64,000 nucleotides of DNA, taken from the NCBI GenBank assembly GCA_002747255.1, contig PDUC01000036.1, positions 16,732-80,731 on the forward strand, written 5' to 3'. Below the pieces are notes generated by a model. That model worked only from the letters and a program-made list of their open reading frames with translations. It ran no database searches and had not been told where the DNA came from. Every line of letters begins with the position of its first letter. Within the stretch, counting starts at the first letter, position 1. Positions 1 to 64,000 of this stretch are shown here, piece by piece. A program made the position numbers and the translations under genes. Source of the DNA: Acidobacteriota bacterium. Lineage in GTDB: Bacteria > Acidobacteriota > Holophagae > Acanthopleuribacterales > Acanthopleuribacteraceae.

Positions 1-83
1 TTGGGGCATTCTCTGTGGAGACTATTACGTAAAAGCAAAATATTAAACTTAACAAATTCTCACCTTCTTCCTTTTTTAAAAAA

Positions 84-114
84 AAGGATAGATTGCATGT
101 TACAACCTATCCTT
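84..114 (-). terminator. possible rho-independent terminator after the 165..3065 gene
   Basis: 8-bp stem AAGGATAG/CTATCCTT (84-91 / 107-114) with a 15-nt loop. On the minus strand it is followed by a T-run (complement of the A-run at 78-83). The stem is short and AT-rich. Confidence 0.4.
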
Positions 115-164
115 ATGTAGAATTATACTATGTTGTTAAAAGCGTGTTTAGGTAAATTGCTCTT

Positions 165-3065
165 TTAGTTACATACACTGGGTAACAGTATAATTAAGCT
201 TTGTAGCGTGGTGCCCTCTGGCTCTCTCCATTCAGAAGCAAATTCGTGGAACTCACTCCATGAAAGCTGCTCGCCGCTTCTATGCAATTCCATATATCGA
301 ACCGTTCCCTCCTCGTTCGTAACTTTGACATAAAAGGCGTCTGTAAATGCGCCCGTCTGAGTGTTTGAACTCGGAAGTAAATTGATCGGATCCGTTGTGC
401 TGAACTCATCATTGTAAATAGCCTCAATATCATTGTACCATTTGATGGAACTGATTGAATCTATATCGGAAAACTCAAGATAGGCCGTATCACAGCTGCT
501 GACAATTCTACTTTCTACATTGAATAAATTATCCGTCGCGGTAACTTCTTTACTGAGTATTTTCCAATCATTCAAAATCCAGTTGAAGTTGCTGTTTATC
601 GCGACTTCATCGGGGTTTTCGGCAAATATTCTGAGCTCTATCTGGTCGCATGCCGGGAACTGCACCTCTTCTTTGGTCAGGGGATCATCATTGCCATAAC
701 TGGTTGGTTCCGTCCAAACGTGCTCATCGTAGTAGGATAGCAGACTGTTTTGCTGACCGGCATATCCTAAATCGTAAAATGGAAATTGGTTGTAATCAAA
801 GTTACCTAAATTGTCAGGATCCTCGTTGATATTCAACCAGGGGCCTGGAGTCTGATTGTTAATCACACGATACTCCAGGGATCCGCCAAAATTCCAATTG
901 GCATAAAAATGACGAATTTGTTCAATCTCAATGGATAAATGTTGAGAGTAAGCAATGGGATCCGAATACAGATAGTACACAGGAATTCCACTGCTCCTAT
1001 CCGACAACGGAGCCAATTTACATTCATACCGCTGCATTTGAGCATTCCATCTCCATCCGTAAATACCCTCGGGATCAGCTGTTGGGTTGGAAGAGCCTTC
1101 CTGAATAAGAGTAGAAGGAACAACTTTGGGATCGTTATCACTGTATTTGGGTGTCAACTCTTGAAAATCGAGACGGTTAATATACGCGAAATCATGATCC
1201 AAAAAAGAAGGCGCTGTTTGGTTAAACTTTGCTTGCGCTATTTCCTCTTTGAGGTATAGAAGAGACAAAACCCCTTCCTCCATTTTTTCAAACCCGAAAA
1301 GGAGCAGCAAGGGTTCATCATCACGAAAATCATTAAAAGGACGAGCCTTGATAAGTTCGTACATGTAAAGCGTATTGCTTTTCGGCAACCTGATCACAGG
1401 CGTACCGATAAGAGATGCATCGTTTTCCAGAGTTCCCAGATACCCGCCTTCACCAATAATACCTGAAGAATTAGCCAAGCCAGCGAAGTCACTCTCGCTA
1501 AAGACTTTGTGCATTTGGCCATGCATGAGAACATAGGAGTTTTGCGTCGACACATAGCCGTGGTAGTAAAGGCCGGTATCGGCTTGAGCCATGTCAACGG
1601 AAATAACTTCGCCCTGATCAAAGAAGAAGTCCAATTCCTGGTTAGATCCAGGGTTGAGAACTTCCTCTGTCAAAGCCCAGTTAGACAGCTCCATAGGCCT
1701 TTCGAAAACAGCCTCTACACTGGCAAGAGCTTCCAATTCGCTTCCGTTCCCGTATCGGATATTGGCACGCACGGTAATATCAGAAGCATCCACTGTAGCA
1801 ATGCTGAACTCACCGCTCTGTGTCAGATTGAAAGTCGTCGTGAACTCAGCGAGAGAACTGGTGCGAATGCCCCGGTTATCTTCAACTACCCAATCAATTT
1901 CAAAACCGCTCTTCAAGAAGTCTGAAGGTGTATGTAGTTCTGCCTGAATATAAGTCATTCCATCTGTGGCATCTTTTACCCTCAGAGATAGTTTTGCTTC
2001 GTCGAAAGCGGCAACCTCTGCACTGAAAAAATCATCTGCGGAAGCCACATCGCATGAAATACTGGTACCCCTGAAGAGCCTGGCAGATCGAACAATAAAA
2101 CCCTGCCCACTTACGAAATACATCCTGTACGGCCCCCCGGATGAATAATTGAAATCACTCCATAGCGGACCATTGCAAGAACCGGAACCCAGCAGTTCCC
2201 CATCTGTTACTTCGAAAATATTGATACCCGCTCCTTCATCCTCCAAGCTCCCTGCGCCACCGAGTACTGCCTGATCCACTTCAATGGTTTCACCGTCATC
2301 CTGAATAAAGACCGTGCCCTCATATTGAGTTAAATATGCTGATCCTTGATGCGCAAGAATAACTTCGCACTCTGAAGAAATGGGATATCTGAAGTAACTG
2401 ACATTGTTCCAGGGTGAACCAGGAGAGCTGGCATTCCAGTCCAACCACAAAAAGACACGATCACTCGAGGTTAATGTCTCAGCAACAACTGATGTAAGAT
2501 TTTGAGCCTGAGTAAACGCTGAAAAAACTTGAGGCCCTAGATAAAACGACAATTCATCACTTAAAATAACGGAGGTTCCGGGATTTCTTAAAAAGTTGAG
2601 CTGGTCGCTCTGAGGGTCACATTCAAAAGGATCTTCATAACCGACGATGTCCAGAGAAAGTGAAAAATTAAAAATTTCCTGGCCGTTACAAACAGAAGTA
2701 GCACCGGCATTGCAAAAATCACTTCCCGGTATATTTAATACATGTACCGCAAAATCCACTTGTATGGGAACCACCGACGAAGAATTAACAGGTATGGTTT
2801 GCCAACCGGACAAGTTGGTAATGACCACATGCTCATCTGTCAAACATTCGGGAGGTAACAATGTGAACTTGCCAATTCCTGAAGGCCGATTCGTCGAACC
2901 ATCGTAATAAACCTGATACCTGACAAGCTTGGTTTGATTCATGGAAAGGACATCTGCCCCGTCACCATTAAGAATTTGTTTACTATGGACGACAAACCCG
3001 TCAGCAATTGCATTCGCACAAAACAATGGAATAATAATTAATAAAAGTAACAAACGATATTTCAT
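165..3065 (-). CDS. large secreted protein, 966 aa, no domain recognised
   Basis: The ORF track gives 165..3122. I prefer the ATG at 3065. MKYRLLLLLIIIPLFCANAIADG is a Sec signal peptide, GAGGTG lies 5 nt upstream, and a -24/-12 promoter (3091-3106) lies inside the longer ORF. No motif could be assigned by eye. Confidence 0.8.
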   Translation of the reverse strand: MKYRLLLLLIIIPLFCANAIADGFVVHSKQILNGDGADVLSMNQTKLVRYQVYYDGSTNRPSGIGKFTLLPPECLTDEHVVITNLSGWQTIPVNSSSVVPIQVDFAVHVLNIPGSDFCNAGATSVCNGQEIFNFSLSLDIVGYEDPFECDPQSDQLNFLRNPGTSVILSDELSFYLGPQVFSAFTQAQNLTSVVAETLTSSDRVFLWLDWNASSPGSPWNNVSYFRYPISSECEVILAHQGSAYLTQYEGTVFIQDDGETIEVDQAVLGGAGSLEDEGAGINIFEVTDGELLGSGSCNGPLWSDFNYSSGGPYRMYFVSGQGFIVRSARLFRGTSISCDVASADDFFSAEVAAFDEAKLSLRVKDATDGMTYIQAELHTPSDFLKSGFEIDWVVEDNRGIRTSSLAEFTTTFNLTQSGEFSIATVDASDITVRANIRYGNGSELEALASVEAVFERPMELSNWALTEEVLNPGSNQELDFFFDQGEVISVDMAQADTGLYYHGYVSTQNSYVLMHGQMHKVFSESDFAGLANSSGIIGEGGYLGTLENDASLIGTPVIRLPKSNTLYMYELIKARPFNDFRDDEPLLLLFGFEKMEEGVLSLLYLKEEIAQAKFNQTAPSFLDHDFAYINRLDFQELTPKYSDNDPKVVPSTLIQEGSSNPTADPEGIYGWRWNAQMQRYECKLAPLSDRSSGIPVYYLYSDPIAYSQHLSIEIEQIRHFYANWNFGGSLEYRVINNQTPGPWLNINEDPDNLGNFDYNQFPFYDLGYAGQQNSLLSYYDEHVWTEPTSYGNDDPLTKEEVQFPACDQIELRIFAENPDEVAINSNFNWILNDWKILSKEVTATDNLFNVESRIVSSCDTAYLEFSDIDSISSIKWYNDIEAIYNDEFSTTDPINLLPSSNTQTGAFTDAFYVKVTNEEGTVRYMELHRSGEQLSWSEFHEFASEWREPEGTTLQSLIILLPSVCN

Positions 3066-3090
3066 TACACACCTCACTGGGCGAACTGTA

Positions 3091-3106
3091 AGCATGTTTT
3101 GTGCCA
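3091..3106 (-). promoter_or_regulatory. sigma-54 (-24/-12) promoter for the 165..3065 gene
   Basis: The minus strand reads TGGCAC-AAAAC-ATGCT. GG and GC have the canonical 10-nt separation (consensus TGGCAC-N5-TTGCW). It lies about 26 nt upstream of the ATG at 3065. Confidence 0.6.
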
Positions 3107-3236
3107 AAGCAATAATCCGCAAAAACGCACCGTCCAGCTGCTGTGAAACCGAAATTCCGGCTCGAATGCAAAACGCTCTTTTAACATCTCTTTACATTAC
3201 ATCACATAAAATATACATTTAGCTTTTTAAAAACAC

Positions 3237-3284
3237 AAACACGGGTCTGTTGTCTCGTTTCAGCGAGACAACAGACCCGTGTTT
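3237..3284 (-). terminator. strong rho-independent terminator ending the 7683->3305 operon
   Basis: Perfect 21-bp inverted repeat AAACACGGGTCTGTTGTCTCG / CGAGACAACAGACCCGTGTTT with a 6-nt loop. On the minus strand it is followed by GTGTTTTTAAAAAG. It lies 20 nt after the stop at 3305. Confidence 0.8.
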
Positions 3285-3304
3285 GCTTAATCAAAAAAAG
3301 AAAA

Positions 3305-3814
3305 CTAAAAAGGAAGACCCTTTTTATCTATTTTGTGTTCTTTAAACAGCACCCACTTTTCGCCCTCTTTGATCCAGTTTTGTTTTAATGGCATTTGATT
3401 GAATACAAACATACCATGCTGAGCATGTACATGTACCTTTATATTGAAACCGTTATCGTTCTCTTTGGTGGCTTTCTTGATTTCCACCTTTTGTATTTTA
3501 AGTGTCTCTGCCTGCAAATACTCTTTAATCGGAATGTTTTTCCGATAAAGTTCACAGAGCATTTGATAACAGGTAATGAAGTCCTCTTCAATGTAACTGA
3601 TCCAATACTGCTTAACAGCCAAAGCCAACTCACTGTCAATAGCTTCAATCAGGCCAACACCTTTGACGTACTGTTCTTTACTGTCTTTGTCAACCTCAAC
3701 TGGCTTATCATTCCCAGCCACAAGAAGGGAGCTTGCACCAGCAATTAAAATAAATAAAAAAGCCAAACTCAATTTGTTTTTGTTACCAAGCATACTTGCT
3801 CTCCTTTTCTTCAA
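3305..3814 (-). CDS. small secreted protein, unknown function
   Basis: Hydrophobic N-terminus LSLAFLFILIAGASSLLVAG. It overlaps the upstream gene (alternative ATG at 3793). It is the last gene of a four-gene operon. An NTF2-like fold is only a guess. Confidence 0.6.
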   Translation of the reverse strand: MKKRRASMLGNKNKLSLAFLFILIAGASSLLVAGNDKPVEVDKDSKEQYVKGVGLIEAIDSELALAVKQYWISYIEEDFITCYQMLCELYRKNIPIKEYLQAETLKIQKVEIKKATKENDNGFNIKVHVHAQHGMFVFNQMPLKQNWIKEGEKWVLFKEHKIDKKGLPF

Positions 3815-4538
3815 TTAGCTTTTCAAATCGATCCAGACCGTCCAGATATACCTTGCCCCATGAACTGTCTTTAAATTGTAAGCGGTTGTAAATCTTTTTT
3901 AAATGACCGTGCCCAAAGTAAATCCGTAGATAAAGAATCTTGAAAAAAAGTTTCTTTTTTTCAACTTCATCAGTCGTTTCATCTAATTTATCGATTAACA
4001 CCTTTCCCACAGCTTTTTCCAAATCAGAAATCTTGTAAAACAACCCAAGCAATCCGTTAACCTGCATATCATCTGGCCGTTGTATTCTTGAATCAAAAAG
4101 CCTTCCCATTGCCTGATCCCGATAACCGAGATAAAACAAGACAGCACAAGCGCCACAGTATTTTTTGGAGTCATAGTTTTTTGCAACTTCACTTTTAAAT
4201 TTACTCAATTGAGATTGAAGATGTATGTGTCTGTCATGGTATTTTTTTTCCAATTCGCCGTTGTGATACAGGCCCTTGTCTTTCAGTGCTAAATATAAAG
4301 CTTCTGAGTAGACGATATGAGCACAGTCATAGAGGTAATTGAGGACGCTTTCAATTGAATCTGTTTTCCCTTCTGCTAACTCATCAAGTGCATCATAGGA
4401 TAAGTCTGAGAACTTTGTGGCTTCCTTAAGGAGAAGTCGAACCCTGGGATCATTTTCTAACTGTTCTAGCGCCGATTGGTTTGCAGGAAGCAACTGAAAC
4501 CACAATAAAAAAGAGATGATTACACCCGCCCCACTCAT
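3783..4538 (-). CDS. secreted, predicted helical protein, unknown function
   Basis: 251-aa ORF with a signal-like N-terminus (VIISFLLWFQLLPANQSA). Its ATG overlaps the upstream stop (ATGA at 4535-4538), indicating translational coupling. Confidence 0.6.
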   Translation of the reverse strand: MSGAGVIISFLLWFQLLPANQSALEQLENDPRVRLLLKEATKFSDLSYDALDELAEGKTDSIESVLNYLYDCAHIVYSEALYLALKDKGLYHNGELEKKYHDRHIHLQSQLSKFKSEVAKNYDSKKYCGACAVLFYLGYRDQAMGRLFDSRIQRPDDMQVNGLLGLFYKISDLEKAVGKVLIDKLDETTDEVEKKKLFFKILYLRIYFGHGHLKKIYNRLQFKDSSWGKVYLDGLDRFEKLIEEKESKYAW

Positions 4539-5251
4539 TTTTTTTCATCCTTCTTCATGACATATCTCTTTTTCGGCATATAGCCATCTTTTTCGAGATT
4601 CCTCAGTGAATTTTCTATTTCATTGAATACTTTATTGACTTCCTCAAAATCGCCTCTGCTGGAGTACAAAAGTTGCCGTCTATTGTCAATAATGTAATAG
4701 GAATTCATTCCATAGACTTTAAAGGCAGACCTAAAAGAATCGTTATAATCATAATACAAATTTTTAGGAATTTTGATGTTATTAGCTTGAAGCTTTTCTA
4801 GTGTTTTGGAAAAAAGCTCTATGGAATTACCACTTAAATCATAAAAGATACTTATCAGGTTAATACCAGGATGGTCACTGTATCGATTCTGTTCTTCAAT
4901 AAATCGCTGCCAAACTTTATCTCTTTTGATTCCATTGAAGCTCCAATATTGTATCAGCGTCACACGATCGAGCTTTGGAACAACAATCTCTCCCGATTTA
5001 TTCATAAAGCTGAATTGGTCGAAACTGACAGCCGATTCCTCTTTATAGGGAATGATCACTCTCTTCCCAACCTCTTCCATTCCGATAATCTCGCCTTCGG
5101 TTTCTGTTCCGTCAGCGTTTTTTAATTTAACTTTTAATTCGGGTAGCACATTTACATTCTTTTTTTCACTTTGGCCTTTCACCGTAACAGCTGCCAGACC
5201 GCATACTAAAAATAAGGCAACGGCTAAATATCTTAAAAATTTAACACTCAT
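4535..5251 (-). CDS. periplasmic thioredoxin-fold (TlpA/redoxin-like) protein lacking the CxxC motif
   Basis: Signal peptide LAVALFLVCGLAAVTVKG. The pattern TLIQYWSFNGIKRDK ... FKVYGMNSYYIIDNRRQLLYSSRG follows the redoxin layout, but W-S-F-N-G replaces W-C-x-x-C. There is an ATGA overlap with the upstream gene. Confidence 0.45.
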   Translation of the reverse strand: MSVKFLRYLAVALFLVCGLAAVTVKGQSEKKNVNVLPELKVKLKNADGTETEGEIIGMEEVGKRVIIPYKEESAVSFDQFSFMNKSGEIVVPKLDRVTLIQYWSFNGIKRDKVWQRFIEEQNRYSDHPGINLISIFYDLSGNSIELFSKTLEKLQANNIKIPKNLYYDYNDSFRSAFKVYGMNSYYIIDNRRQLLYSSRGDFEEVNKVFNEIENSLRNLEKDGYMPKKRYVMKKDEKK

Positions 5252-7683
5252 TTAATTAACTCCATAACATCATACGTCCTTGTCTTGTTTTTTGCAATTA
5301 TACTTTCGTCCAGTTTCAAATAGGGTAAAGGGCTCTTAGATACATATTTCCGATCCGCGTTATGCCTTGTTTTGTAGTATTGCACATAGACTTCCTCCGG
5401 CATTTTGACCATGAAGTGCGAAATATTGGCCAGGTCACCCTCGACTATTCCGTTTTCTAAAATTTGACTCATTGAAAAAACACCTGACGAGTATGCAGCC
5501 AACGGATTTCCAAGCTCCGTATTAAACCTGCCAAGTCGGTTGCCGTTTGAGTCATATGCCGAAAAAAGGACGTGTTGAAAGCGATTTGTGCGATTAATCA
5601 CCTCAAAACTGCCATTTTCCTGGAAAGGCCAGACCGAACACTCCTTCATATCAATTAATTTACTGATAAAAAAGTCTCCCGATACGATCGATTCGTTATA
5701 GGAGGCATGGACTTCGATACCTACAATTGGATACTGACTGAACATATTTAGGTAATCCCCTTGTTCAGGTTGATAACCGTCCAGCAAATTCAAGGCCAGG
5801 TTCAGGTGTTTTTGTCTTGGTTCCAGAAAAAATGAGCCTTTTGTCTTTTCGTATCCATTTTTGTCGATGACTTTGTACATAATTTGATTTTCTACCTCAG
5901 ATGTATTGACAATCGCCAATCCGTTCCACCCTGTTTCGGCAGAATAAATTTGCGAAACGTAAAACTCACCAAAACACTCTCGGTAGTCATTGAGAGCGTA
6001 AGAAATGACCTGATTAAGGCCGGTTTGATAGAATTCCACTTCACTTTGAAACTTTCTGCCATCTACTTCTCTAAGTGAGAACCAATAGCCCACAGGTGGC
6101 AGAGTCTTGTTGACAAAGGTGGAAACAGGATAAACACCTACCCCGCCTTCCACAAAAAACCTTTCTTTTCTTACCTCATCTCCGTCTTTATCGTAGATAG
6201 TTAACTCAAAGTTCATTATCGGCGTGTCACCGTGAATTCGCAACTCCGTCTCCCAGCCGTAAAGGTGGGCAATATGGGGGAAATATCTCGTTGTACTATT
6301 TTGTAACTCTCTAGAATAATAGGGTGTTGTAGCTTCGTCTTCCAAGCCGTAGAACTGCACAATTGTGGAATCAAAATAGGGCTTACAACCCTCGACAACC
6401 ACTTCTTTCGTACTAATCGAGCCAAACGGAGCCAGTGTGGATGTTTTTTCGCCATTTTGATATGGGATAGACTTTTCTGAAAAATTGACAACTACACCCA
6501 TTCTTTCGTCCTGCAAGTACATACTGTTGTCCGGCAGACGTACGATATAGAAGCTGGGTTCTGCACTTCCACTGGTAAGGTGAAGCACATATTCACCGTC
6601 AACCAGATCAGAAGAAGCAATTTCCGTATTTCCTTCGCCGTTTAACAAAACTTCTCCTGTAGTTGGATTGAGAAGCTCCCAGACCACACTGGATCCTGAA
6701 TAATTCACCAGTTCAACAGATTCCGGCAGGCCACCTACGACCCGAAATGAATAATAATCAGCATCGCCATCACGGGTACAACCAAGTGTAATTTGATTTT
6801 TCAACTGGAATGCTTGACTTATTTCACCATTGGGCTCCTGGTAATCAACATTGGAATACACATCCTCAGAAGACGCATCCATGAAGGCTTTTACATTTTC
6901 ATAAGTAAGGAATCTGTTACTGTGTAGATCCCAACGACTTATAAAATAAGGAACCCCGGGAAGCCAGGCGAATTCGGGATATGTATCGCTCACCCATTCA
7001 TATTCATCGTCGCCTGAAATAGTGTACTTCACATCAACAATGTAGAAAGGAACCAGTGTTAATTCCAGCTGGGCAGACATCGACATTGGCAAAGTCAAAA
7101 TGAGTTTGACGGTAACAAGCTGATTCCCATTGCCATCGGAACCTCTGGACATCGCATATCCTGACACTGGATAGTTCCATTTTTCATCACCATTACCCAT
7201 ATCTAATATGATGTTATTCCCTCTCATCAGGAAAGTCTCAACAATGGAATTAAAACCCCTGGCTGTGAGCCCACCTGCACCGAAAGGTATGATGTTGTCA
7301 TCGGATCGGGTGACTGATAGCAGTGCTCTCATTTCCGGTTGCATCAATTTCATACCATTGGTAACAACTGCTTCTGGATCATCAAAAAGAATTGAAGCGG
7401 CTGCCCAGCCATCACAGTTTCCATACCAGTGAGGCGCTGTTGCATCAACTAAATATCTCTCCTCGTAATCACAGGCATTGGGTGAGAGACCCATAAGTCC
7501 TGTCATACTGAGTTTTGCAAGAGGACCTGGATAACCAAAAAAGCCCTCGCCCTTAACCATGATATTCTCTGATAAAGGCAACCAATCGCCTGTCCACGCA
7601 ATTTTGTCAAAATAGATGTCTTGACTGAAAACGCCCAGAGTCGAAAAAAGAAACAACACAGCTATCTTATAATCTTTTGTCAT
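5248..7683 (-). CDS. 811-aa secreted protein: N-terminal GP42-like (transglutaminase-elicitor-like) Cys domain plus repeated beta-sandwich-like modules
   Basis: GGAGG Shine-Dalgarno and a signal peptide IAVLFLFSTLGVFSQ. Motif HWYGNCDGWAAAS (Cys90, nt 7414-7416). KWNYPVSGY (nt 7156-7179) resembles the Pep-13 core WNQPVRGF. The C-terminal half carries three modules of the type W-x-[TG]-x-h-x-h-x-N ... YD-x-[DN]-G. Confidence 0.75.
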   Translation of the reverse strand: MTKDYKIAVLFLFSTLGVFSQDIYFDKIAWTGDWLPLSENIMVKGEGFFGYPGPLAKLSMTGLMGLSPNACDYEERYLVDATAPHWYGNCDGWAAASILFDDPEAVVTNGMKLMQPEMRALLSVTRSDDNIIPFGAGGLTARGFNSIVETFLMRGNNIILDMGNGDEKWNYPVSGYAMSRGSDGNGNQLVTVKLILTLPMSMSAQLELTLVPFYIVDVKYTISGDDEYEWVSDTYPEFAWLPGVPYFISRWDLHSNRFLTYENVKAFMDASSEDVYSNVDYQEPNGEISQAFQLKNQITLGCTRDGDADYYSFRVVGGLPESVELVNYSGSSVVWELLNPTTGEVLLNGEGNTEIASSDLVDGEYVLHLTSGSAEPSFYIVRLPDNSMYLQDERMGVVVNFSEKSIPYQNGEKTSTLAPFGSISTKEVVVEGCKPYFDSTIVQFYGLEDEATTPYYSRELQNSTTRYFPHIAHLYGWETELRIHGDTPIMNFELTIYDKDGDEVRKERFFVEGGVGVYPVSTFVNKTLPPVGYWFSLREVDGRKFQSEVEFYQTGLNQVISYALNDYRECFGEFYVSQIYSAETGWNGLAIVNTSEVENQIMYKVIDKNGYEKTKGSFFLEPRQKHLNLALNLLDGYQPEQGDYLNMFSQYPIVGIEVHASYNESIVSGDFFISKLIDMKECSVWPFQENGSFEVINRTNRFQHVLFSAYDSNGNRLGRFNTELGNPLAAYSSGVFSMSQILENGIVEGDLANISHFMVKMPEEVYVQYYKTRHNADRKYVSKSPLPYLKLDESIIAKNKTRTYDVMELIK

Positions 7684-8054
7684 TTTGTTACCTCCATCTT
7701 TTTTGTCATTACTATTTCATTCAGCAAGAATCATGCAAACATCTTGATAGTCTGGCATATAAATTGTTTCGGCCATTTAAATAGTACTGGATCATTTGCC
7801 GTATTCACCCGCTCTAAAACCCTGTTAACGGTAGATGCATTCGTCAAGAAAACAGAAATCTTTCATTGTTGATTGTAATAGTTGCAGCCTTTTTTTGACT
7901 CCACCCCATTTACCATACCGAATCACACAACATCTGGAACTTGTTTGATTCTATCTTCTACAACTTGCACTCATTCGCACATTTTTCATCCAGAAATGAT
8001 CATTTCCTCAAAACATCTTCACGCAATAAAACTCAACCGGGTCAAAAAAAGCTT

Positions 8055-8092
8055 GGGCCTTCCATTTCATGTTTTCACTCAATGGAAGGCCC
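8055..8092 (-). terminator. rho-independent (bidirectional-looking) terminator after the 8151..10238 gene
   Basis: 12-bp stem GGGCCTTCCATT / AATGGAAGGCCC with a 14-nt loop. It is flanked by an A-run (8044-8050) and a T-run (8093-8098), so a T-tract follows the hairpin on both strands. Confidence 0.8.
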
Positions 8093-8150
8093 TTTTTTCA
8101 TCCTATTTTTTCAAAAGAAAAACTAAGACTTGTTTAAAAGAATCATCAAA

Positions 8151-10238
8151 TTAATTTAATGACTTCCTTTTGGCTACAAGCATTTTGCTCATGTCAAAGA
8201 TGGCTTGTTCAGATTTAGGATCAGCTTTGCCTGTTACTGTAGGCATGTCATTACCACCTGAATCAGGTCCAATGTTACGGGCAAGATAGCTGCCATTGAT
8301 GCTGGTATCTCTACCAATCAGACAGTATCCGTCAAGGTCGCCATCTCTACTGCCAGTTGTCAGGTAAGAACCGGTTACGAACAGGTTCCATCTAACCTCA
8401 CCAAAGACAAGGTCATTACCGGAAGTTTGAGGCTGCAAGAACAATCCTTCTGTGGGATCACCTTGTACACCGTAGAAGCCTACACCAGCTTCGTCTTCAG
8501 TTACCAACCAAGTTTGCATGGTTTGTCTTGGTAATGCGGGGAATTCAACTTCCCAATGATTACCGTCCGCTTCATAAGCGCTACCTACGAGACCACCGTC
8601 AGCTGGGAAGTCTTTTCCGCCGTGGTTGACCAGAGCAATACCGGTCCAGAAGTCTGTTCCCTGTAATTTAGGCAGGTAAGGGAAGAAGATGGAAGTTCTA
8701 ACAGTATATTCGCAAGGCAAGAATGCACCGAAATCCCATACATCGTTAAGTGCCAATGAATAGCTGGGAGGACAATAGTCGTTTGCGAACCAGTAGTTGG
8801 CCTGATCAGCAAGAGTGTCGACGACTGCGCCTGAGCAAGTACCAAATGCGGGGAAACCATTTTCCCAACGAGAGTCTTTGTCAGCTGCCCATACAGCCAG
8901 ACCAACTTGTACAGGGCCAGGCTCGTCAGCGTAGTATTGACCAACTTCCATGTTTACAATGATTGTGTTGGCCTGACTCATGGAACCAGGACCTTGGTAC
9001 CACAATACTAAGTCATCAGTAAAGTAGTATCCACCCATGTTTTTGGGAGTACCCAGGAACCACTGATCAGTAGTAACGCCAGTATTCACATAGTAAGATG
9101 CAGAAGGAATGCTTCTGGGTCGATATACAGGAGCACCGTTAGGAAGATAGAATGCCAACAACTGATTGATTGTTTCATCATTAGCTGTATCTACCTGAAG
9201 TGGGAAGCCCCAAGGACCTTCATTTGCATTGTAAAAATAGATGTAAGAATTGTTATGCCAGCCTTCGCTGCAGTTAACGCGGATATTAAGTCTGTTTTCC
9301 ATTAAAACTAAACCGTTGTCATCAACACCCTGACCACCAGCATCAAGACAAAGTCTTGCAAATTTGCGGCTAGGCTTGTAGATAGATCCAGTGCAGTCAC
9401 CTTGAACACCCCTGGCAATGCTATCGTCACCAGAGTAGTTGGTAGGTATCTGATTACCTTTGTCAATTGTTACACCGGGCATGGCAGTGAATACACCAAA
9501 GTCGCCGTTCCACGCAGTATCTTTGTACGAAATGGTATCAAACTTAAGAGTGGATTCGGGATTAGGATAGTAATCCAGAACAGATTCTTCCAGGTTGACA
9601 CAAATCAGGGTAGAAATTGCGGGATAGTTGGGATCACAACCAGCAGGCACTGTGTAGCTTGAGTCCCTTGTGTTGGCAGGCAGGTTGGAGCTTACACTGG
9701 CGTTCGCCTGTACCGACTTGGCAGCAGTGACACCGAAAGTCCATGCAACACGACCGTTGGACAGTGAAGGAGCAACGACAGCTTGCTGAGAAGTACTGAA
9801 AATCCAAGTGTCACTGGCACTCTGAACTCGCAGCCAGATATACTGTTCACCAGCGATCCAGCGAACGATGGATACAGTTTCAGGATGAGCAGCAATAGTA
9901 TTGTTACCAGTAGCACCAGCGTCTTCAAGTCTCACTGCCAGATAAATAGGTTCTCCATAAAAGCCAGCGACTTGTGTGCCCTGACCATCGTATGTAGCCC
10001 AATTACCAACCAGGTTGCCGCAGAGAACCGCGTCATGAGTAAGACGGACACGGATGTATGTAGGATCTTGGGTTGTAGCGTCGGCAAAGTCATTACCGTT
10101 AACAGACATGGTAATTGAACCAGCTTCCTCGCATGAACCTCTGTAGTAAAGGTCCTGAATGTTTGTCCTGAGATCAACGTTTGCAAATGTAGTAAATGCA
10201 ACGGCTGATAGCGCCAGGATACCAAAAATTTTTTTCAT
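8151..10238 (-). CDS. 695-aa secreted protein, candidate abundant surface/structural protein, no domain recognised
   Basis: Signal peptide MKKIFGILALSAVAFTTFANV and a GGAGG Shine-Dalgarno 8 nt upstream. The gene is monocistronic, between its own sigma-54 promoter and a strong terminator. The composition is rich in Gly/Thr/Asn/aromatic residues. Confidence 0.85.
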   Translation of the reverse strand: MKKIFGILALSAVAFTTFANVDLRTNIQDLYYRGSCEEAGSITMSVNGNDFADATTQDPTYIRVRLTHDAVLCGNLVGNWATYDGQGTQVAGFYGEPIYLAVRLEDAGATGNNTIAAHPETVSIVRWIAGEQYIWLRVQSASDTWIFSTSQQAVVAPSLSNGRVAWTFGVTAAKSVQANASVSSNLPANTRDSSYTVPAGCDPNYPAISTLICVNLEESVLDYYPNPESTLKFDTISYKDTAWNGDFGVFTAMPGVTIDKGNQIPTNYSGDDSIARGVQGDCTGSIYKPSRKFARLCLDAGGQGVDDNGLVLMENRLNIRVNCSEGWHNNSYIYFYNANEGPWGFPLQVDTANDETINQLLAFYLPNGAPVYRPRSIPSASYYVNTGVTTDQWFLGTPKNMGGYYFTDDLVLWYQGPGSMSQANTIIVNMEVGQYYADEPGPVQVGLAVWAADKDSRWENGFPAFGTCSGAVVDTLADQANYWFANDYCPPSYSLALNDVWDFGAFLPCEYTVRTSIFFPYLPKLQGTDFWTGIALVNHGGKDFPADGGLVGSAYEADGNHWEVEFPALPRQTMQTWLVTEDEAGVGFYGVQGDPTEGLFLQPQTSGNDLVFGEVRWNLFVTGSYLTTGSRDGDLDGYCLIGRDTSINGSYLARNIGPDSGGNDMPTVTGKADPKSEQAIFDMSKMLVAKRKSLN

Positions 10239-10357
10239 TTGTAAAAACCTCCAAAGATTTTTATTAAGTTATTTTTTCCAACCGGATTCAGATTTACGCC
10301 CACCATTTATGATATTAATGCAAGTCACAGCCCTTAGGCGAGACGCACCCGTTACTA

Positions 10358-10373
10358 TGCAATCAACGTGCCA
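10358..10373 (-). promoter_or_regulatory. sigma-54 (-24/-12) promoter for the 8151..10238 gene
   Basis: The minus strand reads TGGCAC-GTTGA-TTGCA, a perfect match to TGGCAC-N5-TTGCW. It implies a 5' UTR of about 100 nt. Confidence 0.75.
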
Positions 10374-10459
10374 ACTCACGCAAGTATGTATATCATAATA
10401 TAACTACAATTTAGCTGACATAGTTGTTTTTATAAACGAGGAAACAACCCCTGCACAGA

Positions 10460-10478
10460 TGTCTCCACTCAAGAGACA
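10460..10478. promoter_or_regulatory. candidate enhancer (UAS) inverted repeat TGTCTC-N7-GAGACA
   Basis: Perfect 6+6 inverted repeat about 90-105 bp upstream of the sigma-54 promoter at 10358-10373. The same half-sites recur at 17302-17320 and 3251-3270. Confidence 0.35.
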
Positions 10479-10569
10479 GTATCGGCATGTTTACCAATTT
10501 CAAATGATCTCAGGACTGTTTGAAGCAATATTTTTCAAAATACCAGGCTACTGATGATAAAATATCTCA

Positions 10570-11841
10570 ATGAAGCAGTTTATCTTTTTCTCCATTCTCT
10601 TGACAGGGCATATTTTATTTGCGCAAACAGATGAAACCATATTTAGAGAGTTTCGCTTTGACTTCACCACACCTGGCGCTCGAGCCAACGCCCTTGGAAA
10701 AGCTTTTGTTGGCCTATCCGATGAGGCCACCTCAGCCTACAACAACCCCGCTGGCCTATCCGTCCTGGAACACCCTGAAATCACCCTGGAGTATCAATCC
10801 AACAAGATCCAATATGCTTTTCTTCAAAACACTGATTCATTTGAGCTTATCAATGGTGATATTCTCCACCCTGAAATCCATACCAATCGCTGCAGTTTTG
10901 CCTCCATAAGCTTTAGTAAGTATAACACTAACTTTTCCCTTTTTTACGTCAATCAGCTTCAGTATTCACGTGAACTGCCCGAGGAGATAAGCACCTGGTA
11001 TCATATCGATATTGGTTACAACTTCTTTTATGGCAACCAGCATCGGGTTCAACTCGATATTTCCACTTACGGGCTCAGCTTTGGTCGTGCTTTTTCCCGG
11101 CTTTCTTTTGGTGCCGCCATTGGCCTCTCACAGCTCGATATACGTTATAAATACAGTACGCGGCTCATATCATACGACCTTGAGCTCGACCAGCTAGTTT
11201 TAAGTGAAACCAACCACAATCTTTCGGAATTTTCCTGTGTTTTAGGCATGACGTACCAAATTCATCCAAAAATAAGAATTGGAGCATCTTATAAGAGCCT
11301 TCCATCTTACAAATACAGTGAAAAGGTTCAAACACTGCAGGATCCTGAATATCATTCCGTGCCGATCCGATTTAAAGTTCCCGATTCGCTTGCTATCGGT
11401 TTGAGTTGTCTGCCAACAGACAGGATCACCATTGTGCTGGATTTTAACAGAATATGGTATCACCAGTTAGCCGGTGACAACTTCACCGTTATCTCCGGTG
11501 ATGAATACACCAAAGAAAATTACATCACTCCCGATGCGACTGAAAAACACATTGGCATTGAGTACCTTCTCCCCTGGCGCAAGCACATCTTTGCATTCCG
11601 TTGCGGGGCTTATGAAAATCCCGACCACAAAACGCGCTTCACGGCCTCAACATCTACGTTCGCTTCAGACATACAGGCCTTCGTCTTTAACACTGGCAGC
11701 CAGAAAACCATGACGGCCTACACTATCGGGCTGGGATATGTCTGGAAGAACAAACTGCAAACAGATATGGCATTGGTACATGAAGGAGATCAATTTCACT
11801 CCTTCATCACCTCTTTCTTATACAGATTTGGGAAAAAATGA
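10570..11841 (+). CDS. outer-membrane beta-barrel protein (FadL/PorV-like family)
   Basis: Signal peptide MKQFIFFSILLTGHILFAQT. The N-terminal motif GARANALGKAFVGLSDEATSAYNNPAGLS is characteristic of FadL/PorV-type barrels. The rest of the protein shows alternating amphipathic strands. Confidence 0.7.
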   Translation: MKQFIFFSILLTGHILFAQTDETIFREFRFDFTTPGARANALGKAFVGLSDEATSAYNNPAGLSVLEHPEITLEYQSNKIQYAFLQNTDSFELINGDILHPEIHTNRCSFASISFSKYNTNFSLFYVNQLQYSRELPEEISTWYHIDIGYNFFYGNQHRVQLDISTYGLSFGRAFSRLSFGAAIGLSQLDIRYKYSTRLISYDLELDQLVLSETNHNLSEFSCVLGMTYQIHPKIRIGASYKSLPSYKYSEKVQTLQDPEYHSVPIRFKVPDSLAIGLSCLPTDRITIVLDFNRIWYHQLAGDNFTVISGDEYTKENYITPDATEKHIGIEYLLPWRKHIFAFRCGAYENPDHKTRFTASTSTFASDIQAFVFNTGSQKTMTAYTIGLGYVWKNKLQTDMALVHEGDQFHSFITSFLYRFGKK

Positions 11842-13997
11842 TGAAGAACAGCAAGTTCATTGGCATCCTCTTGGTTCTTTTTCTGTTGTCTCACATCTTT
11901 TTGCTGGCAGATGACCGTTTTTTAGACAGCTATAAAAAAGGTTGTGAAGCCATGAACATGCAGGAATACAGCCAGGCCATTGCGTACTTTGAAAGCGCAA
12001 TAGCTGAGGAACCAGTATCATCCAACAAGGTGAGAGACTACGGTGTGCAGTTTGTCTCCTATCATCCCTACACTTACTTAGTTGAAGCCTATCTCATGTG
12101 GCAGGGACCTGACCACCTGGAAAAGGCACGACAGTATGCCGATTTGGCTGTTCGCTACAAAGAAGACGACCCCGAAAAGTTCCAAGAATTAAAAGCCAAA
12201 GTAACCCGCCTCAGGAGAATCGTCGACTCACAAATTCAGGCCAACACCCAGCAGGAAAAACCCAGCATTCCGTTAGATACTGTCAACCTGCTTATATCTC
12301 AAGGCCAGTTTCATGAAGCGCTGGACCAAATCAATCTCCTCATACACTCTTTTCCGGATGAAGCCATTCTTAAAAGCACCAAGCACCTTCTCAGGGAACT
12401 GATCCTCAAAACAACTACCGCTGAGAAATCTGAACAGGCACATAAAAAGAACCTTGACGAGTTTTTACTCAAAGCGAGGCAAAGCATTTCAGTTGACAAT
12501 CAGGAAACAGCTTATTTGTACTATTTATATGTAGACGTTCTCGATCCGGGCAACGAAGAAGCTGCTTTGTTTATTGAAAAGTTCAAGCAGAACCTTGCCG
12601 ATCAGGGAAAAACCCAGGAAGAAATCGCCTTGGAGTTAACCTCCTACAAAACAGAAAATCAGGATCTTCTCAATAGGTTGACTGAACTGGCGGATAAAAA
12701 TAAAAAGATTAGAAATGAGCTTGAAGTCCTTCAAAATCAGATGTCACAGATGGAATCTGCAACTCAGCCCGTCACGCCCCAAGTTGAAGTTACCTGGGAC
12801 CCCAAACCAGTCAAAGATGAAGAAAGAGAATATCATTTGAGCGCCACTATCAACAGTAACATTCCCATCGAGAGTGTTAAATTCTTCAGCAATGGCGTGC
12901 TGATTAAAACATGGGAAAATATTGGCAAGTCTCATTTCAAAATGCCCACTATTCAGAATTTCAGTTTTCTCAACTACCAGAACCGGCTGCGCCTGGAAAT
13001 AAGAGATATCAGGGGGAATATACACAACGATGAAATTCCATTAAACATCCCTCAGTCTACCAACAAATTCTTCCAGCACTTCCCGAAAGCATTTGTAGTT
13101 TTTGTTCTATTTACTGTTTCCTACGTTTATATGTCGAGACAACGCAAGAAAAGACAGGCTTTCAGGGAGCGGTTCAACCCCTATGTAGCGGGTGCACCTG
13201 TCTTTTCAAGCTCCATGTTTTATGGAAGACACGACCTTTTGAAACAAATATTAAACACTCTGCATAATAATTCCATGATGATCTGCGGTGAACGAAGGAT
13301 AGGTAAAACGACTTTGATGCATCGCCTGCATTCGGTGCTTCCGGCTTTGGATGATCCAGAGTATCAGTTCTATCCCGTCATGATTGACTTACAGGGGATG
13401 GTAGAAGAGGATTTTTTCGCCAGTATGGACCACGAAATCATTGACTCACTGGCAGAAACAGGTATCAAGCTGCCAGAATACTGGGAAGGCACCATGAATG
13501 TTCGTGTTTTCACCAAGCGAATACGACAGATCATCAGTGAACTCAAGTCCCATTCCGATCGTTCACCAAAACTCGTGCTCTTGTTGGATGAAGTCGATAT
13601 TATGAACAGCTTTTCTGAAAAGACCAACCAGCAGTTGCGTTCCGTTTTCATGAAGGGGTTTGCTAAACATCTAGTAGCTGTTATGGCAGGCATTCACTTA
13701 AAGAAGCGATGGGACAGTGAGGGGAGCCCATGGTACAACTTCTTTGAGCAGATAGAATTGCAGCCATTTACTAACAGACACGCCAAAGCTTTGATCGAAA
13801 ACCCGGTTAAGGGTATTTACAGCTACAGCGACGAGGCTGAAGATCGCATACTGGAGTTAAGCAACCTAAAACCCTACGTTATTCAACGTCTTTGCGTCAA
13901 TCTCATTGCAACTATTCTGTCTGAAAACAGGCGCCGTGTGACTCGCAAGGATGTCGATCGTGTTTTTGAGTCCATCCAGAAGGAGAAAGAGCAATGA
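11838..13997 (+). CDS. bitopic membrane protein: periplasmic TPR + coiled coil + beta domain, one TM, cytoplasmic P-loop ATPase (Arch_ATPase/ATPase_2-like)
   Basis: ATGA overlap with the OMP gene. N-terminal anchor FIGILLVLFLLSHIFLLA and a TPR-like segment YSQAIAYFESAIAEEP. A long heptad-rich segment is followed by a TM, FPKAFVVFVLFTVSYVYMS (about nt 13081-13140), and then RQRKKRQ. NPYVAGAPV...FYGR...GERRIGKTTL is Walker A (nt 13287-13313) and LVLLLDEVD is Walker B. Confidence 0.75.
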   Translation: MMKNSKFIGILLVLFLLSHIFLLADDRFLDSYKKGCEAMNMQEYSQAIAYFESAIAEEPVSSNKVRDYGVQFVSYHPYTYLVEAYLMWQGPDHLEKARQYADLAVRYKEDDPEKFQELKAKVTRLRRIVDSQIQANTQQEKPSIPLDTVNLLISQGQFHEALDQINLLIHSFPDEAILKSTKHLLRELILKTTTAEKSEQAHKKNLDEFLLKARQSISVDNQETAYLYYLYVDVLDPGNEEAALFIEKFKQNLADQGKTQEEIALELTSYKTENQDLLNRLTELADKNKKIRNELEVLQNQMSQMESATQPVTPQVEVTWDPKPVKDEEREYHLSATINSNIPIESVKFFSNGVLIKTWENIGKSHFKMPTIQNFSFLNYQNRLRLEIRDIRGNIHNDEIPLNIPQSTNKFFQHFPKAFVVFVLFTVSYVYMSRQRKKRQAFRERFNPYVAGAPVFSSSMFYGRHDLLKQILNTLHNNSMMICGERRIGKTTLMHRLHSVLPALDDPEYQFYPVMIDLQGMVEEDFFASMDHEIIDSLAETGIKLPEYWEGTMNVRVFTKRIRQIISELKSHSDRSPKLVLLLDEVDIMNSFSEKTNQQLRSVFMKGFAKHLVAVMAGIHLKKRWDSEGSPWYNFFEQIELQPFTNRHAKALIENPVKGIYSYSDEAEDRILELSNLKPYVIQRLCVNLIATILSENRRRVTRKDVDRVFESIQKEKEQ

Positions 13998-15418
13998 GGA
14001 ATCCCTTTTCTGCAGGAAGCTGGGTATCCGGTAAGGGCTTTATCGGCCGGGAAGAAATCATGCAGCGGCTCATCTATTCAAATGAAAATTGTGATTGGGT
14101 ACAGGCACAGCGGAGAATGGGAAAAACCTCCTTACTCAGACAGCTGGAAGAAAAAATCAACAAAGGACAGATCGAATCCGCGTCCATCAGGACCACTTTG
14201 GCCGTGTTTTGGGATATCCAGGGAAGTTATGACGCCAGCGGACTCCTTGAAAGTCTTGAGGACGCGCTGGACGACAGTTACGATCTGTTCCCCCAATCAT
14301 GGCATGACATGGACCCCTCGGATTTTCAGGCCGATCACCCCCATCAGACCATAAAAAATCTCACCAGACAGCTTAGAAAAAAAGCTATGGGCTTAACACT
14401 TCTCATCGATGAAGCGGAAGAGTTGATGACCTTGAATGAAAAAAATCCTGAAACTCTGGCACGACTGAGAAAAGTGTTTCACACCTCATCCAACATTCAT
14501 ACGATCATTTGTTCCACTCCACGTCTTGAAAACTTGAGACAACATCAAGCTATTGAAACATCGCCCTTTCTCCACGGATTTCAGGTCCACTACTTGAGTA
14601 CATTCAATAGAAAAGAAACACAGCAATTACTCGATATGGGTAATATCCCAGCCGATATCGGAGAAAGGATATACCAGCTCACACACGGTAATCCCTATCA
14701 AATACAATTATTTGCAAAGTACTTTTTTGAGAACAGAGATTTCGAGGAAACAAGCTTGTTCATGCAAAGCAATCCGTCTCTTTCCCAGGTACACGATGTC
14801 AACCTCGGCTTGCTCACCGAAAGAGAGCAAGAGATCCTATCAAAGTTCACCATGGATCACCTTCAATCACCCCCGTCAGAAAGTAACCAGTTGATCTTTA
14901 AGAAACTCATTAGATTGGGTTACTTATCGGGAAATGAAAAATCCCCCAGCATTGCATCGGATCTTTTCCACAAATGGCTAAAGCGGTATTTCAGTCAAAA
15001 TCTCAACCTTCATCCAAAAGACCTGAAGGACATGCCACTCAGCGAAGCAAGCAGCAAGATAGTTCGTGAGAACATTCTCAATTTGTACCAGTATCTGCTG
15101 CAAAAAATGCAACAGGGATACCGGCTGAATGTCCATGCGGGACACTTCAACGTATCCAGCATGGATAAAAAAGCCTATCCCACTCATGAAGCCTCTGAGC
15201 AGAAAGCAATAGCTCCCAACTTGAATACCCCTCTCTGGTCTCTGGCACTACAAGATCTCATCATTCTCACTCAGGAATTATTTGATTTCAAGAAACACTG
15301 GTCCTGCTTCCGCTTGATGGAATTAGCAAATAATCTGGGCAACACTACAGAAGAAGAAATTCTTGATCTTATGAATCTGATTAGAGAAGAAGCCCGGCTG
15401 GAATCGGAAAAGATCTGA
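13994..15418 (+). CDS. soluble P-loop ATPase of the same (Arch_ATPase/STAND-like) type with a helical C-terminal region
   Basis: ATGA overlap with the upstream gene. NPFSAGSWVSGKGFIGRE...AQRRMGKTSLLRQL is Walker A (nt 14104-14130) and LTLLIDEAEEL is Walker B. No TM segment is present. Confidence 0.7.
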   Translation: MRNPFSAGSWVSGKGFIGREEIMQRLIYSNENCDWVQAQRRMGKTSLLRQLEEKINKGQIESASIRTTLAVFWDIQGSYDASGLLESLEDALDDSYDLFPQSWHDMDPSDFQADHPHQTIKNLTRQLRKKAMGLTLLIDEAEELMTLNEKNPETLARLRKVFHTSSNIHTIICSTPRLENLRQHQAIETSPFLHGFQVHYLSTFNRKETQQLLDMGNIPADIGERIYQLTHGNPYQIQLFAKYFFENRDFEETSLFMQSNPSLSQVHDVNLGLLTEREQEILSKFTMDHLQSPPSESNQLIFKKLIRLGYLSGNEKSPSIASDLFHKWLKRYFSQNLNLHPKDLKDMPLSEASSKIVRENILNLYQYLLQKMQQGYRLNVHAGHFNVSSMDKKAYPTHEASEQKAIAPNLNTPLWSLALQDLIILTQELFDFKKHWSCFRLMELANNLGNTTEEEILDLMNLIREEARLESEKI

Positions 15419-15525
15419 TTCATATCAGAATCTTTGCATCATCGTCTGCGTTATCACATGGAAAGGATTAGACGTGTTTCAGCTATTATTAATCTTTAAA
15501 GAAGCTAAATGAAAAAGGAAGGGCG

Positions 15526-17007
15526 TTACTCTGTTTCCTCTAATTTGACATTTTGAATGGGTAGGGAAATGAGAGCGATATCGGAATCATTTTTACCAAG
15601 CATGGTTGATGTGAAGGAACCCTCGATGCTGCTGATCACAAAATAAAAAGTCTTTGCGGTATCTTCTTTAAACAGGTCTGCCAAAGCAGTTTCATCAATA
15701 GACCAGGCTTCAGAAGGACTTAATTCTCTTTTGTTGTAACCTGCGACCCTTCCATCTTCAGCCAGGATAGACAATCGAACAACGATGGGCGTTTTCTCTG
15801 TATTTTGAATGTACAGAGTTCTGCTGACCATGCTCTGACCTGTCAGCCAGAAGCTGGAGTAGTTGCCTGCCTGTTGAATATTCACAGCGCCCAAGGAAGA
15901 CCTGTTATCGGTGGCATAATGAAGACCGTGGACAGTGTATTCTGCCAGTTGTTCCTGGTCTTCAAGTTCTTCGTCCACTTCAGGAAGGATAATTTGAAAT
16001 TGAATTCTCAAAGGAATTTTTCCATCAGTTGCGTAAATCTCATTAAACCAGGTTGAACCAACAACACCAGAGATTCTTGTATTTGGAGGAAGCTTTAGTT
16101 CAATAGAATCCTCTTTGACATCAAAGCCACTCTCATCATCTCCGCTGAGAAACATCTCGGTATAGACCAGGGTGAGATTCATGTGAATTTCATGGTTGTG
16201 AGGGTTGGTAAATGTCGCCCAATGACTTGTATTTTCCATAAATGGCAGAAGCGGCAGGGATCCATTTTGTAAAACCTTGGTATTCAACTCAAAGGCACAA
16301 GTCTGTTTGGATTCGTCTACCTTTGAAAAGGTTTGATAGCCCACCAGTTGAAACTCTGGATTCTGACACAGAACCTCGCCCCAAAAAGCCGCAACAGGGT
16401 TATCCAAATCTCCCAGGAACACATCGAAGTACGGTGTTTTTTTCAAAAAGCCGGCGTGATTCAAACCCGACCACAATTCGGTTTCCTGCGGAAGCCCGTC
16501 CACGTCATAAAATCTGAAATCCAAATTGGATTGCATGGAATCACCGATCCCCACAACGGAGAAACTCGATTTCCAGGTGAAGTAATTGGTTCCTATTTGC
16601 GGAATGACCACTCGATTGCCGTGATTCAAGTGAAGCGAAACGCCGTTTAATTGGCCCGTCTCTGTGTTGTGGATCCACATGAAACCTTCCAGTGGCACAT
16701 CTGACCGGAAGATGAGCGACTGCACCGCCGCAAGTGATTCCCTGTGATCGAAAGGAGAGAAAGAAAAACCGCCACTTCCATTGATGATTACATCGTCGAA
16801 TTTGACTATTTCCCTGCCAAGGAAACTGTAACCTCTGATGTCTATTCGATGTTCACCTTCACCCTGAACGCCCGCTTCGATGAGGTATTGCCATTCCCCG
16901 CTAAATGTTTTCTCTGGCAAAGGTACAAAGCTGATGTACTCGGGACTATCATCTGTAAGTCCTGCCATACCTAACAATAAAACTAATAATAGTAACGTTT
17001 TTTTCAT
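15526..17007 (-). CDS. 493-aa secreted protein, no known domain, shares beta-sandwich-like modules with the 5248 and 8151 proteins
   Basis: The ORF track gives 15526..17064. I prefer the ATG at 17007 (MKKTLLLLVLLLGMAGL is a signal peptide), because a -24/-12 promoter lies at 17046-17061 inside the longer ORF. Confidence 0.75.
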   Translation of the reverse strand: MKKTLLLLVLLLGMAGLTDDSPEYISFVPLPEKTFSGEWQYLIEAGVQGEGEHRIDIRGYSFLGREIVKFDDVIINGSGGFSFSPFDHRESLAAVQSLIFRSDVPLEGFMWIHNTETGQLNGVSLHLNHGNRVVIPQIGTNYFTWKSSFSVVGIGDSMQSNLDFRFYDVDGLPQETELWSGLNHAGFLKKTPYFDVFLGDLDNPVAAFWGEVLCQNPEFQLVGYQTFSKVDESKQTCAFELNTKVLQNGSLPLLPFMENTSHWATFTNPHNHEIHMNLTLVYTEMFLSGDDESGFDVKEDSIELKLPPNTRISGVVGSTWFNEIYATDGKIPLRIQFQIILPEVDEELEDQEQLAEYTVHGLHYATDNRSSLGAVNIQQAGNYSSFWLTGQSMVSRTLYIQNTEKTPIVVRLSILAEDGRVAGYNKRELSPSEAWSIDETALADLFKEDTAKTFYFVISSIEGSFTSTMLGKNDSDIALISLPIQNVKLEETE

Positions 17008-17045
17008 ATTTGTTTCCGATCGATCAAATCCGACACACTCAATGA

Positions 17046-17061
17046 AGCAATATGCTTGCCA
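17046..17061 (-). promoter_or_regulatory. sigma-54 (-24/-12) promoter for the 15526..17007 gene
   Basis: The minus strand reads TGGCAA-GCATA-TTGCT with canonical GG/GC spacing. It lies about 39 nt upstream of the ATG at 17007. Confidence 0.7.
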
Positions 17062-17301
17062 CAACTGCCAGAGACAACTTCAACGCGACCCTAACCCTTG
17101 TTTACAAACAACTTAAAGAGCACGCTCACCCAAGACTCATGTCTTTTCTCGTTCAACAATTCATACTCTTTTACACAACCATTCTTGAACCCTTTATTTC
17201 ATAAACAGCTTTTTCAAGATATGGAGTGATTTAAGATCCCTACATCAACATATTGTGTGGGTAACTTGCCTTTTCAATGAATAAACACGCTCGCAAGATG
17301 C

Positions 17302-17320
17302 CGTCTCTGCTCTGGAGACA
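17302..17320. promoter_or_regulatory. candidate enhancer (UAS) inverted repeat CGTCTC-N7-GAGACA
   Basis: 11 of 12 positions match the 10460-10478 repeat, with the same 7-nt spacer. It lies about 240 bp upstream of the sigma-54 promoter at 17046-17061. An extra GAGACA half-site is at 17071-17076. Confidence 0.3.
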
Positions 17321-17347
17321 GCCTTTATGTCAAGCGCTTTTTATGGA

Positions 17348-18985
17348 TCAGGACTTCAGGCCTGTGCGATCGAGCATTTTGTAGAGCATGGTGCGATTGA
17401 TACCCGACTGCTTTGAGGCTTCGGGAATGGAGTTCCCGCATTCCCGCATCAGGTTGACCAGGAACTTGCGTTCAAGTTCAGATTGGATTGTTTTAGCCTG
17501 TTCGAGAATGTCATGTTTGACACGCTTCAACTCGTCATTTGTTCGCGGCAGCTCCGTTAGAGAGTCCAGATAGGTACTGAGAGAATCTCCGTTAATTCCA
17601 TGTTTCTCCGGCAAGGGCACTTCATCGGTATACAGGACGGGCTTTGATTCGAGTTCAAAGTCTGAGAACTGGTCCATCAAGCTCTCGGGAAAATGGTTTC
17701 GCGTTATTTTCTTGCCCTGACTCTGAATGAGCAGGTTCTGGATCAGGTTCTCGAGCTCTCTGATGTTTCCGGGAAATGAATAAGCATACAAAATATCGTA
17801 AACCCGAGAAGACACCTCGGGAACTTTCATTTTGAACTGCTTTGCATATCGCCTCAAGAAAAACTGGAACAGAGGCAAAATATCGCCTGGTCGTTCCTTG
17901 AGAGAGTGAATTTTAAAAGGTAGAACGGATAGTCGGAAATAGAGATCATCTCTAAAATTTTGTTCTTCCACAGCCTTTTTTAAATCTCTGTTAGTGGCGG
18001 CGATAATTCGGACATCGACCGATATTTTCTCCTTTCCACCCACCCGATGAAACTCTTTAAGCTGTAGAAACCTGAGAAGCTTAGCTTGAACCTTTAAATC
18101 CATTTCCCCAATTTCATCGAGGAAAAGAGTGCCATTGTGGGCTCGTTCCACCTTCCCGACATGCCTTTGAACGGCTCCGGTAAAAGCTCCCCGCTCATGC
18201 CCAAACAGTTCGCTCTCAATTAAGCCCTCAGGAATAGCGGCACAATTCACCGCCACAAAGTCATTCTTCTTTCTGGGACTGTGATTGTGAATGTAATTGG
18301 CCAGCACTTCTTTTCCTGTTCCGCTCTCCCCTTCCAGGAGGACTGTCACATCAGTAGGAGCGGCCTTCTTCAGGCTCTGCAAAAGTTTGAGTGACAATTC
18401 ATCCGTGGCCACCAATTCTGAGAAGTTCACTATGGGTTTCTTGAACAATTGAAAAGGCGCAACCATTCTAGAAAACACATTGGCAACCAGTTTAACGAAT
18501 AAGTTGCCATGGGAACCGGATTTGGGTCTGCCCGCTAAAATAAGCCTCAGCTCGCTCATGGCAAAGAAGAGATAAAAGGTCTGATTTAAGAATTCTGCCT
18601 TTCCATACTTGCCGTTCTCGAGCCAGTCTATCGGTGCGTTTTCCAGTTCAACCACCTGTTCTGGAACCAGGGTACCCTGCAAAACCCGCCAGGAGTTGGT
18701 TGTCTCTCTGTAGATACAGTGCTTGAGGTTGAAGGCGCTTTGCTGGTGAATAACCCAATCAAAAAAGCCTTTAATTGATTTGACATCCAGCAGCATGCCC
18801 AGGGAAAAGATATCGACTCCGGCCTCAGCCGAGGACTGATTGGAAACGGCTTTCTGGAAAAACCCCAGTTGAGATTTCATAATCTGAGCTCTTTGGCGAA
18901 TTTGATTCAAGTCCTCTTCCAAAGACAGCAGATTCAGATTTTCTTCGTAGTTTTCAAAAAAGAGTTGAATACCGTGGTCAGTCAT
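17348..18985 (-). CDS. sigma-54-dependent transcriptional activator (bacterial enhancer-binding protein), no receiver domain
   Basis: AAA+ core motifs: [11 protein letters not shown] (Walker A), [15 protein letters not shown] (GAFTGA loop) and [10 protein letters not shown] Fis-type HTH lies at the C-terminus. The N-terminal ~200 aa has no phospho-acceptor pattern and may be GAF-like. Confidence 0.9.
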
Positions 18986-19967
18986 CGAATAAAGTTCCTT
19001 GGATTTCTCTGTCTATGTGTTTCCTGCCGCGAGGCGTAATAACCCGTCCTTTTGGTGTGCGGTCCAGGAAACCGAGTTGAATCAGATAGGGTTCGAGTAC
19101 ACCTTCAAGGGCGTCTTTTTCTTCACCTAGTGCTGCGGAAAGAGTTGAAAGACCAACCGGACCTCCACCAAATTTGTCGGCAATGGTGAGCAACAGAGCC
19201 CGATGGCCTTCTTCCAGACCCAATTGGTCCACACCCAGCGCCTGCAGTGCTTTTTCTGTTGCCGATTCATCAATAAAATCCAACCCGTCAACAACTGCAA
19301 AATCGCGACAGCGCTTGAGCAGCTTCAAGGCGACCCGCGGCGTTCCCCTGGAGCGTTTAGCAATATTCAATGCCGCCTTTTCATCAATGGTCACACCGAG
19401 AATTCTGGAAGCTCTCTCCAGAACACGACACAGTTCCCGGTGCGTATAGAATTCGAGACGATAGGTCATTCCAAAGCGATCGAATAGCGGTCGGGTCAGC
19501 AACCCGGCTCGTGTAGTGGCTCCTACCAGTGTAAATGAGGGCAGGTCAATTTTCACCGTTCTGGCGCTCGGGCCTTGACCAATAATGATATCCAGCTGGA
19601 AATCTTCCATCGCAGGATAGAGTACTTCTTCAACTGAAGAACTCAGCCGGTGAATTTCATCCACAAACAGAATGTCTCCTGGCTGTAAATTGGTCAAAAT
19701 GGCTGCAAGATCACCCGGCCTCTCAATAGCAGGGCCGGAAGTCGCCCGCAATCCGCCACCTGTTTCGTTGGCAATAATGTTGGCCAAGGTTGTTTTTCCC
19801 AAGCCTGGGGGTCCGTAAAGCAGGACATGATCCAGACTCGTGTTGAGCTTGAGGGCTGCTTCAATGAAAACGGACAAGCTGGATTTCAAGTGACTCTGCC
19901 CAATGTAATCCTTTAAACCCGAAGGACGAATACTCTTTTCTTGTACGTTATCGAATTCTTTATTCAT
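18978..19967 (-). CDS. ruvB: Holliday junction branch migration helicase RuvB
   Basis: [27 protein letters not shown], and full-length similarity to RuvB. Confidence 0.95.
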
Positions 19968-20554
19968 TGATTAATCTTCCGAAGCGCGTTTTCCATCAAG
20001 GCCTCAAGGGTCCATTCTTTTTTCTCTCTTTTCAAAACTTGAATCACGCGGTTAATTTTAATTTCAGGGAATCCCAAACTCATCAAACCCTCTCGCAAGT
20101 CCGCCCAGATTCCTGCCGCTGCCATGGAAGAACCTTTGAGTCCCGGCAGGGTTTTAATTTTTTTCAGTTTACTGTCCAGCTCCAACATCAACCTTTCCGC
20201 CGTTTTTTTTCCAATACCGGGAACCGTTTGAAGAGCCATCACATCGTTGCGGGCGACCACCTCCATCATCTGAACAGGGGTGAACAGCTCAACAATGGCA
20301 TAGGCTGTCTTGGGACCGACTCCCGAAATGCCATTTAAAATGAGGAAGAGGCTTTTGCTTTCGTAGGAGCGAAACCCAAACAGTTTGAGTTGATCTTCCC
20401 TGACATAGGTATGAATCCAGAACTCCATTTCTGTTCCCACTTGACATTTTTTCTCAGGGGAACCGCAGTATATTTCATAGCCAACACCGTTGTTCAACAG
20501 CAATACATAGGGATCATAAACACTTTTAACTTTTCCAAAAATATATCCGATCAT
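19964..20554 (-). CDS. ruvA: Holliday junction DNA-binding protein RuvA
   Basis: MIGYIFGKV..., HhH motifs [10 protein letters not shown] and [12 protein letters not shown], and a 4-nt overlap with ruvB. Confidence 0.9.
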
Positions 20555-20629
20555 ATTTTTAGATTCTATCTAGAGGGAAACTGGAATACAATTAAAACGT
20601 ACAACAAATTATCCAAACAGGAGGATCTG

Positions 20630-20968
20630 ATGAAAGTAACACACGAAGAACACGGAGATATCATGGTACTCGGCCTGATCGGTAACATTACAATCGGCGA
20701 AGGAGACATCACTTTGAGACGCGAAGTGAATAAAGCCCTGGAAAGCGGATTCAAGAAAATCGTACTCGATCTCAAAAAGGTCAAGTACGTGGACAGCTCG
20801 GGTGTCGGTGAAATGGTCGCGGCTTACACCACAGTCAAAAACAAAGAAGGTGAATTGAAACTGGTTAACCTCAATTCTAAAATCCTGGATCTCTTACAGA
20901 TCACCGCTCTGGTCACGGTATTCACCATTCACGATACCAAGAAGGAAGCGTTGGAGAGCTTTGCCTGA
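20630..20968 (+). CDS. STAS-domain anti-sigma-factor antagonist (SpoIIAA-like)
   Basis: ATG at 20630 is preceded by AGGAGG. The motif KVKYVDSSGVGEMV contains the conserved phosphorylatable Ser context. The longer ORF from 20390 overlaps ruvA on the other strand and is rejected. Confidence 0.8.
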   Translation: MKVTHEEHGDIMVLGLIGNITIGEGDITLRREVNKALESGFKKIVLDLKKVKYVDSSGVGEMVAAYTTVKNKEGELKLVNLNSKILDLLQITALVTVFTIHDTKKEALESFA

Positions 20969-20974
20969 TTGAAT

Positions 20975-21020
20975 GCCATTCTGGAGATCAACGCTCTTCA
21001 GAATGGCTTCACCTTTTTTG
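20975..21020 (+). terminator. probable rho-independent terminator after the STAS gene
   Basis: Stem GCCATTCTG / CAGAATGGC (20975-20983 / 20999-21007) followed by TTCACCTTTTTTG. Confidence 0.55.
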
Positions 21021-21222
21021 ATTGTGCCCGCTAAAGGATTGGCAGCCCGCAGGGATATCCTTTGAGGGAATGTTGCGTTTTTTTCAGGTTCGCCCCTTAA
21101 AAGAAAAAGCAAACTGAAAGCTGTCTGCACTCCTGCAAACACCTTTACCGTTCCTGTCTGCCAGGACCCCCTTCAAGCGTGTGATTGACAACCATTGAAA
21201 CATCACACAAGTGCAGCAACTC

Positions 21223-21651
21223 CTAGAATGTTACAACTTCTGTTGTTTCCTTAATCATTTCTCCTGCGACAATTGGCGGCTTGGCCTGTAAAACACCCTG
21301 AATCAGGGCATCTTTCGTCAGCCCTTTACTTGGAAGATACAAGGGACAAATCTCTACTTTAACGCCTTTTTTTATCAACCCTTTCAAAAGCATCTGGGGA
21401 GATTTTTTCGGTGGTAGAAACACCGTTTCCTCACTGCCCTTGATCGCAAGATCACCGGCAGGGCCACAGAGAACAATCTCCACTTCGGCACCCTGGTTGT
21501 GAGACTGCATGGACAAAACCATGGCCATCATTTGAGTTTGGGCATCCGGTGACGTCACAATAAACTTCATTTTCTTTGCAGCAAATGCATTGCCCGCTGC
21601 CGCAATCAACAAAGACATAAAAAACACGAAAAAGCTCTTTCTCAATATCAT
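21223..21651 (-). CDS. DsrE/DsrF-like family protein with a signal peptide
   Basis: Start at the ATG at 21651: MILRKSFFVFFMSLLIAAAGNAFA. The pattern KFIVTSPDAQ...GAEVEIVLCGPAGDLAIKG...GVKVEICPLY matches the DsrE-like fold. Confidence 0.6.
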   Translation of the reverse strand: MILRKSFFVFFMSLLIAAAGNAFAAKKMKFIVTSPDAQTQMMAMVLSMQSHNQGAEVEIVLCGPAGDLAIKGSEETVFLPPKKSPQMLLKGLIKKGVKVEICPLYLPSKGLTKDALIQGVLQAKPPIVAGEMIKETTEVVTF

Positions 21652-22074
21652 AAAACACCTCCGTATTGGATCACCAATATTCATGCTCAGCCTTGTATTT
21701 ACTGGCAAACACAATCATAGACAATCACCCGCAGGTTCTCAACATAAACCAACCAGCTCGATTTATCGTCTTTTAGGCAGGCTGAATATCATGGCCTTTT
21801 CGCGCACGAATCGCAGCCGACCCACTTGGATTTAAAAAAAGAATTGATTGGTCGTTTGGGAGGCATTGGGACACAAACCCCTATCTCGATGATTCTCTTC
21901 ACAAAACCAAGTACACAGTTCGGCCATTATTCTTTAAAAGCGCGCTTTTTAAGAATCTTCGAGGTGATGGGGAACCTTGTGGTACAATTTTACTGGAGAT
22001 GGGCATTCTGGCCTGGGAGTACACACCAAAGAGTGTTTTCTATCTCAACCTACATGTCTTAAAAGGATGCATAC

Positions 22075-22767
22075 ATGATTCAAGTCTTACTTGTTGAAGA
22101 TGAACCCGATTTGAGGTTTTCACTCAAGCACAACCTGACGTTTGAGGGTTATGAGGTTGATGTTGCGGAAGATGGCGAAGAAGGTTCTCAAAAGTTTGAA
22201 GAAAACAACTACGACCTTATCATCCTCGATATCATGATGCCCAAGAAGACGGGTCTGGAGTTGCTCGAGGAAATAAGAAAAATCAATACCTCTGTACCGG
22301 TGTTGATGCTCACCGCAAAATCTGAAGAGATGGACAAGGTGATTGGCCTTGAAATGGGTGCCGATGATTATCTGGGCAAGCCCTTCGGCTTGAGCGAATT
22401 ACTGGCTCGTGTAAAAGCATTGATTCGCCGCAGCAAAGTGGAAAAGCCCAAGCCCCTCATATACAGTTTTTTAGATTTTAAGCTGGATCTTGAGAATTAT
22501 CAATTAACCAAGAATGGAGAGGATATTCACTTCAGCCAGAAAGAATTTCAATTGCTGAAATATTTAATTCGCCATGCCAATCAGACCCAAAAGAAAACCG
22601 ATATTCTGGAAGCTGTCTGGCATTACGACAGCAATGTAACCACACGCACCATCGACACACATATTGCTCGAATCCGCAGGAAAATGATGGACCAGGAGAA
22701 GAATGAAATCATTCAAACTGTTCCAACCGTCGGCTATCGGTTCGTTGCCAAACTCAAGAAAACTTAG
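22075..22767 (+). CDS. OmpR-family response regulator (orphan, no kinase adjacent)
   Basis: Receiver domain: VLLVEDEPDL...DLIILDIMMPKKTG...MLTAK. C-terminal winged helix: TRTIDTHIARIRRKM...VGYRF. Confidence 0.9.
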   Translation: MIQVLLVEDEPDLRFSLKHNLTFEGYEVDVAEDGEEGSQKFEENNYDLIILDIMMPKKTGLELLEEIRKINTSVPVLMLTAKSEEMDKVIGLEMGADDYLGKPFGLSELLARVKALIRRSKVEKPKPLIYSFLDFKLDLENYQLTKNGEDIHFSQKEFQLLKYLIRHANQTQKKTDILEAVWHYDSNVTTRTIDTHIARIRRKMMDQEKNEIIQTVPTVGYRFVAKLKKT

Positions 22768-22957
22768 AGGCAAATAAAAGCCAAACTGTTTGTGACAGAG
22801 GTACACACCAAAAACACAGTCATGGATATCTGAAGGCTCTAGACTGTCAGTTATTCACCTCACTCCGTTTCAGCTTCCACTGTGGAATCAGGGATGGTCT
22901 TTAAGCCTTATCTTGACACCTGTTACCCAAAAACACTCCTGTAGAGAAAACTCAACT

Positions 22958-23815
22958 TTATTTCTTGTTCTTGCTACCGGAGGCTCGATAATCGTAGCCT
23001 GTCATGGTGATTTCCGGGCAGATTTCCCTTAAACGGGATCTCAAGCGGTTGCCTATGCAGTCCGTCAACGTCATCTCGCCGCTATCTGCCTCATCAAAGT
23101 AGTTTGTGGAAATCAGGGTAGGCTTGTTGAAGTTGTATCGCTTATTGAAAATGTAAACAAGCGTATTGATAATCCACTGCGTATTGTCACTGGCGAAAGA
23201 GCCCAGATCATCCAGAACCAGTACACTGCACTTGACAAGCGGGTCGAGTACCATTTCTTCTGAAATTTCAGTATGGGGGTTGTAACTGAACATCAGTTTC
23301 TTCATGAGATCGGTCATTTCCGTGAAGTAGACGTCCGTAACGCCTGCATAAATGAGGTCACCCAGTAAAGCACAGAGCAGGTGGGTCTTGCCAATTCCCA
23401 CTGTACCCATGATCAACATGCCCATTGCTTCCCGATGTTCTTTGCCTTCGAGAAAGGTGTCTAAATAGATCTGCAACAGGTTACGACATTTTTTCAGGGC
23501 CTGAAATTGACTATGCCAGGTTTTTGTAGACTTTTTTCGGAAAGGAGTACCATCCCAGGGGACAAATGGCTCACGATGATCGTCTGAGGGATCTGCAAGT
23601 GCCCATCTCTTGTATTTAAAGGGAATCTGAAAGGGGTTTGCCGAATGTGGTGATTCGCTCTGCAGGGTCTGATTCCAGTAACGGGAGGGAATACCGGCAT
23701 TCTCAAAGCTCTCAATCAGCTTGTTTTTCCGGGTACAGGAGCATGGCGTAACCGTATCGTAACCATCCACAACCCTATGTATGTATCCCTTTCCCTTGCA
23801 GAGTGAACAAGCCAT
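22958..23815 (-). CDS. DnaC/DnaI-like helicase-loader ATPase with an N-terminal Cys-rich zinc module
   Basis: CSLCKGKGYI...PCSC at the N-terminus. Walker A is MGTVGIGKTHLLCAL and Walker B is VLVLDDLG. Confidence 0.7.
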   Translation of the reverse strand: MACSLCKGKGYIHRVVDGYDTVTPCSCTRKNKLIESFENAGIPSRYWNQTLQSESPHSANPFQIPFKYKRWALADPSDDHREPFVPWDGTPFRKKSTKTWHSQFQALKKCRNLLQIYLDTFLEGKEHREAMGMLIMGTVGIGKTHLLCALLGDLIYAGVTDVYFTEMTDLMKKLMFSYNPHTEISEEMVLDPLVKCSVLVLDDLGSFASDNTQWIINTLVYIFNKRYNFNKPTLISTNYFDEADSGEMTLTDCIGNRLRSRLREICPEITMTGYDYRASGSKNKK

Positions 23816-23818
23816 GAT

Positions 23819-24472
23819 TCAACCTAAAACTGTAATGCGTGGCAAGTCAAACTGGCTACGCAACTGATCATTATACGCTTTTTGAAAAAACTCACGATCA
23901 CTTTCTTGATCCAAGAATTCGGACAGGGCCTCTTTCAGGGCGTTGCGTTCCTCTTCAGAACACAGCTGTTCCACGACCATTAGCATTTGATGATCCAGAG
24001 CAAGGAGTTCATTTTCAAGCTCTTCATAGCACACAATTTCTGCCAGCCGCTCTTTTCTGGTGAACTCTTTCAGTTGAGCTTCAATCTCACTCAAACACGT
24101 CAAATTTAATTCTTTTATTTGACGTGTGAGCTTTTTCAGCTTTTTCAGGATCTTACCAGCGACCTCTGATTCTTCTTCATCGTAAAGTCCCGCGTGCAGA
24201 GTCTGGTATTCCTGGTGCAGTTTTTCCACATCGCCCGCCACATGGGTCAGGAGGTGGTTTTTCCGGCGTTTGCCTTGCTTCTTTCTTTCCAGAAAACGGT
24301 CAACTGCGCGCAGCACAACCTGAAGTGGGATGCCCTTTTCATGCCACTCATTGACAGCATCAAATTCCAGAGGTGATAGGATAATCTGATTCTCACGCTT
24401 AAGGGACCAATGCAGTTCGATTTCCCTGAAATACTTTTGTCCGGGTGTCAGTTGCTGTGCCGCGTTCATCAA
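23819..24472 (-). CDS. hypothetical protein, possible DnaD-like primosome partner plus coiled coil
   Basis: The N-terminal segment LSPLEFDAVNEWHEKGIPLQVVLRAVDRFLERKK resembles the DnaD/DnaB_2 domain. The gene lies immediately upstream of the DnaC/DnaI-like ATPase. Confidence 0.4.
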   Translation of the reverse strand: MMNAAQQLTPGQKYFREIELHWSLKRENQIILSPLEFDAVNEWHEKGIPLQVVLRAVDRFLERKKQGKRRKNHLLTHVAGDVEKLHQEYQTLHAGLYDEEESEVAGKILKKLKKLTRQIKELNLTCLSEIEAQLKEFTRKERLAEIVCYEELENELLALDHQMLMVVEQLCSEEERNALKEALSEFLDQESDREFFQKAYNDQLRSQFDLPRITVLG

Positions 24473-24478
24473 TTGCTC

Positions 24479-24838
24479 TTATCTGACTGTTCCGCCAACG
24501 GGAACGCCATCGGGAACGGAGAGAAAGCAAGGCACGCTGTCTTCACCACAACCGGAAGCGGCCAGAACCATACCCTGTGATTCTATTCCCATCAGCTTTG
24601 CGGGCTTCAAATTGGTGACAACAATGACTTTTTTGCCGATGACCTCTTCGGGAATATACCAGGGTGCCAGGCCTGCTAAAATCTGTCGAACTTCTGTTCC
24701 TACGTCGATTTGCATTTTCAGCAGTTTCCTGGACTTGGGTATTTTTTCACAGCTTAAAATCTTGCCGACCTTCAACTGAACTTTGGCAAAATCCCGGATA
24801 TCGATTGTATTCAGTTCTTCTGTTTTTTGTTCTTCCAT
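24479..24838 (-). CDS. tRNA-binding domain protein (CsaA / MetRS C-terminal domain-like)
   Basis: KVGKILSCEKIPKSRKLLKMQIDVG...VVTNLKPAKLMGIESQGMVLAA is typical of the EMAP/CsaA OB-fold. Confidence 0.8.
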   Translation of the reverse strand: MEEQKTEELNTIDIRDFAKVQLKVGKILSCEKIPKSRKLLKMQIDVGTEVRQILAGLAPWYIPEEVIGKKVIVVTNLKPAKLMGIESQGMVLAASGCGEDSVPCFLSVPDGVPVGGTVR

Positions 24839-25068
24839 TGTTTTCTCCTGTGTTTACGAATGAGCCATCTGCTTTGCAGGGTAAAGCCTACCTCAGAACG
24901 AGCAGGCATGGAACCCTAAATCACGGTCACCATCAAACCAAAGCCGGCAAGTTTTTCATGCTGTTGGCATTATTGAGTATAAAAATTTACAGATGACCTC
25001 GCCTGGCTCTCTCCATAGTAACTGACAAAAACAGCGGATTTGGTCTCTTTTATTGGTATACTTGTCCT

Positions 25069-26601
25069 ATGAAACCATTTCCGCTCCTGGTAACCTTCCT
25101 CAAAACTTATCAAAAACACGCACTGCTTTCCCTGGTCATCTTGACTGCAGCCGTCCTTATAATCATTTCTGTCGGAGAGATCTCAACGCCTGGAAAAACA
25201 CTGTCGCCTGAGGATTGTCCGCTCACAGCCATTGAGTTTGAAGGCCCGTGGCAGACAGTTGACTTTATCATAAACGGTCGTTCCATCTATCAACCCATTC
25301 AAAAAGAGATACCCATAGAAGAAGACCGTGCTGTTTCTGTCTTTCAATTCATGAGCGAGAACTTTTACACATGGCAAGCTCCTCGGCGTTGTCACTATGA
25401 AAAAAACTACTTGTACGGTCTTGGATATGGAATGTGTGGAAGAGAATCCACAATTTTGACGGCTATTTGGCATCAAGAAGGTATTGCAAGCCGATCCATC
25501 CACTGGCCTCACCATGTTATGGCGGAATGCGACATTAATGGCTCTCCCTCTCTTTTTGATGCCCAGCATGGTCTGGATTTCAATCGGTTGCTTCCAGGTA
25601 GAAGCGGTATCAGGCAATTCCAGGAAAATGCTTTTACGCTCCCCGAGGGATACGACCCCGTTGGTTACAGCTTTGCCTATTTGAGTGAGTTCTATTCGGA
25701 CCGAAACTACGAAATCATAAAAGAGGACAAGGGTCTTGAAACGCCAAAAATTTCTTTAGCTGTAGGTCAAAAGGCCATTCTAAGAAAGAGAAAAAGCCTG
25801 GCATATTTTCCCCTTCCTCTGCCTGATGGGAAAGTAGATGATCGCACACACCTGGTACCCTGCTATGAACTGCATGTTACTTTTAAATTAGTAGATAATG
25901 AAAATATAGAGTTGAATATCGATCTTCCTTTTTTAGGATTTATAGGTTCTGAAGAAATACAACTAACTTATTTCCAAAGCCCTGGAAAAAGAACACAGAA
26001 AACGCTCAATTTAAACGAAGCCAACAGGGAGTTTCACGCAACAGAAGGTCCCTTAAATCTTTCTTTTACAAAAAAGAGTCCTGAAGAGGAATCCTGTACG
26101 GCAGTATTCCTGATGGCTGGATGGCTGGGAGACCGTTTTTTCAACACGTTTTCGCAGGAAAATGAATTCCTGAGTAAAAACACAGGTCCAGGCAGCATTG
26201 TTCTGCATCGCAGTCCGGCAACAGAAAGAGTTTGGATAAGCTCAATCGAGTTACTTACTGAGCCTCGGATTCACAAACCCACTCAAGTGAAGGTGACCGT
26301 TTCCTGGGATAATATTCAACTCGATCAGCCCGCCAGTTTCAATCTTTACCTCGATTCCCTTACATCCAAACTCCCTTGGGATGTCTGGCAGAGGATTTCA
26401 CGATGGACGTGGACATACAGCCCGAAACTTCACGGCATGAAGGGGAGTGAAAGCTTTGATGTATATTGGGTGGTGACGCCTAATGCGGGATTTTACAGAC
26501 CACCACTCATGCGCACACTTTTTGGCCATGTAAAGGGCCCCTTTATCAATTCAGGTCAGACCGGTTTTCAACTGGATTTCACATGTTTAGCCGGGGAATA
26601 A
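25069..26601 (+). CDS. membrane-anchored transglutaminase-like (Cys-His-Asp) domain protein
   Basis: N-terminal TM ALLSLVILTAAVLIIISV. Core motif GMCGRESTILTAIWHQEGIASRSIHWPHHVMAECDINGSPSLFDAQ gives Cys...His...Asp in the spacing of the bacterial transglutaminase-like superfamily. Confidence 0.65.
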   Translation: MKPFPLLVTFLKTYQKHALLSLVILTAAVLIIISVGEISTPGKTLSPEDCPLTAIEFEGPWQTVDFIINGRSIYQPIQKEIPIEEDRAVSVFQFMSENFYTWQAPRRCHYEKNYLYGLGYGMCGRESTILTAIWHQEGIASRSIHWPHHVMAECDINGSPSLFDAQHGLDFNRLLPGRSGIRQFQENAFTLPEGYDPVGYSFAYLSEFYSDRNYEIIKEDKGLETPKISLAVGQKAILRKRKSLAYFPLPLPDGKVDDRTHLVPCYELHVTFKLVDNENIELNIDLPFLGFIGSEEIQLTYFQSPGKRTQKTLNLNEANREFHATEGPLNLSFTKKSPEEESCTAVFLMAGWLGDRFFNTFSQENEFLSKNTGPGSIVLHRSPATERVWISSIELLTEPRIHKPTQVKVTVSWDNIQLDQPASFNLYLDSLTSKLPWDVWQRISRWTWTYSPKLHGMKGSESFDVYWVVTPNAGFYRPPLMRTLFGHVKGPFINSGQTGFQLDFTCLAGE

Positions 26602-26974
26602 AATAGACCCAAACAACTTCTCCGTTATCGAACCCACAACTTGTTTCCAACGACGCTGTAACCCTCCAGACCCAACCACCTTCACCTTTAAAGTATCTAA
26701 GTCGTTGTTATGAATTGCTTTATAAGATATTTTTTTCTGTATTGCTTTTTTCCAGAACATGAATGCAAGAATCCACATGCTAAAAAGCACTTACTTATGC
26801 TAAAGTTCGATGGTTCGCTGGGTGCATATTCCCGGACAGACTTTGTTTTAGTGCAATGCTGAAAAAAACAGGGCCATAGGCACTCATCATTTTGGGCACT
26901 GAAAAACAATTTACGCGTAAGCAACGGTTGTAAAAGGGGCCCTCTGGAAGAAGGAATTGGAATAAGAGGCAAAA

Positions 26975-27826
26975 ATGAGTGATCAACTTTTCTCCGTTGG
27001 GGATTTTCTGTATATTTTATTGAAGCGAAAGGGAATACTGTTCTCAGCCTGGATCCTGCTATTCGCTCTTTTTATGGTTTACGGCTTTGTGGCAAAGAAG
27101 ACATACGAACTCGAAGGCACCTTATCCATAGGTAAATTCAATGAAGAACTGCTGGAGGAAGGTGAATTTGTCGCACAAAAACTTCAGGACTACAGTTTCA
27201 TCAAACAGGCCATGGATGAAGCCGGTGTCAAGCTGGATGTTTCCGTTTCAAAGCTGCAGAAACTGATAAAAACGGAAGTTGTCAACGAAATTAAGAAGAA
27301 CAAGGATGTCGGTCTGGTTCGATTGCGTATCCGCTATAAAGATCCGCAAAAAATTGTCGCCATCTTTAAAGCTCTAACACGGAAAATTATCCACGAGCAC
27401 GAGCTCCTGCTGGCTGAAGCTAAAACAATTCTGGACAAAGAAGAGAAGGAAATAAGGGACCTGATCAACAAAACCATTGAAGCGCAGGAATTGGATGTCA
27501 AGATCTCTAAAGACACCATTCTCAATACAGCTGGAAAAACCGTTCCCTCTCTTTTATTGGCTGAGCACAACTTGTCCTCCAATCGCAATCTCCAGTCCAC
27601 GATGATTACGAGTCTTTACAAAGTGGTTATGAGCAGAGAAGCGATTACAAAATCGGTACCCACACAGCTCTCAGCAGAACCACAGGTTCCCGATGCCCAT
27701 ATTCGACCTGTCTGGATGGTTGTAATTGCCATCGGGATTATGGCCGCCTCCGTTTTCGCCTGTGCCACGGTCATGTTCTTCCACATTTTAGAGGAAGACG
27801 TCAAGCCTCGATTCACCAAAGGTTAA
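26975..27826 (+). CDS. Wzz-like polysaccharide chain-length determinant protein
   Basis: N-terminal Wzz pattern (FLYILLKRKGILFSAWILLFALFMVYGF...YELEGTL), a central coiled coil and a C-terminal TM (VWMVVIAIGIMAASVFACATVMFF). Confidence 0.65.
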   Translation: MSDQLFSVGDFLYILLKRKGILFSAWILLFALFMVYGFVAKKTYELEGTLSIGKFNEELLEEGEFVAQKLQDYSFIKQAMDEAGVKLDVSVSKLQKLIKTEVVNEIKKNKDVGLVRLRIRYKDPQKIVAIFKALTRKIIHEHELLLAEAKTILDKEEKEIRDLINKTIEAQELDVKISKDTILNTAGKTVPSLLLAEHNLSSNRNLQSTMITSLYKVVMSREAITKSVPTQLSAEPQVPDAHIRPVWMVVIAIGIMAASVFACATVMFFHILEEDVKPRFTKG

Positions 27827-27827
27827 T

Positions 27828-29138
27828 ATGCTTCCCGTTTCACTCATTTTACTGGCCGGACTCGCTTGTTTCGTGAGCTGGAAACTGTTTGGTGACTTTT
27901 TCTCTCCACCGGCTATTTTTATTTTCTTTTGGTGTTTTTCACTGGGCTTCTTTTTCATGGACCTGGTGCAATACAACCCGCTCAGCACAACCTGCCTCCT
28001 TGCCATTGCACTGGGTGGGTTCAGCTTCCTGGCGGGCTGCTTCTTTCCCATGAGCCAACTCATCCTCAAACCGGGTTTACTCAACAATCGTCCGCGCTTT
28101 CACTTATACGACAAAGTGAGATTCGAGAAGGGCATGATGGTTCTCTTCGCTCTGGGTGTCGTTGGTTTTCTCATTCAAGTTTATCACTTGCAAACTCAAA
28201 TCGGGTTTCGCAATTTCCTTACAAACCCGCAGGCCGTAAGAGAGGTGCATTCCAACGTCAAGTACCTGGGTTTCTTCAACATTCTCAATCTCGCCAATTT
28301 CGCTATTGGCTCCATTTACTTTTTCCTATACCGAAAACCAAAAAAATGGGTTGTTTTCATGGTCATTTGGGCCATAATCACCACATTTATTTCAACCGAC
28401 CGCACGCGTTTCTTCTACGCCGTTATATGGAGCTTCTACAATATTTTTTACTTGAGGCACCGCATTGTTCTGAAGATGAAGACTGTCATGCTGGGAGCGG
28501 GAACGCTGGTCCTTCTCATGTTTTTTTTCCTTCTGGTTGCGGTGGTGTACAAGAAACAAGCTTACGATCACAACCAAATCTACATTAATCTGCCCAAGGA
28601 GGTGGGTTTCCTGGCTGATCCCTACATCTATCTCACAGGATCCTATCCGGTTCTGGACGCCTTTCTCGATGATCAGGAACAGGGTGAACCCCTCTGGGGA
28701 AAACACACATTTGAACCTCTCGTCAAGGTCATGGAGGCATTGATACCCAATTTTCAGCGGGCAGAATTGGTGGGCCGCTTCTACCCTGTCCCGCTGGAAC
28801 TCAATGTGGGGACCTTCTTACAGCCGTTTTTCTATGATTTTGGCTGGGCAGGAATAGCTATTATCCCGTTCGCAATCGGATGGTTTTTCTCCTGGGTTTA
28901 TGTGAGGATGAGAAAATCCAAATCGCTTTTCCTGGTTTACACTTCAGGCGTTCTGGCTTTTTGCACCACCATTTCCATTTTCGTCAATCACTGTACTCAA
29001 GCGGCCACCTGGTTTTTTATCATTGTAGGATGGCTTCTTTTCTCTTATGCAAAAGGCAAAGAAGAAACGGATTTAAACCAGTTCAGAGAGGGTATTTATC
29101 CAGACCAAGCCGTTGATACATCGAGTAGTTTTTCCTGA
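27828..29138 (+). CDS. polytopic membrane protein, O-antigen/oligosaccharide repeat-unit polymerase (Wzy)-like
   Basis: About 10-12 predicted TM segments. It starts 2 nt after the Wzz-like gene. There is no other diagnostic motif. Confidence 0.5.
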   Translation: MLPVSLILLAGLACFVSWKLFGDFFSPPAIFIFFWCFSLGFFFMDLVQYNPLSTTCLLAIALGGFSFLAGCFFPMSQLILKPGLLNNRPRFHLYDKVRFEKGMMVLFALGVVGFLIQVYHLQTQIGFRNFLTNPQAVREVHSNVKYLGFFNILNLANFAIGSIYFFLYRKPKKWVVFMVIWAIITTFISTDRTRFFYAVIWSFYNIFYLRHRIVLKMKTVMLGAGTLVLLMFFFLLVAVVYKKQAYDHNQIYINLPKEVGFLADPYIYLTGSYPVLDAFLDDQEQGEPLWGKHTFEPLVKVMEALIPNFQRAELVGRFYPVPLELNVGTFLQPFFYDFGWAGIAIIPFAIGWFFSWVYVRMRKSKSLFLVYTSGVLAFCTTISIFVNHCTQAATWFFIIVGWLLFSYAKGKEETDLNQFREGIYPDQAVDTSSSFS

Positions 29139-29149
29139 GCTGCACGCAA

Positions 29150-29932
29150 CTACCCCGCTAAAGCATCCCAAAACAATTTGACGGCCGATATCGTGACCAC
29201 CGCCACAAGAAGCATGTGGATGAAAGGAGCGCCGTGCTTAATCGCGACCTTGGTGCCAAGCCAGGCTCCGATCATGTTTCCCAGAGCTAAAATAAAACCT
29301 GTTCCCCATTCAACCTGACCGTTTAGCAGGAAAACGACCAGAGCCAGAGGCGTAAAAGCAAAAACAACCAACAGTTTAAGCGCGTTTGCCCTTACCAGGT
29401 CGTATCCTGCACCCAAAACGAGAGCCGCAAGAAGAAAGATACCTACACCTGCCTGAATAAAACCGCCATATAAACCAATCAGGAAGAAGAGAGGGCCCGC
29501 CAGCCACATTGGCAGGCCTTTTTTTTCTGATCCCTCGGTTGGTGCCGATTTTTTCAGCCACTTCTGAGGCTTGGCAATCATAACGATCAACATAACAACC
29601 ATCATTATCCCAATGGTCAGCCGCATGATTTTATCGTTCAGATCAACGGCTATCTGTGCACCGACAATGGCACCAATGACTGCAGGTACCAGGAACCATT
29701 TGCCTTTCTTCGTATCGAGAACACCTTCCCGACAAAAACGACTAACGCCAATCACATTCTGACATAAAATCGCTACGCGGTTTGTTCCATTGGCCGTATT
29801 GGCGGGCAGCCCCAGAAAAATGAGCAAGGGCAGTGTAATCAGTGACCCGCTTCCTGCCAGGGTATTGATAAATCCGGCCGCAATACCAGCCAGTATAAGT
29901 ATAGGATAGAACCACCAATCCATTATTGTCAT
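29150..29932 (-). CDS. TauE/SafE (TSUP) family anion exporter
   Basis: GFINTLAGSGSLITLPLLIFLGLPANTANGTNRV and an internally duplicated 4-TM architecture. Confidence 0.8.
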   Translation of the reverse strand: MTIMDWWFYPILILAGIAAGFINTLAGSGSLITLPLLIFLGLPANTANGTNRVAILCQNVIGVSRFCREGVLDTKKGKWFLVPAVIGAIVGAQIAVDLNDKIMRLTIGIMMVVMLIVMIAKPQKWLKKSAPTEGSEKKGLPMWLAGPLFFLIGLYGGFIQAGVGIFLLAALVLGAGYDLVRANALKLLVVFAFTPLALVVFLLNGQVEWGTGFILALGNMIGAWLGTKVAIKHGAPFIHMLLVAVVTISAVKLFWDALAG

Positions 29933-30227
29933 CCTTCGGTGTCAATCGAAATCAGGAAGAGTGTAACCAGATTGGCAGGAGATTGCGAGCTTTGATTGGC
30001 TTTTCAGCTGGAAAAGTTTAGAATAAAGCCCGTTGATTGGTGAGGTGGTATGGATACGGGCATGGATCACCCATCTATAAATTGATTTTTTTGATACATT
30101 GAAAGTTGGTTTGGCAGCCAGTAAAGTTGTAGAATTACCAAGAGGTTTTGTCATCCTGAAAAGGCAAACTACATGATTTGTAATTTGAGTTGAACACATT
30201 CATTGAGAAGAATACAAGGTTGAAAAA

Positions 30228-31085
30228 GTGAACAATTTCAAAATATCCAAAATATTTTATTTTTCAGATGATTTCTCTCCAGAATTTCTCCGTGCCTTTC
30301 ACAAGAAAATCACATTCCTCAACTATCACAGGTTAACTTGGCTGTCTGTGGTTATTGTCGTCATCCACCTACCCCTTTTGGGTCTTGATTTCTTTCGGAT
30401 TACGTCCACTCAAGGCTGCGAAAAGGAGTTTTCGCAAATGATTTTTTACAGTCATATAGCGATTACATTTATATCGGCATCTTATTTCTGTATTTCAAAA
30501 TATAAAAAGCTGAACTCGGAAAATGAGGTCGCAATATTTAATGAAACGCTTATTTTGTTGGGCTCTTATTTGCTTTTCATCGCTATTATTTTCCTGTCAT
30601 ATGCCGATTTTCTCATGGTAAACAGTATCATTGTCTATATCGCCAGCTTATTCGTTTTTTCTGTTTTTGTGGTGCTGACACATTTTAGTAGTTTGTTCTT
30701 TTTCATTTTTAACACCTTTTTACTTTTTTATCTGCTGCAAACCAATGGTCAGACAGCTTTAATGATGAACCAGAAAATCAATCTGGTTGTGTTTTCTCTT
30801 TTCGCCTGGTTTATTTCGCGCGTCATTTATTACCAGCAGCTGAAAGATTATAAACAACTGACTGATAACAAGAACCTGGTAGAATCCCTGCAAAAAGCGA
30901 AAGAAGATGTGAAAGTGCTTTCAGGATTCCTGCCAATTTGTTCCTATTGTAAAAAAGTCCGGGATGATGAAGGGTACTGGAGTCAGCTTGAGGCCTATAT
31001 CGGCAAACACTCCGAAGCAACATTCAGTCACGGAGTCTGCCCAGCATGCATAGAGAAACATTACAAGCACAAGTCCAGCAGTTAA
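30228..31085 (+). CDS. polytopic membrane sensor-like protein with a C-terminal Cys-rich module
   Basis: GTG start and about 6 TM segments. The C-terminus is LPICSYCKKVRDDEGYWSQLEAYIGKHSEATFSHGVCPACIEKHY (nt ~30916-31070). Confidence 0.7.
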   Translation: MNNFKISKIFYFSDDFSPEFLRAFHKKITFLNYHRLTWLSVVIVVIHLPLLGLDFFRITSTQGCEKEFSQMIFYSHIAITFISASYFCISKYKKLNSENEVAIFNETLILLGSYLLFIAIIFLSYADFLMVNSIIVYIASLFVFSVFVVLTHFSSLFFFIFNTFLLFYLLQTNGQTALMMNQKINLVVFSLFAWFISRVIYYQQLKDYKQLTDNKNLVESLQKAKEDVKVLSGFLPICSYCKKVRDDEGYWSQLEAYIGKHSEATFSHGVCPACIEKHYKHKSSS

Positions 31086-31128
31086 AACCAATACAGTTAA
31101 ACATGGTTTTCTTTTGAGACGGTTAAAA

Positions 31129-31149
31129 CCCGTTTCAAAAGGAAACGGG
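31129..31149 (-). terminator. rho-independent terminator after gspD
   Basis: The minus strand reads CCCGTTTC-CTTTT-GAAACGGG followed by TTTTAACC. It lies 40 nt after the stop at 31190. Confidence 0.6.
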
Positions 31150-31189
31150 ATTACCGGAAAGAGGTGGTTCTCAAAACACCGAAAAGAAA

Positions 31190-33397
31190 TTAATCCAACA
31201 CATAGTCCTTGTACTCTTTCTTGATTTTCTCCATGAACTCCTTGGACACCCTGATGGAATCTTCTTCTGTATCAATTACTTTAGGGGTGATCATGACGAT
31301 GAGCTCATTTCGTGAGCTGCCCTGATTTTTATTCGTAAAAAGGTGCTTCAGAAGAGGTATGCGACCAAGAAGGGGAACAAAAGTTTTTCCACCTGATTCC
31401 TGATCTGAAATCATACCACCCATAACAACTGTCTGCCCATCACGCACAATCATTTCCGTATTGAGATCATTCTGATTGATAGGAGGCGCTGGTATGTCTG
31501 GACTCGCTTCACCTGGACTGGAAACACTAAGCTCTATTTCCATTCTAATGAGCCCATTGGCATTGATATGGGGGGTAACTGTCAAGCTGACACCTGTATT
31601 GCGATACTGTATGCTTGAAGACACGAAAGGTGTTGATGTGCTTGATGACTGCCCGGGATAAGTCGTCCTCGAGTTGGGGATGGGAACATCTTTGCCAATG
31701 GAGATTGAAGCCGGTTTATTATCAATGGCCATCATGTGGGGCTGTTGCAGGATATTGGCAAAACCCTTGGTTTTTGCAGCATCGAGCCTGGCTTTTAAAA
31801 CATCAGTGAAACCCTTGAAAGTGTAGGAAAAGAAGTTACCTCCACCTGAACCACTCAAGAGGCCAAGCGATCGATAACGCTGTTCAGTGCCCCCTTCACC
31901 CAAGCTTTGGCTTTCTTCTGCTCCCAAAGCCAAATCACCGCTCTGGCCAGACCAATCGAATCCAAGGGAAAACGTGTCGTTCAAGTCAACCCTGAACACG
32001 GTCACTTCGAGAAAGACCTGGCGAGGCAGAATATCTATCTTCTCCAATGTCTTCCGAATCTTATGATATTGGTTGGGAGTCGTATGAAAAATCAGAGCAT
32101 TGTTCTCTTCATCAACAATCATGGTTTCTCCGTTTTGGTTTTGTCCGCTTACTGGAGTTGTACCTGGACTCATGCTGCCGCCTTTGTTCGCACGGTTCGT
32201 TCGGTTCATGTTGTTGGCTTTCGCGTTCTGGTTCGGGTTCGTTGTTCGCCTGTTGGAGGCACCCTTACTGCCAGATGAGGCCGCTCTTCCCTGTTGAATA
32301 CCCAAGAGCGAACTCAGGGTGTTGGACAATGTGGCAGCGGTTGTGTTCTGAACATTGTAAATAAATATGGTGGGTTCTTCGAACTGAGCTTCCTGGTCCA
32401 GTTTTTCGAGCCAGAAGGATATTTCATCAAAAACATCCCGGAATGTGCTGATAACCAAAATGGCATTTAACGCTTCGATCGGATGAATGCTGACCTGTTG
32501 TGATTCTGATTCATAGCCGTAAGCAGTCATTATTTCATCGAGTTGAGTTGCCATTTCCGTTGCATCCACAAAAGACAGATTATACAGGACCATCTTCTTG
32601 TTGTAGAGTGCGCTGACATCGAACAAGGGGATGATATCCATGGCTTTCTTGATGAAGTGATTTTTGTCAATAATGATTATTGCGTTGTGTTTCGGCTCTT
32701 CCATCACTCGTGCTGAAGGACTTAAGAATCCCTTTATAATGTTAGACATATCGCTAGCCGTAACATATTTTAAAGGAATAATCTGCATAGCGAGTTCTTC
32801 TTGCAAGAGGTTTTCATTGGGTCGGCTGCCATAGAGCATGTTCAAACCGGGAATGACATCCGCTGAATCCAGAGGAACAATTCGAATGAACCCCGCTTCC
32901 TGAACCCATGTCAAGTCGTGCAACTTGAGAAGTAAATCAAAAAGCTCGGATGTCTTCATTTTCGCTTCGCCCTCAACCATACCAATGGTTATGGTTTGAT
33001 CCTTAACCGAAGGATCGATAATGTAGTTCACTTTCATAATTTGGCAGAGCGTGTGAATGAGATCGTACATTTTCGCTTCTTCGGTGTTAATCTGGGGCGC
33101 CTCAGGGTCCACTTCAAAAGGCAGTTCTTCTTGTCGCTCCAGCACTTTGTCAGGCAGAAAAACGGATTCCCTGATTTCTTCCTGCTTGTGGTCCACAACA
33201 ATCTCTTCTGGAGGAAGCTCTTCTTCTTCCATTTCTTCTATTTTTTCTTCTTCGGGCTTCTCTTCTCTGGAAACCACATTATCCGAAAACTTACCCTTAA
33301 AGGCCTTCTCTAGCAAATCAGGCTTTTTCTCACAGGAGATCAACACCAATAAAGTGATGATAAGAAGTGGGATAGTAGTAATATTTTTCATGGTCAA
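31190..33397 (-). CDS. gspD: type II secretion system secretin GspD (lipoprotein-type)
   Basis: The C-terminal secretin signature is VPLLGRIPLLKHLF...ELIVMITPKVI, preceded by N-domains. The N-terminus LLVLISC is a lipobox. There is an acidic stretch EEKPEEEKIEEMEEEE and an internal N/R/K-rich insert. Confidence 0.9.
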   Translation of the reverse strand: MTMKNITTIPLLIITLLVLISCEKKPDLLEKAFKGKFSDNVVSREEKPEEEKIEEMEEEELPPEEIVVDHKQEEIRESVFLPDKVLERQEELPFEVDPEAPQINTEEAKMYDLIHTLCQIMKVNYIIDPSVKDQTITIGMVEGEAKMKTSELFDLLLKLHDLTWVQEAGFIRIVPLDSADVIPGLNMLYGSRPNENLLQEELAMQIIPLKYVTASDMSNIIKGFLSPSARVMEEPKHNAIIIIDKNHFIKKAMDIIPLFDVSALYNKKMVLYNLSFVDATEMATQLDEIMTAYGYESESQQVSIHPIEALNAILVISTFRDVFDEISFWLEKLDQEAQFEEPTIFIYNVQNTTAATLSNTLSSLLGIQQGRAASSGSKGASNRRTTNPNQNAKANNMNRTNRANKGGSMSPGTTPVSGQNQNGETMIVDEENNALIFHTTPNQYHKIRKTLEKIDILPRQVFLEVTVFRVDLNDTFSLGFDWSGQSGDLALGAEESQSLGEGGTEQRYRSLGLLSGSGGGNFFSYTFKGFTDVLKARLDAAKTKGFANILQQPHMMAIDNKPASISIGKDVPIPNSRTTYPGQSSSTSTPFVSSSIQYRNTGVSLTVTPHINANGLIRMEIELSVSSPGEASPDIPAPPINQNDLNTEMIVRDGQTVVMGGMISDQESGGKTFVPLLGRIPLLKHLFTNKNQGSSRNELIVMITPKVIDTEEDSIRVSKEFMEKIKKEYKDYVLD

Positions 33398-33403
33398 TTC
33401 CTG

Positions 33404-33967
33404 TTAAAAGTCTATTTTTGGTTGTGTTTTATTGGTTTTCTTGATAATTTTTGGCGCGTTCTTTTTCTGTAACTTTGAAACCTTTTTTTTGTTTTGTTTT
33501 ATCGGTGGTTTCTTTTTCTTCTTTCCCTTCGTTTTTCCTTTAACACTTTTCTTTTGTTTTAATGGAGAGTTTGCGGCTAAAGATTTTTTGCTCCCGCCTC
33601 TTTTGTCTTTTTTCTTTTCCTGTTCAAACAATTTAATCGTGTGTTTTTGAACCCCCTGCTTGAGAACCACCTGATCATAGGTAATTTCGTCCACCTGATA
33701 ACCATTGGCCTTTTCACCAGGGGCAAGGTATTTAAAGACGGGCTTTCCCTCCACCCTGAACGAAAGCAGTGCGTATTTCATTTTTCCTAAAATCAGCGTA
33801 CCATCACAAAGAGGCAGATCGACAGGTACAGCCGGTCCTTCATCAACCTCTTCCACTTTTTCTTTCTTTCCCCGGGCGGGATCAAACGGGTTTCTATCCA
33901 GAATCTGGTCCACTAAATTCTGAGATAACAGTTGATTGAAACATAGGCATAATATCAGTATTCTCAT
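33404..33967 (-). CDS. PilP/GspC-like T2SS periplasmic component with a Lys-rich tail
   Basis: RNPFDP motif, then a beta domain (GTLILGKMKYALLSF...YQVDEITYDQVVLKQ). The C-terminal ~70 aa is mostly Lys. Confidence 0.55.
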   Translation of the reverse strand: MRILILCLCFNQLLSQNLVDQILDRNPFDPARGKKEKVEEVDEGPAVPVDLPLCDGTLILGKMKYALLSFRVEGKPVFKYLAPGEKANGYQVDEITYDQVVLKQGVQKHTIKLFEQEKKKDKRGGSKKSLAANSPLKQKKSVKGKTKGKKKKKPPIKQNKKKVSKLQKKNAPKIIKKTNKTQPKIDF

Positions 33968-34878
33968 ATTCTTCCCTTCCCGCGTTTCTTATTGGTATGG
34001 GTTAGAGGACGAGGTTTTTTAGCCAACTCTTTTTTAGTGGGAACGGCTTTCTGGCGGCCTTTCTTTTCTTGCACCTTTGTCTGTTCCTTGTTCTCTCTGT
34101 TCTTCAGCTTGGTCGCTGGTTCTTTTTCCTCTTTCTTGCCGGTTTTGATTGGTTTAACGACGGTCTTTTCGCGGCTTTTTTCTGCCTTGTTTTTAGGGGA
34201 TTCTCCAGGAGTATCGACTTGAGTTACATCAAGAGCCTTTTCTTCCTCTGTTACGGGATCGTTATGTTCTTCACCTTGTTTAACTTGATAAAGCGTCGCT
34301 AAAACACAGGAGCCGCGAACCGTTACCTCTTCATCGGTTTCCTCTTTCTTGTCACGGCGTCTTCTCTTTCTCTTTTTGTTGACATTGATGTTCAAGGTAT
34401 CCACAGCCATGAAGTACTCTTTTTGACTTGTCTCTCCCAGAAAATCAAGAAGATTGACGAGAGGACAGTTGAACCCGAAATAGGCTTTTACCTGCGTGAG
34501 CTCGCTTCCCTTGTAGAGTTCCTTAGACCGCCTTTTGTTGAGTGAATTTAAATTGATATCTGTTTTATCAGCTACTTTGGTGATGTCTTCCTGCAACAAA
34601 AACTGCGCGTCATTTTTGGATTTCATTCTCAGGATACGCTCTTCGGCATCTTCCATGATTTTAGATAAAACCTTCGTCTGCTTGATATAATTTTTGGGAT
34701 TGTCTTTTAACCTTTCCAGTAACACAGTTTGTGCATTCATGGAGGTTTCAATTTGAAATTGAAGATCGAGTTTCTTTTGGGCATAAGCTTCATAAGCCCA
34801 ATTTGCCAGGTAAATAATCAGGACCACAATCATGAACTTGATGATTTTCCCTTCTCTCTTACTAAACTTCCTACTCAT
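33964..34878 (-). CDS. GspM/PilO-like bitopic T2SS component with a Lys/Arg-rich tail
   Basis: N-terminal TM IIKFMIVVLIIYLANWAY, a coiled coil, then KKRKRRRRDKKEE and a ~90-aa Lys-rich C-terminus. Its position in the operon fits this role. Confidence 0.5.
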   Translation of the reverse strand: MSRKFSKREGKIIKFMIVVLIIYLANWAYEAYAQKKLDLQFQIETSMNAQTVLLERLKDNPKNYIKQTKVLSKIMEDAEERILRMKSKNDAQFLLQEDITKVADKTDINLNSLNKRRSKELYKGSELTQVKAYFGFNCPLVNLLDFLGETSQKEYFMAVDTLNINVNKKRKRRRRDKKEETDEEVTVRGSCVLATLYQVKQGEEHNDPVTEEEKALDVTQVDTPGESPKNKAEKSREKTVVKPIKTGKKEEKEPATKLKNRENKEQTKVQEKKGRQKAVPTKKELAKKPRPLTHTNKKRGKGRI

Positions 34879-36277
34879 CGAATGCCTCCAGGACGATTTC
34901 CATTTTCAGGTTCGTTTTTCGCTTCTGGCCCGACCTGGCTTTACTGATAGCATTGGCCGTGTCGACATTGGTAAAGTAGGGTAATTTTTGAAGCTTGTTC
35001 CTCACCTCAAAAAAGTCATCTGTTTCAATCTGCATGGTCAACTTGTAACCATCCCGAATGGCAAAACTGGTGAGAAAAGAATGGTCAGGAAGCTCATGCG
35101 CCAAAATCCCCATTACCTTTAAAACGAGGTTATCGCCATGAATGTACTTCTTGTAAGCTTCTACTTTCTCCTTGCGTTCCTCAAATTCATTTCGTACTTG
35201 AGTCAATTCTTGAAACTGTTCTTCCAGTTTATGGTTCCTCGATTGGTACCGATCCAGTTCAGCAACCAGCGCCTGATAGTCTTTGTATTCCCTTGACATG
35301 TACCACCCAGCAACAGCCAGAAGCAGGACAATCCCGATTAAGACCGGTAATTGATGGTGTCTTTTCTGCAGTTTAACGGGAAGGATATTCAGATTACAGG
35401 GCACTTTCTCATGGATGGATGTCAAAGACAAACCAACGCCTGACAGGCTTTGCGCAGGAATGACATTGTCTTTGGTGTCTTTTAATTCCGTAAGTTCAAT
35501 CCCCAGTTTTTTCAACAGAAAAACGTGCGCATCTGTAGCGGAACCCGACAGGATAAAATCATCGACCTCATACGGATCAAGGCGAGTTTCACTGAATGCT
35601 GCCTCCAGCGTTCGTCCGAGCTTTTCTTCAGATAGTTCGCCTTCCAATTGACTGTAATAGACACCGCTAAGGTGACCTTCTTTGAGTCCGAGAACTTCGA
35701 TTTCATTCGGTGTAAAATGCAGTATGGCCAAATTCTTTTTCTTGAATTGGCTCCTGTATATTTTGGAACAGGCATTGACGAGAACCAGATGCTCCACGGT
35801 AATACCGGCTAAATGCAGACCCCACTTTCTGATGAGTCCAAACACTTTACCGATGTATGTCTTGGGAATGCAGTAAATCTGTACTTTCAGCAGGTCCTCC
35901 CTGCCGATGATCTGATGAAAGACATCGATTTCCTGAGGATCCCCGGGATAGAGCGCTTCAATCTGATATTCAATGGTATCTGAAAGTGATTCTTCGGCCT
36001 CTTTTGGGAATTCTGATACAAAGGGATGAACTTCCGATCTGGGTATGGCAAGAAAGGCATCGGCTCGTTTCACTTTTGCTCGAGACACAAACTCGTCAAT
36101 AAAATCCTGTATTTCCTGATCTTCGAGTTTCTCATAGTTTTCCAGAACGGCCGTTTCTTTATACTGGAATTGATTGAATCGATTGCCGATTGCCGTCAAC
36201 ACCAGGTTAGGCCCCGAAAAAGCCAGGCCCCAGGCCTTTGTTTTCAGGTTAAGTTCATAATTCATCATCGTTTTCAT
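34871..36277 (-). CDS. GspL-like (PilM-PilN fusion type) T2SS assembly protein
   Basis: Cytoplasmic actin-like domain, TM LPVLIGIVLLLAVAGWYM, and a periplasmic PilN-like domain. The ORF track start at 36307 is TTG. I prefer the ATG at 36277, but the start is uncertain. Confidence 0.6.
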   Translation of the reverse strand: MKTMMNYELNLKTKAWGLAFSGPNLVLTAIGNRFNQFQYKETAVLENYEKLEDQEIQDFIDEFVSRAKVKRADAFLAIPRSEVHPFVSEFPKEAEESLSDTIEYQIEALYPGDPQEIDVFHQIIGREDLLKVQIYCIPKTYIGKVFGLIRKWGLHLAGITVEHLVLVNACSKIYRSQFKKKNLAILHFTPNEIEVLGLKEGHLSGVYYSQLEGELSEEKLGRTLEAAFSETRLDPYEVDDFILSGSATDAHVFLLKKLGIELTELKDTKDNVIPAQSLSGVGLSLTSIHEKVPCNLNILPVKLQKRHHQLPVLIGIVLLLAVAGWYMSREYKDYQALVAELDRYQSRNHKLEEQFQELTQVRNEFEERKEKVEAYKKYIHGDNLVLKVMGILAHELPDHSFLTSFAIRDGYKLTMQIETDDFFEVRNKLQKLPYFTNVDTANAISKARSGQKRKTNLKMEIVLEAFDE

Positions 36278-37262
36278 TGCGGGGGTCTGCCTCGTCTGCG
36301 TGTTCAAGAGTGAAGTCCTTGTGACTGATTATGGAGTAAACCTTCTGGCCACCGATATATCGGACTTCTTCTTCAACGGTGTACCGCACAGGAGAATCAA
36401 AAATAAACCCTGTGGATTTGATTGTAAAATGATTTCCGCTTTTTATGGTAAAAAATTTGCTCAACTTATCAGTTGCTTCCAGTGAAATCAATGACCCTGC
36501 CTCCTGGACATTCTCAAAAGCCTTTTCTTCACGGGCATCTATAATTTCCTGTGCTTCTTCATCGCTAACCTCAAGAAAAGCCACCAGAATTTCCCTGGAG
36601 CAGGAGTTAATATCGAAATGGGTAATCGTGGGTGGACTCATACCCAGAATATCTTTCAAGCCAGGCCCTCTGGCACCTTCACTGAATCCGCCGTGATACA
36701 TCTCCTCCGTGATACCCTTGACCAGCATGATTTCTTCAACACTTAAAAAGGGTCCGTTTCTCGGTTCGTAGGAAGGAGTCAAGGTGGAATAGTATTCGCC
36801 TTCAGCGCCCATGGGATTGAGTTCATCGTCTTCGTCTGTCCAGTCCAGGATGGCATCGATCATGGCATCTCTTTCCATTTCATCTTCTGTAAAAAGAGAA
36901 AGTGCTTGATTCCAAAGATCGCGATTCTGAGAGTTAACCGGCATCTTGGCCGATTCTGACTCAATGTAACAGACACAATAGCCTTCATCGAACTCGTAGG
37001 CATACTTCGTTTTGGGCTTGAATTCTTCTTCGGCTCGATTCCTGGTAGCTGCAAAATCAAATTTGGTTTTTTCAATACCGGCTCTGGCCAGCCAATAGGC
37101 TTTTGTTTTCTCTTTCAAGAGCCGCGTGCGGTCGATGTCCATTCGGGAGGACTGAATTAAACCCAGGGTTATGATGACCAGGGCGACAATAATCCAGAGT
37201 ACCGTCAAGAGGATATTACCCCGTCTACTTCCCGGAATGGCGGTCCCTTTTCTATTGACCAT
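36255..37262 (-). CDS. gspK: T2SS minor pseudopilin GspK
   Basis: Start at the ATG at 37262: MVNRKGTAIPGSRRGNILLTVLWIIVALVIITLGL, the typical GspK N-terminus without Glu5. The longer ORF to 37499 overlaps gspJ. Confidence 0.7.
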   Translation of the reverse strand: MVNRKGTAIPGSRRGNILLTVLWIIVALVIITLGLIQSSRMDIDRTRLLKEKTKAYWLARAGIEKTKFDFAATRNRAEEEFKPKTKYAYEFDEGYCVCYIESESAKMPVNSQNRDLWNQALSLFTEDEMERDAMIDAILDWTDEDDELNPMGAEGEYYSTLTPSYEPRNGPFLSVEEIMLVKGITEEMYHGGFSEGARGPGLKDILGMSPPTITHFDINSCSREILVAFLEVSDEEAQEIIDAREEKAFENVQEAGSLISLEATDKLSKFFTIKSGNHFTIKSTGFIFDSPVRYTVEEEVRYIGGQKVYSIISHKDFTLEHADEADPRNENDDEL

Positions 37263-38331
37263 CAAAGAAGTCCCCTTGTTTGCTGCCTCTTCGATCCAGG
37301 TTCCCACTGCTGTAAACGGGAATGACCATTCGAACGCCGTCGAGTTCCTCTGTATCGACGTCCTCTGTGATTCCGGGCTCTTCATAGAAGAGAATGAACT
37401 CGATAGCAGACGGATACGTTCCGCTGTTGCCCCGAACATTCCAGCTTGTTTCCCAGTCTTCCTCTTCATCTTCCTCTTCTGCGTCCCGGCTCTCTGCATT
37501 TGGTTTTCGATAGCGAATGGAGAAACGTCTCAAAGGCCCCAACAGGGTCACCTGAGTCGTCGCCTCAGACTCTTCGTTAAATATTGCATCCAGAGGAACA
37601 TCGTCACTCTCGTCTTCGTCTTCCTCTTCATCTTCATCCAGCTGACCCTCTTCAAGGTCCTCAGGACGATTTTCAATATCGGCAGATGCTCCCGTTTGGT
37701 TCATGAATAAATTGGTCTCCTGAATAACGAGATAGAGATTACCTTCCAGCTCTTCGACATCCTCTGAATCTTCACCATCTTCAACGCTGTGTTCAGGAGG
37801 CGGTGGGCCCTCAGCGCCAATGGAAGGGGGCTCTCCGTCCTGTTCCGTATCACCTTCATCCTGCACAACATAGTATTTGACGGAAACTTGTCCTGGAAAG
37901 TCGGATAAAAATGAAACCGTAGAAACAAATTCAAGTAACTGGGTTTCGCCTTTAAAGTAACTGGCTCCATTGGGCAATTGAAAGGCGTCTTCTTTTTTAC
38001 TGTCCTTTTTACGGTCTCGTTTATTATTTACTTTGCCCTGTCTGTCTTTGCGTTTTTCAGCCTTTTTCGCTTGTTTCCTTTTGCTGGCCGGTTTTTGATT
38101 GTTCAAATTTTGAGCATCTTCAAGATAGAAAAGACTTGAACACTGTCGTTTGATGAGATCCAGTACCGTACGTCGGTTGTAATTGACGGCTGTTGTCTTT
38201 TCAACAGCTTCCCAGGCGTTAATGGAAGCTCTCAGGCTGCCGGCTATAATGACCACCACCATAGCACCCAGGAGTACGGCAAGCATGAGTTCAATAAGCG
38301 TAAACGCCCTTTTCACATCTCTTCTCCCCAC
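37252..38331 (-). CDS. gspJ: T2SS minor pseudopilin GspJ-like with large charged low-complexity inserts
   Basis: Prepilin N-terminus KRAFTLIELMLAVLLGAMVVVI. Inserts: KRKQAKKAEKRKDRQGKVNNKRDRKKDSKKE, EDGEDSEDVEELEG, LDEDEEEDEDESDD and AEEEDEEED. Confidence 0.65.
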   Translation of the reverse strand: MGRRDVKRAFTLIELMLAVLLGAMVVVIIAGSLRASINAWEAVEKTTAVNYNRRTVLDLIKRQCSSLFYLEDAQNLNNQKPASKRKQAKKAEKRKDRQGKVNNKRDRKKDSKKEDAFQLPNGASYFKGETQLLEFVSTVSFLSDFPGQVSVKYYVVQDEGDTEQDGEPPSIGAEGPPPPEHSVEDGEDSEDVEELEGNLYLVIQETNLFMNQTGASADIENRPEDLEEGQLDEDEEEDEDESDDVPLDAIFNEESEATTQVTLLGPLRRFSIRYRKPNAESRDAEEEDEEEDWETSWNVRGNSGTYPSAIEFILFYEEPGITEDVDTEELDGVRMVIPVYSSGNLDRRGSKQGDFFDGQ

Positions 38332-38705
38332 AAGTAATAGGTCGTCAGCTCATAGCTGGATTCACCGTAACCCTCAGGCCATCTGGTGGTTGCAACGACT
38401 TTGAGTAGCACGATATCGGTATCGACATCCAATTCGGTATCTGCAGGTTCAATGTGGACGTTCCAGATATAATCGCCATCTTCACCACTTAAATCAGCAT
38501 ACTCATTCCAGTCATCGGCTTCATTGAGGTCGATGTAGGTCCAGTGCAGTTGATTTTCGGTAATAAAAATACCCCTTTCATAGTCCTGAATGCGCTGAAC
38601 GGCATTTATCGTCCGCGTTTGCGATCCAATTAACACGACCAAAGCAATAGCTAGAATCATCACAGCAGCCATTACTTCTACCAGCGTAAACCCCCTTCTG
38701 CTCAT
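38313..38705 (-). CDS. gspI: T2SS minor pseudopilin GspI
   Basis: MSRRGFTLVEVMAAVMILAIALVVL is a prepilin methylation motif. Size and operon position fit GspI. Confidence 0.75.
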   Translation of the reverse strand: MSRRGFTLVEVMAAVMILAIALVVLIGSQTRTINAVQRIQDYERGIFITENQLHWTYIDLNEADDWNEYADLSGEDGDYIWNVHIEPADTELDVDTDIVLLKVVATTRWPEGYGESSYELTTYYLWGEEM

Positions 38706-39415
38706 TGATCCACCTCAACAGGTTCTTCCGATTCCTGAAAAAAGGCCTGAACTTCCTCGGTTTTTAATTTGAGAACTCGACCCCGTCCGGAAATCAGATT
38801 CAATTCAGAGAGAAAGGCCGTTTCAACTTCTTCCTTCTCTTCATTGTAAACAGCCAGTAACATGGACATAGTAATCAAACCCCGACCTTCTGATATATAA
38901 ACAGACTCTGTGCTTTCATCATCATAGGACGATTCGTCTTCGGCATTGGCTGTTGCCAGTCTCTCAGGTGTCAGAAGTCTTTCATTCAGCTTAATAGCCA
39001 GAACCTTTGCTGACGATTCAAGTTCTGCCGTTCGCTTTTCACTGAGCCTCGGATCTAAGTAGGAAAACGACTTTTTCTTCGTGTCAAATTCAATGACAAG
39101 GGGAACACCTGTAGCCTTGGTGTAGTCCAGCATGCTGCGCATGAAGGAAATCAGATGATTGGCATCATTGCGTACTTGAATGGATTCCCGTCCATTCATG
39201 AACACGACACTGGCACCCCCTAACAAGATGAGAATAATGGCAACCACTGCCATAAGCTCCACCAGCGTGAATGCATGCCTTGATTGACGCAAACGGGAGA
39301 CATGTCTTAAACCCACATGTACTTTAAGCAAGTCTCTTTGGCTTGTAAAGGGGCTGTGTAAACGGGTGTATCTCAAACCGCATAAGTGAGGGTGTCGGGT
39401 ATTGAAAATGGACAT
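38702..39415 (-). CDS. gspH: T2SS minor pseudopilin GspH-like (true start probably downstream of 39415)
   Basis: SRHAFTLVELMAVVAIILILLGG is a prepilin motif. The annotated start would give a 46-aa leader, so an internal GTG/TTG start is likely. Confidence 0.65.
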   Translation of the reverse strand: MSIFNTRHPHLCGLRYTRLHSPFTSQRDLLKVHVGLRHVSRLRQSRHAFTLVELMAVVAIILILLGGASVVFMNGRESIQVRNDANHLISFMRSMLDYTKATGVPLVIEFDTKKKSFSYLDPRLSEKRTAELESSAKVLAIKLNERLLTPERLATANAEDESSYDDESTESVYISEGRGLITMSMLLAVYNEEKEEVETAFLSELNLISGRGRVLKLKTEEVQAFFQESEEPVEVDQ

Positions 39416-39479
39416 ACCGTGACTCTATGCCAAGAAGACTCTTCCATTCATCGTGGAAAGAAAAGTCCGATCTTGAGGG

Positions 39480-39932
39480 TTACTCCTCATCCCCTTCTTC
39501 ACTCCAGCTCTTGATGTCCCGAGCGGCACCGTCACCGCCTTCTTTGCCATCGCTGCCAAGACAGATGATTTCATATGGACGGCCATCATTACCCGGCACC
39601 GTCAACTCGTACTTGTTCTGCCAGGGATCTTTGAGTTCTTTTTCAAGATAGGGACCGTTCCAACCGCGTACTTCATCAGGCTCTTTGACCAAATCTCGTG
39701 TTTTCTCGGGAAACTGGCCTGTTTCCATGCGGTAAAGCTGAATGGCCTGCTCCAGTTTCTTGATATCTGTTTTGGCACGTGTCACCTTGGCCTTGTCAAC
39801 CTGGGTAAAGAATTTGGGTGCAATAACGGCCGCCAAAAGGCCAATAATGACGACAACAGCCATCATTTCCACCAAGGTAAAACCACGGTTCAGCCTAACT
39901 TTTCTTCCTGTTTTGTTTTCATTTTGGTTCAT
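39480..39932 (-). CDS. gspG: T2SS major pseudopilin GspG
   Basis: NRGFTLVEMMAVVVIIGLLAA, DIKKLEQAIQLYRMETGQFP, GWNGPYLE and DPWQNKY are classic GspG signatures. Confidence 0.9.
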   Translation of the reverse strand: MNQNENKTGRKVRLNRGFTLVEMMAVVVIIGLLAAVIAPKFFTQVDKAKVTRAKTDIKKLEQAIQLYRMETGQFPEKTRDLVKEPDEVRGWNGPYLEKELKDPWQNKYELTVPGNDGRPYEIICLGSDGKEGGDGAARDIKSWSEEGDEE

Positions 39933-39953
39933 ATTTTTCGTTCTCCTAATATA

Positions 39954-41189
39954 CTAAATAGCTGCTTGGCTCAGGCTTGTGACGGCTAACAGCATGGCCG
40001 CTACAATGAACCCAACAACCACGAACATGGCGATGATCATGACAGGTTCAAACATAGCCAATAGCCTTTTGATGTTTCTCTCTATATTTTGCTGGTAGAT
40101 GCCAGCCACTTTTTGGAACATTTCACCAAGGGTTCCCGTTTCTTCTCCAACGGTAATCAGATGAACAACCATTTTGGGGAAGACTTTCGCCTGTGAAAGA
40201 GCCACACTCATGCCATCGCCTCGCTTGACAGCCTTAATGGCGGGTTCCATGGCCTTGATGAACACGGAATTATCGAACAATTCACGAACAATGGACATCG
40301 CTTCTAAAAGTGACACCGAACTGGTGAGAAGAATTCCAAGAGCATTGGAAAACTTGGTTACTTCAACCTCCGTGATAATGGTTTTCAATACCGGTGCCCT
40401 TAATTTGAAGCGGTCCCACTTGTACCTGCCTTCAGGTGTTGATTTCCATCTTGAGAACCACACCCAGATAATTAGTACCAGAGCGCTCAGCAACCATTTA
40501 TAGGTTGAGAGGAAGTTGGTTATATCAACCAGGGACCTTGTAATAAAAGGCAGTTCCTGACCCACCTGATCAAAGACTTCCTGAAACCTCGGCAACACAA
40601 AAAGAACCAGTACCAGCACCGTTCCCAAACCAACAAGCAAGAGAATGGAAGGGTAGATGAGGGCAGAAACAAGAAAGGATTTCAGGTTTTGCCTTGATTC
40701 CTGATAGTCCCGTAAACTGAAGAGAATTTTTTCAAGCACGCCTGCGGTTTCACCTGTTTTAACCATGTTGATGTAAAGCCGGCCGAAGACACGTGGATGT
40801 TTGGCTAGCGATTCGGCAAAACTCTGGCCTGCTGATACGTCTTTGAGGACCCGTTGAATGACGTCCTTCATGGGAGTGTGCTGGGTGGTGTCGATCAAGA
40901 GCCTCAATGCCTTGGCCAGCGGCAAGCCCGCTTTGAGTAAGGTCGCAAGCTTATCTGTAAAATCCAATACATGAGCACCGCTGATGCGATTGGAGGGCAA
41001 CAAGGCCTCTAAATCAAAGCCCTTCAGTGAAATTTCCTTGCGCTGTTGGTTTTTATCTGAAACAAGAATGGGAAACAATCCCATTTTCTCCAGCTTTTCA
41101 AGTGCTTTTTGTTTGCTCTCCATTTCAAGCTGCCCGGTTTCCACTTTCCCGTGGCTATTGGTTGCGCGATAGTAAAAAGTAGCCATCAA
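39954..41189 (-). CDS. gspF: T2SS inner-membrane platform protein GspF
   Basis: Duplicated GspF domain, three TMs, and motifs GLPLAKAL...SFAESL and VGEETGTLGEMF. Confidence 0.9.
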   Translation of the reverse strand: MMATFYYRATNSHGKVETGQLEMESKQKALEKLEKMGLFPILVSDKNQQRKEISLKGFDLEALLPSNRISGAHVLDFTDKLATLLKAGLPLAKALRLLIDTTQHTPMKDVIQRVLKDVSAGQSFAESLAKHPRVFGRLYINMVKTGETAGVLEKILFSLRDYQESRQNLKSFLVSALIYPSILLLVGLGTVLVLVLFVLPRFQEVFDQVGQELPFITRSLVDITNFLSTYKWLLSALVLIIWVWFSRWKSTPEGRYKWDRFKLRAPVLKTIITEVEVTKFSNALGILLTSSVSLLEAMSIVRELFDNSVFIKAMEPAIKAVKRGDGMSVALSQAKVFPKMVVHLITVGEETGTLGEMFQKVAGIYQQNIERNIKRLLAMFEPVMIIAMFVVVGFIVAAMLLAVTSLSQAAI

Positions 41190-42919
41190 TGTGCCTCGTG
41201 CGTAACCCGGAACAACTCTTCAACGGTTGTTACACCGTCAAGCACTTTCCTCCAGCCGTCTTCCCGCAGGGTCTTCATGCCCTTTTTTCTTGCCAGAGAA
41301 CGCAGCTCCGTTACATCCGGACGTTTCATGATCAGGGCACGAGTCTCATCGTCAAGACGAAAAAGCTCATAGATGCCTTTACGTCCCGAATAGCCTGTCT
41401 CACCGCAGAGTTTGCACCCCTTGCCTCTGTAAAACATGGCTTCGGTAGGGTCATCGACTAATTTGTAAATATGTCGGTGAAAGCCGTAATCCGGTTTGTA
41501 AGGTTCCTTGCAAGCCGGACAGATAACACGCACCAGGCGCTGAGCCAGAACACCCTGCAGTGTTGAAACGAGCAGGTAATCTTCAATTCCCATATCAAGC
41601 ATCCGGTTTACCGCGCCCGGTGCATCATTGGTGTGCACCGTGGAAAAGACAATGTGCCCGGTCAGGCTGGCCTGTATGGCAACTTCAGCTGTTTCAGAAT
41701 CCCTGATCTCGCCAACCATGATGATATCGGGGTCTTGACGCATAAGCGTTTTCAATCCCGATGCGAAAGTCAGTCCCACTTTGGTGTTGACATGAATCTG
41801 GTTGACACCTTCCAATTGATACTCCACCGGATTTTCAATGGTCAAGATTTTCTTTTTCTCGTCATTTAACAAGTTCAACGCGGCGTAAAGTGTGGTTGTT
41901 TTCCCGCTGCCAGTGGGACCGGAAACGAGAATAATGCCATGCGGCTGGGAAATGAGCTCGGTTAATTCGCTCTCCAGTTTGCTGTCGAGACCGAGATTGC
42001 TCATGTTGATGAGTGAAATGGACTCTTTATCCAACAGCCGCAAAACAACGGACTCACCGTAGAGGGTCGGAACTGTCGAAATCCTGAAATCAATTTCTTT
42101 TCCCAGGATTCTCATTTTAAGACGACCATCCTGGGGGACGCGTTTCTCGGCAATATCTAGTTTGGAAATAATTTTAATTCTGGAGATAACAGCCGGAGCC
42201 AAATTGACCGGTGGTGATTCCATTTCTTTCAAAACGCCGTCTACCCGATATCTTACCTTGAGAACACGTTCAAACGGCTCGATGTGAATATCACTGGCTC
42301 TCATCTCAACCGCCCGGGAAATAATGAGATTCACCAGCCTGATAACAGGCGCCTCTGAAGCCAAATCCCTCAAATGCTCTACATCATCGTAATCTTCATC
42401 CATGGAGTCCACACCGGAAACAATGTCCTCCATCTGAGTGGTCCCTGAGCCAAAATAACGCTCAATAGCATCCTGTATCGACGTGGGCGGTGAAAGCGAG
42501 AGATGAAGCTCAAAGCCCAGCTTCTCTCTCAAAATGGAGAGTGCCTCCTTGTTGGCCGGATCTTCGAGAGCAATAAAAAGGGTTCGCTTTTCTTCGTCCA
42601 GTTTGTAGGGAAGGATGTTGTTACTTTTCAAAAACTTAACAGAAATGAATTCCAGTTCAGGACCCATTTCCGGAAACTGTTCCGGATCCAGATAAGGAAC
42701 ATCCAGTTGATCACTCAAAATAACAATGGCATCTCTTTCTGTCAGAAAACCCATATCCACAAGGATTTTGCCGATTTTAGTTCCCGACTCCTTCTGCAAC
42801 AGCAGAGCTCTTTCTAGATCTTTCTGAGTGATCCTGTTCCTCTCGATCAGGTATTCTCCGAACTTTTTTCTCCCGAACTTAAATCGAGGTTTCTCTAATT
42901 CTTCCTGTAATTGCTCCAA
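41186..42919 (-). CDS. gspE: T2SS ATPase GspE with an MshEN-type N-terminal domain
   Basis: Walker A VSGPTGSGKTTTL, Asp box, Walker B IMVGEIRD, His box and the tetracysteine CPACK...CKLCGETGY. The N-terminus carries two 24-aa MshEN-like motifs separated by 5 residues. Confidence 0.92.
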   Translation of the reverse strand: MEQLQEELEKPRFKFGRKKFGEYLIERNRITQKDLERALLLQKESGTKIGKILVDMGFLTERDAIVILSDQLDVPYLDPEQFPEMGPELEFISVKFLKSNNILPYKLDEEKRTLFIALEDPANKEALSILREKLGFELHLSLSPPTSIQDAIERYFGSGTTQMEDIVSGVDSMDEDYDDVEHLRDLASEAPVIRLVNLIISRAVEMRASDIHIEPFERVLKVRYRVDGVLKEMESPPVNLAPAVISRIKIISKLDIAEKRVPQDGRLKMRILGKEIDFRISTVPTLYGESVVLRLLDKESISLINMSNLGLDSKLESELTELISQPHGIILVSGPTGSGKTTTLYAALNLLNDEKKKILTIENPVEYQLEGVNQIHVNTKVGLTFASGLKTLMRQDPDIIMVGEIRDSETAEVAIQASLTGHIVFSTVHTNDAPGAVNRMLDMGIEDYLLVSTLQGVLAQRLVRVICPACKEPYKPDYGFHRHIYKLVDDPTEAMFYRGKGCKLCGETGYSGRKGIYELFRLDDETRALIMKRPDVTELRSLARKKGMKTLREDGWRKVLDGVTTVEELFRVTHEAH

Positions 42920-43091
42920 CTTTTTACCTCAGCCAGGTTACCTATCCCTTTAAGGACGGCACCTGATTCATTGTTTTCAATCCAGATATCCACCTTGCGT
43001 TTGCCAGTGGACTCATCAACTTCACCGTTTCAATATTCCAGATAGAGAAAGGCGTCGACTTACGCTGCCAATCCAACTCCCTGGTCCTCAA

Positions 43092-43382
43092 TCATGAAAA
43101 AGCACCTGCAACAAGTGCCCTTTGACATGCTTTTAGGAAAATGATCCACTCCTGTTTTTCACTATTGGACTCTATTTTTGTGGCTTTTTCCCGAAAGCCC
43201 AACCATTGGTTGAGACGAAGTTGAACCTGGAAAAGTTCACAAAGAATATATTCTACCCGCTTTTTTAAGGGAACTCTATGAATATTCAACTTCTGCACCT
43301 GCCAGAAGCTGGAAATAATGCGTGGCGCCTCTGATCGCAATGAAAAAGACCCCGATGACATGCGTGCTGTCATCGGGGCCAA
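43092..43382 (-). CDS. hypothetical small protein downstream of fliS (weak call)
   Basis: 96-aa ORF 23 nt after fliS on the same strand. No motif was recognised and coding status is uncertain. Confidence 0.3.
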   Translation of the reverse strand: MAPMTARMSSGSFSLRSEAPRIISSFWQVQKLNIHRVPLKKRVEYILCELFQVQLRLNQWLGFREKATKIESNSEKQEWIIFLKACQRALVAGAFS

Positions 43383-43405
43383 AAAAGGAGTTAAAGACGT
43401 GTTAT

Positions 43406-43822
43406 TTATCCTGAAAGAGCCAGGTTTCCGCTGGCATTCCCCTGGGTTGCCATTTCAGAAGCAACTTTGGCCCAGGAAGCTCTTAATTCCGTAAACATAT
43501 TTTTTAATTGTTCCAATACTTCCAGGTCTTCATGTAAACTGACTTTCATGAGCTGGGAACTGAAGAAGTTATAGAGTCGATCGAGGTTTCTCGCTATTTC
43601 GCCGCCGCGTTCAAAATCCAGCGTTGCCTGTAATTCTTCAACAATCGCAAGCACTTTATTGACGTATTTCATCTTGTTTTGTAAGTCGCCTTCTTTAATG
43701 GCTGTTTCGGCAGTCGTTAAAAATCGAATCATACCGTCGTAACACATGACAACCAACTGCTCCGGTGAAGTGTTGACGCTGTTGTTTCGATATTGATTAG
43801 CCGTATAAGTGGCAGCATACAT
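43406..43822 (-). CDS. fliS: flagellin-specific export chaperone FliS family protein
   Basis: YRNNSVNTSPEQLVVMCYDGMIRFL matches the conserved FliS N-terminus (Y-x-x-N-x-V-x-T-x-x-P-x-x-L). It is a four-helix-sized protein with a GGAGG Shine-Dalgarno. Confidence 0.85.
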   Translation of the reverse strand: MYAATYTANQYRNNSVNTSPEQLVVMCYDGMIRFLTTAETAIKEGDLQNKMKYVNKVLAIVEELQATLDFERGGEIARNLDRLYNFFSSQLMKVSLHEDLEVLEQLKNMFTELRASWAKVASEMATQGNASGNLALSG

Positions 43823-44317
43823 CGTTGAACCCCTCCAGGTGACTCATTTTGATTGCAATGAATGGATCGTGTATTTCATTCATCTTATACTACCCTCATC
43901 GGTGAAAGCGATGCAAATCTTGAGATGTTTTATCAAAAAACGAAGCAGCTCAATGGTTGATTTTTTAAAAATCCATGATCTAAAAAACGCCTGCATCTAT
44001 GGCAAAAAAAACTGAAATGAACTAAAAAACTGACGGCCATGATCCCGATCTGGATCTCTCAAAGAAATTGCCGACCGAATTTGGGGAATCCAATTGGAGC
44101 CGGACTGTCTCGATGTGTCTTTCAGGGCACAAACACTTTCAGCAAGTCACCTTTTTAATCGCTTTTCTTCTTGGTTTCCGTCCTATTATATTAATGAAAG
44201 GGAACAGGACTCCCTATAAATAGACTGCTCGCAGAGCAGCTCCCCCAATTTATCTTTACGGTTTCCGGGTTGTATATGATATAGTTTCTGGCTTGTTTGT
44301 AGGAAGGAGACTGTGTA

Positions 44318-45450
<1,133 letters not shown>

Positions 45451-45454
<4 letters not shown>

Positions 45455-45789
45455 ACTTAAACGGTATTCTGTTAGTAGCCGGTCAAGAAGCGGTCAAGCA
45501 GCAAACGGAGCCATGGTATGGAATGATCCCCTGGCTTGTCCTCTTCGCCTTGATGTACTTCTTCTATCTGAGGCCCAACTTAAAGCAGCAGAAAGAGCAG
45601 CGTAACATGCTCAGCAACCTGAAAGCAGGCGATAAAATTATCACCAACGGCGGCATCTGGGGAGACATCGATTCTATCGACGATCAACGTATTCGCTTGA
45701 AGGTGGCCGACAAGGTCAAGATAACCATAAGTAGAAATTGCGTTCACGCCTTGCAGTCAAAAGTAACGGAAACAGACAAAAAATCCTGA
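45451..45789 (+). CDS. yajC: preprotein translocase subunit YajC
   Basis: Single TM followed by YLRPNLKQQKEQRNMLSNLKAGDKIITNGGIWG. It overlaps the tgt stop. Confidence 0.85.
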
Positions 45790-46140
45790 TCGATACCGGA
45801 ACCGGACTGAGACGGGATACACGCTCGCACTTATCGCCGCTGTTCGGCCCGTTGAATTGGGTTTGAACGATTGCCATTCCACAGTGAAAAGCGTTCTTGG
45901 CTTTTGTCATCACGTTATGCTAGACTGTGCGTCACGTCTGGAATCAGGTTGCCTGGGAGGCTGTCCGAACATCAATTTCTGGAAAACCCAAATTTACTTC
46001 AAATCCTACTGCGGGAAGTCAGTTTACTGCTGCGGATTTGTTCTTGATTAAAAGACACTGATTTGGACCCTCCTGACTTATGATGAGAGATTCCTGGTAC
46101 AGATCGCCTCTTGATCTGTCAATTTGAGGAGAACTAAAAA

Positions 46141-47742
46141 ATGAGATTTCGTTGGATCATTATCCTATTGGCCATTCTCTTGAGCCTTTTCCATTTATTT
46201 AAAACGGCTGAAGGAGAAGAGGGCTATTTTTCCAAAGAACTGAATATTCGCTACGGTTTGGACTTACAGGGCGGCATTTTCATGCAGCTGGAAGTCGATA
46301 CCGATGATGCCGTCCGCCAGTACATAGAAGAGCAGGCCGGCAGTATTAAAGTCAACTTGGAGACATCGGACTTCAAAGTGGGTGCTTCTACGCCGTTTCC
46401 CGCGGAAAAAAAGATTCTTTTAAAAGATGTTCAGGCTCCGAAAGGGGAAGAATCGGCTTATGAAAAAATAAAGGACGATTATGTCAACTGGACTGTCAAT
46501 CAGACCGATGAAGGCATAACCATGTCACCCAAGAGCGGCTTGATAAGCAATGTACAGGAGCAGGCTATCAGCCAAACGGTAACAAAAATTCAGAACAGAA
46601 TCGATGAATTGGGCGTTACCGAACCCATCATCACCCGCGCGCTGAACTCCAACAGAATTATTCTCGAACTGGCGGGCGCCGATGACGTTGAACGCGTGCA
46701 CAACATCGTCAAAGAGCCCGGCAAACTGGAATGGCGTATGGTCCATCCCGGTTCGACAACCGCTCTTACAGAAGCGGAACTGCTCGCACCCTACAACGGT
46801 GTCGCTCCCGAAGGCACGAAGATCATCAGAAATATCAGTCGTCCGGGTCAAACAGCTTACTCGCTGGTTGAAAGTGTGCTTTTAACCGCATCCAATATCC
46901 GCGATGTATATCACTCCCGCGACCGCAACGGCATGCCCGCTGTCGGTATCACACTGGATCGCTCGGGCTCCGAAATTTTCTCGAAAACCACCGCTGACAA
47001 TATCGGTAACAACCTGGCCGTCGTTTTGGATGGAAAAATTATTTCAGCACCTGAAATTATGGCTCACCTTTCCGATCCACGCTTCATCATCCAGGGTAAC
47101 TTCACAGACCGCGAAGTAGGTGACATGGTTGTCAAGATCAAGTCTGGCAGCCTGCCTGCAGAAGTCAGAATTCTCGAAGAACGCGTTATCGGTCCCACAC
47201 TCGGTAGAGACTCCATCGAGCAAGGCGCCAAAGCGGCTGCTCTGGGTATCATTCTGGTTGTCATTTTCATGTTGGTCTGGTACCGCCGGGCCGGTTTCTA
47301 TTCCGTCCTTGCCCTAGTGCTGAACCTGATCTTCATTCTCGGCATGCTTTCCGCAATCGGCTCCGTTCTCACTCTGCCAGGTATTGCGGGCTTTATTCTA
47401 ACTATCGGTATGGCGGTTGATGCCAACGTGCTTGTCTTTGAACGCATCAAGGAGGAGCTTAAATCGGGTCTTTCTGTGGTGCGAGCCGTTGATGCGGGCT
47501 TCAAAACAGCCTATGTAACCATCATGGACGCCAACATCACCACCTTCATCGCCGCATTCTGTCTCCTTCTGATGGGACAAGGCCCCATCAAGGGATTTGC
47601 GGTTATGTTAATGATCGGTATCGTTTCCAGTATTTTCACAGCTGTCTTCTGTTCACGAACATTCTTCCTGGCTTATCTTGGGAACTCGAAACACAAGAAA
47701 GTATCAATTTGGCCCGTGTTTGCCAAGAGTCCAGTTGAATAA
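46141..47742 (+). CDS. secD: protein translocase subunit SecD
   Basis: LGLDLQGG, a periplasmic P1 domain, and a C-terminal 5-TM RND-like domain (GIAGFILTIGMAVDANVLVFERIKEE). Confidence 0.93.
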   Translation: MRFRWIIILLAILLSLFHLFKTAEGEEGYFSKELNIRYGLDLQGGIFMQLEVDTDDAVRQYIEEQAGSIKVNLETSDFKVGASTPFPAEKKILLKDVQAPKGEESAYEKIKDDYVNWTVNQTDEGITMSPKSGLISNVQEQAISQTVTKIQNRIDELGVTEPIITRALNSNRIILELAGADDVERVHNIVKEPGKLEWRMVHPGSTTALTEAELLAPYNGVAPEGTKIIRNISRPGQTAYSLVESVLLTASNIRDVYHSRDRNGMPAVGITLDRSGSEIFSKTTADNIGNNLAVVLDGKIISAPEIMAHLSDPRFIIQGNFTDREVGDMVVKIKSGSLPAEVRILEERVIGPTLGRDSIEQGAKAAALGIILVVIFMLVWYRRAGFYSVLALVLNLIFILGMLSAIGSVLTLPGIAGFILTIGMAVDANVLVFERIKEELKSGLSVVRAVDAGFKTAYVTIMDANITTFIAAFCLLLMGQGPIKGFAVMLMIGIVSSIFTAVFCSRTFFLAYLGNSKHKKVSIWPVFAKSPVE

Positions 47743-47759
47743 GGGTTGAGGTGACTGAA

Positions 47760-49148
47760 ATGAGAAAAATTGATTTTATTGGAAACAGAAAGATTTTTGG
47801 CATGGTTTCTTTGATCCTCTTTGTTGGATCAATTGTTTTAATTCAAGTGAAGGGTGTCAAAAAAAATGTCGATTTTGCCGGTGGAACGCAGGTCATGGTT
47901 ACCTTTGCCGACTCTTCCATCAAAACTAAAACCATTCGCGATTTAGTTGAGCCCATTGATAAAAAAGCAACCGTCTATCACAATGAAGATGACACCAGCG
48001 CCTCTTTTACTATCAAGATTAAAAGTCCTGAGGTAGAGAAAGGCAAGGAAGCAGAAGCCTCTCTTGAGAGACTGCACAAACTGGAAGCCGGCTTTGCATC
48101 CATTAACAACGACGAAAAGAAGCTGCTGGACTTTGTGAACACCCTTCCGGAAGAAAAAGTCGTTCAAAGCCTGGTCATCGGAAACATTCTGGGTGTTACA
48201 GGTACCGATACAGACATCGAATCCGCCTACAAGGATATCTACAGCAAAATGAAAGAGCAGCTGGCCGGATCCAACACCATCGGTGAACTGGCCGGTAAAG
48301 TGGCTCCCGAAAATGCGGCAAAAATGGAGCAAGCCCTCAGATTGGCATTCCCATCCGTCAACAGGGTCACCCGCGATCTCTTTAACGCAACGCTTATCAA
48401 GTTCAATCCACTCAACAGGGATCTCTCTGCGGATTATCTGGATATAGCCGATCAGATCGTCGCCTACAGAGAAGGTCACGACGACTTTGTAACAGATATG
48501 AACGACCTCACCGCCAGCCTGAAGGTTCAGGAAGGTGAAGACGCTGAAAAGCTGAACGACTTCTTAAAAGGACACTTCACACTGGGTTCCTACAACATCA
48601 CGTCCAATTCAACCTTCTCGCCTTCTATTGCGGCGGAGCTGCTCAGCAAAGCCTGGGAAGCCATTTTGTTTGCAATCATAGGAATTCTGATTTACATCAG
48701 CATGCGTTTCACAATGGGTTACGCGGTAGCCTCTGTCGTGGCATTGATTCACGATGTCGTCATCGCCTTGGGTGCCTTCTCTCTGGTTGGAGCTGAACTC
48801 TCCAATCCGGTTGTAGCAGCTTTCCTCACCATTGTCGGTTACTCCCTCAACGATACCATTGTTGTCTTTGACCGCATCAGGGAAAACATACGCAATCACA
48901 GAAAGGCCGAGCTGCCGGTTGTGATGAATAACTCCATCAACCAGACACTGAGCCGTACCTTGGTTACTTCACTGACGACGTTCATGGTGGTTATTGTTAT
49001 TTATTTCGGAGCCAATGTGACGTTGAAAGACTTTGCATTCCCTCTGCTGATCGGCATTATCGTGGGTACCTATTCTTCCATATTCGTAGCCAGTCCGGTC
49101 TTGCTTTTCTGGAGTAAAACCATTAAACCCATCAATAAAGAGAAATAA
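47760..49148 (+). CDS. secF: protein translocase subunit SecF with an enlarged periplasmic domain
   Basis: ATG at 47760 with GAGGTG upstream (the ORF track start is a GTG at 47751). Motifs: IDFIGNRKIF, NFAGGT-like DFAGGT, and GYSLNDTIVVFDRIREN. At about 462 aa it is longer than the ~300-320 aa typical of SecF. Confidence 0.9.
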   Translation: MRKIDFIGNRKIFGMVSLILFVGSIVLIQVKGVKKNVDFAGGTQVMVTFADSSIKTKTIRDLVEPIDKKATVYHNEDDTSASFTIKIKSPEVEKGKEAEASLERLHKLEAGFASINNDEKKLLDFVNTLPEEKVVQSLVIGNILGVTGTDTDIESAYKDIYSKMKEQLAGSNTIGELAGKVAPENAAKMEQALRLAFPSVNRVTRDLFNATLIKFNPLNRDLSADYLDIADQIVAYREGHDDFVTDMNDLTASLKVQEGEDAEKLNDFLKGHFTLGSYNITSNSTFSPSIAAELLSKAWEAILFAIIGILIYISMRFTMGYAVASVVALIHDVVIALGAFSLVGAELSNPVVAAFLTIVGYSLNDTIVVFDRIRENIRNHRKAELPVVMNNSINQTLSRTLVTSLTTFMVVIVIYFGANVTLKDFAFPLLIGIIVGTYSSIFVASPVLLFWSKTIKPINKEK

Positions 49149-49195
49149 ATCTGGATCTTTTTCTTGAATTTTTGACACAGAAGATTCATATTGTG

Positions 49196-49237
49196 AAAGC
49201 GGGACTTGTGGCGTTTGCACCTGAGTCCCGCTTTTGT
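49196..49237 (+). terminator. rho-independent terminator after secF
   Basis: 11-bp stem AAAGCGGGACT / AGTCCCGCTTT with a 17-nt loop, running into TTTTGTCT. Confidence 0.75.
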
Positions 49238-49388
49238 CTATCTTCTGAACAGTTTCCCAGAGTATCGTTTGAACAAGGCATTCCTTTTTCAACTGACTTA
49301 ATGGTGCAGAACCACATCAAATGATAAAGACTGCACACCATAAACCATTCATTAGAAAGACAAAAGACAACACATACGGTAGCGAGTT

Positions 49389-51629
49389 ATGGCAGATATA
49401 AAAGAACGCGTTCTCAAAGCACTAAAAAGTATAGTTCCATGGAGTGATAGAGAAAAAATGATTCGCTATGAGGATATTGAGAAAGAAGTCCTTAAACACC
49501 ATCCCGATGCGGATATTCAATATTTGGCTTCTGCCTACGCGTTCGGAGCACAGCATCACCATGGACAACTGCGAAAGTCGGGTGAACCCTATTACTCTCA
49601 TCCCGTCGCTGTAGCCTACATACTGGCTAAAAATGGCCTGGACCTGGAAACCGTTGCTTCCGGTTTCCTCCACGATGTGGTGGAAGACTGCGAAGAAGTT
49701 TCGCTCAAGGACCTTGAAGAGCGCTTTGGTCACAATTTGGCTAAAATCGTCGATGGTGTCACTAAAATCGGAAAAGTAAAGTACCGCAACAAGCTCCACG
49801 CTCAAGCAGACAGTTACCGGAAAATGATTCTGGCCATGGCGGAAGATCTTCGCGTTCTGATTGTCAAACTCGCCGATCGCTATCACAACATGCAAACACT
49901 GCATCATCTTCCGAAAGAGAAACAGGTTCGCATAGCCCGTGAGACGATGGATATTTACGCGCCCCTTGCCCATCGGGTCGGCATGAGCCACTTCAAGTTT
50001 CAACTGGAGAAACTGGCCTTTTTCTATATCAACCCGGAAGTCTATGTGGACATTGAGACCAAAGTCAATGAACGCCACTCCAAAGCCAAAGCCAGAATCA
50101 ATTCAACAGAAAAGAAAATCATTAAACTCCTTGAAGAACACAATATCAAAGCCGATGTCAAGAGCCGCATCAAGAGTCTGTATTCCATTTACAAGAAGAT
50201 GAAGAACAAGAAAACCGGACTGGATGGCATTTACGATTATTACGCCTTTCGTATCATTGCAGAAAGCGTTTCCGATTGTTACAACATCCTGGGCAGGCTG
50301 CACGGAAGGTGGCATCCCATTCCCGATCGCATCAAGGATTTCATTGCCACACCCAAACCCAATTTATATCAATCCCTGCACACCACCCTTGCCGGCCAGC
50401 AGGGCCAACCCTTTGAAGTACAAATACGAACAAAAACCATGGATCGTATCGCGGAAGATGGTGTGGCAGCTCACTGGACCTACAAACAGGGCAGACTGCA
50501 ATCCATCGGCACCCATAAGTATTCCAAATGGCTCAAGAAGCTCGTTACCGATCGGGATCCCGATATCAAGGGCGTTGACTACATTGAATCCATAAAAGGC
50601 GATCTGGTTCCAAATGAAATTCTGGTTTTTACCCCTACGGGAGAAATAAAAACACTGAAGTCCGGAGCCACGGTTCTCGACTTTGCCTATCATATCCACA
50701 CCGATTTAGGTCACAGAACAACGGGTGGAAGAGTGGATGGCGCTCAAGTAGGAATGAGGACCAAGTTAAAGAATGGCCAGACCGTTGAAATTCTAACCAG
50801 CAAAAAACAAAAGCCATCAGAAGAATGGCTCTCCTTTGCCGTTACCAGCTCGGCACGATCGAAAATACGGAATTGGCTGAACTCAGAAAAACGCCATAAA
50901 TCCATTGAAATAGGACGCGCTCTTTTTGAAAAAGAAATCAAGAAGATGAAAATTCCACTCAAAACCGTTTCCAATAAAGTCATCCAGGAAAAACTGGGTG
51001 AATTGAACTTCAAAAAAATGGATGACTTCTATTCTGCCATCGGTTTAGGAAACATGACGCCCAGACGCGCCATCCTACCTTTTGTTCCAGAGGAAATTCT
51101 GGAAAAAACGCCCAGCAGTCAGGAAGTGCGGGAAAACCGCATTAAAAAAGCGATCAGCAATCTCACCAGGCATTCCAAGCAGCAGGTCATTGTCAAGGAT
51201 CTCAACGATGTGCTGGTCTTTTTGTCCACCTGCTGTAAACCCATTGAAGGGGATCCCATTTGCGGCTACATCACCCTGGGAAAAGGCGTCGCCATTCACA
51301 GGAAAGACTGTAAAAGCCTCAAAGATCCCAATTTAGACAAGGATCGCCTGGTTGAAGACGTCCAATGGGGCAAGATGGACGATACCCAATACTTCAACAC
51401 GCGCCTGGTGATTCACACAGAAGATCGGCAGGGAATGATTGCGGATATAACCAATAAAGTGGCCTCCATGAAAACCAATATCAAGGACTTTGAAGCTCAT
51501 ACAGACTACGATCGAGGTCTCGGTGTCATTGTTCTGGTGGTGGAAGTTCAAAGCGTGGAACACCTCAAAAAGCTGTCCTCTGCCCTGGAGCAGATAAAAG
51601 GCGTCATAAGCGTGGAGCGGCGTGTGTAG
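49389..51629 (+). CDS. relA: bifunctional (p)ppGpp synthetase/hydrolase (RelA/SpoT homologue)
   Basis: HD hydrolase motif (HPVAVA...FLHDVVED), synthetase domain (YRSLHT-like YQSLHTT), and TGS and ACT domains. Confidence 0.93.
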   Translation: MADIKERVLKALKSIVPWSDREKMIRYEDIEKEVLKHHPDADIQYLASAYAFGAQHHHGQLRKSGEPYYSHPVAVAYILAKNGLDLETVASGFLHDVVEDCEEVSLKDLEERFGHNLAKIVDGVTKIGKVKYRNKLHAQADSYRKMILAMAEDLRVLIVKLADRYHNMQTLHHLPKEKQVRIARETMDIYAPLAHRVGMSHFKFQLEKLAFFYINPEVYVDIETKVNERHSKAKARINSTEKKIIKLLEEHNIKADVKSRIKSLYSIYKKMKNKKTGLDGIYDYYAFRIIAESVSDCYNILGRLHGRWHPIPDRIKDFIATPKPNLYQSLHTTLAGQQGQPFEVQIRTKTMDRIAEDGVAAHWTYKQGRLQSIGTHKYSKWLKKLVTDRDPDIKGVDYIESIKGDLVPNEILVFTPTGEIKTLKSGATVLDFAYHIHTDLGHRTTGGRVDGAQVGMRTKLKNGQTVEILTSKKQKPSEEWLSFAVTSSARSKIRNWLNSEKRHKSIEIGRALFEKEIKKMKIPLKTVSNKVIQEKLGELNFKKMDDFYSAIGLGNMTPRRAILPFVPEEILEKTPSSQEVRENRIKKAISNLTRHSKQQVIVKDLNDVLVFLSTCCKPIEGDPICGYITLGKGVAIHRKDCKSLKDPNLDKDRLVEDVQWGKMDDTQYFNTRLVIHTEDRQGMIADITNKVASMKTNIKDFEAHTDYDRGLGVIVLVVEVQSVEHLKKLSSALEQIKGVISVERRV

Positions 51630-51945
51630 GTTGCGTTGCAAACTGAAACGCTGCAAGGAAATTAATTGCGGTCTTCACCGTGCCATACAGCTGTCTGTTA
51701 ATTCCTTTGGATTGCGATTCTTTTCTGGCCAGACCCGGAAGACAGGGTGTTCTATTGTGAAATGAGATCTTTGGAGTCACAACATGAAACAAGCAAAGTC
51801 AATAAAGCGGCTTTGAAAGAGGAAAACGAGAAAGCAAGTAATTGCCTAAGCCAATTTTTTTTTAAACCAGCGTTGCCAAGCTCTTTTTCCGCGGCTTGTG
51901 CTGCTAGAATAACCTCGCAGTGAAACGATTGAAGCAACCAAAAGG

Positions 51946-54150
51946 ATGATCCTATTGCGCAAAACATACCAATTTGTACTGTACGCTCTTTTCATTCTTT
52001 CAGGAGGATTCTCATTGACAAACACCAGACCCGAACTTCCAAACCGGAAAACCATTGAAAAGCTTCCACCTGATGGCGGTCCCCGCTACAACAGGCTCAT
52101 TTTTGAACAAAGCCCCTATCTCCTGCAGCATGCCGCCAACCCGGTAGATTGGTATCCCTGGGGAAAAGAGGCCTTTGAGGCCGCGCGAAAAGAGGATAAG
52201 CCCATCTTTCTTTCCATTGGCTATTCCACCTGCCACTGGTGCCATGTCATGGAACACGAATCTTTCACGGATGCTGAAGTGGCTGAATTGCTCAACAAGT
52301 GGTTTATCTGTATCAAGGTGGACCGCGAAGAGCGGCCCGAAATCGATCACATTTACATGAGTGTCTGTCAAGCCATGACAGGTCACGGCGGCTGGCCATT
52401 GACCGTCTTGTTGACCCCCGATTTGAAACCCTTCTTTGCGGGAACCTATTTCCCCAGGGACAGTTACATGAATCGGATTGGCATGATGGATCTTTTACCC
52501 CGGCTTCACGATACGTGGACCAGCAAACGCTATCGCGTCGAGCAGTCGGCCAACCAGATTTTAGACGCTGTTTTCAAAAAGGATGCCGGTTCACAGGAGC
52601 TCCTGGATGAAGAGGTCTTTGAGCGCGCGTTTGAGGGTTTCCAAAAGAGTTTTGATATCCCCAACGGCGGATTTGGGCAAGCGCCCAAGTTCCCCACTCC
52701 GCACCAGTACCGCTTCCTCTTGCGCTATGCCAAGAGAAAAGAAAACAAACAAGCCCTGAACATGGTCACTTCCACTTTGAGAAAAATGCGACAGGGCGGC
52801 ATTTTCGACCAACTGGGTCTGGGTTTTCACCGCTATTCGGTGGATGCCGAGTGGCTTGTGCCCCACTTTGAAAAGATGCTCTACGATCAGGCGCTGCTGG
52901 CCATGCTCTACCTTGAAACCTATCAAGTGACCACTGATGCGTTTTTCAAGCACACCGCTGAAGAAATTTTCGAATACGTCATGCGTGATCTCACCCACCC
53001 GGAAGGCGGTTTTTTGAGTGCCGAAGACGCCGACAGTGAGGGCGTGGAGGGGAAGTTCTATGTCTGGACAGACAGCGAAATAAAAGCGCTCACCAGTCCG
53101 GAGGACGGCCAGTTCATTGCAGATATCTTTCAAATTAAACCCGAGGGCAATTACCGCGAAGAATCCACGCACCAAACCAATGGAACCAACATCCTGCACA
53201 TGGCCCAATCATACGCTGAACTGGCACAGAAGTACAACATGCAGGACGAACCATTCGCGAAGCGGGTTCAAACCATCAGGAAAACGCTATTCCTGGCCAG
53301 AAAAAAGAGAGTTCACCCCTTCAAGGACGACAAAACTCTGGCCGACTGGAATGGTCTCATGATTGCGGCTCTGGCTCGTGGATACCGGGTGACAGGTAAC
53401 GAGACTTATTTGAAAGCGGCCCAAAAAGCGGCGGCCTTTGTCTGGAATAACATGCGCAATCAGGAGGGCGGTTTACTCCGCAGGTACCGAAAGGGACAAG
53501 CGGGATTACAAGCTGTGCTGGAAGACTACGCCTTCATGATTTACGGCTACATCGAGCTGTATCAGGCCACCTTCAAGCTGGACACGCTTGAAAAGGCCAT
53601 TGAATTGATGAATTACAGTATCGACCTGTTCTGGGACCCAAAAGAGGGCGGCTTTTACCAAAGCCAAAAGCAACCCGATCTGATTGTGCGATTAAAGGAA
53701 TACTACGATGGAGCCATTCCCTCCGGTAACTCCATGCAAATCGACAACCTCCTGAAGCTAGGTCACTTGACTGGAAATCGGGATTACCTATCAAAAGGCC
53801 GCGCGACACTGGCCTCGTTTGCGCAACAAATCAAAGCCTATCCTGCGGGCTACAGCCAGGCTCTTTGTGCTCTGGATTTCGAGTTGGGACCAACGCGCGA
53901 AGTGGTTTTTTCGCTCGCAACTGAAAACGCAGAGTGGATTGAAATCAAACAGGCTCTGGGCAGGCAATTCCATCCGCGATCCGTTTTCCTGTTGCGAACG
54001 GAAAAGAACCGGGAAAACCTGGCCAGGCTCAGTCCCTTCTCTCAGTTTCAAGTGGCTGTGGATAACCAGTTGACACTTTATTGCTGTGAGGGATTCAGCT
54101 GTCGCGCACCTCAAACAGATGCTCGTCTATTTCTCGAAGCACTGAGGTAA
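51946..54150 (+). CDS. thioredoxin-domain protein of the YyaL/DUF255 (SSP411-like) family
   Basis: [43 protein letters not shown], followed by an (alpha/alpha)6 glycosyl-hydrolase-like domain. An N-terminal hydrophobic segment is present. Confidence 0.88.
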
Positions 54151-54336
54151 TGAGAGCAGCTTCCCGCTGCTCCCAACCTTACTGCGAAGATGATTGACCG
54201 GGATCGGGTTATTTGTTATACCTTGTGATTCAGGTAACTCTTCAGCATGGTATTGAATGGGATCCTGAATAAAAGGCGGGCAGACTTCTACTGTCTCTGC
54301 TGTTGTAAACATTGTTATTGGAAAGCACGTACCACC

Positions 54337-54933
54337 ATGGTGACAATTGATTCCCTCACTGATGAGGAAGTAGTCGCGCGAATAAAAGCTGGCGAGGTCG
54401 ATCTCTTTGAGATTCTGGTCCATCGCTATCAAAACAGGTTAGTCAACTACATCTACCGCATGATTAACCAGAAGGATACCGCTATGGAACTATGCCAGGA
54501 GGTGTTCCTGAAAGTATTCAAATCGCTGAAGCAATACAATCCGGAATACAAGTTCACAACCTGGATCCATCGAATTGCATCCAACGCCACCATTGACTGG
54601 ATCAGGAAGAAGAAACTCCCCACCTACAGTATGGAATCGGCTGTCAATGAGGACACACCAACCCTGGAACACCAATTGAAATCAACCGCTCTCAACCCGC
54701 AAGAAAGCCTGGAAATGAGTCAACTGAAGAGTCGAATTATGATAGCCATCGATGAATTGCCAATCATCTACAAGGAATTGATTCTTCTCAGACACATCAA
54801 TCATCTGAGTTACGACGACATTGCCAAAGCGGTTGATTTACCGCTCGGCACGGTCAAGAACAGAATATTCAGGGGGCGTGAAATGCTCAAATCCGCCTTA
54901 GCGGAAGAACTGAAAAGGAGGAGCCATGGTTGA
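54337..54933 (+). CDS. ECF (group 4) RNA polymerase sigma factor
   Basis: Start at the ATG at 54337 (MVTIDSLTDEEVV). Region 2 is QEVFLKVFKSL...FTTWIHRIASNATIDWIRKKK and region 4 is LSYDDIAKAVDLPLGTVKNRIFRGR. Confidence 0.88.
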   Translation: MVTIDSLTDEEVVARIKAGEVDLFEILVHRYQNRLVNYIYRMINQKDTAMELCQEVFLKVFKSLKQYNPEYKFTTWIHRIASNATIDWIRKKKLPTYSMESAVNEDTPTLEHQLKSTALNPQESLEMSQLKSRIMIAIDELPIIYKELILLRHINHLSYDDIAKAVDLPLGTVKNRIFRGREMLKSALAEELKRRSHG

Positions 54934-55399
54934 TCAAAGAAAAGACCCACAAATCATGCCGGAAGACGACCCGTTCATTGAAACACTCGACCAGCTCCCC
55001 ATGATCCAGGTTCCTCCCGTCATGCTGCCCAATATCATGAAAAAAGTAATGGACGAATATATCAGGGATCAATTCAAATCCGTTCACGTTCCCCTCTACA
55101 CGTTGCTTTTGGCCATGGCGTATTCTGTTCTCAACCTCTTTTCCCCTTCAGATCTCCCCTGGCGGGATTTACTGGAAAAGCTATTGTCTTCACCTGAAAG
55201 TGGTCTTCTAAACGGCTTCCACTTTGTCTTCAGCATTTGCTGGAACCTGATTGCTGATGCACACCTTCGTTCCCTGCTGCTGGCAGGCCTGCCCCATTTC
55301 CTCGGCTTGATTCTCATTTTAGCTTTCGTTTTTGTGGGTGTAAGAAAATGGATACGCTCCCTGCATCGGCCCGTGAAAACAAGTGAGGACTCACCATGA
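54926..55399 (+). CDS. putative membrane anti-sigma factor
   Basis: It overlaps the sigma gene by 8 nt. It has a cytoplasmic N-terminus followed by hydrophobic segments. The call rests on position only. Confidence 0.45.
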   Translation: MVDQRKDPQIMPEDDPFIETLDQLPMIQVPPVMLPNIMKKVMDEYIRDQFKSVHVPLYTLLLAMAYSVLNLFSPSDLPWRDLLEKLLSSPESGLLNGFHFVFSICWNLIADAHLRSLLLAGLPHFLGLILILAFVFVGVRKWIRSLHRPVKTSEDSP

Positions 55400-56274
55400 G
55401 ATATTCACCACTCATCGTACTTGCGGTTTTCAGCTTTGCGCTCAGTCTGACTGGCTATTCTCAGGAACTCACGCGTATTGATATTCCCTTTGACAAAGAG
55501 CTCTCTCACGGTTACTTTACCTATAAGAAAAACCTGCATATCGAGGGCGGCATTGAAGGCGATGTCTTCTGCCTGGGTGGGCGCACCACTGTTACAGGCC
55601 GCATCGAGGGCAATATAACCATGGTCAGCGGCACTCTTGAAGTCGCTCCGGAAGCTAAAATTACCGGCAAGATCATTACCATCGGCTCTCCGTTTATCGG
55701 CCCCAAATCCATATCTGAGTGGTATGACATCAGCATGAAAGATACCTACTATCCTGAACACTTAACCACTCTTGAGTCACTTAAACGCTGTATCTTCAGA
55801 GTGATGTTCGCCTTCCTGTTCGGCAGTCTGCTGATCTATTTGAAGCCCAAGAACATTCGCACGGCAGGTCTTGAAATTCGGACCGACTGGATACCCACCT
55901 TCTTTGTGGGTTCATTCCTTGCCATTGCCTTTATCTTATCTCTGTTTGGAGCCTTGTTCTTCTTTTCAGAACCAATCGGGCCCATTCTATTCGTGGCGCT
56001 CAGCTGCGTGATGATGCTTACAGCTCTTTTTGGACTCGTTGCTGTTTATGAGGCTATCGCTTACAATCTGAAAAAACACATTATGAAGAAATGGGGCTTT
56101 GTACATGCGTTTTTGGCCGCAGTCCTTCTTTGCGAGTTTCTGTTTATGCTGCCAATCCTGGGCCCGGTCATTCAATTCATTGCCTTCATTTTTGCTGTAG
56201 GAACAACCCTGACAACCCGCTTCGGAACCAATAAAGGCTGGTTCACTCAAGCCAAAAAGGTTTGGAGCGCCTGA
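55396..56274 (+). CDS. membrane protein with a periplasmic bactofilin-like (polymer-forming repeat) domain
   Basis: Signal peptide, then IEGGIEGDVFCLGGRTTVTGRIEGNITMVSGTLEVAPEAKITGKIITIG, then about 4 TM segments. It has a 4-nt overlap with the anti-sigma gene. Confidence 0.45.
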   Translation: MRYSPLIVLAVFSFALSLTGYSQELTRIDIPFDKELSHGYFTYKKNLHIEGGIEGDVFCLGGRTTVTGRIEGNITMVSGTLEVAPEAKITGKIITIGSPFIGPKSISEWYDISMKDTYYPEHLTTLESLKRCIFRVMFAFLFGSLLIYLKPKNIRTAGLEIRTDWIPTFFVGSFLAIAFILSLFGALFFFSEPIGPILFVALSCVMMLTALFGLVAVYEAIAYNLKKHIMKKWGFVHAFLAAVLLCEFLFMLPILGPVIQFIAFIFAVGTTLTTRFGTNKGWFTQAKKVWSA

Positions 56275-56336
56275 TTGACTTCATCTGTTTGATGCTCTAT
56301 ATTCAAAACCCGACATACAATCAATGAGGGGTTTTA

Positions 56337-57017
56337 ATGGCAGAACACAGCGGCCATAGAAAGCGTTTATGGGATCGTTATTTAGCCCAGGGATTCAAAG
56401 ACGGTTTTCACCATGACTACGAGAAACTGGAGTTTCTCTTGACTCAGGTTATCCCCAGAAAAGATACGAAGCCGCTTGCAAAGGAACTGTTAGCGCAATT
56501 TGGTTCCTTCAGCGGCGTTTTAATGGCCTCTCGAGCTGCTCTGCTTGCGGTAGAAGGCGTTGGCGAACGAACCGCCGGGTTCCTGAGCCTTTTTAGAGAA
56601 GTTACCCGAACGCTCAACGAAGAAAAGTTGAGCTCAGGGGATTTACTCAGCAGTCCCGATAAGGTTAAAACGTTCCTGATCAGGGAAATAGGGTGGGAAG
56701 AAGCGGAGTATTTTCTGGTCCTGTTCCTGGACTCCCAAAACAGGTTCATTCGATACGAGAGGCTCTTCAGAGGAACCCACGATCGATCGGCTGTGTTCCC
56801 ACGGGAAGTGGCCAAAGAAGCGCTAGCCTGCAATGCAGCAGGCATCCTCATCGCCCACAATCATCCAAGCGGAAGTGTTTCTCCTTCCCGGGAGGATGTC
56901 GGCCTGACGAAGAAACTCGCAAAGAGCCTGTCCACTCTGGGTCTGAAACTGCACGACCATTTCGTTGTAGGAAAAAACGATGTACTGAGTTTGAGGGAGA
57001 AAGGTCTGTTTGGTTGA
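56337..57017 (+). CDS. radC: RadC-family JAB-domain protein
   Basis: HhH-like N-terminus and the JAMM motif AHNHPSGSVSPSREDVGLTKKL. Confidence 0.88.
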   Translation: MAEHSGHRKRLWDRYLAQGFKDGFHHDYEKLEFLLTQVIPRKDTKPLAKELLAQFGSFSGVLMASRAALLAVEGVGERTAGFLSLFREVTRTLNEEKLSSGDLLSSPDKVKTFLIREIGWEEAEYFLVLFLDSQNRFIRYERLFRGTHDRSAVFPREVAKEALACNAAGILIAHNHPSGSVSPSREDVGLTKKLAKSLSTLGLKLHDHFVVGKNDVLSLREKGLFG

Positions 57018-57102
57018 AGTCACAGGCTGTACAAACCGACTGACTTCGCGGTCATTACAGATCGGACACCGCTCGGTCATGGGAAAATGAGCTGCTGCCA
57101 GT

Positions 57103-58062
57103 TCATCTCTGTTTGTTTCGGGTATCCCACCAATGAGCCAGACCTTGTGCGTTCAGGTCGATGTCATTGGCGAGCAAATGCAGACATGCCTCTTCAGACA
57201 AGGTCACAGCGTGCTTGCGCAACGCGGTAACCAACACCTTTCCCATCTCTTTTTGCAAATTCACATGTCTGCTTTCAGGACTCTCGTCACCGTGCGCCGC
57301 TATGATCTCGAGATACCTGTCGATTAAGTTATGCAATTGAGCGCCCAGTTTCTCCGGTTCACGGGCTCTTCCAAAATGGGTGGGGTAAATGGCCTCGGGT
57401 CGATACGATAAAATGTGGTCAATGGTATTTCTCATGGCCTGGGGGTCAAAGTGAATGGGAGTGGTGGTTGGCAGAATGAACTCGCCCTGTTGGGTATCAA
57501 AATCGCGATAGGACAGCCCAAAGGCATCTCCGGTGAAAAAGCCCCGGCTCTTCTCATCCCAAATGGCTATATGATGCTTGGCATGGCCGGGTGCGTCGAT
57601 AAAGAGCAGTTTCCGGCCATTGAAACTCAGAGTCATCTCATCTTCGGCTGTTAAGACTCTTGACTCTGGAACACCTGAAATGTTGCCGTAAAGCTTTACA
57701 GCGTTTTCCTTGCCAAAAACGGCATAGGTTCCCTTAATTAAAACACTTGGGTCGATCATGTGACGCCTTCCCCTGCCGTGGACAACCAGCTCCGCGTTGG
57801 GACAAGCCTTCATAAGAGCTCCCGCCCCACCCGCATGATCCAAATGAATATGCGTCAAAATGATGTAACGAACTTTCTCGGCACACAAGCCCTTTTCCTT
57901 GAGTACCTCCATAAAGCCCGGAACGGAATAATTGGTGCCGGTATCGATAAAGACAGCTTGGTCTCCTTCAACAATTAAATGGCTGCCCGCAAACTTGGGA
58001 CGGACATATTGGGCATCGATCGCTGTAATACCAAACTCATAGGGGAAAGATAAAGTACTCAT
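57103..58062 (-). CDS. MBL-fold metallo-hydrolase
   Basis: THIHLDHAGG (HxHxDH) plus downstream His/Asp ligands. Confidence 0.85.
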   Translation of the reverse strand: MSTLSFPYEFGITAIDAQYVRPKFAGSHLIVEGDQAVFIDTGTNYSVPGFMEVLKEKGLCAEKVRYIILTHIHLDHAGGAGALMKACPNAELVVHGRGRRHMIDPSVLIKGTYAVFGKENAVKLYGNISGVPESRVLTAEDEMTLSFNGRKLLFIDAPGHAKHHIAIWDEKSRGFFTGDAFGLSYRDFDTQQGEFILPTTTPIHFDPQAMRNTIDHILSYRPEAIYPTHFGRAREPEKLGAQLHNLIDRYLEIIAAHGDESPESRHVNLQKEMGKVLVTALRKHAVTLSEEACLHLLANDIDLNAQGLAHWWDTRNKQR

Positions 58063-58071
58063 TGGTTCATC

Positions 58072-58935
58072 CTAAATGGCAACTAACAGAGCGGCAATGG
58101 TCATTCCGCCAAACACCAGCGAGACCACACCGTTCATGGTAAAAAAAGCCATATTCACTTTTGAAAGATCATCACCTCGAACCAGGTAGTGCTCGTAAAA
58201 CAAGGTGACTCCCACGAGAACCAAACCCGCCCAGTAAATCCACATAAAGCTCAACAGGTAACCAAATCCCATCAGCAAGATAAAAGTGAGCAGGTGCAGG
58301 AAACGCGAAAGACAAAGACTGTTGGAAACACCGATGATGACGGGAATAGAATGTAGCTTGTGCTGTCGATCAAAAGCCTCATCCTGGCAGGCATAGATCA
58401 CGTCAAAGCCCGCCGTCCAGAACATCACAGTGACACCCAGCAGGACGGGAATCCAATCCAGGGTTCCTGTCACCGCGACCCACGCGCCCACGGGCGCCAG
58501 ACCCAGAGCCAGACCCAACACCAGATGACACAGAGGTGTAAACCGCTTGGTATAGCTGTAGCCAAGCAGAACCAGCATCACTACTGGTGAAAGAACCCAT
58601 GACAAAAAGTTCAGAAAGTAGCATGCGGCAACGAAAACAACTATGGAGCCGATGGTGAACGCGAGCACATACGACTTGCTGAGACGTCCGGCGGGTATGC
58701 TTCGAATTTGGGTGCGCGGGTTCCTGGCATCGATTTCCGCATCCAGATAGCGATTAAAGGCCATGGCCGCCGACCGGGCCGAGACCATGGCAACCAGAAT
58801 CAGGATCAGTGTTTTCAGATCGGGTATGCCATCTGCCGCCAGGAAAGCACTTACCAGAGCAAAGGGAAGTGCGAAAACGCTGTGCTCTATTTTGATCATT
58901 CTGAGGGTTTCAAAAAAGGCCTTCAAGATTGCCAC
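58072..58935 (-). CDS. ubiA: UbiA-family aromatic polyprenyltransferase (4-hydroxybenzoate polyprenyltransferase-like; could be the MqnP type)
   Basis: NRYLDAEIDARNPRT (NxxxDxxxD) and a second Asp-rich motif in a 8-9 TM protein. It is adjacent to ubiX. Confidence 0.75.
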   Translation of the reverse strand: MAILKAFFETLRMIKIEHSVFALPFALVSAFLAADGIPDLKTLILILVAMVSARSAAMAFNRYLDAEIDARNPRTQIRSIPAGRLSKSYVLAFTIGSIVVFVAACYFLNFLSWVLSPVVMLVLLGYSYTKRFTPLCHLVLGLALGLAPVGAWVAVTGTLDWIPVLLGVTVMFWTAGFDVIYACQDEAFDRQHKLHSIPVIIGVSNSLCLSRFLHLLTFILLMGFGYLLSFMWIYWAGLVLVGVTLFYEHYLVRGDDLSKVNMAFFTMNGVVSLVFGGMTIAALLVAI

Positions 58936-59474
58936 CTCTTGATTTTGGTATCGGGTAAACCAATGTGATCGAGAATGCGATCAACCACCCCGTCAACCAC
59001 TTCTTCAACACAAGCGGGTCGATGATAAAAACCGGGCGAGGCCGGCAGAATGAGGGCTCCCGCTTCGGTGAGTGCGGTCATCGCTCTCAGGTGAATGAGA
59101 GAGTAAGGCGTTTCTCGCGGAACCAGAATCAACTTTCTGCGTTCTTTAAGTTGAACTGCCGCTACCCTGTGAATCAGGTTTTCCGATATACCGCTGGCAA
59201 TCTGGCAGAGTGAAGACATGCTGCATGGAACCACAATCATGGCATAGGTGGGCGTTGATCCGGATGAAACAGAGGCCGCCATGTTCGTTTCCTCGTGAAC
59301 GGTCAATCCAGCTGAGAGATCGTCCCAGGTTTTGCCTGTTTCGTATTCCAGAACAGACCGCCCATGGCTGGAGCTGATTAATTCCAAACTCAGATCGGAA
59401 TTCCGAAGACGCTCCAGACAGCGTTGAAAGTAGATCGCTCCCGAGGCTCCCGTCAGAGCCAATACCATCCGCAT
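58923..59474 (-). CDS. ubiX: flavin prenyltransferase UbiX
   Basis: LALTGASGAIY, VVPCSMSSL, and LKERRKLILVPRETP. Confidence 0.88.
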   Translation of the reverse strand: MRMVLALTGASGAIYFQRCLERLRNSDLSLELISSSHGRSVLEYETGKTWDDLSAGLTVHEETNMAASVSSGSTPTYAMIVVPCSMSSLCQIASGISENLIHRVAAVQLKERRKLILVPRETPYSLIHLRAMTALTEAGALILPASPGFYHRPACVEEVVDGVVDRILDHIGLPDTKIKRWQS

Positions 59475-60868
59475 CAGTTCAACACGTGAATGGCTGCGCC
59501 CTTGGCTTTTTTGGCAGCTTCCATCAGCGATTCGGTAAGCGTTGGGTGAGGATGAATGGTCAACGAGAAGTCGTCGAGAAAAGCGCCCATTTCAATGCCT
59601 AAAGTGGCTTCACCAATTAAGTCACTGGCGTGAGGTCCCACAATGGCGACTCCGAGCACTTCCTCAGTTGTCTTTTCAGCAACCAGTTTCACAAAGCCCT
59701 CTGTGGTGTTTTGCGTCTTGGCTTTGCCAAGGGCCGCAAAGGGGAATTGCCCAACCACAACATCGAGACCCTTTTCTCTGGCTTCAGCTTCCATCATGCC
59801 GACTGCCGCAATCTCGGGATCGGTAAAAACAACCGCCGGACAGACTTTACTTTGATCCATAGCGGCATGACCCGCAATGACTTCGGCTGCTATTTCTCCC
59901 TGATAAGAGGCGTGGTGGGCAAGCATGGGTTGACCTGTGACATCACCGATAGCGTAAATGCCGGGAACATTGGTTTTCATGTGCTCATCGATGGCAATGA
60001 AACCCTGCTCGTTGACGGCCACTCCCGTGTTCTCCAGGCCAAAGCCCCTTGAGTTGGGTTTTCTTCCCACACTCACAAAGAGCACATCTGCCTCGATCGT
60101 GATCGTTTTGTTTTTCGCGGTCACATCCAGCTCGATACCTGTTTCCGTTTCCCTGTAAGCTTCAGCACGTGCATTGGTGTGAACCACGAACTTGTCTTTC
60201 TTTAACTTTCTCTGCATCAGCTTGATGATGTCTTTGTCAAAACCGGGAAGAACTGTATCCATCATCTCGATTACCGTTACTTCCGCGCCGAGTTTCCTGT
60301 AGACAAACCCGAGTTCCAGACCGATGTAACCGCCGCCGATAATGGCCATTTTTCCGGGCACCTCTGTCAATGACAGGGCCGTGGTTGAATCGAGAATGCG
60401 GCCGCCTGTCGGGAAGGCCGGTATTTCAATGGGCAGGGAACCCGTTGCGATAATGCAGTTCGTAAATGTTATCTGCTCAACGTTTCCTTCAAGAGTGGTA
60501 ACATCCATGGTGTTTTCACTGGTGAAATGACCGGAACCCTTTAGAATATCAGCGCCATTTTTCACAACCAGCATTTCAATACCCTTGGTGAGCTGATCAA
60601 TGGTTTTGTTTTTCCAATTTTGTGTCTTTTCAAAATCGATCCCCTTCAGATCGGCTGTGATGCCAAGTTGATCCATTTTGGAGACGGATTCGTAGGTTTT
60701 GGCCGCGTGAATTAAGGCTTTAGAAGGAATACAGCCTACGTTCAGGCACACACCGCCCATGTATTCCCGTTCTACCAGCAGTGTTTCCACACCTAGTTGA
60801 GCCAGTCTAATAGCGGCAACATAGCCTCCTGGCCCGGCACCTAAAACAACCGTATGAACATTTCTCAT
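59474..60868 (-). CDS. lpdA: dihydrolipoyl dehydrogenase
   Basis: VLGAGPGGYVAA, redox-active GGVCLNVGCIPSKAL, and the C-terminal HPHPTLTE motif. Confidence 0.92.
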   Translation of the reverse strand: MRNVHTVVLGAGPGGYVAAIRLAQLGVETLLVEREYMGGVCLNVGCIPSKALIHAAKTYESVSKMDQLGITADLKGIDFEKTQNWKNKTIDQLTKGIEMLVVKNGADILKGSGHFTSENTMDVTTLEGNVEQITFTNCIIATGSLPIEIPAFPTGGRILDSTTALSLTEVPGKMAIIGGGYIGLELGFVYRKLGAEVTVIEMMDTVLPGFDKDIIKLMQRKLKKDKFVVHTNARAEAYRETETGIELDVTAKNKTITIEADVLFVSVGRKPNSRGFGLENTGVAVNEQGFIAIDEHMKTNVPGIYAIGDVTGQPMLAHHASYQGEIAAEVIAGHAAMDQSKVCPAVVFTDPEIAAVGMMEAEAREKGLDVVVGQFPFAALGKAKTQNTTEGFVKLVAEKTTEEVLGVAIVGPHASDLIGEATLGIEMGAFLDDFSLTIHPHPTLTESLMEAAKKAKGAAIHVLN

Positions 60869-61096
60869 CTCAACCTCCTTGTATTGGGGTATTCTACTTC
60901 ATGACAGCTTTGGGGTGAACTGCCATGGGATTCTTTTTTGAAAAAGTTTGAGTTTGCTTTTATGAAAACAGGGTACCGGTATAAAAACGCTTGTTACTCG
61001 AGGCTGCTGGTACATCAGGAAATGGAGAGAAGCCCAGTCTTGCAGGTGAAAGAGAAAAGACCTTATCGTTCCAGACTGTCACTGAAGCACAATCCC

Positions 61097-62113
61097 TCAC
61101 ATGCTCTCAGCAACCGTCCTCACCAATTCCATCATGCGATGGACATAGCCTATTTCGTTGTCATACCAAACGAGAAGTTTAACCATGTTTCCCTCTATAA
61201 CTTCGGTGTTGAGAGCATCGACAATGCCCGAACGTGTATCGTTCAGGTAGTCTACTGAAACCAGAGGGCGATCTTCATACCCCAAAATGCCCTTCAGTGC
61301 CCCCTCTGACGCTTCTTTCAGAAGCCGGTTGATTTCTTCCCTGGTTGTATTTTTCTGCATTTCAAACACACAATCACAGAGAGAGGCATTGAGGACAGGA
61401 ACCCGAACGGCAATTGAGAACAGTTTGCCAACGAGGTCGGGGAAGATTTGAACAATGGCTTTGGCAGAATTGGTTGAAGTGGGTATCAGTGAAAGGTTGT
61501 TGGCCCTTGCCCGACGCAGATCCGTATGTCCCGTATCAATAACCACTTGTGTGTTCGTGACATCGTGAATGGTTGTGAACGTGCCTCTTTTAAGGCCAAT
61601 TTGCTCGTGAAGAACCTTAATGACTGGCGCTACACAGTTTGTTGTACAGGAAGCTGGCGACACCATGTGATGGCGATCGGACTGATATAGATCATCGTTC
61701 ACACCTACCACAACATTCAGCCCCCCACCTTTTATGGGAGCAGATACCACCACTTTTTCAATACCGGCCTCAAAGTAAGGTTGTAACAGTTCCGGTTTCC
61801 TGTGAACGCCCGTGCAATCCAGGACGATGTCGAGGTTCAGGCTTTTTAGAAATGAAACATCCAGTTCTTCTTGTTGAGAATAGGCAATTCGTTTCCCGTC
61901 AACAAGCAGGGAGTCCCGTTCGGCTCGAACATCGCGCGTCCATTGTCCGTGCAGAGAGTCAAATTTCAATAAATGAGCCGAACCTTCGGCGTCCGCGTGG
62001 GCTTCGTTGATATGGGCTATTTCAAAAACAGACGACAAGCCCCTTTCAAAGGCCGCTCTGAATCCAAGCCGCCCCATTCTACCAAATCCATTGATTCCTA
62101 TTCTTACTGTCAT
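61097..62113 (-). CDS. gap: glyceraldehyde-3-phosphate dehydrogenase (type I family)
   Basis: IGINGFGRMGRL, catalytic ASCTTNCVAP, and WYDNEIGY. Confidence 0.9.
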   Translation of the reverse strand: MTVRIGINGFGRMGRLGFRAAFERGLSSVFEIAHINEAHADAEGSAHLLKFDSLHGQWTRDVRAERDSLLVDGKRIAYSQQEELDVSFLKSLNLDIVLDCTGVHRKPELLQPYFEAGIEKVVVSAPIKGGGLNVVVGVNDDLYQSDRHHMVSPASCTTNCVAPVIKVLHEQIGLKRGTFTTIHDVTNTQVVIDTGHTDLRRARANNLSLIPTSTNSAKAIVQIFPDLVGKLFSIAVRVPVLNASLCDCVFEMQKNTTREEINRLLKEASEGALKGILGYEDRPLVSVDYLNDTRSGIVDALNTEVIEGNMVKLLVWYDNEIGYVHRMMELVRTVAESM

Positions 62114-62488
62114 TGTTCAACTCCCATTCAAATGGACTGATCTGCCTGTATTCAATCATACATGATCTGATTTGTGTTCTACATCGCATTTTCGAATTAA
62201 TGTACAGACAAATGCCTGTTAGGCTCACCACTGACTTTAAGTAAAGAGAGCAGAAGAGTAAAAAAACATCCTGAAAACCGGCTAATCCACCTGTTCGCGG
62301 CTCTATTTCGGTAAATTCAACCGTCCTGTTCCCTATTGCTTTTCTGTAAATGCACTTCATTTTGAAACACTCTATTACTCAAAACAGAAGACTTGGAAGA
62401 TCATTGAAGAATAATATGTGATCCATTTCACTTTGCATTTCTCAATGTAATTGTTTATTCTTATCCAACAATTGGAGAGGAGTTTTAT

Positions 62489-63760
62489 ATGCGCAAATAT
62501 GTATTCTTGCTATTCCTGTATCTTCCCGTATGGGCACAGATTGAACCTTGTGGTTTTTTTGAAATTAACGATGTACCGGGATTCGATTCTCAGGATTTAC
62601 ATTTCGCCGCTTCACGATGGCATACTTCCGACCAGGAAGCCGACTTTAACTCCGATGGAGCCAATCGCGTTGACGACTTAATTCAAATGATCAATTGTGT
62701 CAACGGTCTTTCTCACGGCCTGGCTGGATCGTATTATGGTTTCCATACAGGTGATGGTTCGGAAATCACCTACCCTGATTTCAGCTCACTTCCCGATCCT
62801 GTGGTTGTGAGGGCAACTGAAAGGCTCTACCATGAAATTGACAACTGGAATCCATTGATGGACTCTGAAATGCGAGAAAATACGGCAGGTCTCTTTGAAG
62901 GTTATCTGTTCGCACCCATAGATGGTGTGTACGAATTTTCAATACTGGGTTATCGAGGAATTCAGCTCTTTATTGACAACCAATGGGTAACCGGTTTTGA
63001 AAACGATTGGGTTACATCATCGCCCTACACAGGCCAAGCGAATCTCAGCTATGGATTACATCCCATAAGAGTTGAGTATTTTACTGCGAACCACGCGGGA
63101 AGTATCGTTATTCAATGGAAACCTCCTGAAAGTGAATTCAGTGTACTCGATCAAGAATATCTCTACCACGAGACAGTGGACGTTCCCGCTTATGCAAATA
63201 CGGGACTGGAAAGCTTATTCGAGCCCGCCTCCGGTATGAGGACGACTTCTCAGACCCTGTCGTTATCAGCCTATTTCATGGGTCCGGATTCGGGTATCAG
63301 AGTCTTCTCAGGTGGTGAGGAACTGGTACTTCAGGATGGGGTTTGGTCGGCCGATTTGTCACTGGAACCGGGATTAAATGCCATGGATTTCCAAATTGTA
63401 GACAGTCAAGGTCGCAGCAAGGAAGTCACTTACTATGTTTACAGTGACACCGAAACCCTGAATCACAACGGGCTGGTAGCCAGTTTGTACGGCGAACAAT
63501 TTAGTGCCGTTCCCATCCCCAGCATCGATAATCTGCAACCCTTTGCTCAAGTCGCCTTGCCAGGTGCTCAAATCGACGATCCCATGTTAGGTTCAGTCTA
63601 CACGAGCAATGGGGTTGTTTGCCATTTGAATGGAACCTTGGAAATCCAGCAAGCGGGAACCTATGAGTTCAGAATCACATCCACGGGTTTGTTGAAGTTA
63701 AACGGTCACATTTTATGCGGCCTGAGAGGAGAATACCTCGACCAATGGATGCCTTCTTGA
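62489..63760 (+). CDS. secreted PA14-domain protein (dockerin-like Ca-binding loop plus two PA14 domains), terminated by an in-frame TGA inside the second PA14 domain
   Basis: GGAGAGGAG Shine-Dalgarno, signal peptide MRKYVFLLFLYLPVWAQ, and DFNSDGANRVDDL. PA14 pattern: GLAGSYYGF...GLFEGYLFAPIDGVYEFSILGYRGIQLFIDNQWV...IRVEYF. Confidence 0.8.
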   Translation: MRKYVFLLFLYLPVWAQIEPCGFFEINDVPGFDSQDLHFAASRWHTSDQEADFNSDGANRVDDLIQMINCVNGLSHGLAGSYYGFHTGDGSEITYPDFSSLPDPVVVRATERLYHEIDNWNPLMDSEMRENTAGLFEGYLFAPIDGVYEFSILGYRGIQLFIDNQWVTGFENDWVTSSPYTGQANLSYGLHPIRVEYFTANHAGSIVIQWKPPESEFSVLDQEYLYHETVDVPAYANTGLESLFEPASGMRTTSQTLSLSAYFMGPDSGIRVFSGGEELVLQDGVWSADLSLEPGLNAMDFQIVDSQGRSKEVTYYVYSDTETLNHNGLVASLYGEQFSAVPIPSIDNLQPFAQVALPGAQIDDPMLGSVYTSNGVVCHLNGTLEIQQAGTYEFRITSTGLLKLNGHILCGLRGEYLDQWMPS

Positions 63761-64000
63761 AGCATCTACCTTGAACCCGGAAATTATCATTTCCATTTTG
63801 AGACAGCCAATATCTGGAGACATCCCGAGAGTGCCATCTACTGGAGCTTCAATGAAGGACCTGAATCACTTATTCCCAACAGTCGCTTCCACTATTCCGA
63901 CAGCTATTTACAAAACGTTCCTTCTTTTGGTACACCGGATCCCAATAACAGGGTAAGGTCGGGCTTGGTTTCAGAGTATCTGCTCAGGGAAGGTGCGTAT
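63761..64000 (+). other. same-frame continuation of the PA14 gene beyond the TGA (open to the window end)
   Basis: There are 80 sense codons in the same frame as 62489..63760. They encode SIYLEPGNYHFHFETANIWRHPESAIYWSFNEGPESLIPNSRFHY, which is the expected second half of a PA14 domain. Confidence 0.6.

Follow-up and report, generated by a model that had tools for sequence, protein, structure and literature searches.

Gene content and layout of the island

Here we report that ten consecutive ORFs, G1 to G10, fill positions 165-17007 of the window, the whole 64-kb (64,000-nucleotide) stretch of marine acidobacterial DNA that was analysed (Table 1), as the preliminary description had stated. Signal-peptide-like N-termini were recognised by eye in G1, G2, G4, G5, G6, G7, G8 and G10, were doubtful in G3 and were not seen in G9; the Sec signal peptides first described are thus present, their number being eight to nine rather than seven. 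Because terminators follow G1, G2 and G6, we regard G1 and G6 as monocistronic, and G10 is likewise counted among the monocistronic sigma-54-driven genes. G2-G4 are the distal genes of the G5 operon and encode small exported proteins, with overlapping start and stop codons (4-nt ATGA overlaps at G5/G4 and G4/G3); relatives of G4 and G2 adjoin G5 in 5-7 related loci.

The order RuvA-RuvB-EBP-G10-[G9-G8-G7]-G6-G5 is kept in nine other Holophagae genomes, which answers the earlier question of whether the neighbourhood is conserved. No T1SS-T9SS component was found within the island, and the T2SS of the window lies outside it; both agree with the earlier account.

Table 1. Features of the island and its surroundings (window positions).
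Feature	Position	Strand	Description
Terminator 3' of G1	84-114	-	Intrinsic; 14-bp stem then T-run
G1	165-3065	-	966 aa
G1 promoter	3091-3106	-	Sigma-54 -24/-12, TGGCACAAAACATGCT
Terminator of G5-G2 operon, 3' of G2	3238-3283	-	Carries the TGTCTC-N8-GAGACA palindrome at its tip (3251-3270), ahead of the G1 promoter
G2	3305-3814	-	169 aa; weak DUF4878 match
G3	3783-4538	-	251 aa
G4	4535-5251	-	238 aa
G2-G4	3305-5251	-	Distal part of G5 operon
G5	5248-7683	-	811 aa
Terminator 3' of G6	8044-8092	-	GGGCCTTCCAT...ATGGAAGGCCC then T7
G6	8151-10238	-	695 aa
G6 leader	10239-10357	-	About 108 nt; invariant TGGAGG ribosome-binding site and 5' hairpin (ten orthologous upstream regions aligned)
G6 promoter	10358-10373	-	Sigma-54 -24/-12, TGGCACGTTGATTGCA; equivalent site in 10/10 orthologues
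Candidate enhancer (putative EBP site)	10460-10478		TGTCTC-N7-GAGACA; 88-104 nt upstream of G6 promoter
G7	10570-11841	+	423 aa; FadL-family outer-membrane beta-barrel
G8	11838-13997	+	719 aa; signal peptide; TPR and long helices 27-306; beta-sandwich 316-403; TM 410-445; AAA+ 465-718
Recombination breakpoint in G8	12600-12700		Near residue 270, in the periplasmic part; by comparison with near-identical MAG L001
G9	13994-15418	+	474 aa
G10	15526-17007	-	493 aa
G10 promoter	17046-17061	-	Sigma-54 -24/-12, TGGCAAGCATATTGCT
Candidate enhancer	17302-17320		TGTCTC-N7-GAGACG; 242-258 nt upstream of G10 promoter
Sigma-54 EBP	17348-18985	-	Sigma54_activat 237 bits, AAA_lid_14, HTH_8; GAFTGA loop
T2SS	31190-42919		

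Sigma-54 promoters and a shared palindrome

The -24/-12 promoters proposed ahead of G1, G6 and G10 all reappeared in a motif scan of the 64 kb, and their RpoN dependence is predicted. The motif TGGCANNNNNNNTGCW has four matches against 1.5 expected, three of them the reported promoter sites; these three TGGCA-N7-TGCW matches are correctly oriented and precede G1, G6 or G10 by 15-110 nt. At G6 the match is perfect, TGGCACG-N4-TTGCA. Promoter scoring found no sigma-54 promoter for the OMP operon (G7-G9).

Each of the three promoters is accompanied, 88-258 nt upstream, by one palindrome of the form TGTCTC-N7/8-GAGACA that is found nowhere else in the window; GTCTC-N6-9-GAGAC occurs three times in 64 kb where 0.16 occurrences are expected, and none of 100 shuffles reached three. 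The copy ahead of G6 also precedes the G7 ATG by 92 nt and lies in the intergenic region that the two genes share. Promoter, palindrome (TGTCTC-N7-RRRACA) and an invariant ribosome-binding site recur in all ten G6 orthologues, among them those of the cultured, related Holophagae Acanthopleuribacter pedis and Sulfidibacter corallicola, in flanking DNA that is otherwise unalignable. Orthologues of G10 also have the promoter, with a site scoring at least 17/20 in seven of ten (15.5 in L010; the sites of the window and L001 were masked by over-long ORF calls and read separately), and the palindrome is found in four; counterparts of the 17302-17320 copy occur in L001, L002 and L008. Among the paralogous c20 genes, a promoter was found in L044, L052 and L075 and a palindrome in L044 and L065. 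The suggestion that the island is one co-regulated module is thus strengthened by the three promoters and their common palindrome, conserved upstream of orthologues.

The EBP gene next to the island overlaps ruvB by 8 nt and is transcribed together with ruvAB. Among the ORFs of the window that were tested, no second EBP turned up, consistent with its description as the sole one. Its N-terminus of about 190 aa contains no REC, GAF or PAS domain, and the N-terminal profile has no PDB match.

Large secreted proteins and a common module

The large proteins are exported, acidic, all-beta, lineage-restricted and without known relatives. As in the initial reading, which could place none of the four largest apart from one tentative GP42-like domain, Pfam and NCBIfam give no match for G1, G6 and G10, and for G5 Pfam yields TGase_elicitor over 49 residues (29.3 bits, gathering score 25). 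G1, with signal peptide MKYRLLLLLIIIPLFCANAIA and a pI of 4.2, is poorly conserved, with partial matches of 23-28% in L001 and L002 only. G6 has 34 homologue clusters, those that are named being annotated Acidobacteria/Acidobacteriota and the rest coming from metagenomes; its AF2 model (pLDDT 78.6) is all-beta with several beta-sandwich domains, for which Foldseek returned only generic Ig-like matches (TM 0.1-0.2). Its ENC of 47.2 is the lowest of 24 genes compared, and its product is probably abundant.

G5 combines an N-terminal TGase_elicitor-like Cys domain, in which W86-G88-C90-W93 is invariant, with a PPC-like EPN..D.D motif and a C-terminal module of about 300 aa, and may be a Cys-dependent enzyme. 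The module is common to G10, the G5 C-terminus and the c20 proteins of about 1090 aa (hhalign probability 95-97%); G10 consists mainly of it (G10 149-467 against G5 463-744, probability 95%, E 3e-8). Secreted proteins with this module adjoin triads (G7-G9 and their relatives) at paralogous Holophagae loci, where the c20 genes lie divergently upstream, and in Thermoanaerobaculia a module-bearing beta-lactamase-family hydrolase sits between two FadL-like genes.

The G7-G9 operon and its relatives

The operon was described as a translationally coupled series of OMP, bitopic TPR-ATPase and soluble ATPase, and the 4-nt overlaps (ATGA) at G7/G8 and G8/G9, together with profile and structure searches, bear this out. 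The G7 family profile matches the P. aeruginosa FadL homologue in the PDB at 1e-12, and also CymD, TbuX, TodX and E. coli FadL, with weak PorV/PorQ matches at the N-terminus. G8 has a periplasmic TPR part, recognised by profile matches, and a cytoplasmic AAA+ domain (AF2 pLDDT 86) whose Foldseek matches are Orc1/Cdc6, RFC and ORC (rmsd 4.5-6 A); both Walker motifs, GERRIGKT (A) and LLLDEVD (B), are invariant. Evolution is much faster in the periplasmic than in the cytoplasmic part (30 vs 67%, 66 vs 92%); sensor domains typically evolve faster than transmitter domains. G9 is a soluble AAA+ protein (Pfam AAA_22 and AAA_35), a paralogue of the G8 ATPase domain with a winged-helix core and a helical C-terminus of about 100-140 aa. 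As modelled, the ATPases of the operon have an Orc1/Cdc6/RFC-like AAA+ fold, not that of a secretion ATPase.

The triad is an undescribed family that spans several phyla; our literature search found no account of this OMP/AAA+ system. Genomic relatives of G8, 173 in number, come from the Acidobacteriota classes, KSB1, Calditrichota, Woeseiaceae and Binatia, and among 48 loci with enough flank a FadL-like OMP lies within 8 kb in 35 and a second ATPase is present in 39. In one class the protein at the G9 position carries a Ser/Thr Pkinase domain (21/21), in another an OmpR-type DNA-binding domain, Trans_reg_C (11/11). Profile alignment identifies G9 as the orthologue of the NTPase core of these AAA-Ser/Thr-kinase (G9 1-376, hhalign E 2e-73) and wHTH-AAA (G9 3-331, E 2e-59) proteins of other phyla. 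GAF-type EBPs lie divergently beside the triad in six KSB1/Calditrichia-like loci. Two KSB1 loci have sigma-54-like sites upstream of the OMP operon, and there the triad may be an EBP target rather than an EBP input.

A proposed regulon with a possible trans-envelope sensor

Based on these observations, we suggest that the genes of the island form a sigma-54 regulon that includes its own trans-envelope sensor, probably feeding the REC-less EBP, a reading to which we give about an even chance. We prefer it because of the kinase and OmpR-type fusions at the G9 position and the Orc1/Cdc6/RFC-like fold, and we count the EBP's lack of a recognisable regulatory domain in its favour. Of the three roles first offered for the operon, sensing fits best; export and assembly no longer lead, given the fold, the fusions, and A. 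pedis and S. corallicola, which have no adjacent OMP.

In an export, assembly or anchoring machine, which we consider unlikely, the envelope would be spanned by a complex of the TPR-AAA+ protein with the FadL/PorV-like barrel; assisted by G9, this complex would place G6, G10, G5 and G1 on the surface with the common module as a sorting or anchoring signal. The module itself, its carriers beside paralogous triads and FadL-like genes, and a joint cassette exchange would also fit such a relation between cargo and machine. In a pair of near-identical MAGs, the OMP, the G8 TPR domain, G6 and G5 have been swapped together: relative to L001, DNA identity is 96-99% on the right of the breakpoint in G8 and 70-80% on its left, beyond which the sequences are unalignable. 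Precedents exist in PorV, a FadL-like cargo shuttle, and in ExeA, a bitopic ATPase of the AAA_22 family with a helper role in assembly at the outer membrane; the AAA_22 score of G8 is just above the gathering threshold (27.7 vs 27). Against this, the fusions of the G9 core indicate signalling, the fold is that of no known translocation ATPase, and the PorV_fam match (39 bits, cutoff 90) covers the N-terminal hatch region only. A. pedis, S. corallicola and L013 have G6, G5 and G10 without an adjacent OMP gene, most triads outside Holophagae have no neighbour that bears the module, and a full HMMER scan of 1.84 billion proteins recovered only 40 representatives of the G10 module, not a broad and diverse set of cargo; the same window, moreover, offers a T2SS.

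Distinctly unlikely, in our view, is a substrate-acquisition locus, analogous in its logic to a polysaccharide utilisation locus, in which secreted enzymes and binding proteins (the G5 Cys-enzyme, G6 and G10) would set free a hydrophobic or peptide product for the FadL-type barrel to import and for G8, G9 and the EBP to sense, inducing the locus. The sensor model can accommodate this reading, which departs from it solely in the purpose of the regulon. The FadL family is known for uptake of hydrophobic compounds, its members TbuX and TodX are encoded in catabolic operons under sigma-54 control, the PPC-like motif that G5 carries with its Cys motif is typical of secreted proteases, and the Thermoanaerobaculia hydrolase between FadL-like genes would also suit it. 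The island has no catabolic or inner-membrane uptake genes, however, G5 has no invariant His for a catalytic triad, and G6, which is conserved best and probably expressed most, has no enzyme-like feature.

That the sigma-54 regulon (EBP, G1, G6, G10) and the OMP/ATPase operon are functionally independent and merely adjacent is very unlikely: the operon lacks a sigma-54 promoter and many phyla have the triad but not G6, G10 or G5, yet all Holophagae loci examined have the triad between G10 and G6 even though identity of the flanking proteins falls to 21-45%, paralogous triads have their own sigma-54-driven, module-bearing gene, KSB1 and Calditrichia triads also adjoin EBPs, and one palindrome lies between G6 and G7. 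A conflict or defence role, with STAND-like NTPases sensing phage or competitor attack and variable surface proteins as decoys or receptors, is highly improbable, since weak Pfam matches to nSTAND1/6 and NACHT and a strain-level cassette replacement of the kind typical under phage pressure are set against nSTAND scores that are all below threshold, trivial P-loop matches in PADLOC (19 and 16 bits), the lack of any effector domain (nuclease, protease, TIR etc.), a fixed chromosomal position beside ruvAB across an order-level lineage rather than a mobile defence island, and G6 conservation that in other genome pairs equals that of the EBP.

The sensor model that we favour would assign detection of a signal, at the outer membrane or within the periplasm, to G7 and to G8's variable TPR domain. 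Since FadL barrels let hydrophobic molecules pass, a hydrophobic ligand is plausible. G9, which has no output domain of its own in this lineage, would act on the REC-less EBP; since it carries neither a kinase nor a DNA-binding domain here, conserved adjacency is what ties the two together. The EBP would then bind the palindromes and fire the promoters of G1, G6 and G10. Another route, such as the T2SS at 31-43 kb, would take the secreted products, G5 included, to the surface or the medium; they could serve as a surface coat, as an adhesin, or in substrate capture and hydrolysis. Between sensor and EBP, the cytoplasmic AAA+ domain of G8, which is strongly conserved, would relay the signal to G9 through nucleotide-dependent assembly, a step that may be likened to Orc/Cdc6- or STAND-type switches.

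Layout of the island

Ten consecutive ORFs (G1-G10) fill the island, in agreement with the preliminary description, and four of their products are large: G1 (966 aa), G5 (811 aa), G6 (695 aa) and G10 (493 aa). The G7/G8, G8/G9, G5/G4 and G4/G3 pairs each overlap by 4 nt, which makes one operon of G7-G9 and another of G5-G2 and leaves G1, G6 and G10 as single genes, bounded by hairpin terminators (see table). The first two of these overlaps also uphold the coupled operon that had been proposed, encoding an outer-membrane (OMP) barrel (G7), a protein with periplasmic TPRs, a membrane segment and a cytoplasmic AAA+ domain (G8), and a soluble AAA+ protein (G9), here called the triad.

Sec signals are present, as had been stated, and only their number, given as seven, needs correction: judged by eye, G1, G2, G4, G5, G6, G7, G8 and G10 have signal-peptide-like starts, the signal of G3 is doubtful and G9 has none. 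All four large proteins are acidic (pI 4.2-4.6), and inspection of the protein C-termini by eye revealed no PEP-CTERM, LPXTG or T9SS CTD motifs. The T2SS noted at a distance of 14 kb is indeed a complete-looking cluster, with GspD secretin, GspK, pseudopilins including GspG, GspF and GspE, and is a possible export route for the regulon proteins described below. Scans of the window for tRNAs and Rfam families gave no matches. Elsewhere in the window, an IstB/DnaC-like ATPase gene (PF01695, 45.6 bits) and the domain-free ORF of 217 aa behind it may represent a helicase-loader pair or what is left of an IS21 element, and a 423-aa protein with a PA14 domain (55.8 bits), encoded at the far end, is a putative surface or carbohydrate-binding protein.

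Features of the window and their positions
Feature	Position	Strand	Remark
Island genes G1-G10	165-17007		ten ORFs
Hairpin terminator	84-114		bounds single gene
Hairpin terminator	3238-3283		bounds single gene; G5-G2 operon
Hairpin terminator	8044-8092		bounds single gene
Sigma-54 promoter, G1	3091-3106		25 nt from start codon
Sigma-54 promoter, G6	10358-10373		119 nt from start codon
Sigma-54 promoter, G10	17046-17061		38 nt from start codon
Palindrome core, G1	3252-3269		146-163 nt upstream of -24 element
Palindrome core, G6	10461-10477		88-104 nt upstream of -24 element
Palindrome core, G10	17303-17319		242-258 nt upstream of -24 element
Candidate enhancer	10460-10478		92 nt upstream of G7 start
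G6 leader	10239-10357
Identity switch, window/L001	12600-12700		at ~12,650, in G8
Sigma-54 activator gene (EBP)	17348-18985	minus	beside G10
ruvA-ruvB-EBP	17348-20554
STAS-domain gene	20630-20968		adjoins ruvA
IstB/DnaC-like gene and 217-aa ORF	22958-24472
T2SS cluster	31190-42919	minus	14 kb from island
ECF-type sigma factor gene	54247-54933
PA14-domain protein gene	62489-63760		423 aa

Sigma-54 promoters, a shared palindrome and a neighboring activator

The pattern TGGCA-N7-TGCW occurs four times in 64 kb against 1.5 expected, and three of the four matches are correctly oriented sites just upstream of G1, G6 and G10. Each of the three has the GG and GC elements of a sigma-54 promoter exactly 10 nt apart, in a TGGCAC-N5-TTGC-like sequence facing a nearby gene start, and the site of G6 (TGGCACGTTGATTGCA) is a perfect consensus. 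The three canonically spaced -24/-12 promoters recognized earlier thus hold up in motif, 10-nt spacing and orientation, and those of G6 and G10 also in conservation among orthologues.

A palindrome, TGTCTC-N7/8-GAGACA, was found when we sought an element common to the regions upstream of these promoters. Its core, GTCTC-N6-9-GAGAC, occurs exactly three times in the window against 0.16 expected, and none of 100 shuffles reached three. The spacing of the cores from the -24 elements is the placement expected of an activator binding site, and we consider the palindromes predicted, candidate binding sites of the neighboring enhancer-binding protein (EBP). One candidate enhancer lies so close to the start of G7 that feedback onto the putative sensor operon would be possible. 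The copy belonging to G1 is located at the tip of the hairpin, 20 bp long, that terminates the G5-G2 operon, a sequence that may play a double role as terminator and as putative activator binding site.

The EBP carries a Sigma54_activat domain (PF00158, 237 bits), AAA_lid_14, a GAFTGA loop and HTH_8, the combination of AAA+ domain and C-terminal HTH that defines an NtrC-family enhancer-binding protein, and it is the sole sigma-54 activator of the window, as first described, no second one having been found among the ORFs tested. Pfam recognized no domain in residues 1-190, neither REC nor any other known regulatory domain, and a profile of seven EBP N-termini had no PDB match. On sequence grounds, the island very probably contains an RpoN- and EBP-dependent regulon with three promoters and a shared predicted enhancer. 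No sigma-54 promoter was found before the OMP operon in Holophagae loci.

The EBP gene overlaps ruvB by 8 nt, ruvA and ruvB overlap by 4 nt, and the ruvA-ruvB-EBP order is kept in all related loci that extend that far (7/9). It is odd to find a Holliday-junction helicase operon tied to the activator of an envelope regulon. The STAS-domain anti-sigma-antagonist gene adjoining ruvA is conserved in the related locus L003; neither it nor the gene for an ECF-type sigma factor is obviously linked to the island.

Conservation in related genomes

The gene order RuvA-RuvB-EBP-G10-[G9-G8-G7]-G6-G5 is repeated in nine further genomes, two of them from cultured strains, Acanthopleuribacter pedis KCTC 12899 and Sulfidibacter corallicola M133, with protein identities to the window ranging from 21% to 100%, so that the neighborhood, whose conservation the preliminary description had singled out for checking, is indeed shared. 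G1-G4 are less conserved than the rest of the island. By its relatives, the window, which derives from a metagenome-assembled “Acidobacteria bacterium” (CR997 locus tags), belongs in Holophagae, close to Acanthopleuribacter and Sulfidibacter.

All ten G6 orthologues have an upstream sigma-54 site, a TGTCTC-N7-RRRACA element ~85-115 nt upstream of that site, a 5' leader hairpin and an invariant TGGAGG ribosome-binding site, and the DNA between these four features is unalignable. At G10, the promoter site scores at least 17/20 in seven of the ten orthologues scored and is weaker (15.5) in locus L010; the sites of the window and of L001, masked in that scan by over-long ORF calls, were identified separately. 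The palindrome is kept upstream of four G10 orthologues. The G5 operon has its own sigma-54 site in L002 and L009 and none in the window.

In all orthologues the G6 leader, ~100-150 nt long, has a GC-rich hairpin at its start and TGGAGG at its end; it also includes a semi-conserved GGTrGGCGwAA...AATCC stretch, has no Rfam match and may be mRNA-stabilizing or regulatory. The FadL-like gene is missing between G6 and G8 in A. pedis (L005 9572-10001), S. corallicola (L006 9258-10001) and one MAG (L013), all of which still keep G8, G9, G10, G6 and G5. In A. pedis, FadL-like genes are present in paralogous triads (L075/L076).

The triad and its output domains

A profile of G7 (32 relatives) matched 3dwo in the PDB (1e-12) over profile positions 36-381 of 443, as well as CymD, TbuX, TodX and E. 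coli FadL (1e-9 to 1e-12), and this profile similarity over most of the barrel is that of the FadL/OMPP1/TodX group. The window protein alone lies below the PF03349 gathering score (24.1 vs 29.7 bits), its orthologues in L002 and L003 carry unmarked PF03349 matches, and the alignment contains a conserved N-terminal motif, ...GLGGAFVGLADDATA..NPAGL. We predict from these matches that G7 is a FadL-family barrel. Sequence searches of the PDB with G7, G8 and G9 alone returned nothing significant.

The G8 model (pLDDT 86) starts with a signal peptide and continues with TPRs and long helices (27-306) and with a beta-sandwich (316-403); a single membrane helix (410-445) and a basic stretch then lead to an AAA+ domain (465-718). 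With this last domain Foldseek returned Orc1/Cdc6 (2qby_A) and RFC subunits at rmsd 4.5-6 A and probability 1.00, and ORC too; as modeled, its closest low-rmsd fold matches are not secretion ATPases. Walker A (GERRIGKT) and Walker B (LLLDEVD) are invariant, and Walker motifs with an alpha/beta core and helical lid place the C-terminal domain of G8, together with its paralogue G9 (E 6e-9), among AAA+ proteins. Conservation of G8 is much higher in its cytoplasmic domain than in the periplasmic part (e.g., 67 vs 30% and 92 vs 66%).

When the G8 alignment was compared with 185,579 species genomes, 173 relatives were found, in Holophagae, Thermoanaerobaculia, Vicinamibacteria, Polarisedimenticolia, KSB1, Calditrichia, Woeseiaceae, Binatia and other groups. 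At least 287 clusters in the protein database belong to the family, and their annotations go no further than “TPR repeat protein”, “ATP-binding protein”, “AAA family ATPase” or “hypothetical protein”. For 48 loci the flanks reach 4 kb or more on either side; a FadL-like gene lies within 8 kb in 35 of them, and a second ATPase is encoded in 39, directly downstream in 32 of those 39.

Outside Holophagae, the protein at the G9 position consists of the same NTPase core with an extra output domain. A ~640-aa class ends in a Ser/Thr kinase (Pkinase in 21/21), and a 477-629-aa class begins with an OmpR/CadC-type winged helix (Trans_reg_C in 11/11); G9 matches the former over residues 1-376 (E 2e-73) and the latter over residues 3-331 (E 2e-59). 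A GAF-type sigma-54 activator divergently adjoins the operon in six KSB1/Calditrichia-like loci, and histidine kinases lie beside it in three others. Fusions to kinase and DNA-binding domains are expected of a signaling module and not of an exporter.

In four gammaproteobacterial loci (Woeseiaceae; L057, L064, L066 and L068), a DUF5666/DUF2807 lipoprotein is encoded between the divergent winged-helix (wHTH)-AAA gene and the TPR-AAA+ gene, followed in L057, L064 and L066 by three small membrane proteins.

The large secreted proteins

G6 is 100% identical to CR997_07950 in the protein collection, and its homologues form 34 clusters, of which the source-named ones are annotated as Acidobacteria/Acidobacteriota and most are metagenome sequences. 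Its model (pLDDT 78.6) shows three or four beta-sandwich domains, for which Foldseek (PDB and BFVD) found no specific homologue, only generic multi-Ig surface proteins at TM 0.1-0.2, and no SLH or other Pfam domain is found in the protein. A very abundant G6 product is suggested by its perfect promoter, by the strength of its ribosome-binding site and terminator, by the hairpin-capped leader and by an ENC of 47.2, the lowest among 24 genes compared, and in this acidobacterial lineage we regard G6 as a candidate for a major protein of the surface. No PDB match was obtained with the profile of the G10 family. The earlier failure to place the large proteins in known families holds in Pfam and NCBIfam for G1, G6 and G10.

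The N-terminus of G5 matches TGase_elicitor (PF16683) at 29.3 bits, the gathering score being 25, with only 49 of 361 profile positions aligned. Its WxGxCxxW motif is invariant, and a PPC-like EPN...D.D motif lies downstream of it; 10 orthologues all have Cys90, with no invariant His. A PDB match to 3tw5 has an E of 0.2, and the PDB sequence search with G5 alone returned nothing significant.

A region of ~300 aa, here called the module, is common to G10 (149-467) and the C-terminus of G5 (463-744; hhalign probability 95%, E 3e-8). It recurs (probability 97%) at the C-termini of c20 proteins, secreted proteins of ~1090 aa; within this lineage, their genes lie upstream of, and divergent from, paralogous OMP/ATPase/ATPase operons. 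With the module HMM, beta-lactamase-family proteins of ~900 aa were detected as well, encoded between FadL-like genes in Thermoanaerobaculia-type loci. This co-location of module-bearing proteins with triads lends some support to the main alternative to a sensor, namely that the triad serves export or anchoring. Among 1.84 billion representatives, all scanned with HMMER, only 40 proteins bear the module, and almost all of them resemble G10 or G5; the family is therefore small, and at HMMER sensitivity the idea of a widespread sorting domain fused to many enzymes is not supported. The G6 family HMM did not detect the large secreted proteins of the paralogous loci.

Each of the second, paralogous Holophagae triads (L044, L052, L065 and L075) has a divergent c20 gene, whose ~1070-1120-aa product ends in the module; a sigma-54-like site precedes c20 in three of these four loci, and the TGTCTC...GAGACA palindrome is present in two. 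In the Sulfomarinibacteraceae-type loci L035 and L067, a ~860-1040-aa beta-lactamase-family protein (PF00144, 8e-53) with two module copies is encoded between two FadL-like genes. L060, L078 and L083 have a similar gene set, and a wHTH-AAA regulator is encoded nearby in L035, L060, L067 and L078.

A cassette exchange between close relatives

Locus L001 comes from a MAG of nearly the same organism (RuvB 100%, EBP 99%, G9 98% and G10 96% identical), and left of a switch point identity falls to 76% for G7, 43% for G6 and 26% for G5. DNA identity drops there from 96-99% to 70-80%, near residue 270 in the periplasmic part of G8, and the divergent allele runs leftwards from mid-G8 through the OMP gene, G6, the G5 operon and G1. 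Since the switch lies inside G8, the TPR sensor domain, barrel, G6 and G5 operon were exchanged together; the cytoplasmic G8 ATPase domain, G9, G10 and EBP were retained. The pattern is absent from other genome pairs, which points to a single replacement event. That G6 is generally hypervariable was considered and rejected, the replacement being confined to this pair and G6 being elsewhere as conserved as EBP.

The exchange fits co-adaptation of periplasmic and surface parts, although in this single pair it may also have come about by hitch-hiking, and as a joint exchange it also lends some support to an export or anchoring machine. Cassette replacement of G6, OMP and sensor domain resembles a pattern known from surface structures that face phages or predators.

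A possible route from the envelope to transcription

G9 of Holophagae has only a helical tail of ~100-140 aa beyond the core, and its conserved neighbor, the EBP, is devoid of a sensory domain, which makes the EBP the obvious candidate output. In the mechanism that we propose, G7 and G8 would respond to some cue in the periplasm or at the outer membrane, which G8 would pass on to G9 by nucleotide-dependent assembly, and G9 would control the EBP. We lean slightly towards this sensor role for the triad, and the chances that regulon and sensor role both apply appear about even. The export machine, which the preliminary description named beside an assembly and a sensing device, keeps some support but has to contend with the kinase and DNA-binding fusions of the G9 core and the Orc1/Cdc6/RFC-like fold class of the ATPases. 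In addition, A. pedis and S. corallicola have no OMP gene beside G6, and the window itself encodes a complete-looking T2SS. Membership of a known defense system is rejected, as PADLOC gave only P-loop-length matches (19.2 and 15.7 bits).

A broader proposal can be put forward tentatively, at somewhat below even chances: that the triad represents a previously undescribed class of trans-envelope signaling systems with interchangeable outputs (Ser/Thr kinase, DNA-binding domain of OmpR type or, for Holophagae, a sigma-54 activator devoid of REC), spread over Acidobacteriota, KSB1, Calditrichota, Woeseiaceae and other sediment bacteria, and here switching on abundant, strain-variable surface proteins. 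Full-text literature searches turned up no description of the system. It would amount to a second, ATP-driven route of information from the outer membrane to transcription in Gram-negative bacteria, besides TonB-dependent cell-surface signaling, in a large family that is frequent among little-studied phyla of marine and sediment habitats. On paper, its Holophagae version is unusually tractable, with a defined activator, an enhancer palindrome, three promoters, few target genes and two cultured hosts, A. pedis KCTC 12899 and S. corallicola M133.

Comparison with known systems

The system is without the defining features of each known family that could be tested. A FadL-like barrel, secreted proteins with a common C-terminal beta-rich module and a putative Cys-enzyme-like domain (in G5) recall PorV/PorQ, CTD cargo and the PorU sortase of the T9SS. 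G7 nevertheless scores far below the cutoffs of both families (PorV_fam 39 vs 90 bits, PorQ 38 vs 220, over ~45-75 N-terminal residues only), Pfam scans of the window found no other T9SS family, and the island module, ~300 aa long and found in only ~40 representative proteins, is unlike the T9SS cargo CTD. GspA/ExeA and GspB/ExeB, which serve T2SS secretin assembly, resemble G8 and G7 in pairing a bitopic inner-membrane AAA_22-type ATPase and its periplasmic interaction domain with an outer-membrane partner, and G8 scores marginally against AAA_22 (27.7 bits, gathering score 27). G8, however, has the reverse topology with a C-terminal ATPase, lacks a peptidoglycan-binding domain and a GspB partner, and is paired with a FadL-type barrel and not a secretin; the T2SS lies 14 kb off in the window and is absent from related loci, and we reject the assignment to GspA/ExeA.

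STAND-class signaling NTPases with TPR sensors include MalT and PH0952 (PMC6468293). Like these and the kinase-linked PknK, the triad combines a P-loop NTPase core and winged helix with a TPR sensor and DNA-binding or kinase effectors, but it places sensor and effector on two separate paralogous proteins, with the TPRs in the periplasm and a membrane helix before the NTPase. All STAND models scored below threshold (nSTAND6 20.4 vs 27.7, nSTAND1 17.5 vs 27.1, NACHT 14-19.5 vs 26.7, AAA_16 22.3 vs 32.6).

An EBP without receiver domain under the control of a partner, as we suppose here, is also found in PspBC-PspA-PspF, FleN-FleQ and NifL-NifA. The input of Psp is the envelope state, sensed by membrane proteins, and FleQ is bound by FleN, a P-loop ATPase. 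Neither G8 nor G9 shows sequence relationship to PspA/B/C, FleN or NifL, and the island system adds an outer-membrane component. The Fec system (the TonB-dependent transducer FecA, FecR and the ECF sigma factor FecI) follows the logic proposed for the triad, in which a barrel in the outer membrane and a bitopic protein of the inner membrane, with a domain in the periplasm, act on a transcription output dedicated to adjacent genes. No component is homologous: the barrel is FadL-type and not TonB-dependent, the inner-membrane protein is a TPR-AAA+ ATPase and not an anti-sigma factor, and an AAA+ partner (with kinase, wHTH or, in this case, an EBP and sigma-54) would take the place of an ECF sigma factor as output. 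As proposed, trans-envelope signaling to a transcription factor would be of a known kind, built here from non-homologous parts; by analogy, the system would resemble Fec, Psp and FleN-FleQ in its logic, and STAND proteins, Orc/Cdc6-type switches and, distantly, ExeA in its parts.

Follow-up and report, generated by a model that had tools for sequence, protein, structure and literature searches.

Putative sigma-54 promoters, a candidate enhancer motif and a candidate activator in a gene cluster of the Acanthopleuribacteraceae

The NtrC-glnAp2, PspF-pspA and ZraR-zraP systems are enhancer-dependent sigma-54 promoters, each with a dedicated activator encoded in the neighborhood. The locus described here resembles them in the presence of GG-N10-GC cores matching TGGCAC-N5-TTGCW, of an inverted repeat that is a candidate activator site ~70-250 nt upstream, and of a gene for an AAA+ protein with a GAFTGA motif and a C-terminal Fis-type HTH beside the presumed targets. 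In contrast to these systems, the candidate activator has neither a receiver nor a recognised sensor domain, translational coupling links its gene to ruvAB, and the targets are family-specific secreted proteins without known domains. The upstream activating sequence of the NifA type is TGT-N10-ACA. The palindrome at this locus also has an outer TGT...ACA and is located upstream of a -24/-12 promoter, but its half-sites consist of six bases (TGTCTC/GAGACA) and 13 nt separate its outer TGT from its outer ACA. Moreover, the candidate activator is not NifA-like, and a search for a GAF domain in it gave no match. The type of switch is well-known; this instance, predicted to act on family-specific secreted proteins, is a new example of it.

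The analysis yields a well-supported regulatory map, read from the DNA sequence, of a 20-kb cluster of hypothetical genes, comprising three predicted promoters, a single enhancer motif and a candidate for the activator. The cluster is present throughout the Acanthopleuribacteraceae, which are marine Acidobacteria associated with animals. Two species of this family, Acanthopleuribacter pedis and Sulfidibacter corallicola, are in culture, so that bench tests of the predictions are possible. Taken as a whole, it is likely that the three elements are functional RpoN promoters of one cluster common to the Acanthopleuribacteraceae, and that they are driven by the adjacent activator via the palindrome.

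Three -24/-12 elements in front of genes for secreted proteins

The host, an uncultured member of the Acanthopleuribacteraceae (Holophagae), has a genome of ~3.5 Mb. In the window, i.e., the whole analyzed stretch of 64,000 nucleotides, a preliminary description had indicated three -24/-12 sequences on the minus strand, each preceding a gene for a large secreted protein. All three are present, each with GG-N10-GC, and they are very probably real sigma-54 promoters. The elements and the genes that they precede are as follows:

3091..3106, minus strand: site 1, predicted sigma-54 promoter of g1, TGGCACAAAACATGCT (3106..3091), predicted start ~3080
165..3065, minus strand: g1, 966-aa secreted protein, near-orphan, monocistronic, terminator hairpin at 84-114
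10358..10373, minus strand: site 2, predicted sigma-54 promoter of g2, TGGCACGTTGATTGCA (10373..10358), predicted start ~10347
8151..10238, minus strand: g2, 695-aa secreted, Cys-containing, all-beta multi-domain protein, monocistronic
8044..8092, minus strand: intrinsic terminator of g2, a 12-bp GC-rich stem followed by T7, read from the sequence
17046..17061, minus strand: site 3, predicted sigma-54 promoter of g3, TGGCAAGCATATTGCT (17061..17046), predicted start ~17035
15526..17007, minus strand: g3, 493-aa secreted protein, single copy, family-restricted

The preliminary description had counted matches at 13-16 specified positions. This was loosely put, as TGGCAC-N5-TTGCW specifies 11 positions, not 16; sites 1, 2, and 3 match 10, 11, and 10 of them, respectively. 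The distance to the start codon, given as 26-120 nt, was confirmed: 26, 120, and 39 nt separate the last base of the 16-mer from the ATGs at 3065, 10238, and 17007, where plausible signal peptides begin (MKYRLLLLLIIIPLFCANAIA, MKKIFGILALSAVAFTTFA, and MKKTLLLLVLLLGMAG). The predicted leaders measure ~15 nt for site 1, including a GAGG ribosome-binding site, ~109 nt for site 2, and ~28 nt for site 3. Also correct was the observation that two of the elements lie within longer ORFs, i.e., sites 1 and 3 within 165..3122 and 15526..17064, both of which start with TTG. The shorter gene models are supported, because the alignments of the g3 and g2 orthologs begin at or near the ATG. Two gene starts are corrected, and only the TTG-extended versions of the ORFs overlap sites 1 and 3, which otherwise are located, in the correct orientation, in non-coding DNA.

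A position weight matrix, which is our own approximation of the published sigma-54 consensus, was used to rank ~7 million positions of the genome. The three sites were found at the top, with site 2 having the best score in the genome (rank 1, 19.1 bits), followed by site 3 (rank 10, 16.3 bits) and site 1 (rank 14, 15.5 bits). Site 1, the weakest of the three, deviates by an A for T at -15, giving ATGC at -12. It had further been stated that an equivalent site is missing before the operon starting at 7683. A full match is indeed not present there, but one element deviates from the pattern by a single base:

7723..7738, minus strand: degenerate -24/-12-like element TTGCATGATTCTTGCT (7738..7723), with TG instead of the invariant GG, 39 nt upstream of the start codon (ATG) of the gene for the 811-aa protein

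At the same position, four relatives (L029, L030, L036, and L037) have sites of 11-17 bits.

The number of motifs does not exceed chance. The window contains 16 matches with at most one mismatch vs. 11.5 ± 3.3 in shuffled sequences, and the genome contains 15 sites of at least 15.5 bits vs. 26 ± 6.5 in first-order Markov genomes. Over-representation was, therefore, rejected as evidence. As the motif score alone is at chance level, the case for the promoters rests on context and conservation. With respect to context, 10 of the 22 sites of at least 15 bits are promoter-positioned against a background of 9.9% (binomial p = 2e-5), and a 14-kb stretch of the 3.5-Mb genome holds three of the top 14 sites, where 0.06 would be expected. 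Further top matches in promoter position precede fliL, flgD, a rod protein gene, two hcp genes and moxR; classical sigma-54 targets are among these genes.

Conservation of the predicted promoters and of an upstream palindrome

Related loci were found with the g2 alignment as the query. In eight of nine related genomes, the cluster has a syntenic counterpart with the order ruvA-ruvB-activator-g3-(three opposite-strand genes)-g2-o811 operon. The synteny extends from ruvA to o811 in seven of these and covers g3 to o811 in L036; the ninth, on a short contig (L034), shows the g2 side only. The encoded proteins are 22-69% identical, with ruvB at the top of this range and the genes specific to the cluster at 22-47%. 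The same architecture is found in the two cultured species:

Acanthopleuribacter pedis KCTC 12899 (L033): -24/-12 elements TGGCGCGGTACCTGCT and TGGCAGGGGATTTGCA
Sulfidibacter corallicola M133 (L035): -24/-12 elements TGGCACGTAACATGCT and TGGCTTGCGAATTGCA

The DNA upstream of g2 and of g3 was aligned separately for the own genome and the nine relatives. In the g2 alignment, all ten genomes agree in the GGC and the GC of the -24/-12 block and in four isolated columns elsewhere; in the g3 alignment, the only invariant columns are GG and TTGC. The elements of sites 2 and 3 thus show purifying selection in the orthologous loci. A GG-N10-GC block is present at the equivalent place before g2 in the nine relatives and also in L047, a near-conspecific genome, although the identity of g2 is just 43% there and the DNA around the g2 elements is not alignable. 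In this g2 promoter of L047, TGGCA and TTGC are kept with an altered spacer, while site 3 is identical.

Upstream of sites 2 and 3, a palindrome, TGTCTC-N7-GAGACA, was found, which is defined here as a candidate and likely activator-binding motif:

10460..10478, no strand assigned: candidate enhancer (UAS) of site 2, perfect TGTCTC-N7-GAGACA, centre 97 nt upstream of the GG
17302..17320, no strand assigned: candidate enhancer of site 3, CGTCTCTGCTCTGGAGACA, one mismatch, ~240 nt upstream of the -24 element

The copy before g2 is the only exact one in the genome (0.2 expected), and intergenic copies with at most one mismatch number just three, including CGTCTCTGCTCTGGAGACA. In all ten genomes, the palindrome is located 72-97 nt upstream of the g2 promoter (72-91 nt in the relatives, with at most two mismatches). 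The palindromes are perfect in L047, including that of site 3, and the one before g2 is an island of identity amid DNA that otherwise diverged between the two genomes. The distance between the candidate enhancer and the g3 promoter varies across genomes from 47 to 335 nt, being either 47-57 nt or 259-335 nt in the relatives. A search for the palindrome near an additional sigma-54-like pair, located immediately beyond the left end of the window, gave nothing convincing.

For site 1, the comparative support is weaker but positive. This site is located in a ~170-nt gap, delimited by a strong terminator and the start codon of g1, in which no better sigma-70-like match was found. The positional equivalents of g1 in relatives are only 21-26% identical; the genes for the g1-like proteins of L034, L036, and L037 each have a -24/-12 site of 15-17 bits just upstream. 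The terminator contains an imperfectly spaced version of the palindrome:

3238..3283, minus strand: terminator of the 7683..3305 operon, hairpin with a 20-bp stem and a T-run; its core, 3251-3270, reads TGTCTC-N8-GAGACA

Possibly, this N8 palindrome doubles as the enhancer for site 1. Such a role is uncertain, because the spacing is 8 instead of 7 and a search before the g1-like genes of the relatives revealed no convincing equivalent.

The adjacent candidate activator and the proposed circuit

The genome has an intact rpoN gene, a 479-aa ORF with the Sigma54_AID, CBD, and DBD domains, and it encodes ~11 true enhancer-binding proteins. One of these is encoded immediately upstream of site 3:

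17348..18985, minus strand: 545-aa enhancer-binding protein, Pfam Sigma54_activat (9e-71) and HTH_8, with GAFTGA and Walker A in the translation

The protein consists of an unassigned N-terminal domain of ~190 aa, described from predicted secondary structure only, an AAA+ sigma-54 interaction domain and a C-terminal HTH_8. The stop codon of ruvB overlaps the start of the activator gene. Orthologs are found at the same position in seven of the nine relatives and in L047, and the other two loci end before the activator. The HTH region is strongly conserved among the orthologs, and activator gene, palindrome and promoters co-occur in every genome whose locus extends that far.

In the proposed mechanism, RpoN holoenzyme would bind the GG-N10-GC elements in a closed complex, and the activator, produced from the ruvAB transcript, would bind TGTCTC-N7-GAGACA upstream of g2 and g3, as suggested by their adjacency and co-conservation. 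A signal sensed by its N-terminal domain would then lead to ATP-driven opening of the promoters, and separate single-gene transcripts for the large secreted proteins would be produced. At site 1, the same activator may act via the N8-spaced palindrome in the upstream terminator, which is the weakest step of the model.

Three other explanations have to be considered. That all three sites match a short, degenerate motif by chance and lack promoter function would agree with the motif counts in window and genome, which do not exceed random expectation. However, precisely these bases are conserved in ten genomes amid diverged DNA, the three sites are clustered beside an activator gene, they are properly oriented and suitably distant from the start codons, and strong sites are enriched at promoter positions throughout the genome, which together make this explanation highly improbable. 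Alternatively, the promoters could be real but driven by another of the ~11 enhancer-binding proteins, or the palindrome could be bound by another regulator. The variable position of the palindrome before g3 might point in this direction, particularly as 47-57 nt, found in some relatives, is unusually near for looping. Against this stand the co-occurrence of activator gene, palindrome and promoters wherever the locus reaches that far, the near-confinement of the palindrome to the cluster within the genome, and the correspondence between a strongly conserved HTH in the activator and conserved half-sites. A different driver is, therefore, considered improbable.

It is also unlikely, albeit to a lesser degree, that only sites 2 and 3 are real and that g1 is transcribed from another promoter, with site 1 being a chance or non-functional match. 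Site 1 has the lowest score, 15.5 bits with ATGC at -12, and Markov genomes yield ~26 sites that are as strong; g1 has no close orthologs for footprinting, the N7 palindrome is absent upstream of it and the N8 version belongs to a terminator, while no enhancer was found upstream of the g1-like genes of relatives. On the other hand, the site is rightly oriented in the ~170-nt gap between terminator and ATG and is followed by a leader that includes a ribosome-binding site, the gap offers no better sigma-70-like match, and strong -24/-12 sites are found in the corresponding position before three distant positional equivalents of g1. The explanation that is preferred here is that all three promoters are functional and under the control of the adjacent activator.

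The secreted proteins and a possible cell-envelope system

Searches with g1, g2, and g3 in Pfam, NCBIfam, PADLOC, and PDB sequences did not yield any known domain or structure, and no paralogy was found among the three proteins. A word search in 5.8e9 proteins retrieved no homolog of g1 other than g1 itself. For g2, 33 homologs were found, all unnamed or annotated as hypothetical and derived from Acidobacteria or metagenomes only. The AF2 model of g2 (pLDDT 77) consists of stacked beta-sandwiches, and Foldseek matched it to Ig-like adhesin and pilin domains with TM values of only 0.1-0.3. Its assignment as an S-layer or adhesin-type protein is not supported, as the likeness is that of generic beta-sandwiches and no recognisable S-layer, adhesin or pilin domain or anchoring signal was found. 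At the RNA level, RNAalifold predicted zero conserved pairs in the g2 leader, and positions 1-21000 of the window gave no match in Rfam.

Sigma-54 has been discussed as a controller of the bacterial exterior in a survey which mostly covers precursor synthesis and transport, flagella, EPS, and LPS, and from which Acidobacteria are absent (Francke et al., 2011; PMC3162934). The exported or surface location of the targets described here, as well as the sigma-54-type sites before flagellar and T6SS genes, fit this theme and contribute to the view that, in Acidobacteria, exported and surface functions are governed by sigma-54. Unlike the cases in that survey, the targets here are orphan secreted beta-sandwich proteins.

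Tentatively, these promoters might, together with the enhancer and the activator coupled to ruvAB, form a circuit that controls a hitherto undescribed cell-envelope system specific to the Acanthopleuribacteraceae, although this is rather doubtful. Such a system would comprise a PorV/FadL-like outer-membrane barrel, two ATPases, of which one is a P-loop ATPase containing TPRs and the other is STAND-like, a secreted protein that carries a transglutaminase-elicitor-like domain, and the three large secreted beta-rich proteins. One possibility is that such a system forms an inducible, antigenically variable, cross-linked protein coat. The outward-facing OMP, g2, and o811 are swapped or diversify fast between near-identical strains, their identity to the L047 counterparts being 76, 43, and 26%, respectively, vs. 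96-100% for the neighboring genes, whilst the regulatory DNA is preserved. The proteins g2 and o811 are singled out as strain-variable secreted proteins that are predicted to be under tight, inducible control.

Three -24/-12 sites and their gene starts

Three minus-strand sequences had been put forward, in a preliminary description, as RpoN promoters of genes for large secreted proteins. These genes, g1, g2 and g3, encode products of 966, 695 and 493 aa, respectively, with hydrophobic, signal-peptide-like N-termini. Exact placement of the three 16-mers was confirmed, the invariant GG and GC are 10 nt apart in all of them, and the distances to the signal-peptide ATGs fall within the 26-120 nt described:

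Site 1, 3106..3091, minus strand: TGGCACAAAACATGCT; GG-N10-GC; 10/11 consensus positions; 26 nt before the ATG of g1 at 3065
Site 2, 10373..10358, minus strand: TGGCACGTTGATTGCA; GG-N10-GC; 11/11 consensus positions; 120 nt before the ATG of g2 at 10238
Site 3, 17061..17046, minus strand: TGGCAAGCATATTGCT; GG-N10-GC; 10/11 consensus positions; 39 nt before the ATG of g3 at 17007

The description's figure of 13-16 matched positions has to be corrected, since the consensus scored, TGGCAC-N5-TTGCW, has 11 specified positions, of which 10, 11 and 10 are matched. Its argument that two sites inside longer ORFs favor shorter gene models stands. The longest ORFs cover sites 1 and 3 only by extension to upstream TTG codons, and ortholog alignments start at, or a few residues from, the ATG of the shorter proteins; therefore, the shorter models are preferred.

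Genomic position, the available machinery and conservation support the RpoN-promoter reading, and the sites would represent a new, well-documented case of the classical sigma-54 mechanism. Over-representation of the motif was rejected as support, since its counts do not exceed expectation: the window contains 16 matches with ≤1 mismatch vs. 11.5 ± 3.3 in shuffled sequences, and 15 sites of ≥15.5 bits are found genome-wide vs. 26 ± 6.5 in first-order Markov genomes. That the sites might stand out genome-wide is borne out by a scan of the 96 contigs of the genome (3.50 Mb; the window corresponds to C41:16732-80731), for which our approximation of the published -24/-12 consensus served as position weight matrix (PWM). 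They rank 1, 10 and 14 of ~7 million positions, and 1st, 7th and 9th among promoter-positioned sites only. A stretch of 14 kb holds three of the top 14 sites of the genome, where 0.06 would be expected. Of the sites of ≥15 bits, 10/22 are promoter-positioned vs. 9.9% of weak sites (p = 2e-5), and at ≥14 bits the share is 29/79 (p = 2e-10). The non-random feature of the sites is their position, not the frequency of the motif. Other promoter-positioned top matches precede fliL, flgD, a flagellar rod gene, two T6SS hcp genes and a moxR ATPase gene. In other bacteria, control of flagellar and hcp genes by sigma-54 is familiar, and the PWM therefore detects real sites in the host genome.

The sigma-54 machinery and synteny of the cluster

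The host family, Acanthopleuribacteraceae (Acidobacteriota, Holophagae), includes Acanthopleuribacter pedis and Sulfidibacter corallicola among the named relatives. The genes are ordered ruvA-ruvB-activator-g3-(AAA ATPase, TPR/AAA ATPase and a PorV/FadL-like outer-membrane protein (OMP), on the opposite strand)-g2-811-aa protein. Seven of the nine named relatives show this collinearity from ruvA to the 811-aa gene; of the related loci, L036 shows the cluster from g3 onward and L034, on a short contig, the g2 side alone. Some relatives also carry o238 and o169 genes downstream. Protein identity over the cluster is 22-69%, with ruvB at the top and the cluster-specific genes at 22-47%. Orthologs of g2 and g3 are absent from other Holophagae families, where weak partial matches only were obtained. 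A comparative-genomics paper on the family mentions neither sigma factors nor the cluster (PMC8841776).

RpoN is present as one intact protein of 479 aa that contains the AID, core-binding and DNA-binding domains. The genome also codes for about 11 genuine enhancer-binding proteins, one of them within the cluster:

Activator gene, 17348-18985, minus strand: 545 aa; immediately upstream of site 3

The activator carries Walker A, a GAFTGA loop, an AAA lid and a C-terminal HTH_8. Its 190-aa N-terminal domain gave no match in family searches; the AlphaFold model (pLDDT 70) shows a helical segment, then a sheet of five to six strands and then a helix. The stop codon of ruvB and the start codon of the activator overlap, and the order ruvA-ruvB-activator (window 17348-20554) is shared by the near-conspecific locus L047 and seven of the nine named relatives, the loci of the remaining two relatives ending before the activator. 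Because of this overlap and conserved order, the activator is probably co-transcribed with the Holliday-junction helicase genes, an odd pairing. In the activator orthologs of A. pedis and one MAG, the loop sequence is GAFTNA, and another MAG has GSFTGA; such variants might alter the contact with sigma-54. The HTH region is strongly conserved across the orthologs, which is consistent with, but no proof of, a shared recognition sequence.

Upstream conservation and a candidate enhancer

When aligned over ten genomes, the region upstream of g2 is invariant in the GGC and GC of the -24/-12 element and in four further single columns, which are scattered; upstream of g3, the GG and TTGC are the sole invariant columns. 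A palindrome, TGTCTC-N7-GAGACA, constitutes a candidate enhancer. Its sole exact copy in the genome (0.2 expected) is at 10460-10478, its center 97 nt ahead of the site 2 GG. It is one of only three intergenic copies with ≤1 mismatch genome-wide, another being:

Palindrome copy with ≤1 mismatch, 17302-17320: in the interval from the activator gene to site 3

A copy (≤2 mismatches) is located 72-91 nt upstream of the g2 promoter in all nine relatives and, in most of them, upstream of the g3 promoter, at 47-57 or 259-335 nt. A candidate enhancer is defined, and cultured relatives exist in which the system can be tested.

The metagenome contig L047 shares 94.5% DNA identity from the right of the cluster to the OMP gene, after which identity collapses.

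Protein identity to L047
ruvB: 100%
Activator: 99%
g3: 96%
AAA474: 98%
TPR/AAA: 92.5%
OMP: 76%
g2: 43%
811-aa protein: 26%

The DNA upstream of g2 is mostly unalignable with that of L047, yet a perfect palindrome copy is kept, as are the TGGCA and TTGC of the promoter around an altered spacer. This pattern would be expected if selection acts on promoter and enhancer. In the comparison with L047, conservation of the predicted 109-nt g2 leader (10239-10347, minus strand) far exceeds that of the promoter-proximal DNA; no secondary structure of the leader conserved across the family was predicted. The divergent stretch (window 3305-10554 vs. L047:16448-21482) comprises the drop in OMP, g2 and the 811-aa protein, which suggests that the exported parts undergo allelic replacement or diversifying selection.

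Site 1 is probably functional as a promoter, with no activator assigned to it. A large word-indexed protein search yielded no g1 homologs. In three relatives, the 811-aa operon is followed by a gene for a secreted protein of 921-953 aa. Those of L036 and L037 show 21-26% identity to g1 over collinear segments; that of L034 is homologous to these two, a direct match to g1 not being found. Each of these genes stands behind a site of 15-17 bits, and a fourth relative also has a g1-like gene with a site upstream. A terminator with a 20-bp stem lies ~130 nt upstream of site 1, and its core is TGTCTC-N8-GAGACA. With one spacer base more than the N7 palindrome, these half-sites may act as an enhancer or may be coincidental; no counterpart was found before the g1-like genes of relatives.

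With their own promoters and intrinsic terminators, g1 and g2 are considered monocistronic:

g1 intrinsic terminator, 84-114
g2 intrinsic terminator, 8044-8092
Look-alike before the 811-aa gene, 7738..7723, minus strand: TTGCATGATTCTTGCT; 39 nt before the gene

The operon starting at 7683 had rightly been described as devoid of an equivalent site; only TTGCATGATTCTTGCT is present, one base off a good site, its invariant GG lacking the initial G. This element resembles a copy that has decayed or is very weak. In several relatives, strong sites occupy this position and also precede the next gene. Outside the window, some 2 kb to its left, a divergent sigma-54-like pair, TGGAACGTATCTTGCT (C41:14596-14611, minus strand) and TGGCCTGGAATTTGCT (14830-14845, plus strand), precedes two small genes, with no TGTCTC palindrome in between. 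A second activator gene is located at C41:4569-5072.

Products of the putative regulon

The model of g2 (pLDDT 77) consists of stacked beta-sandwiches, with solely low-TM structural matches, to Ig-like adhesin and pilin domains. For the 811-aa protein, a short match to the transglutaminase-elicitor family exceeds the Pfam threshold, and the OMP shows weak matches to PorV/PorQ and FadL-like proteins. Defence-system models gave no match save one faint hit. The most economical reading is that the regulon serves a regulated surface or envelope function, which fits the general link of sigma-54 to the cell exterior (PMC3162934).

In large-genome relatives, the first ~280 aa of g2 recur as a domain of numerous paralogs, which frequently form tandem arrays, with up to 20 matches per genome; the 3.5-Mb host genome has only two.

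Follow-up and report, generated by a model that had tools for sequence, protein, structure and literature searches.

Three consecutive genes in the stretch of Acidobacteriota DNA analysed here (hereafter the window, 64,000 nucleotides) raise the question of what is formed by an outer-membrane barrel (g1), a membrane-anchored ATPase (g2) and a second, soluble ATPase (g3) that are encoded together. An earlier note on this DNA had proposed a trans-envelope machine with a dedicated outer-membrane barrel, leaving a transmembrane signalling pair of STAND-like proteins as the alternative, and had been unable to name a characterised system of this composition. Literature searches likewise yielded no description of a g1-g2-g3 system.

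Gene arrangement

The three genes are joined by ATGA stop/start overlaps at positions 11838-11841 (g1/g2) and 13994-13997 (g2/g3); the ORF positions and both overlaps, as previously claimed, were verified in the window sequence (Table 1). The three ORFs are translationally coupled, the g1/g2 overlap implying co-translation of these two genes in the window. The NCBI start of g2 is 11841, one codon downstream of 11838. Scans of the operon for sigma-70 promoters and terminators were no better than chance, and no sigma-54 promoter, which would have made the module a target of the enhancer-binding protein (EBP), was found upstream of it in the window or in the KSB1 loci scanned. Neither Rfam nor tRNA models matched anywhere in the window. 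The module lies on the chromosome beside ruvAB, a synteny that is stable across relatives at ~40% identity.

Table 1. Features of the module and of its surroundings, with positions in the window.
Feature	Position	Strand	Basis or context
g1, FadL/TodX-family outer-membrane beta-barrel, 423 aa	10570..11841	+	profile and motifs
g2, predicted type I bitopic receptor NTPase, 719 aa, start overlapping the g1 stop	11838..13997	+	sequence, AF2
g2 predicted signal peptide, residues 1-25 (...FLLA↓DD)	11838..11912	+	homologues with AxA↓D/Q sites
g2 predicted periplasmic TPR-like helical domain, residues 27-306	11916..12755	+	AF2, homologues
g2 predicted juxtamembrane Ig-like beta-sandwich, residues 316-403	12783..13046	+	AF2
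g2 predicted TM helix, residues 410-445, hydrophobic core about 415-436, then SRQRKKRQ	13065..13172	+	AF2, homologues
g2 predicted cytoplasmic domain, P-loop core and helical lid, without winged helix	13173..13994	+	AF2, motifs
g3, predicted soluble paralogous NTPase, 474 aa, start overlapping the g2 stop	13994..15418	+	sequence, AF2
g3 predicted NBD-helical-winged-helix module, residues 1-335	13994..14998	+	AF2, structural matches, motifs
g3 predicted C-terminal alpha/beta domain, residues 340-474	15011..15415	+	AF2
Perfect sigma-54 promoter TGGCACGTTGATTGCA	10358..10373	-	135 nt upstream of the secreted-protein gene 8151-10238
Sigma-54 enhancer-binding protein (EBP) with an uncharacterised 190-aa N-terminal domain	17348..18985	-	syntenic with the module in the clade of the window

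A FadL-family outer-membrane barrel

The g1 product carries a signal peptide with the cleavage site LFA↓QTD, the N-terminal hatch motif PGARANALGKAFVGLSDEATSAYNNPAGL and a C-terminus, LYRF, that ends on an aromatic residue. The alignment of its orthologues revealed invariant P35, A37, R38, G43, N59, P60 and G62 (...NPAGL), with LYRF or IYSF at the end of the chain. Alone, g1 scored 24.1 bits against Pfam Toluene_X (PF03349), under the threshold of 29.7; all 21 orthologues matched this family (best E 1.5e-17), and the profile built from them matched the structures of FadL, TodX, TbuX and CymD with E-values of 1e-11 to 1e-12, partly over most of the chain (full span of E-values, 3dwo included, 3e-12 to 9e-7). 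By its profile, g1 is a member of the FadL/Toluene_X family. The earlier note had described it as FadL/PorV-like; against the curated NCBIfam models g1 reached 39 bits for PorV_fam (cut-off 90) and 38 for PorQ (cut-off 220), with matches confined to the N-terminal 40-70 residues, far short of membership among the PorV/PorQ proteins of type IX secretion. No matches to Plug, TonB_dep_Rec or FecR domains were found in g1-g3. TodX and TbuX are channels of the FadL family encoded in clusters for the catabolism of aromatic hydrocarbons; catabolic genes are not adjacent to g1.

A predicted transmembrane receptor ATPase

The AF2 model of g2 (mean pLDDT 88) begins with a hydrophobic helix at residues 3-23, and AxA↓D/Q signal-peptidase sites occur in many of its homologues. 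The TPR-like domain that follows includes a conserved hairpin, VRxYG...Y.PY (residues 62-78), and long helices at 176-218 and 260-306; the beta-sandwich behind it matched Y_Y_Y over 20 columns only, with 41% probability. The P-loop domain spans residues 460-719 in the model and bears the motifs RFNPYVAGAPV, an invariant GSPWYNFF and a GxP-like KPYVIQ, together with Walker A (GERRIGKT, G489-K490-T491 at 13302-13310) and Walker B (LLLDEVD, D584-E585 at 13587-13592). Among the 61 homologues with the RFNPY motif, a TM segment was present in 59, at least three K/R residues followed its position in all of them, and an additional hydrophobic segment was found in none.

Model and homologues thus support the topology that had been read from the single sequence, namely a periplasmic N-terminal domain, one TM helix and a cytoplasmic NTPase; by signal peptide, TM segment and positive-inside rule the N-terminal region is predicted to be periplasmic, not cytoplasmic. 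The TPR and beta domains previously described reappear in the model as TPR-like helices and a beta-sandwich, whereas in place of the long coiled coil AF2 predicts long helices that form part of a helical solenoid, and a helix at about 260-306; a coiled coil is possible. A PDB sequence search with the g2 profile returned generic TPR proteins only, and the periplasmic domain on its own, as query in a word-indexed search for homologues, recovered the same family and generic TPR proteins, with no alternative cytoplasmic outputs.

A paralogous soluble ATPase

Sequence comparison makes g3 a clear paralogue of the g2 ATPase domain, as had been proposed (hhalign probability 99.7%, E 3e-26, 234 columns). 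Both proteins retain intact Walker A and Walker B motifs: in g3 they correspond to G43-K44-T45 and to D139-E140 at 14408-14413, accompanied by the GxP-like motif GNPYQIQ. The position given earlier for the GKT codons of g2 was confirmed (K490), while that of g3 had to be shifted from 14119-14127 to 14120-14128.

The AF2 model of g3 (pLDDT 94) found its top structural matches in the Arch_ATPases PAB2304 (2qen, E 2.2e-12, TM (target) 0.61) and SSO1545 (2fna, E 2.1e-10), followed by Avs3, ORC/Cdc6, CED-4, Apaf-1 and NLRs; it aligned with CED-4, Apaf-1 and Cdc6 over 380-420 columns, with all three NOD parts present. A PDB sequence search with g3 gave no match. The Arch_ATPase and STAND families of Pfam were matched weakly and below threshold by the window proteins: ATPase_2 (PF01637) at 22.4 and 26.5 bits (gathering 33.2), nSTAND6 at 20.4 (27.7), nSTAND1 at 17.5 (27.1) and NACHT at 14-19.5 (26.7). 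Many homologues have precomputed PF01637 matches, and relatives of the Reg_prop type score 33.1-40.9 bits. The C-terminal domain of g3 is specific to the clade of the window, matched no family and occupies the place of the kinase domain of relatives, and possibly that of their other output domains (wHTH, sigma).

These likenesses also raise the possibility of a STAND/Avs-type system for anti-phage defence or conflict, in which g2 and g3 would be sensor NTPases. The weak nSTAND1, nSTAND6 and NACHT matches, the presence of Avs3, CED-4 and NLRs among the structural neighbours of g3, and faint PADLOC matches to PDC-S27 and PDC-S01 (E 1e-4 and 1e-3) point in this direction; however, the latter cover the Walker A region only and no PADLOC family matched outside it, nuclease, TIR, protease and pore effector domains are absent, the position beside ruvAB is stable, the sensor domain lies in the periplasm, where phage proteins are not expected, and the outputs fused to relatives are regulators. 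We consider a defence role highly improbable.

Pairing of g2 and g3 and exchange of domains in relatives

A profile search for the family yielded 870 clusters at 50% identity (E <= 1e-30), and the TPR-type receptor was present in 250 species-level genomes. A g3-like gene lay directly downstream of g2 in 62 of the 68 species genomes with room for it, and nearby in two more, so the g2-g3 pair is nearly invariant. The same pairing was found behind a different ectodomain (locus L091), and one natural fusion (P0387) joins both in a single chain: signal peptide, Reg_prop, Y_Y_Y, TM helix, g2 ATPase and g3 NBD/HD/WHD.

Both ends of the pair carry exchangeable domains. Among 28 partner proteins from diverse loci, 17 bore a Pkinase domain, five Trans_reg_C, two an ECF sigma factor and one MarR; a separate homologue search recovered the same g3 fusions (Ser/Thr kinase, OmpR-type wHTH and ECF sigma). 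On the receptor side, relatives of the g2 TM-ATPase module (E 1e-105 to 1e-117) carry Reg_prop plus Y_Y_Y, FG-GAP or Laminin_G (LamG) ectodomains, and such ectodomain swapping, as seen in these sequences, is a modular pattern typical of receptor families. In locus L004 an FHA-GAF histidine kinase gene lies directly upstream of the module. With kinase, wHTH and sigma partners and with periplasmic sensor ectodomains in relatives, the transmembrane signalling pair that the earlier note had offered as its alternative becomes the favoured reading.

A different arrangement was observed in 36 of 80 genomes, mostly from Vicinamibacteria, where an operon encodes an Amidase_2 protein, an actin homologue of the volactin family (E 1e-78 to 1e-84), g2 and a short g3 without an output domain. 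It would suit an ATPase pair that serves as a membrane scaffold, coupling events in the periplasm and cell wall to filaments of the cytoplasm as RodZ/MreB do and only secondarily regulating, and it fits such a structural or morphogenetic role no worse than it fits signalling. Nevertheless, neither an actin homologue nor an amidase was found beside the FadL-associated module types, the window included, these types carry signalling outputs on g3, and the actin association could itself be a signalling output. An organiser of envelope or cytoskeleton appears quite unlikely.

Distribution of the FadL barrel

A FadL barrel was encoded within 4 kb of the module in 21 of the 27 loci with a mid-length or long partner (15/18 for long partners and 6/9 for window-type loci), versus one of the 21 loci with a bare short partner, a class of which Vicinamibacteria are typical. 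Co-occurrence of the three genes elsewhere, which had been named as a check on the earlier proposal, is found for the g2-g3 pair and only in part for the barrel. Where present, its gene is usually less than 20 nt upstream on the same strand, with frequent translational coupling, and the adjacency spans Acidobacteriota, KSB1, Calditrichota and gammaproteobacterial MAGs. Three loci of the clade of the window, those of Acanthopleuribacter (L006), Sulfidibacter (L007) and L014, lack the barrel and keep all the other synteny. Since it is absent from three of nine window-type loci and from nearly all short-partner loci, the barrel is not essential to the core, which it accompanies often but not always, as an accessory.

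It could also be an independent nutrient-uptake channel that merely shares the operon, leaving g2-g3 as the functional unit. Its absence from about half of all loci, the three close relatives among them, speaks for this possibility, as do several loci (L004, L054, L061, L084) in which it is encoded on the other strand or at a distance of 2-4 kb. Against it, the adjacency recurs across phyla and with different g3 outputs, 21 of 27 is far above the ~2% expected by chance, a rough estimate of ours that assumes a few FadL genes per 5-Mb genome, and co-translation is implied by the overlapping stop and start codons in the window. We consider an independent channel rather unlikely.

Flanking genes in the clade of the window

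In the clade of the window the operon is set among genes for three conserved secreted proteins of 811, 695 and 512 aa, with no significant pairwise BLASTP similarity among them that would reveal a shared repeated domain. Sigma-54 promoters precede flanking secreted-protein genes, and TGGCACGTTGATTGCA sits in the divergent intergenic region common to one of these genes and g1. The syntenic EBP is a candidate downstream partner of the module; the link is weak, as the EBP is absent from several module loci and those adjacent to KSB1 modules have GAF input domains. Orthology between the latter and the EBP of the window's clade was rejected, their N-terminal domains being unrelated (hhalign probability 0.1%).

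These neighbours bear directly on the machine that headed the earlier note, in which cytoplasmic ATPases would drive the secreted proteins' export, insertion or assembly at the surface through a periplasmic g2 stalk and a FadL/PorV-like barrel. Besides the neighbours themselves, the PorV/PorQ-type N-terminal motif of the barrel and the TM-plus-AAA+ layout of g2, which in Foldseek superficially resembles Rpt subunits and FtsH, could be read in its favour. Yet the secreted proteins co-occur with the module in one clade only (12-13 loci), the three loci without a barrel retain them, the PorV/PorQ scores are far under their cut-offs, g2 has a single TM helix and no channel-forming part, and relatives bear kinases, sigma factors and wHTH domains on the partners and sensor ectodomains on the receptors. 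With the barrel missing from close relatives and nearly always from short-partner loci, we do not favour a trans-envelope machine, which we regard as very unlikely.

Proposed two-protein signalling

Comparisons with hundreds of relatives indicate that the module is an undescribed, widespread signalling system and not a transport machine, and we consider it reasonably probable, from sequences and models, that g2 and g3 form the core of a two-protein signalling device to which the barrel is accessory. In this device g2 would be the transmembrane receptor: after cleavage of its signal peptide the TPR-like/Ig-like ectodomain would reside in the periplasm, joined by the single TM helix to a cytoplasmic P-loop module of Arch_ATPase/STAND-like type, itself devoid of an output domain. 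The cytoplasmic transducer would be g3, which combines a nucleotide-binding module paralogous to that of g2, with helical and winged-helix domains, and the output, elsewhere a Ser/Thr kinase, an OmpR-type DNA-binding domain or an ECF sigma factor and here the novel C-terminal domain. By analogy with STAND/NLR sensor-helper pairs and with ORC/Cdc6 hetero-oligomers, we infer that a periplasmic cue on the ectodomain would alter the nucleotide or oligomeric state of the g2 ATPase, which would then nucleate or release g3 through the paralogous NTPase interfaces and so activate its output.

The FadL barrel would most likely admit a hydrophobic ligand to be sensed by g2, an idea that parallels TodX, a channel from an aromatic-catabolic cluster, and the SusC-type importers beside Reg_prop/Y_Y_Y sensors; alternatively, it may touch the TPR domain directly. 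For the clade of the window, one may speculate that signalling probably leads, by way of the adjacent EBP, to transcription of the flanking genes for secreted proteins that depend on sigma-54. Points that weigh against signalling include, besides the volactin operons, that the window proteins stay under the gathering thresholds of the ATPase_2 and nSTAND families and that the C-terminal domain of g3 has no recognisable function.

Comparison with known systems

Among the closest parallels are the STAND/NLR sensor-helper pairs (NAIP-NLRC4, plant sensor/helper NLRs) and bacterial STAND regulators (MalT, AfsR, PknK-type), which like g3 combine a P-loop NBD with helical and winged-helix domains. 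Common to both sides are a GxP-like motif, a TPR-type sensor (g2), kinase or DNA-binding effectors fused to the NTPase (in g3 relatives) and the division of sensing and output between two paralogous NTPases. The repeat sensor and the effector expected of a STAND system are found here in the TPR-like g2 and on the relatives of g3, with a novel domain instead in the window. In contrast to those systems, the g2 sensor is predicted to be periplasmic, with a TM helix between it and the NTPase, this sensor subunit has no winged helix or effector, and STAND profile scores are sub-threshold. With the Arch_ATPases (PF01637) it shares the N-terminal NP[FY]..G..V...F.GR motif and the Walker motifs, although PAB2304 and SSO1545 are soluble, stand-alone proteins and g2 is membrane-anchored.

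The Bacteroides HTCS and other receptors with periplasmic sensors of Reg_prop plus Y_Y_Y resemble g2 in their signal peptide, large ectodomain, juxtamembrane Ig-like domain, single TM helix and cytoplasmic transmitter; close relatives of the g2 TM-ATPase carry exactly Reg_prop plus Y_Y_Y, and in both cases the receptor gene adjoins one for outer-membrane uptake. The transmitter of g2 is, however, a P-loop NTPase instead of HisKA/HATPase, and the ectodomain in the window is TPR-like, with a beta-sandwich of at most tentative likeness to Y_Y_Y. FecA-FecR-FecI likewise combines an outer-membrane protein, a bitopic inner-membrane regulator and a cytoplasmic transcription factor, and some g3 relatives have an ECF sigma domain, whereas our module lacks a TonB-dependent transducer, a FecR domain and the signature of regulated proteolysis, and its barrel is FadL-type and optional.

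As a more tentative generalisation, the pair may represent an unrecognised and widespread class of bacterial transmembrane signalling, in which a receptor with a STAND/Arch_ATPase-like NTPase as transmitter would hetero-oligomerise with a paralogous helper NTPase whose outputs can be exchanged (Ser/Thr kinase, ECF sigma or wHTH, and perhaps an actin-like filament), wired in many lineages through FadL to an imported hydrophobic cue, as a membrane-spanning counterpart of NLR pairs. If true, this would be a receptor design with a nucleotide-driven switch ATPase as transmitter that recruits a paralogous, output-bearing ATPase; it would assign a function to the long-orphan Arch_ATPase (PF01637) fold and give the NLR sensor-helper pairs a membrane-bound analogue among prokaryotes. 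The family is not rare, and its relatives are linked to kinases, sigma factors and DNA-binding domains, while the repeated coupling to FadL suggests a route for sensing hydrophobic molecules across the Gram-negative envelope.

Organization of the operon and architecture of the ATPases

The three-gene operon of the earlier note was confirmed: the ORFs share one strand, and both the gene 1/gene 2 and the gene 2/gene 3 junctions consisted of ATGA stop/start overlaps, as described there. The start of gene 2 is ambiguous, with tandem ATGs at 11838 and 11841, the second of which is taken by NCBI (718 aa). The source MAG is labelled 'Acidobacteria bacterium' (loci CR997_07960 and CR997_07965), and the nearest cultured relatives carrying the locus were Acanthopleuribacter pedis and Sulfidibacter corallicola, of the Holophagae lineage. 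Scans across all 64 kb of the window detected neither a tRNA gene nor any Rfam family that reached the gathering threshold.

Features of the operon, its flanks and the gene 2 product (ORF coordinates from the ORF listing; residues from the AF2 model)
Feature	Position	Strand	Remarks
Secreted protein gene	5248-7683	-	811 aa; signal peptide
Secreted protein gene	8151-10238	-	695 aa; signal peptide
Sigma-54-type -24/-12 promoter	10358-10373	-	perfect TGGCACGTTGATTGCA; 135 nt upstream of 695-aa gene
Gene 1	10570-11841	+	423 aa
Gene 2	11838-13997	+	719 aa
Gene 3	13994-15418	+	474 aa
Secreted protein gene	15526-17064	-	512 aa; signal peptide
Sigma-54-type element	17046-17061	-	TGGCAAGCATATTGCT, one mismatch; 54 nt upstream of 512-aa gene ATG (17007)
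Sigma-54 enhancer-binding protein (EBP) gene	17348-18985	-	
Gene 2, N-terminal hydrophobic helix	residues 3-23		
Gene 2, TPR-like helical domain	residues 27-306		conserved beta hairpin inside
Gene 2, Ig-like beta-sandwich	residues 316-403		
Gene 2, single long TM helix	residues 410-445		
Gene 2, P-loop core and helical lid	residues 460-718		

The AF2 model of gene 2, built from an alignment of 62 homologues (mean pLDDT 88), was compared with 61 homologues bearing the RFNPY motif. A hydrophobic TM segment was present in 59 of the 61, at least three K/R residues followed it in all of them, and none had an additional hydrophobic segment; many homologues also had AxA↓D/Q signal-peptidase sites immediately N-terminal of a conserved WYEHY motif. 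By the predicted domain order and these family-wide checks, which agreed, the mature protein is type I bitopic, its ectodomain lying in the periplasm and its NTPase in the cytoplasm, which is the topology first proposed. Walker A (GERRIGKT), Walker B (LLLDEVD), RFNPY[IV]AGAPV and GSPWYNFF were invariant or nearly so, and Foldseek placed the cytoplasmic domain among AAA+ proteins, the best low-rmsd match being Orc1/Cdc6, followed by RFC.

In the gene 3 model (pLDDT 94, pTM 0.89), a nucleotide-binding domain and a helical domain were accompanied by a region resembling a winged helix, and residues from about 340 to 474 formed an additional alpha/beta domain. Structurally the model was closest to two archaeal Arch_ATPases, PAB2304 (E 2e-12) and SSO1545, and next to Avs3, ORC/Cdc6, CED-4, Apaf-1 and NLRs. 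Profile-profile comparison of the gene 3 N-terminal module with the gene 2 cytoplasmic domain (probability 99.7%, E 3e-26) showed the two to be paralogues, as the earlier note had stated.

An invariant ATPase pair with an accessory barrel

The single gene 1 sequence gave a sub-threshold Toluene_X match (24 bits). A profile of 21 orthologues matched the solved FadL, TodX, TbuX and CymD structures (E ~1e-11 to 1e-12), some of these matches extending along most of the protein, all 21 orthologues matched PF03349, and the alignment contained a signal peptide, a FadL hatch motif with an NPAGL end and a terminal aromatic residue. By this evidence the product is assigned to the FadL-family barrels; of the proposed 'FadL/PorV-like' identity the first half thus stood, whereas PorV/PorQ matches were sub-threshold and confined to an N-terminal motif, and the protein is not assigned to PorV/PorQ.

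In a scan that represented each species by a single genome, 250 genomes had a gene 2 relative, and 80 loci were kept. Where the room was 1.2 kb or more (68 loci), the next gene downstream was gene 3-like in 62, and two more had such a gene nearby. Of the 49 loci whose sequence extended 4 kb or more to each side, 22 had a FadL gene within 4 kb, at a rate that depended strongly on the partner: 15/18 for long partners, 6/9 for the window's 465-aa type and 1/21 for the short 345-aa type. Three relatives' loci (L006, L007 and L014) were without the barrel, yet all remaining syntenic genes were present. The gene 2-gene 3 pair, which we term obligate, is therefore the invariant unit, and the barrel is a frequent accessory in several phyla.

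Sensor ectodomains and regulatory outputs

Among 28 partner proteins drawn from diverse loci, a Ser/Thr kinase domain was present in 17, an OmpR-type wHTH in 5, ECF sigma in 2 and MarR in 1, and an independent gene 3 homologue search recovered the same fusions; at locus L004 an FHA-GAF histidine kinase was encoded immediately upstream. An exhaustive profile search gave 870 representative clusters at E <= 1e-30, and many of the strong matches covered the TM-ATPase part only, placed C-terminally in proteins of 1000-1870 aa. In eight such relatives examined, the ectodomain was Reg_prop plus Y_Y_Y in seven (one also with Laminin_G) and FG-GAP in one, always with a signal peptide before and a TM segment after. 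Hybrid two-component systems classically use Reg_prop plus Y_Y_Y as their periplasmic sensor. At locus L091, one receptor of this kind had a gene 3-like gene directly downstream, and one protein from the profile search (P0387, 1874 aa) was a natural single-chain fusion of signal peptide, Reg_prop, Y_Y_Y, TM, gene 2-type ATPase and gene 3-type nucleotide-binding, helical and winged-helix domains, followed by ~200 aa with another hydrophobic segment. This fusion is Rosetta-stone evidence for joint action of the two ATPases. A modular ectodomain on one of two subunits, combined with a modular regulatory output on its partner, is the signature of a signalling system, rather than of a transport machine.

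Flanking genes and a putative sigma-54 output

The operon neighbours, namely three conserved secreted proteins, the EBP and ruvB-ruvA, retained their synteny in relatives at ~40% identity. The secreted proteins, conserved only in the Holophagae-type clade, had no detectable similarity to one another; the 811-aa protein gave a short TGase_elicitor match (residues 83-131), and the 695- and 512-aa proteins had no family matches. The TTG start at 17064 of the 512-aa ORF is probably over-extended, since the signal peptide MKKTLLLL starts at the ATG at 17007. Sigma-54 elements lay at equivalent positions upstream of the 695-aa orthologues in four relatives (L009-L012), and near their probably over-extended starts in L007 and L014; none was found upstream of genes 1-3. 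The N-terminal domain of the EBP (190 aa) matched nothing in Pfam and lacked receiver, GAF and PAS signatures; it is conserved in clade orthologues with invariant LFF, RA and W residues. EBPs also adjoined the KSB1 and Calditrichia modules, where the input domains were GAF, unrelated to the N-terminal domain of the EBP in the window's clade. Given the adjoining EBP and the elements upstream of the flanking secreted-protein genes, the EBP and its targets, as a presumed regulon, are a plausible output of the module.

A possible alternative wiring and interpretation of the system

In 36 loci, mostly from Vicinamibacteria, gene 2 and a bare short gene 3 came after two other genes, one for a protein with an Amidase_2 domain and one for an actin homologue of the volactin family (PF25216, E 1e-78 to 1e-84), with all four genes on one strand in all but two (examples: L035:6595-12581, L038, L048, L066, L073 and L088). 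This arrangement and the FadL gene hardly ever occurred together. Its gene content suggests that one and the same ATPase pair can be connected to cell-wall or cytoskeletal partners; for this subtype, a structural role is kept alive. Bacterial volactin homologues tied to a membrane ATPase pair seem to be undescribed.

Literature searches found no description of the three-gene system, in agreement with the earlier note, whose author knew of no characterised system with this composition, and PADLOC returned nothing meaningful. The trans-envelope machine put forward as possible in that note is not the preferred reading, given an accessory barrel and modular outputs and ectodomains. Its alternative, a transmembrane signalling ATPase pair, is well supported by the output fusions, ectodomain swapping and gene 2-gene 3 pairing. 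Such a pair would act through nucleotide-dependent hetero-oligomerisation of the two ATPases, and the barrel, where present, may supply the ligand or contact the receptor directly.
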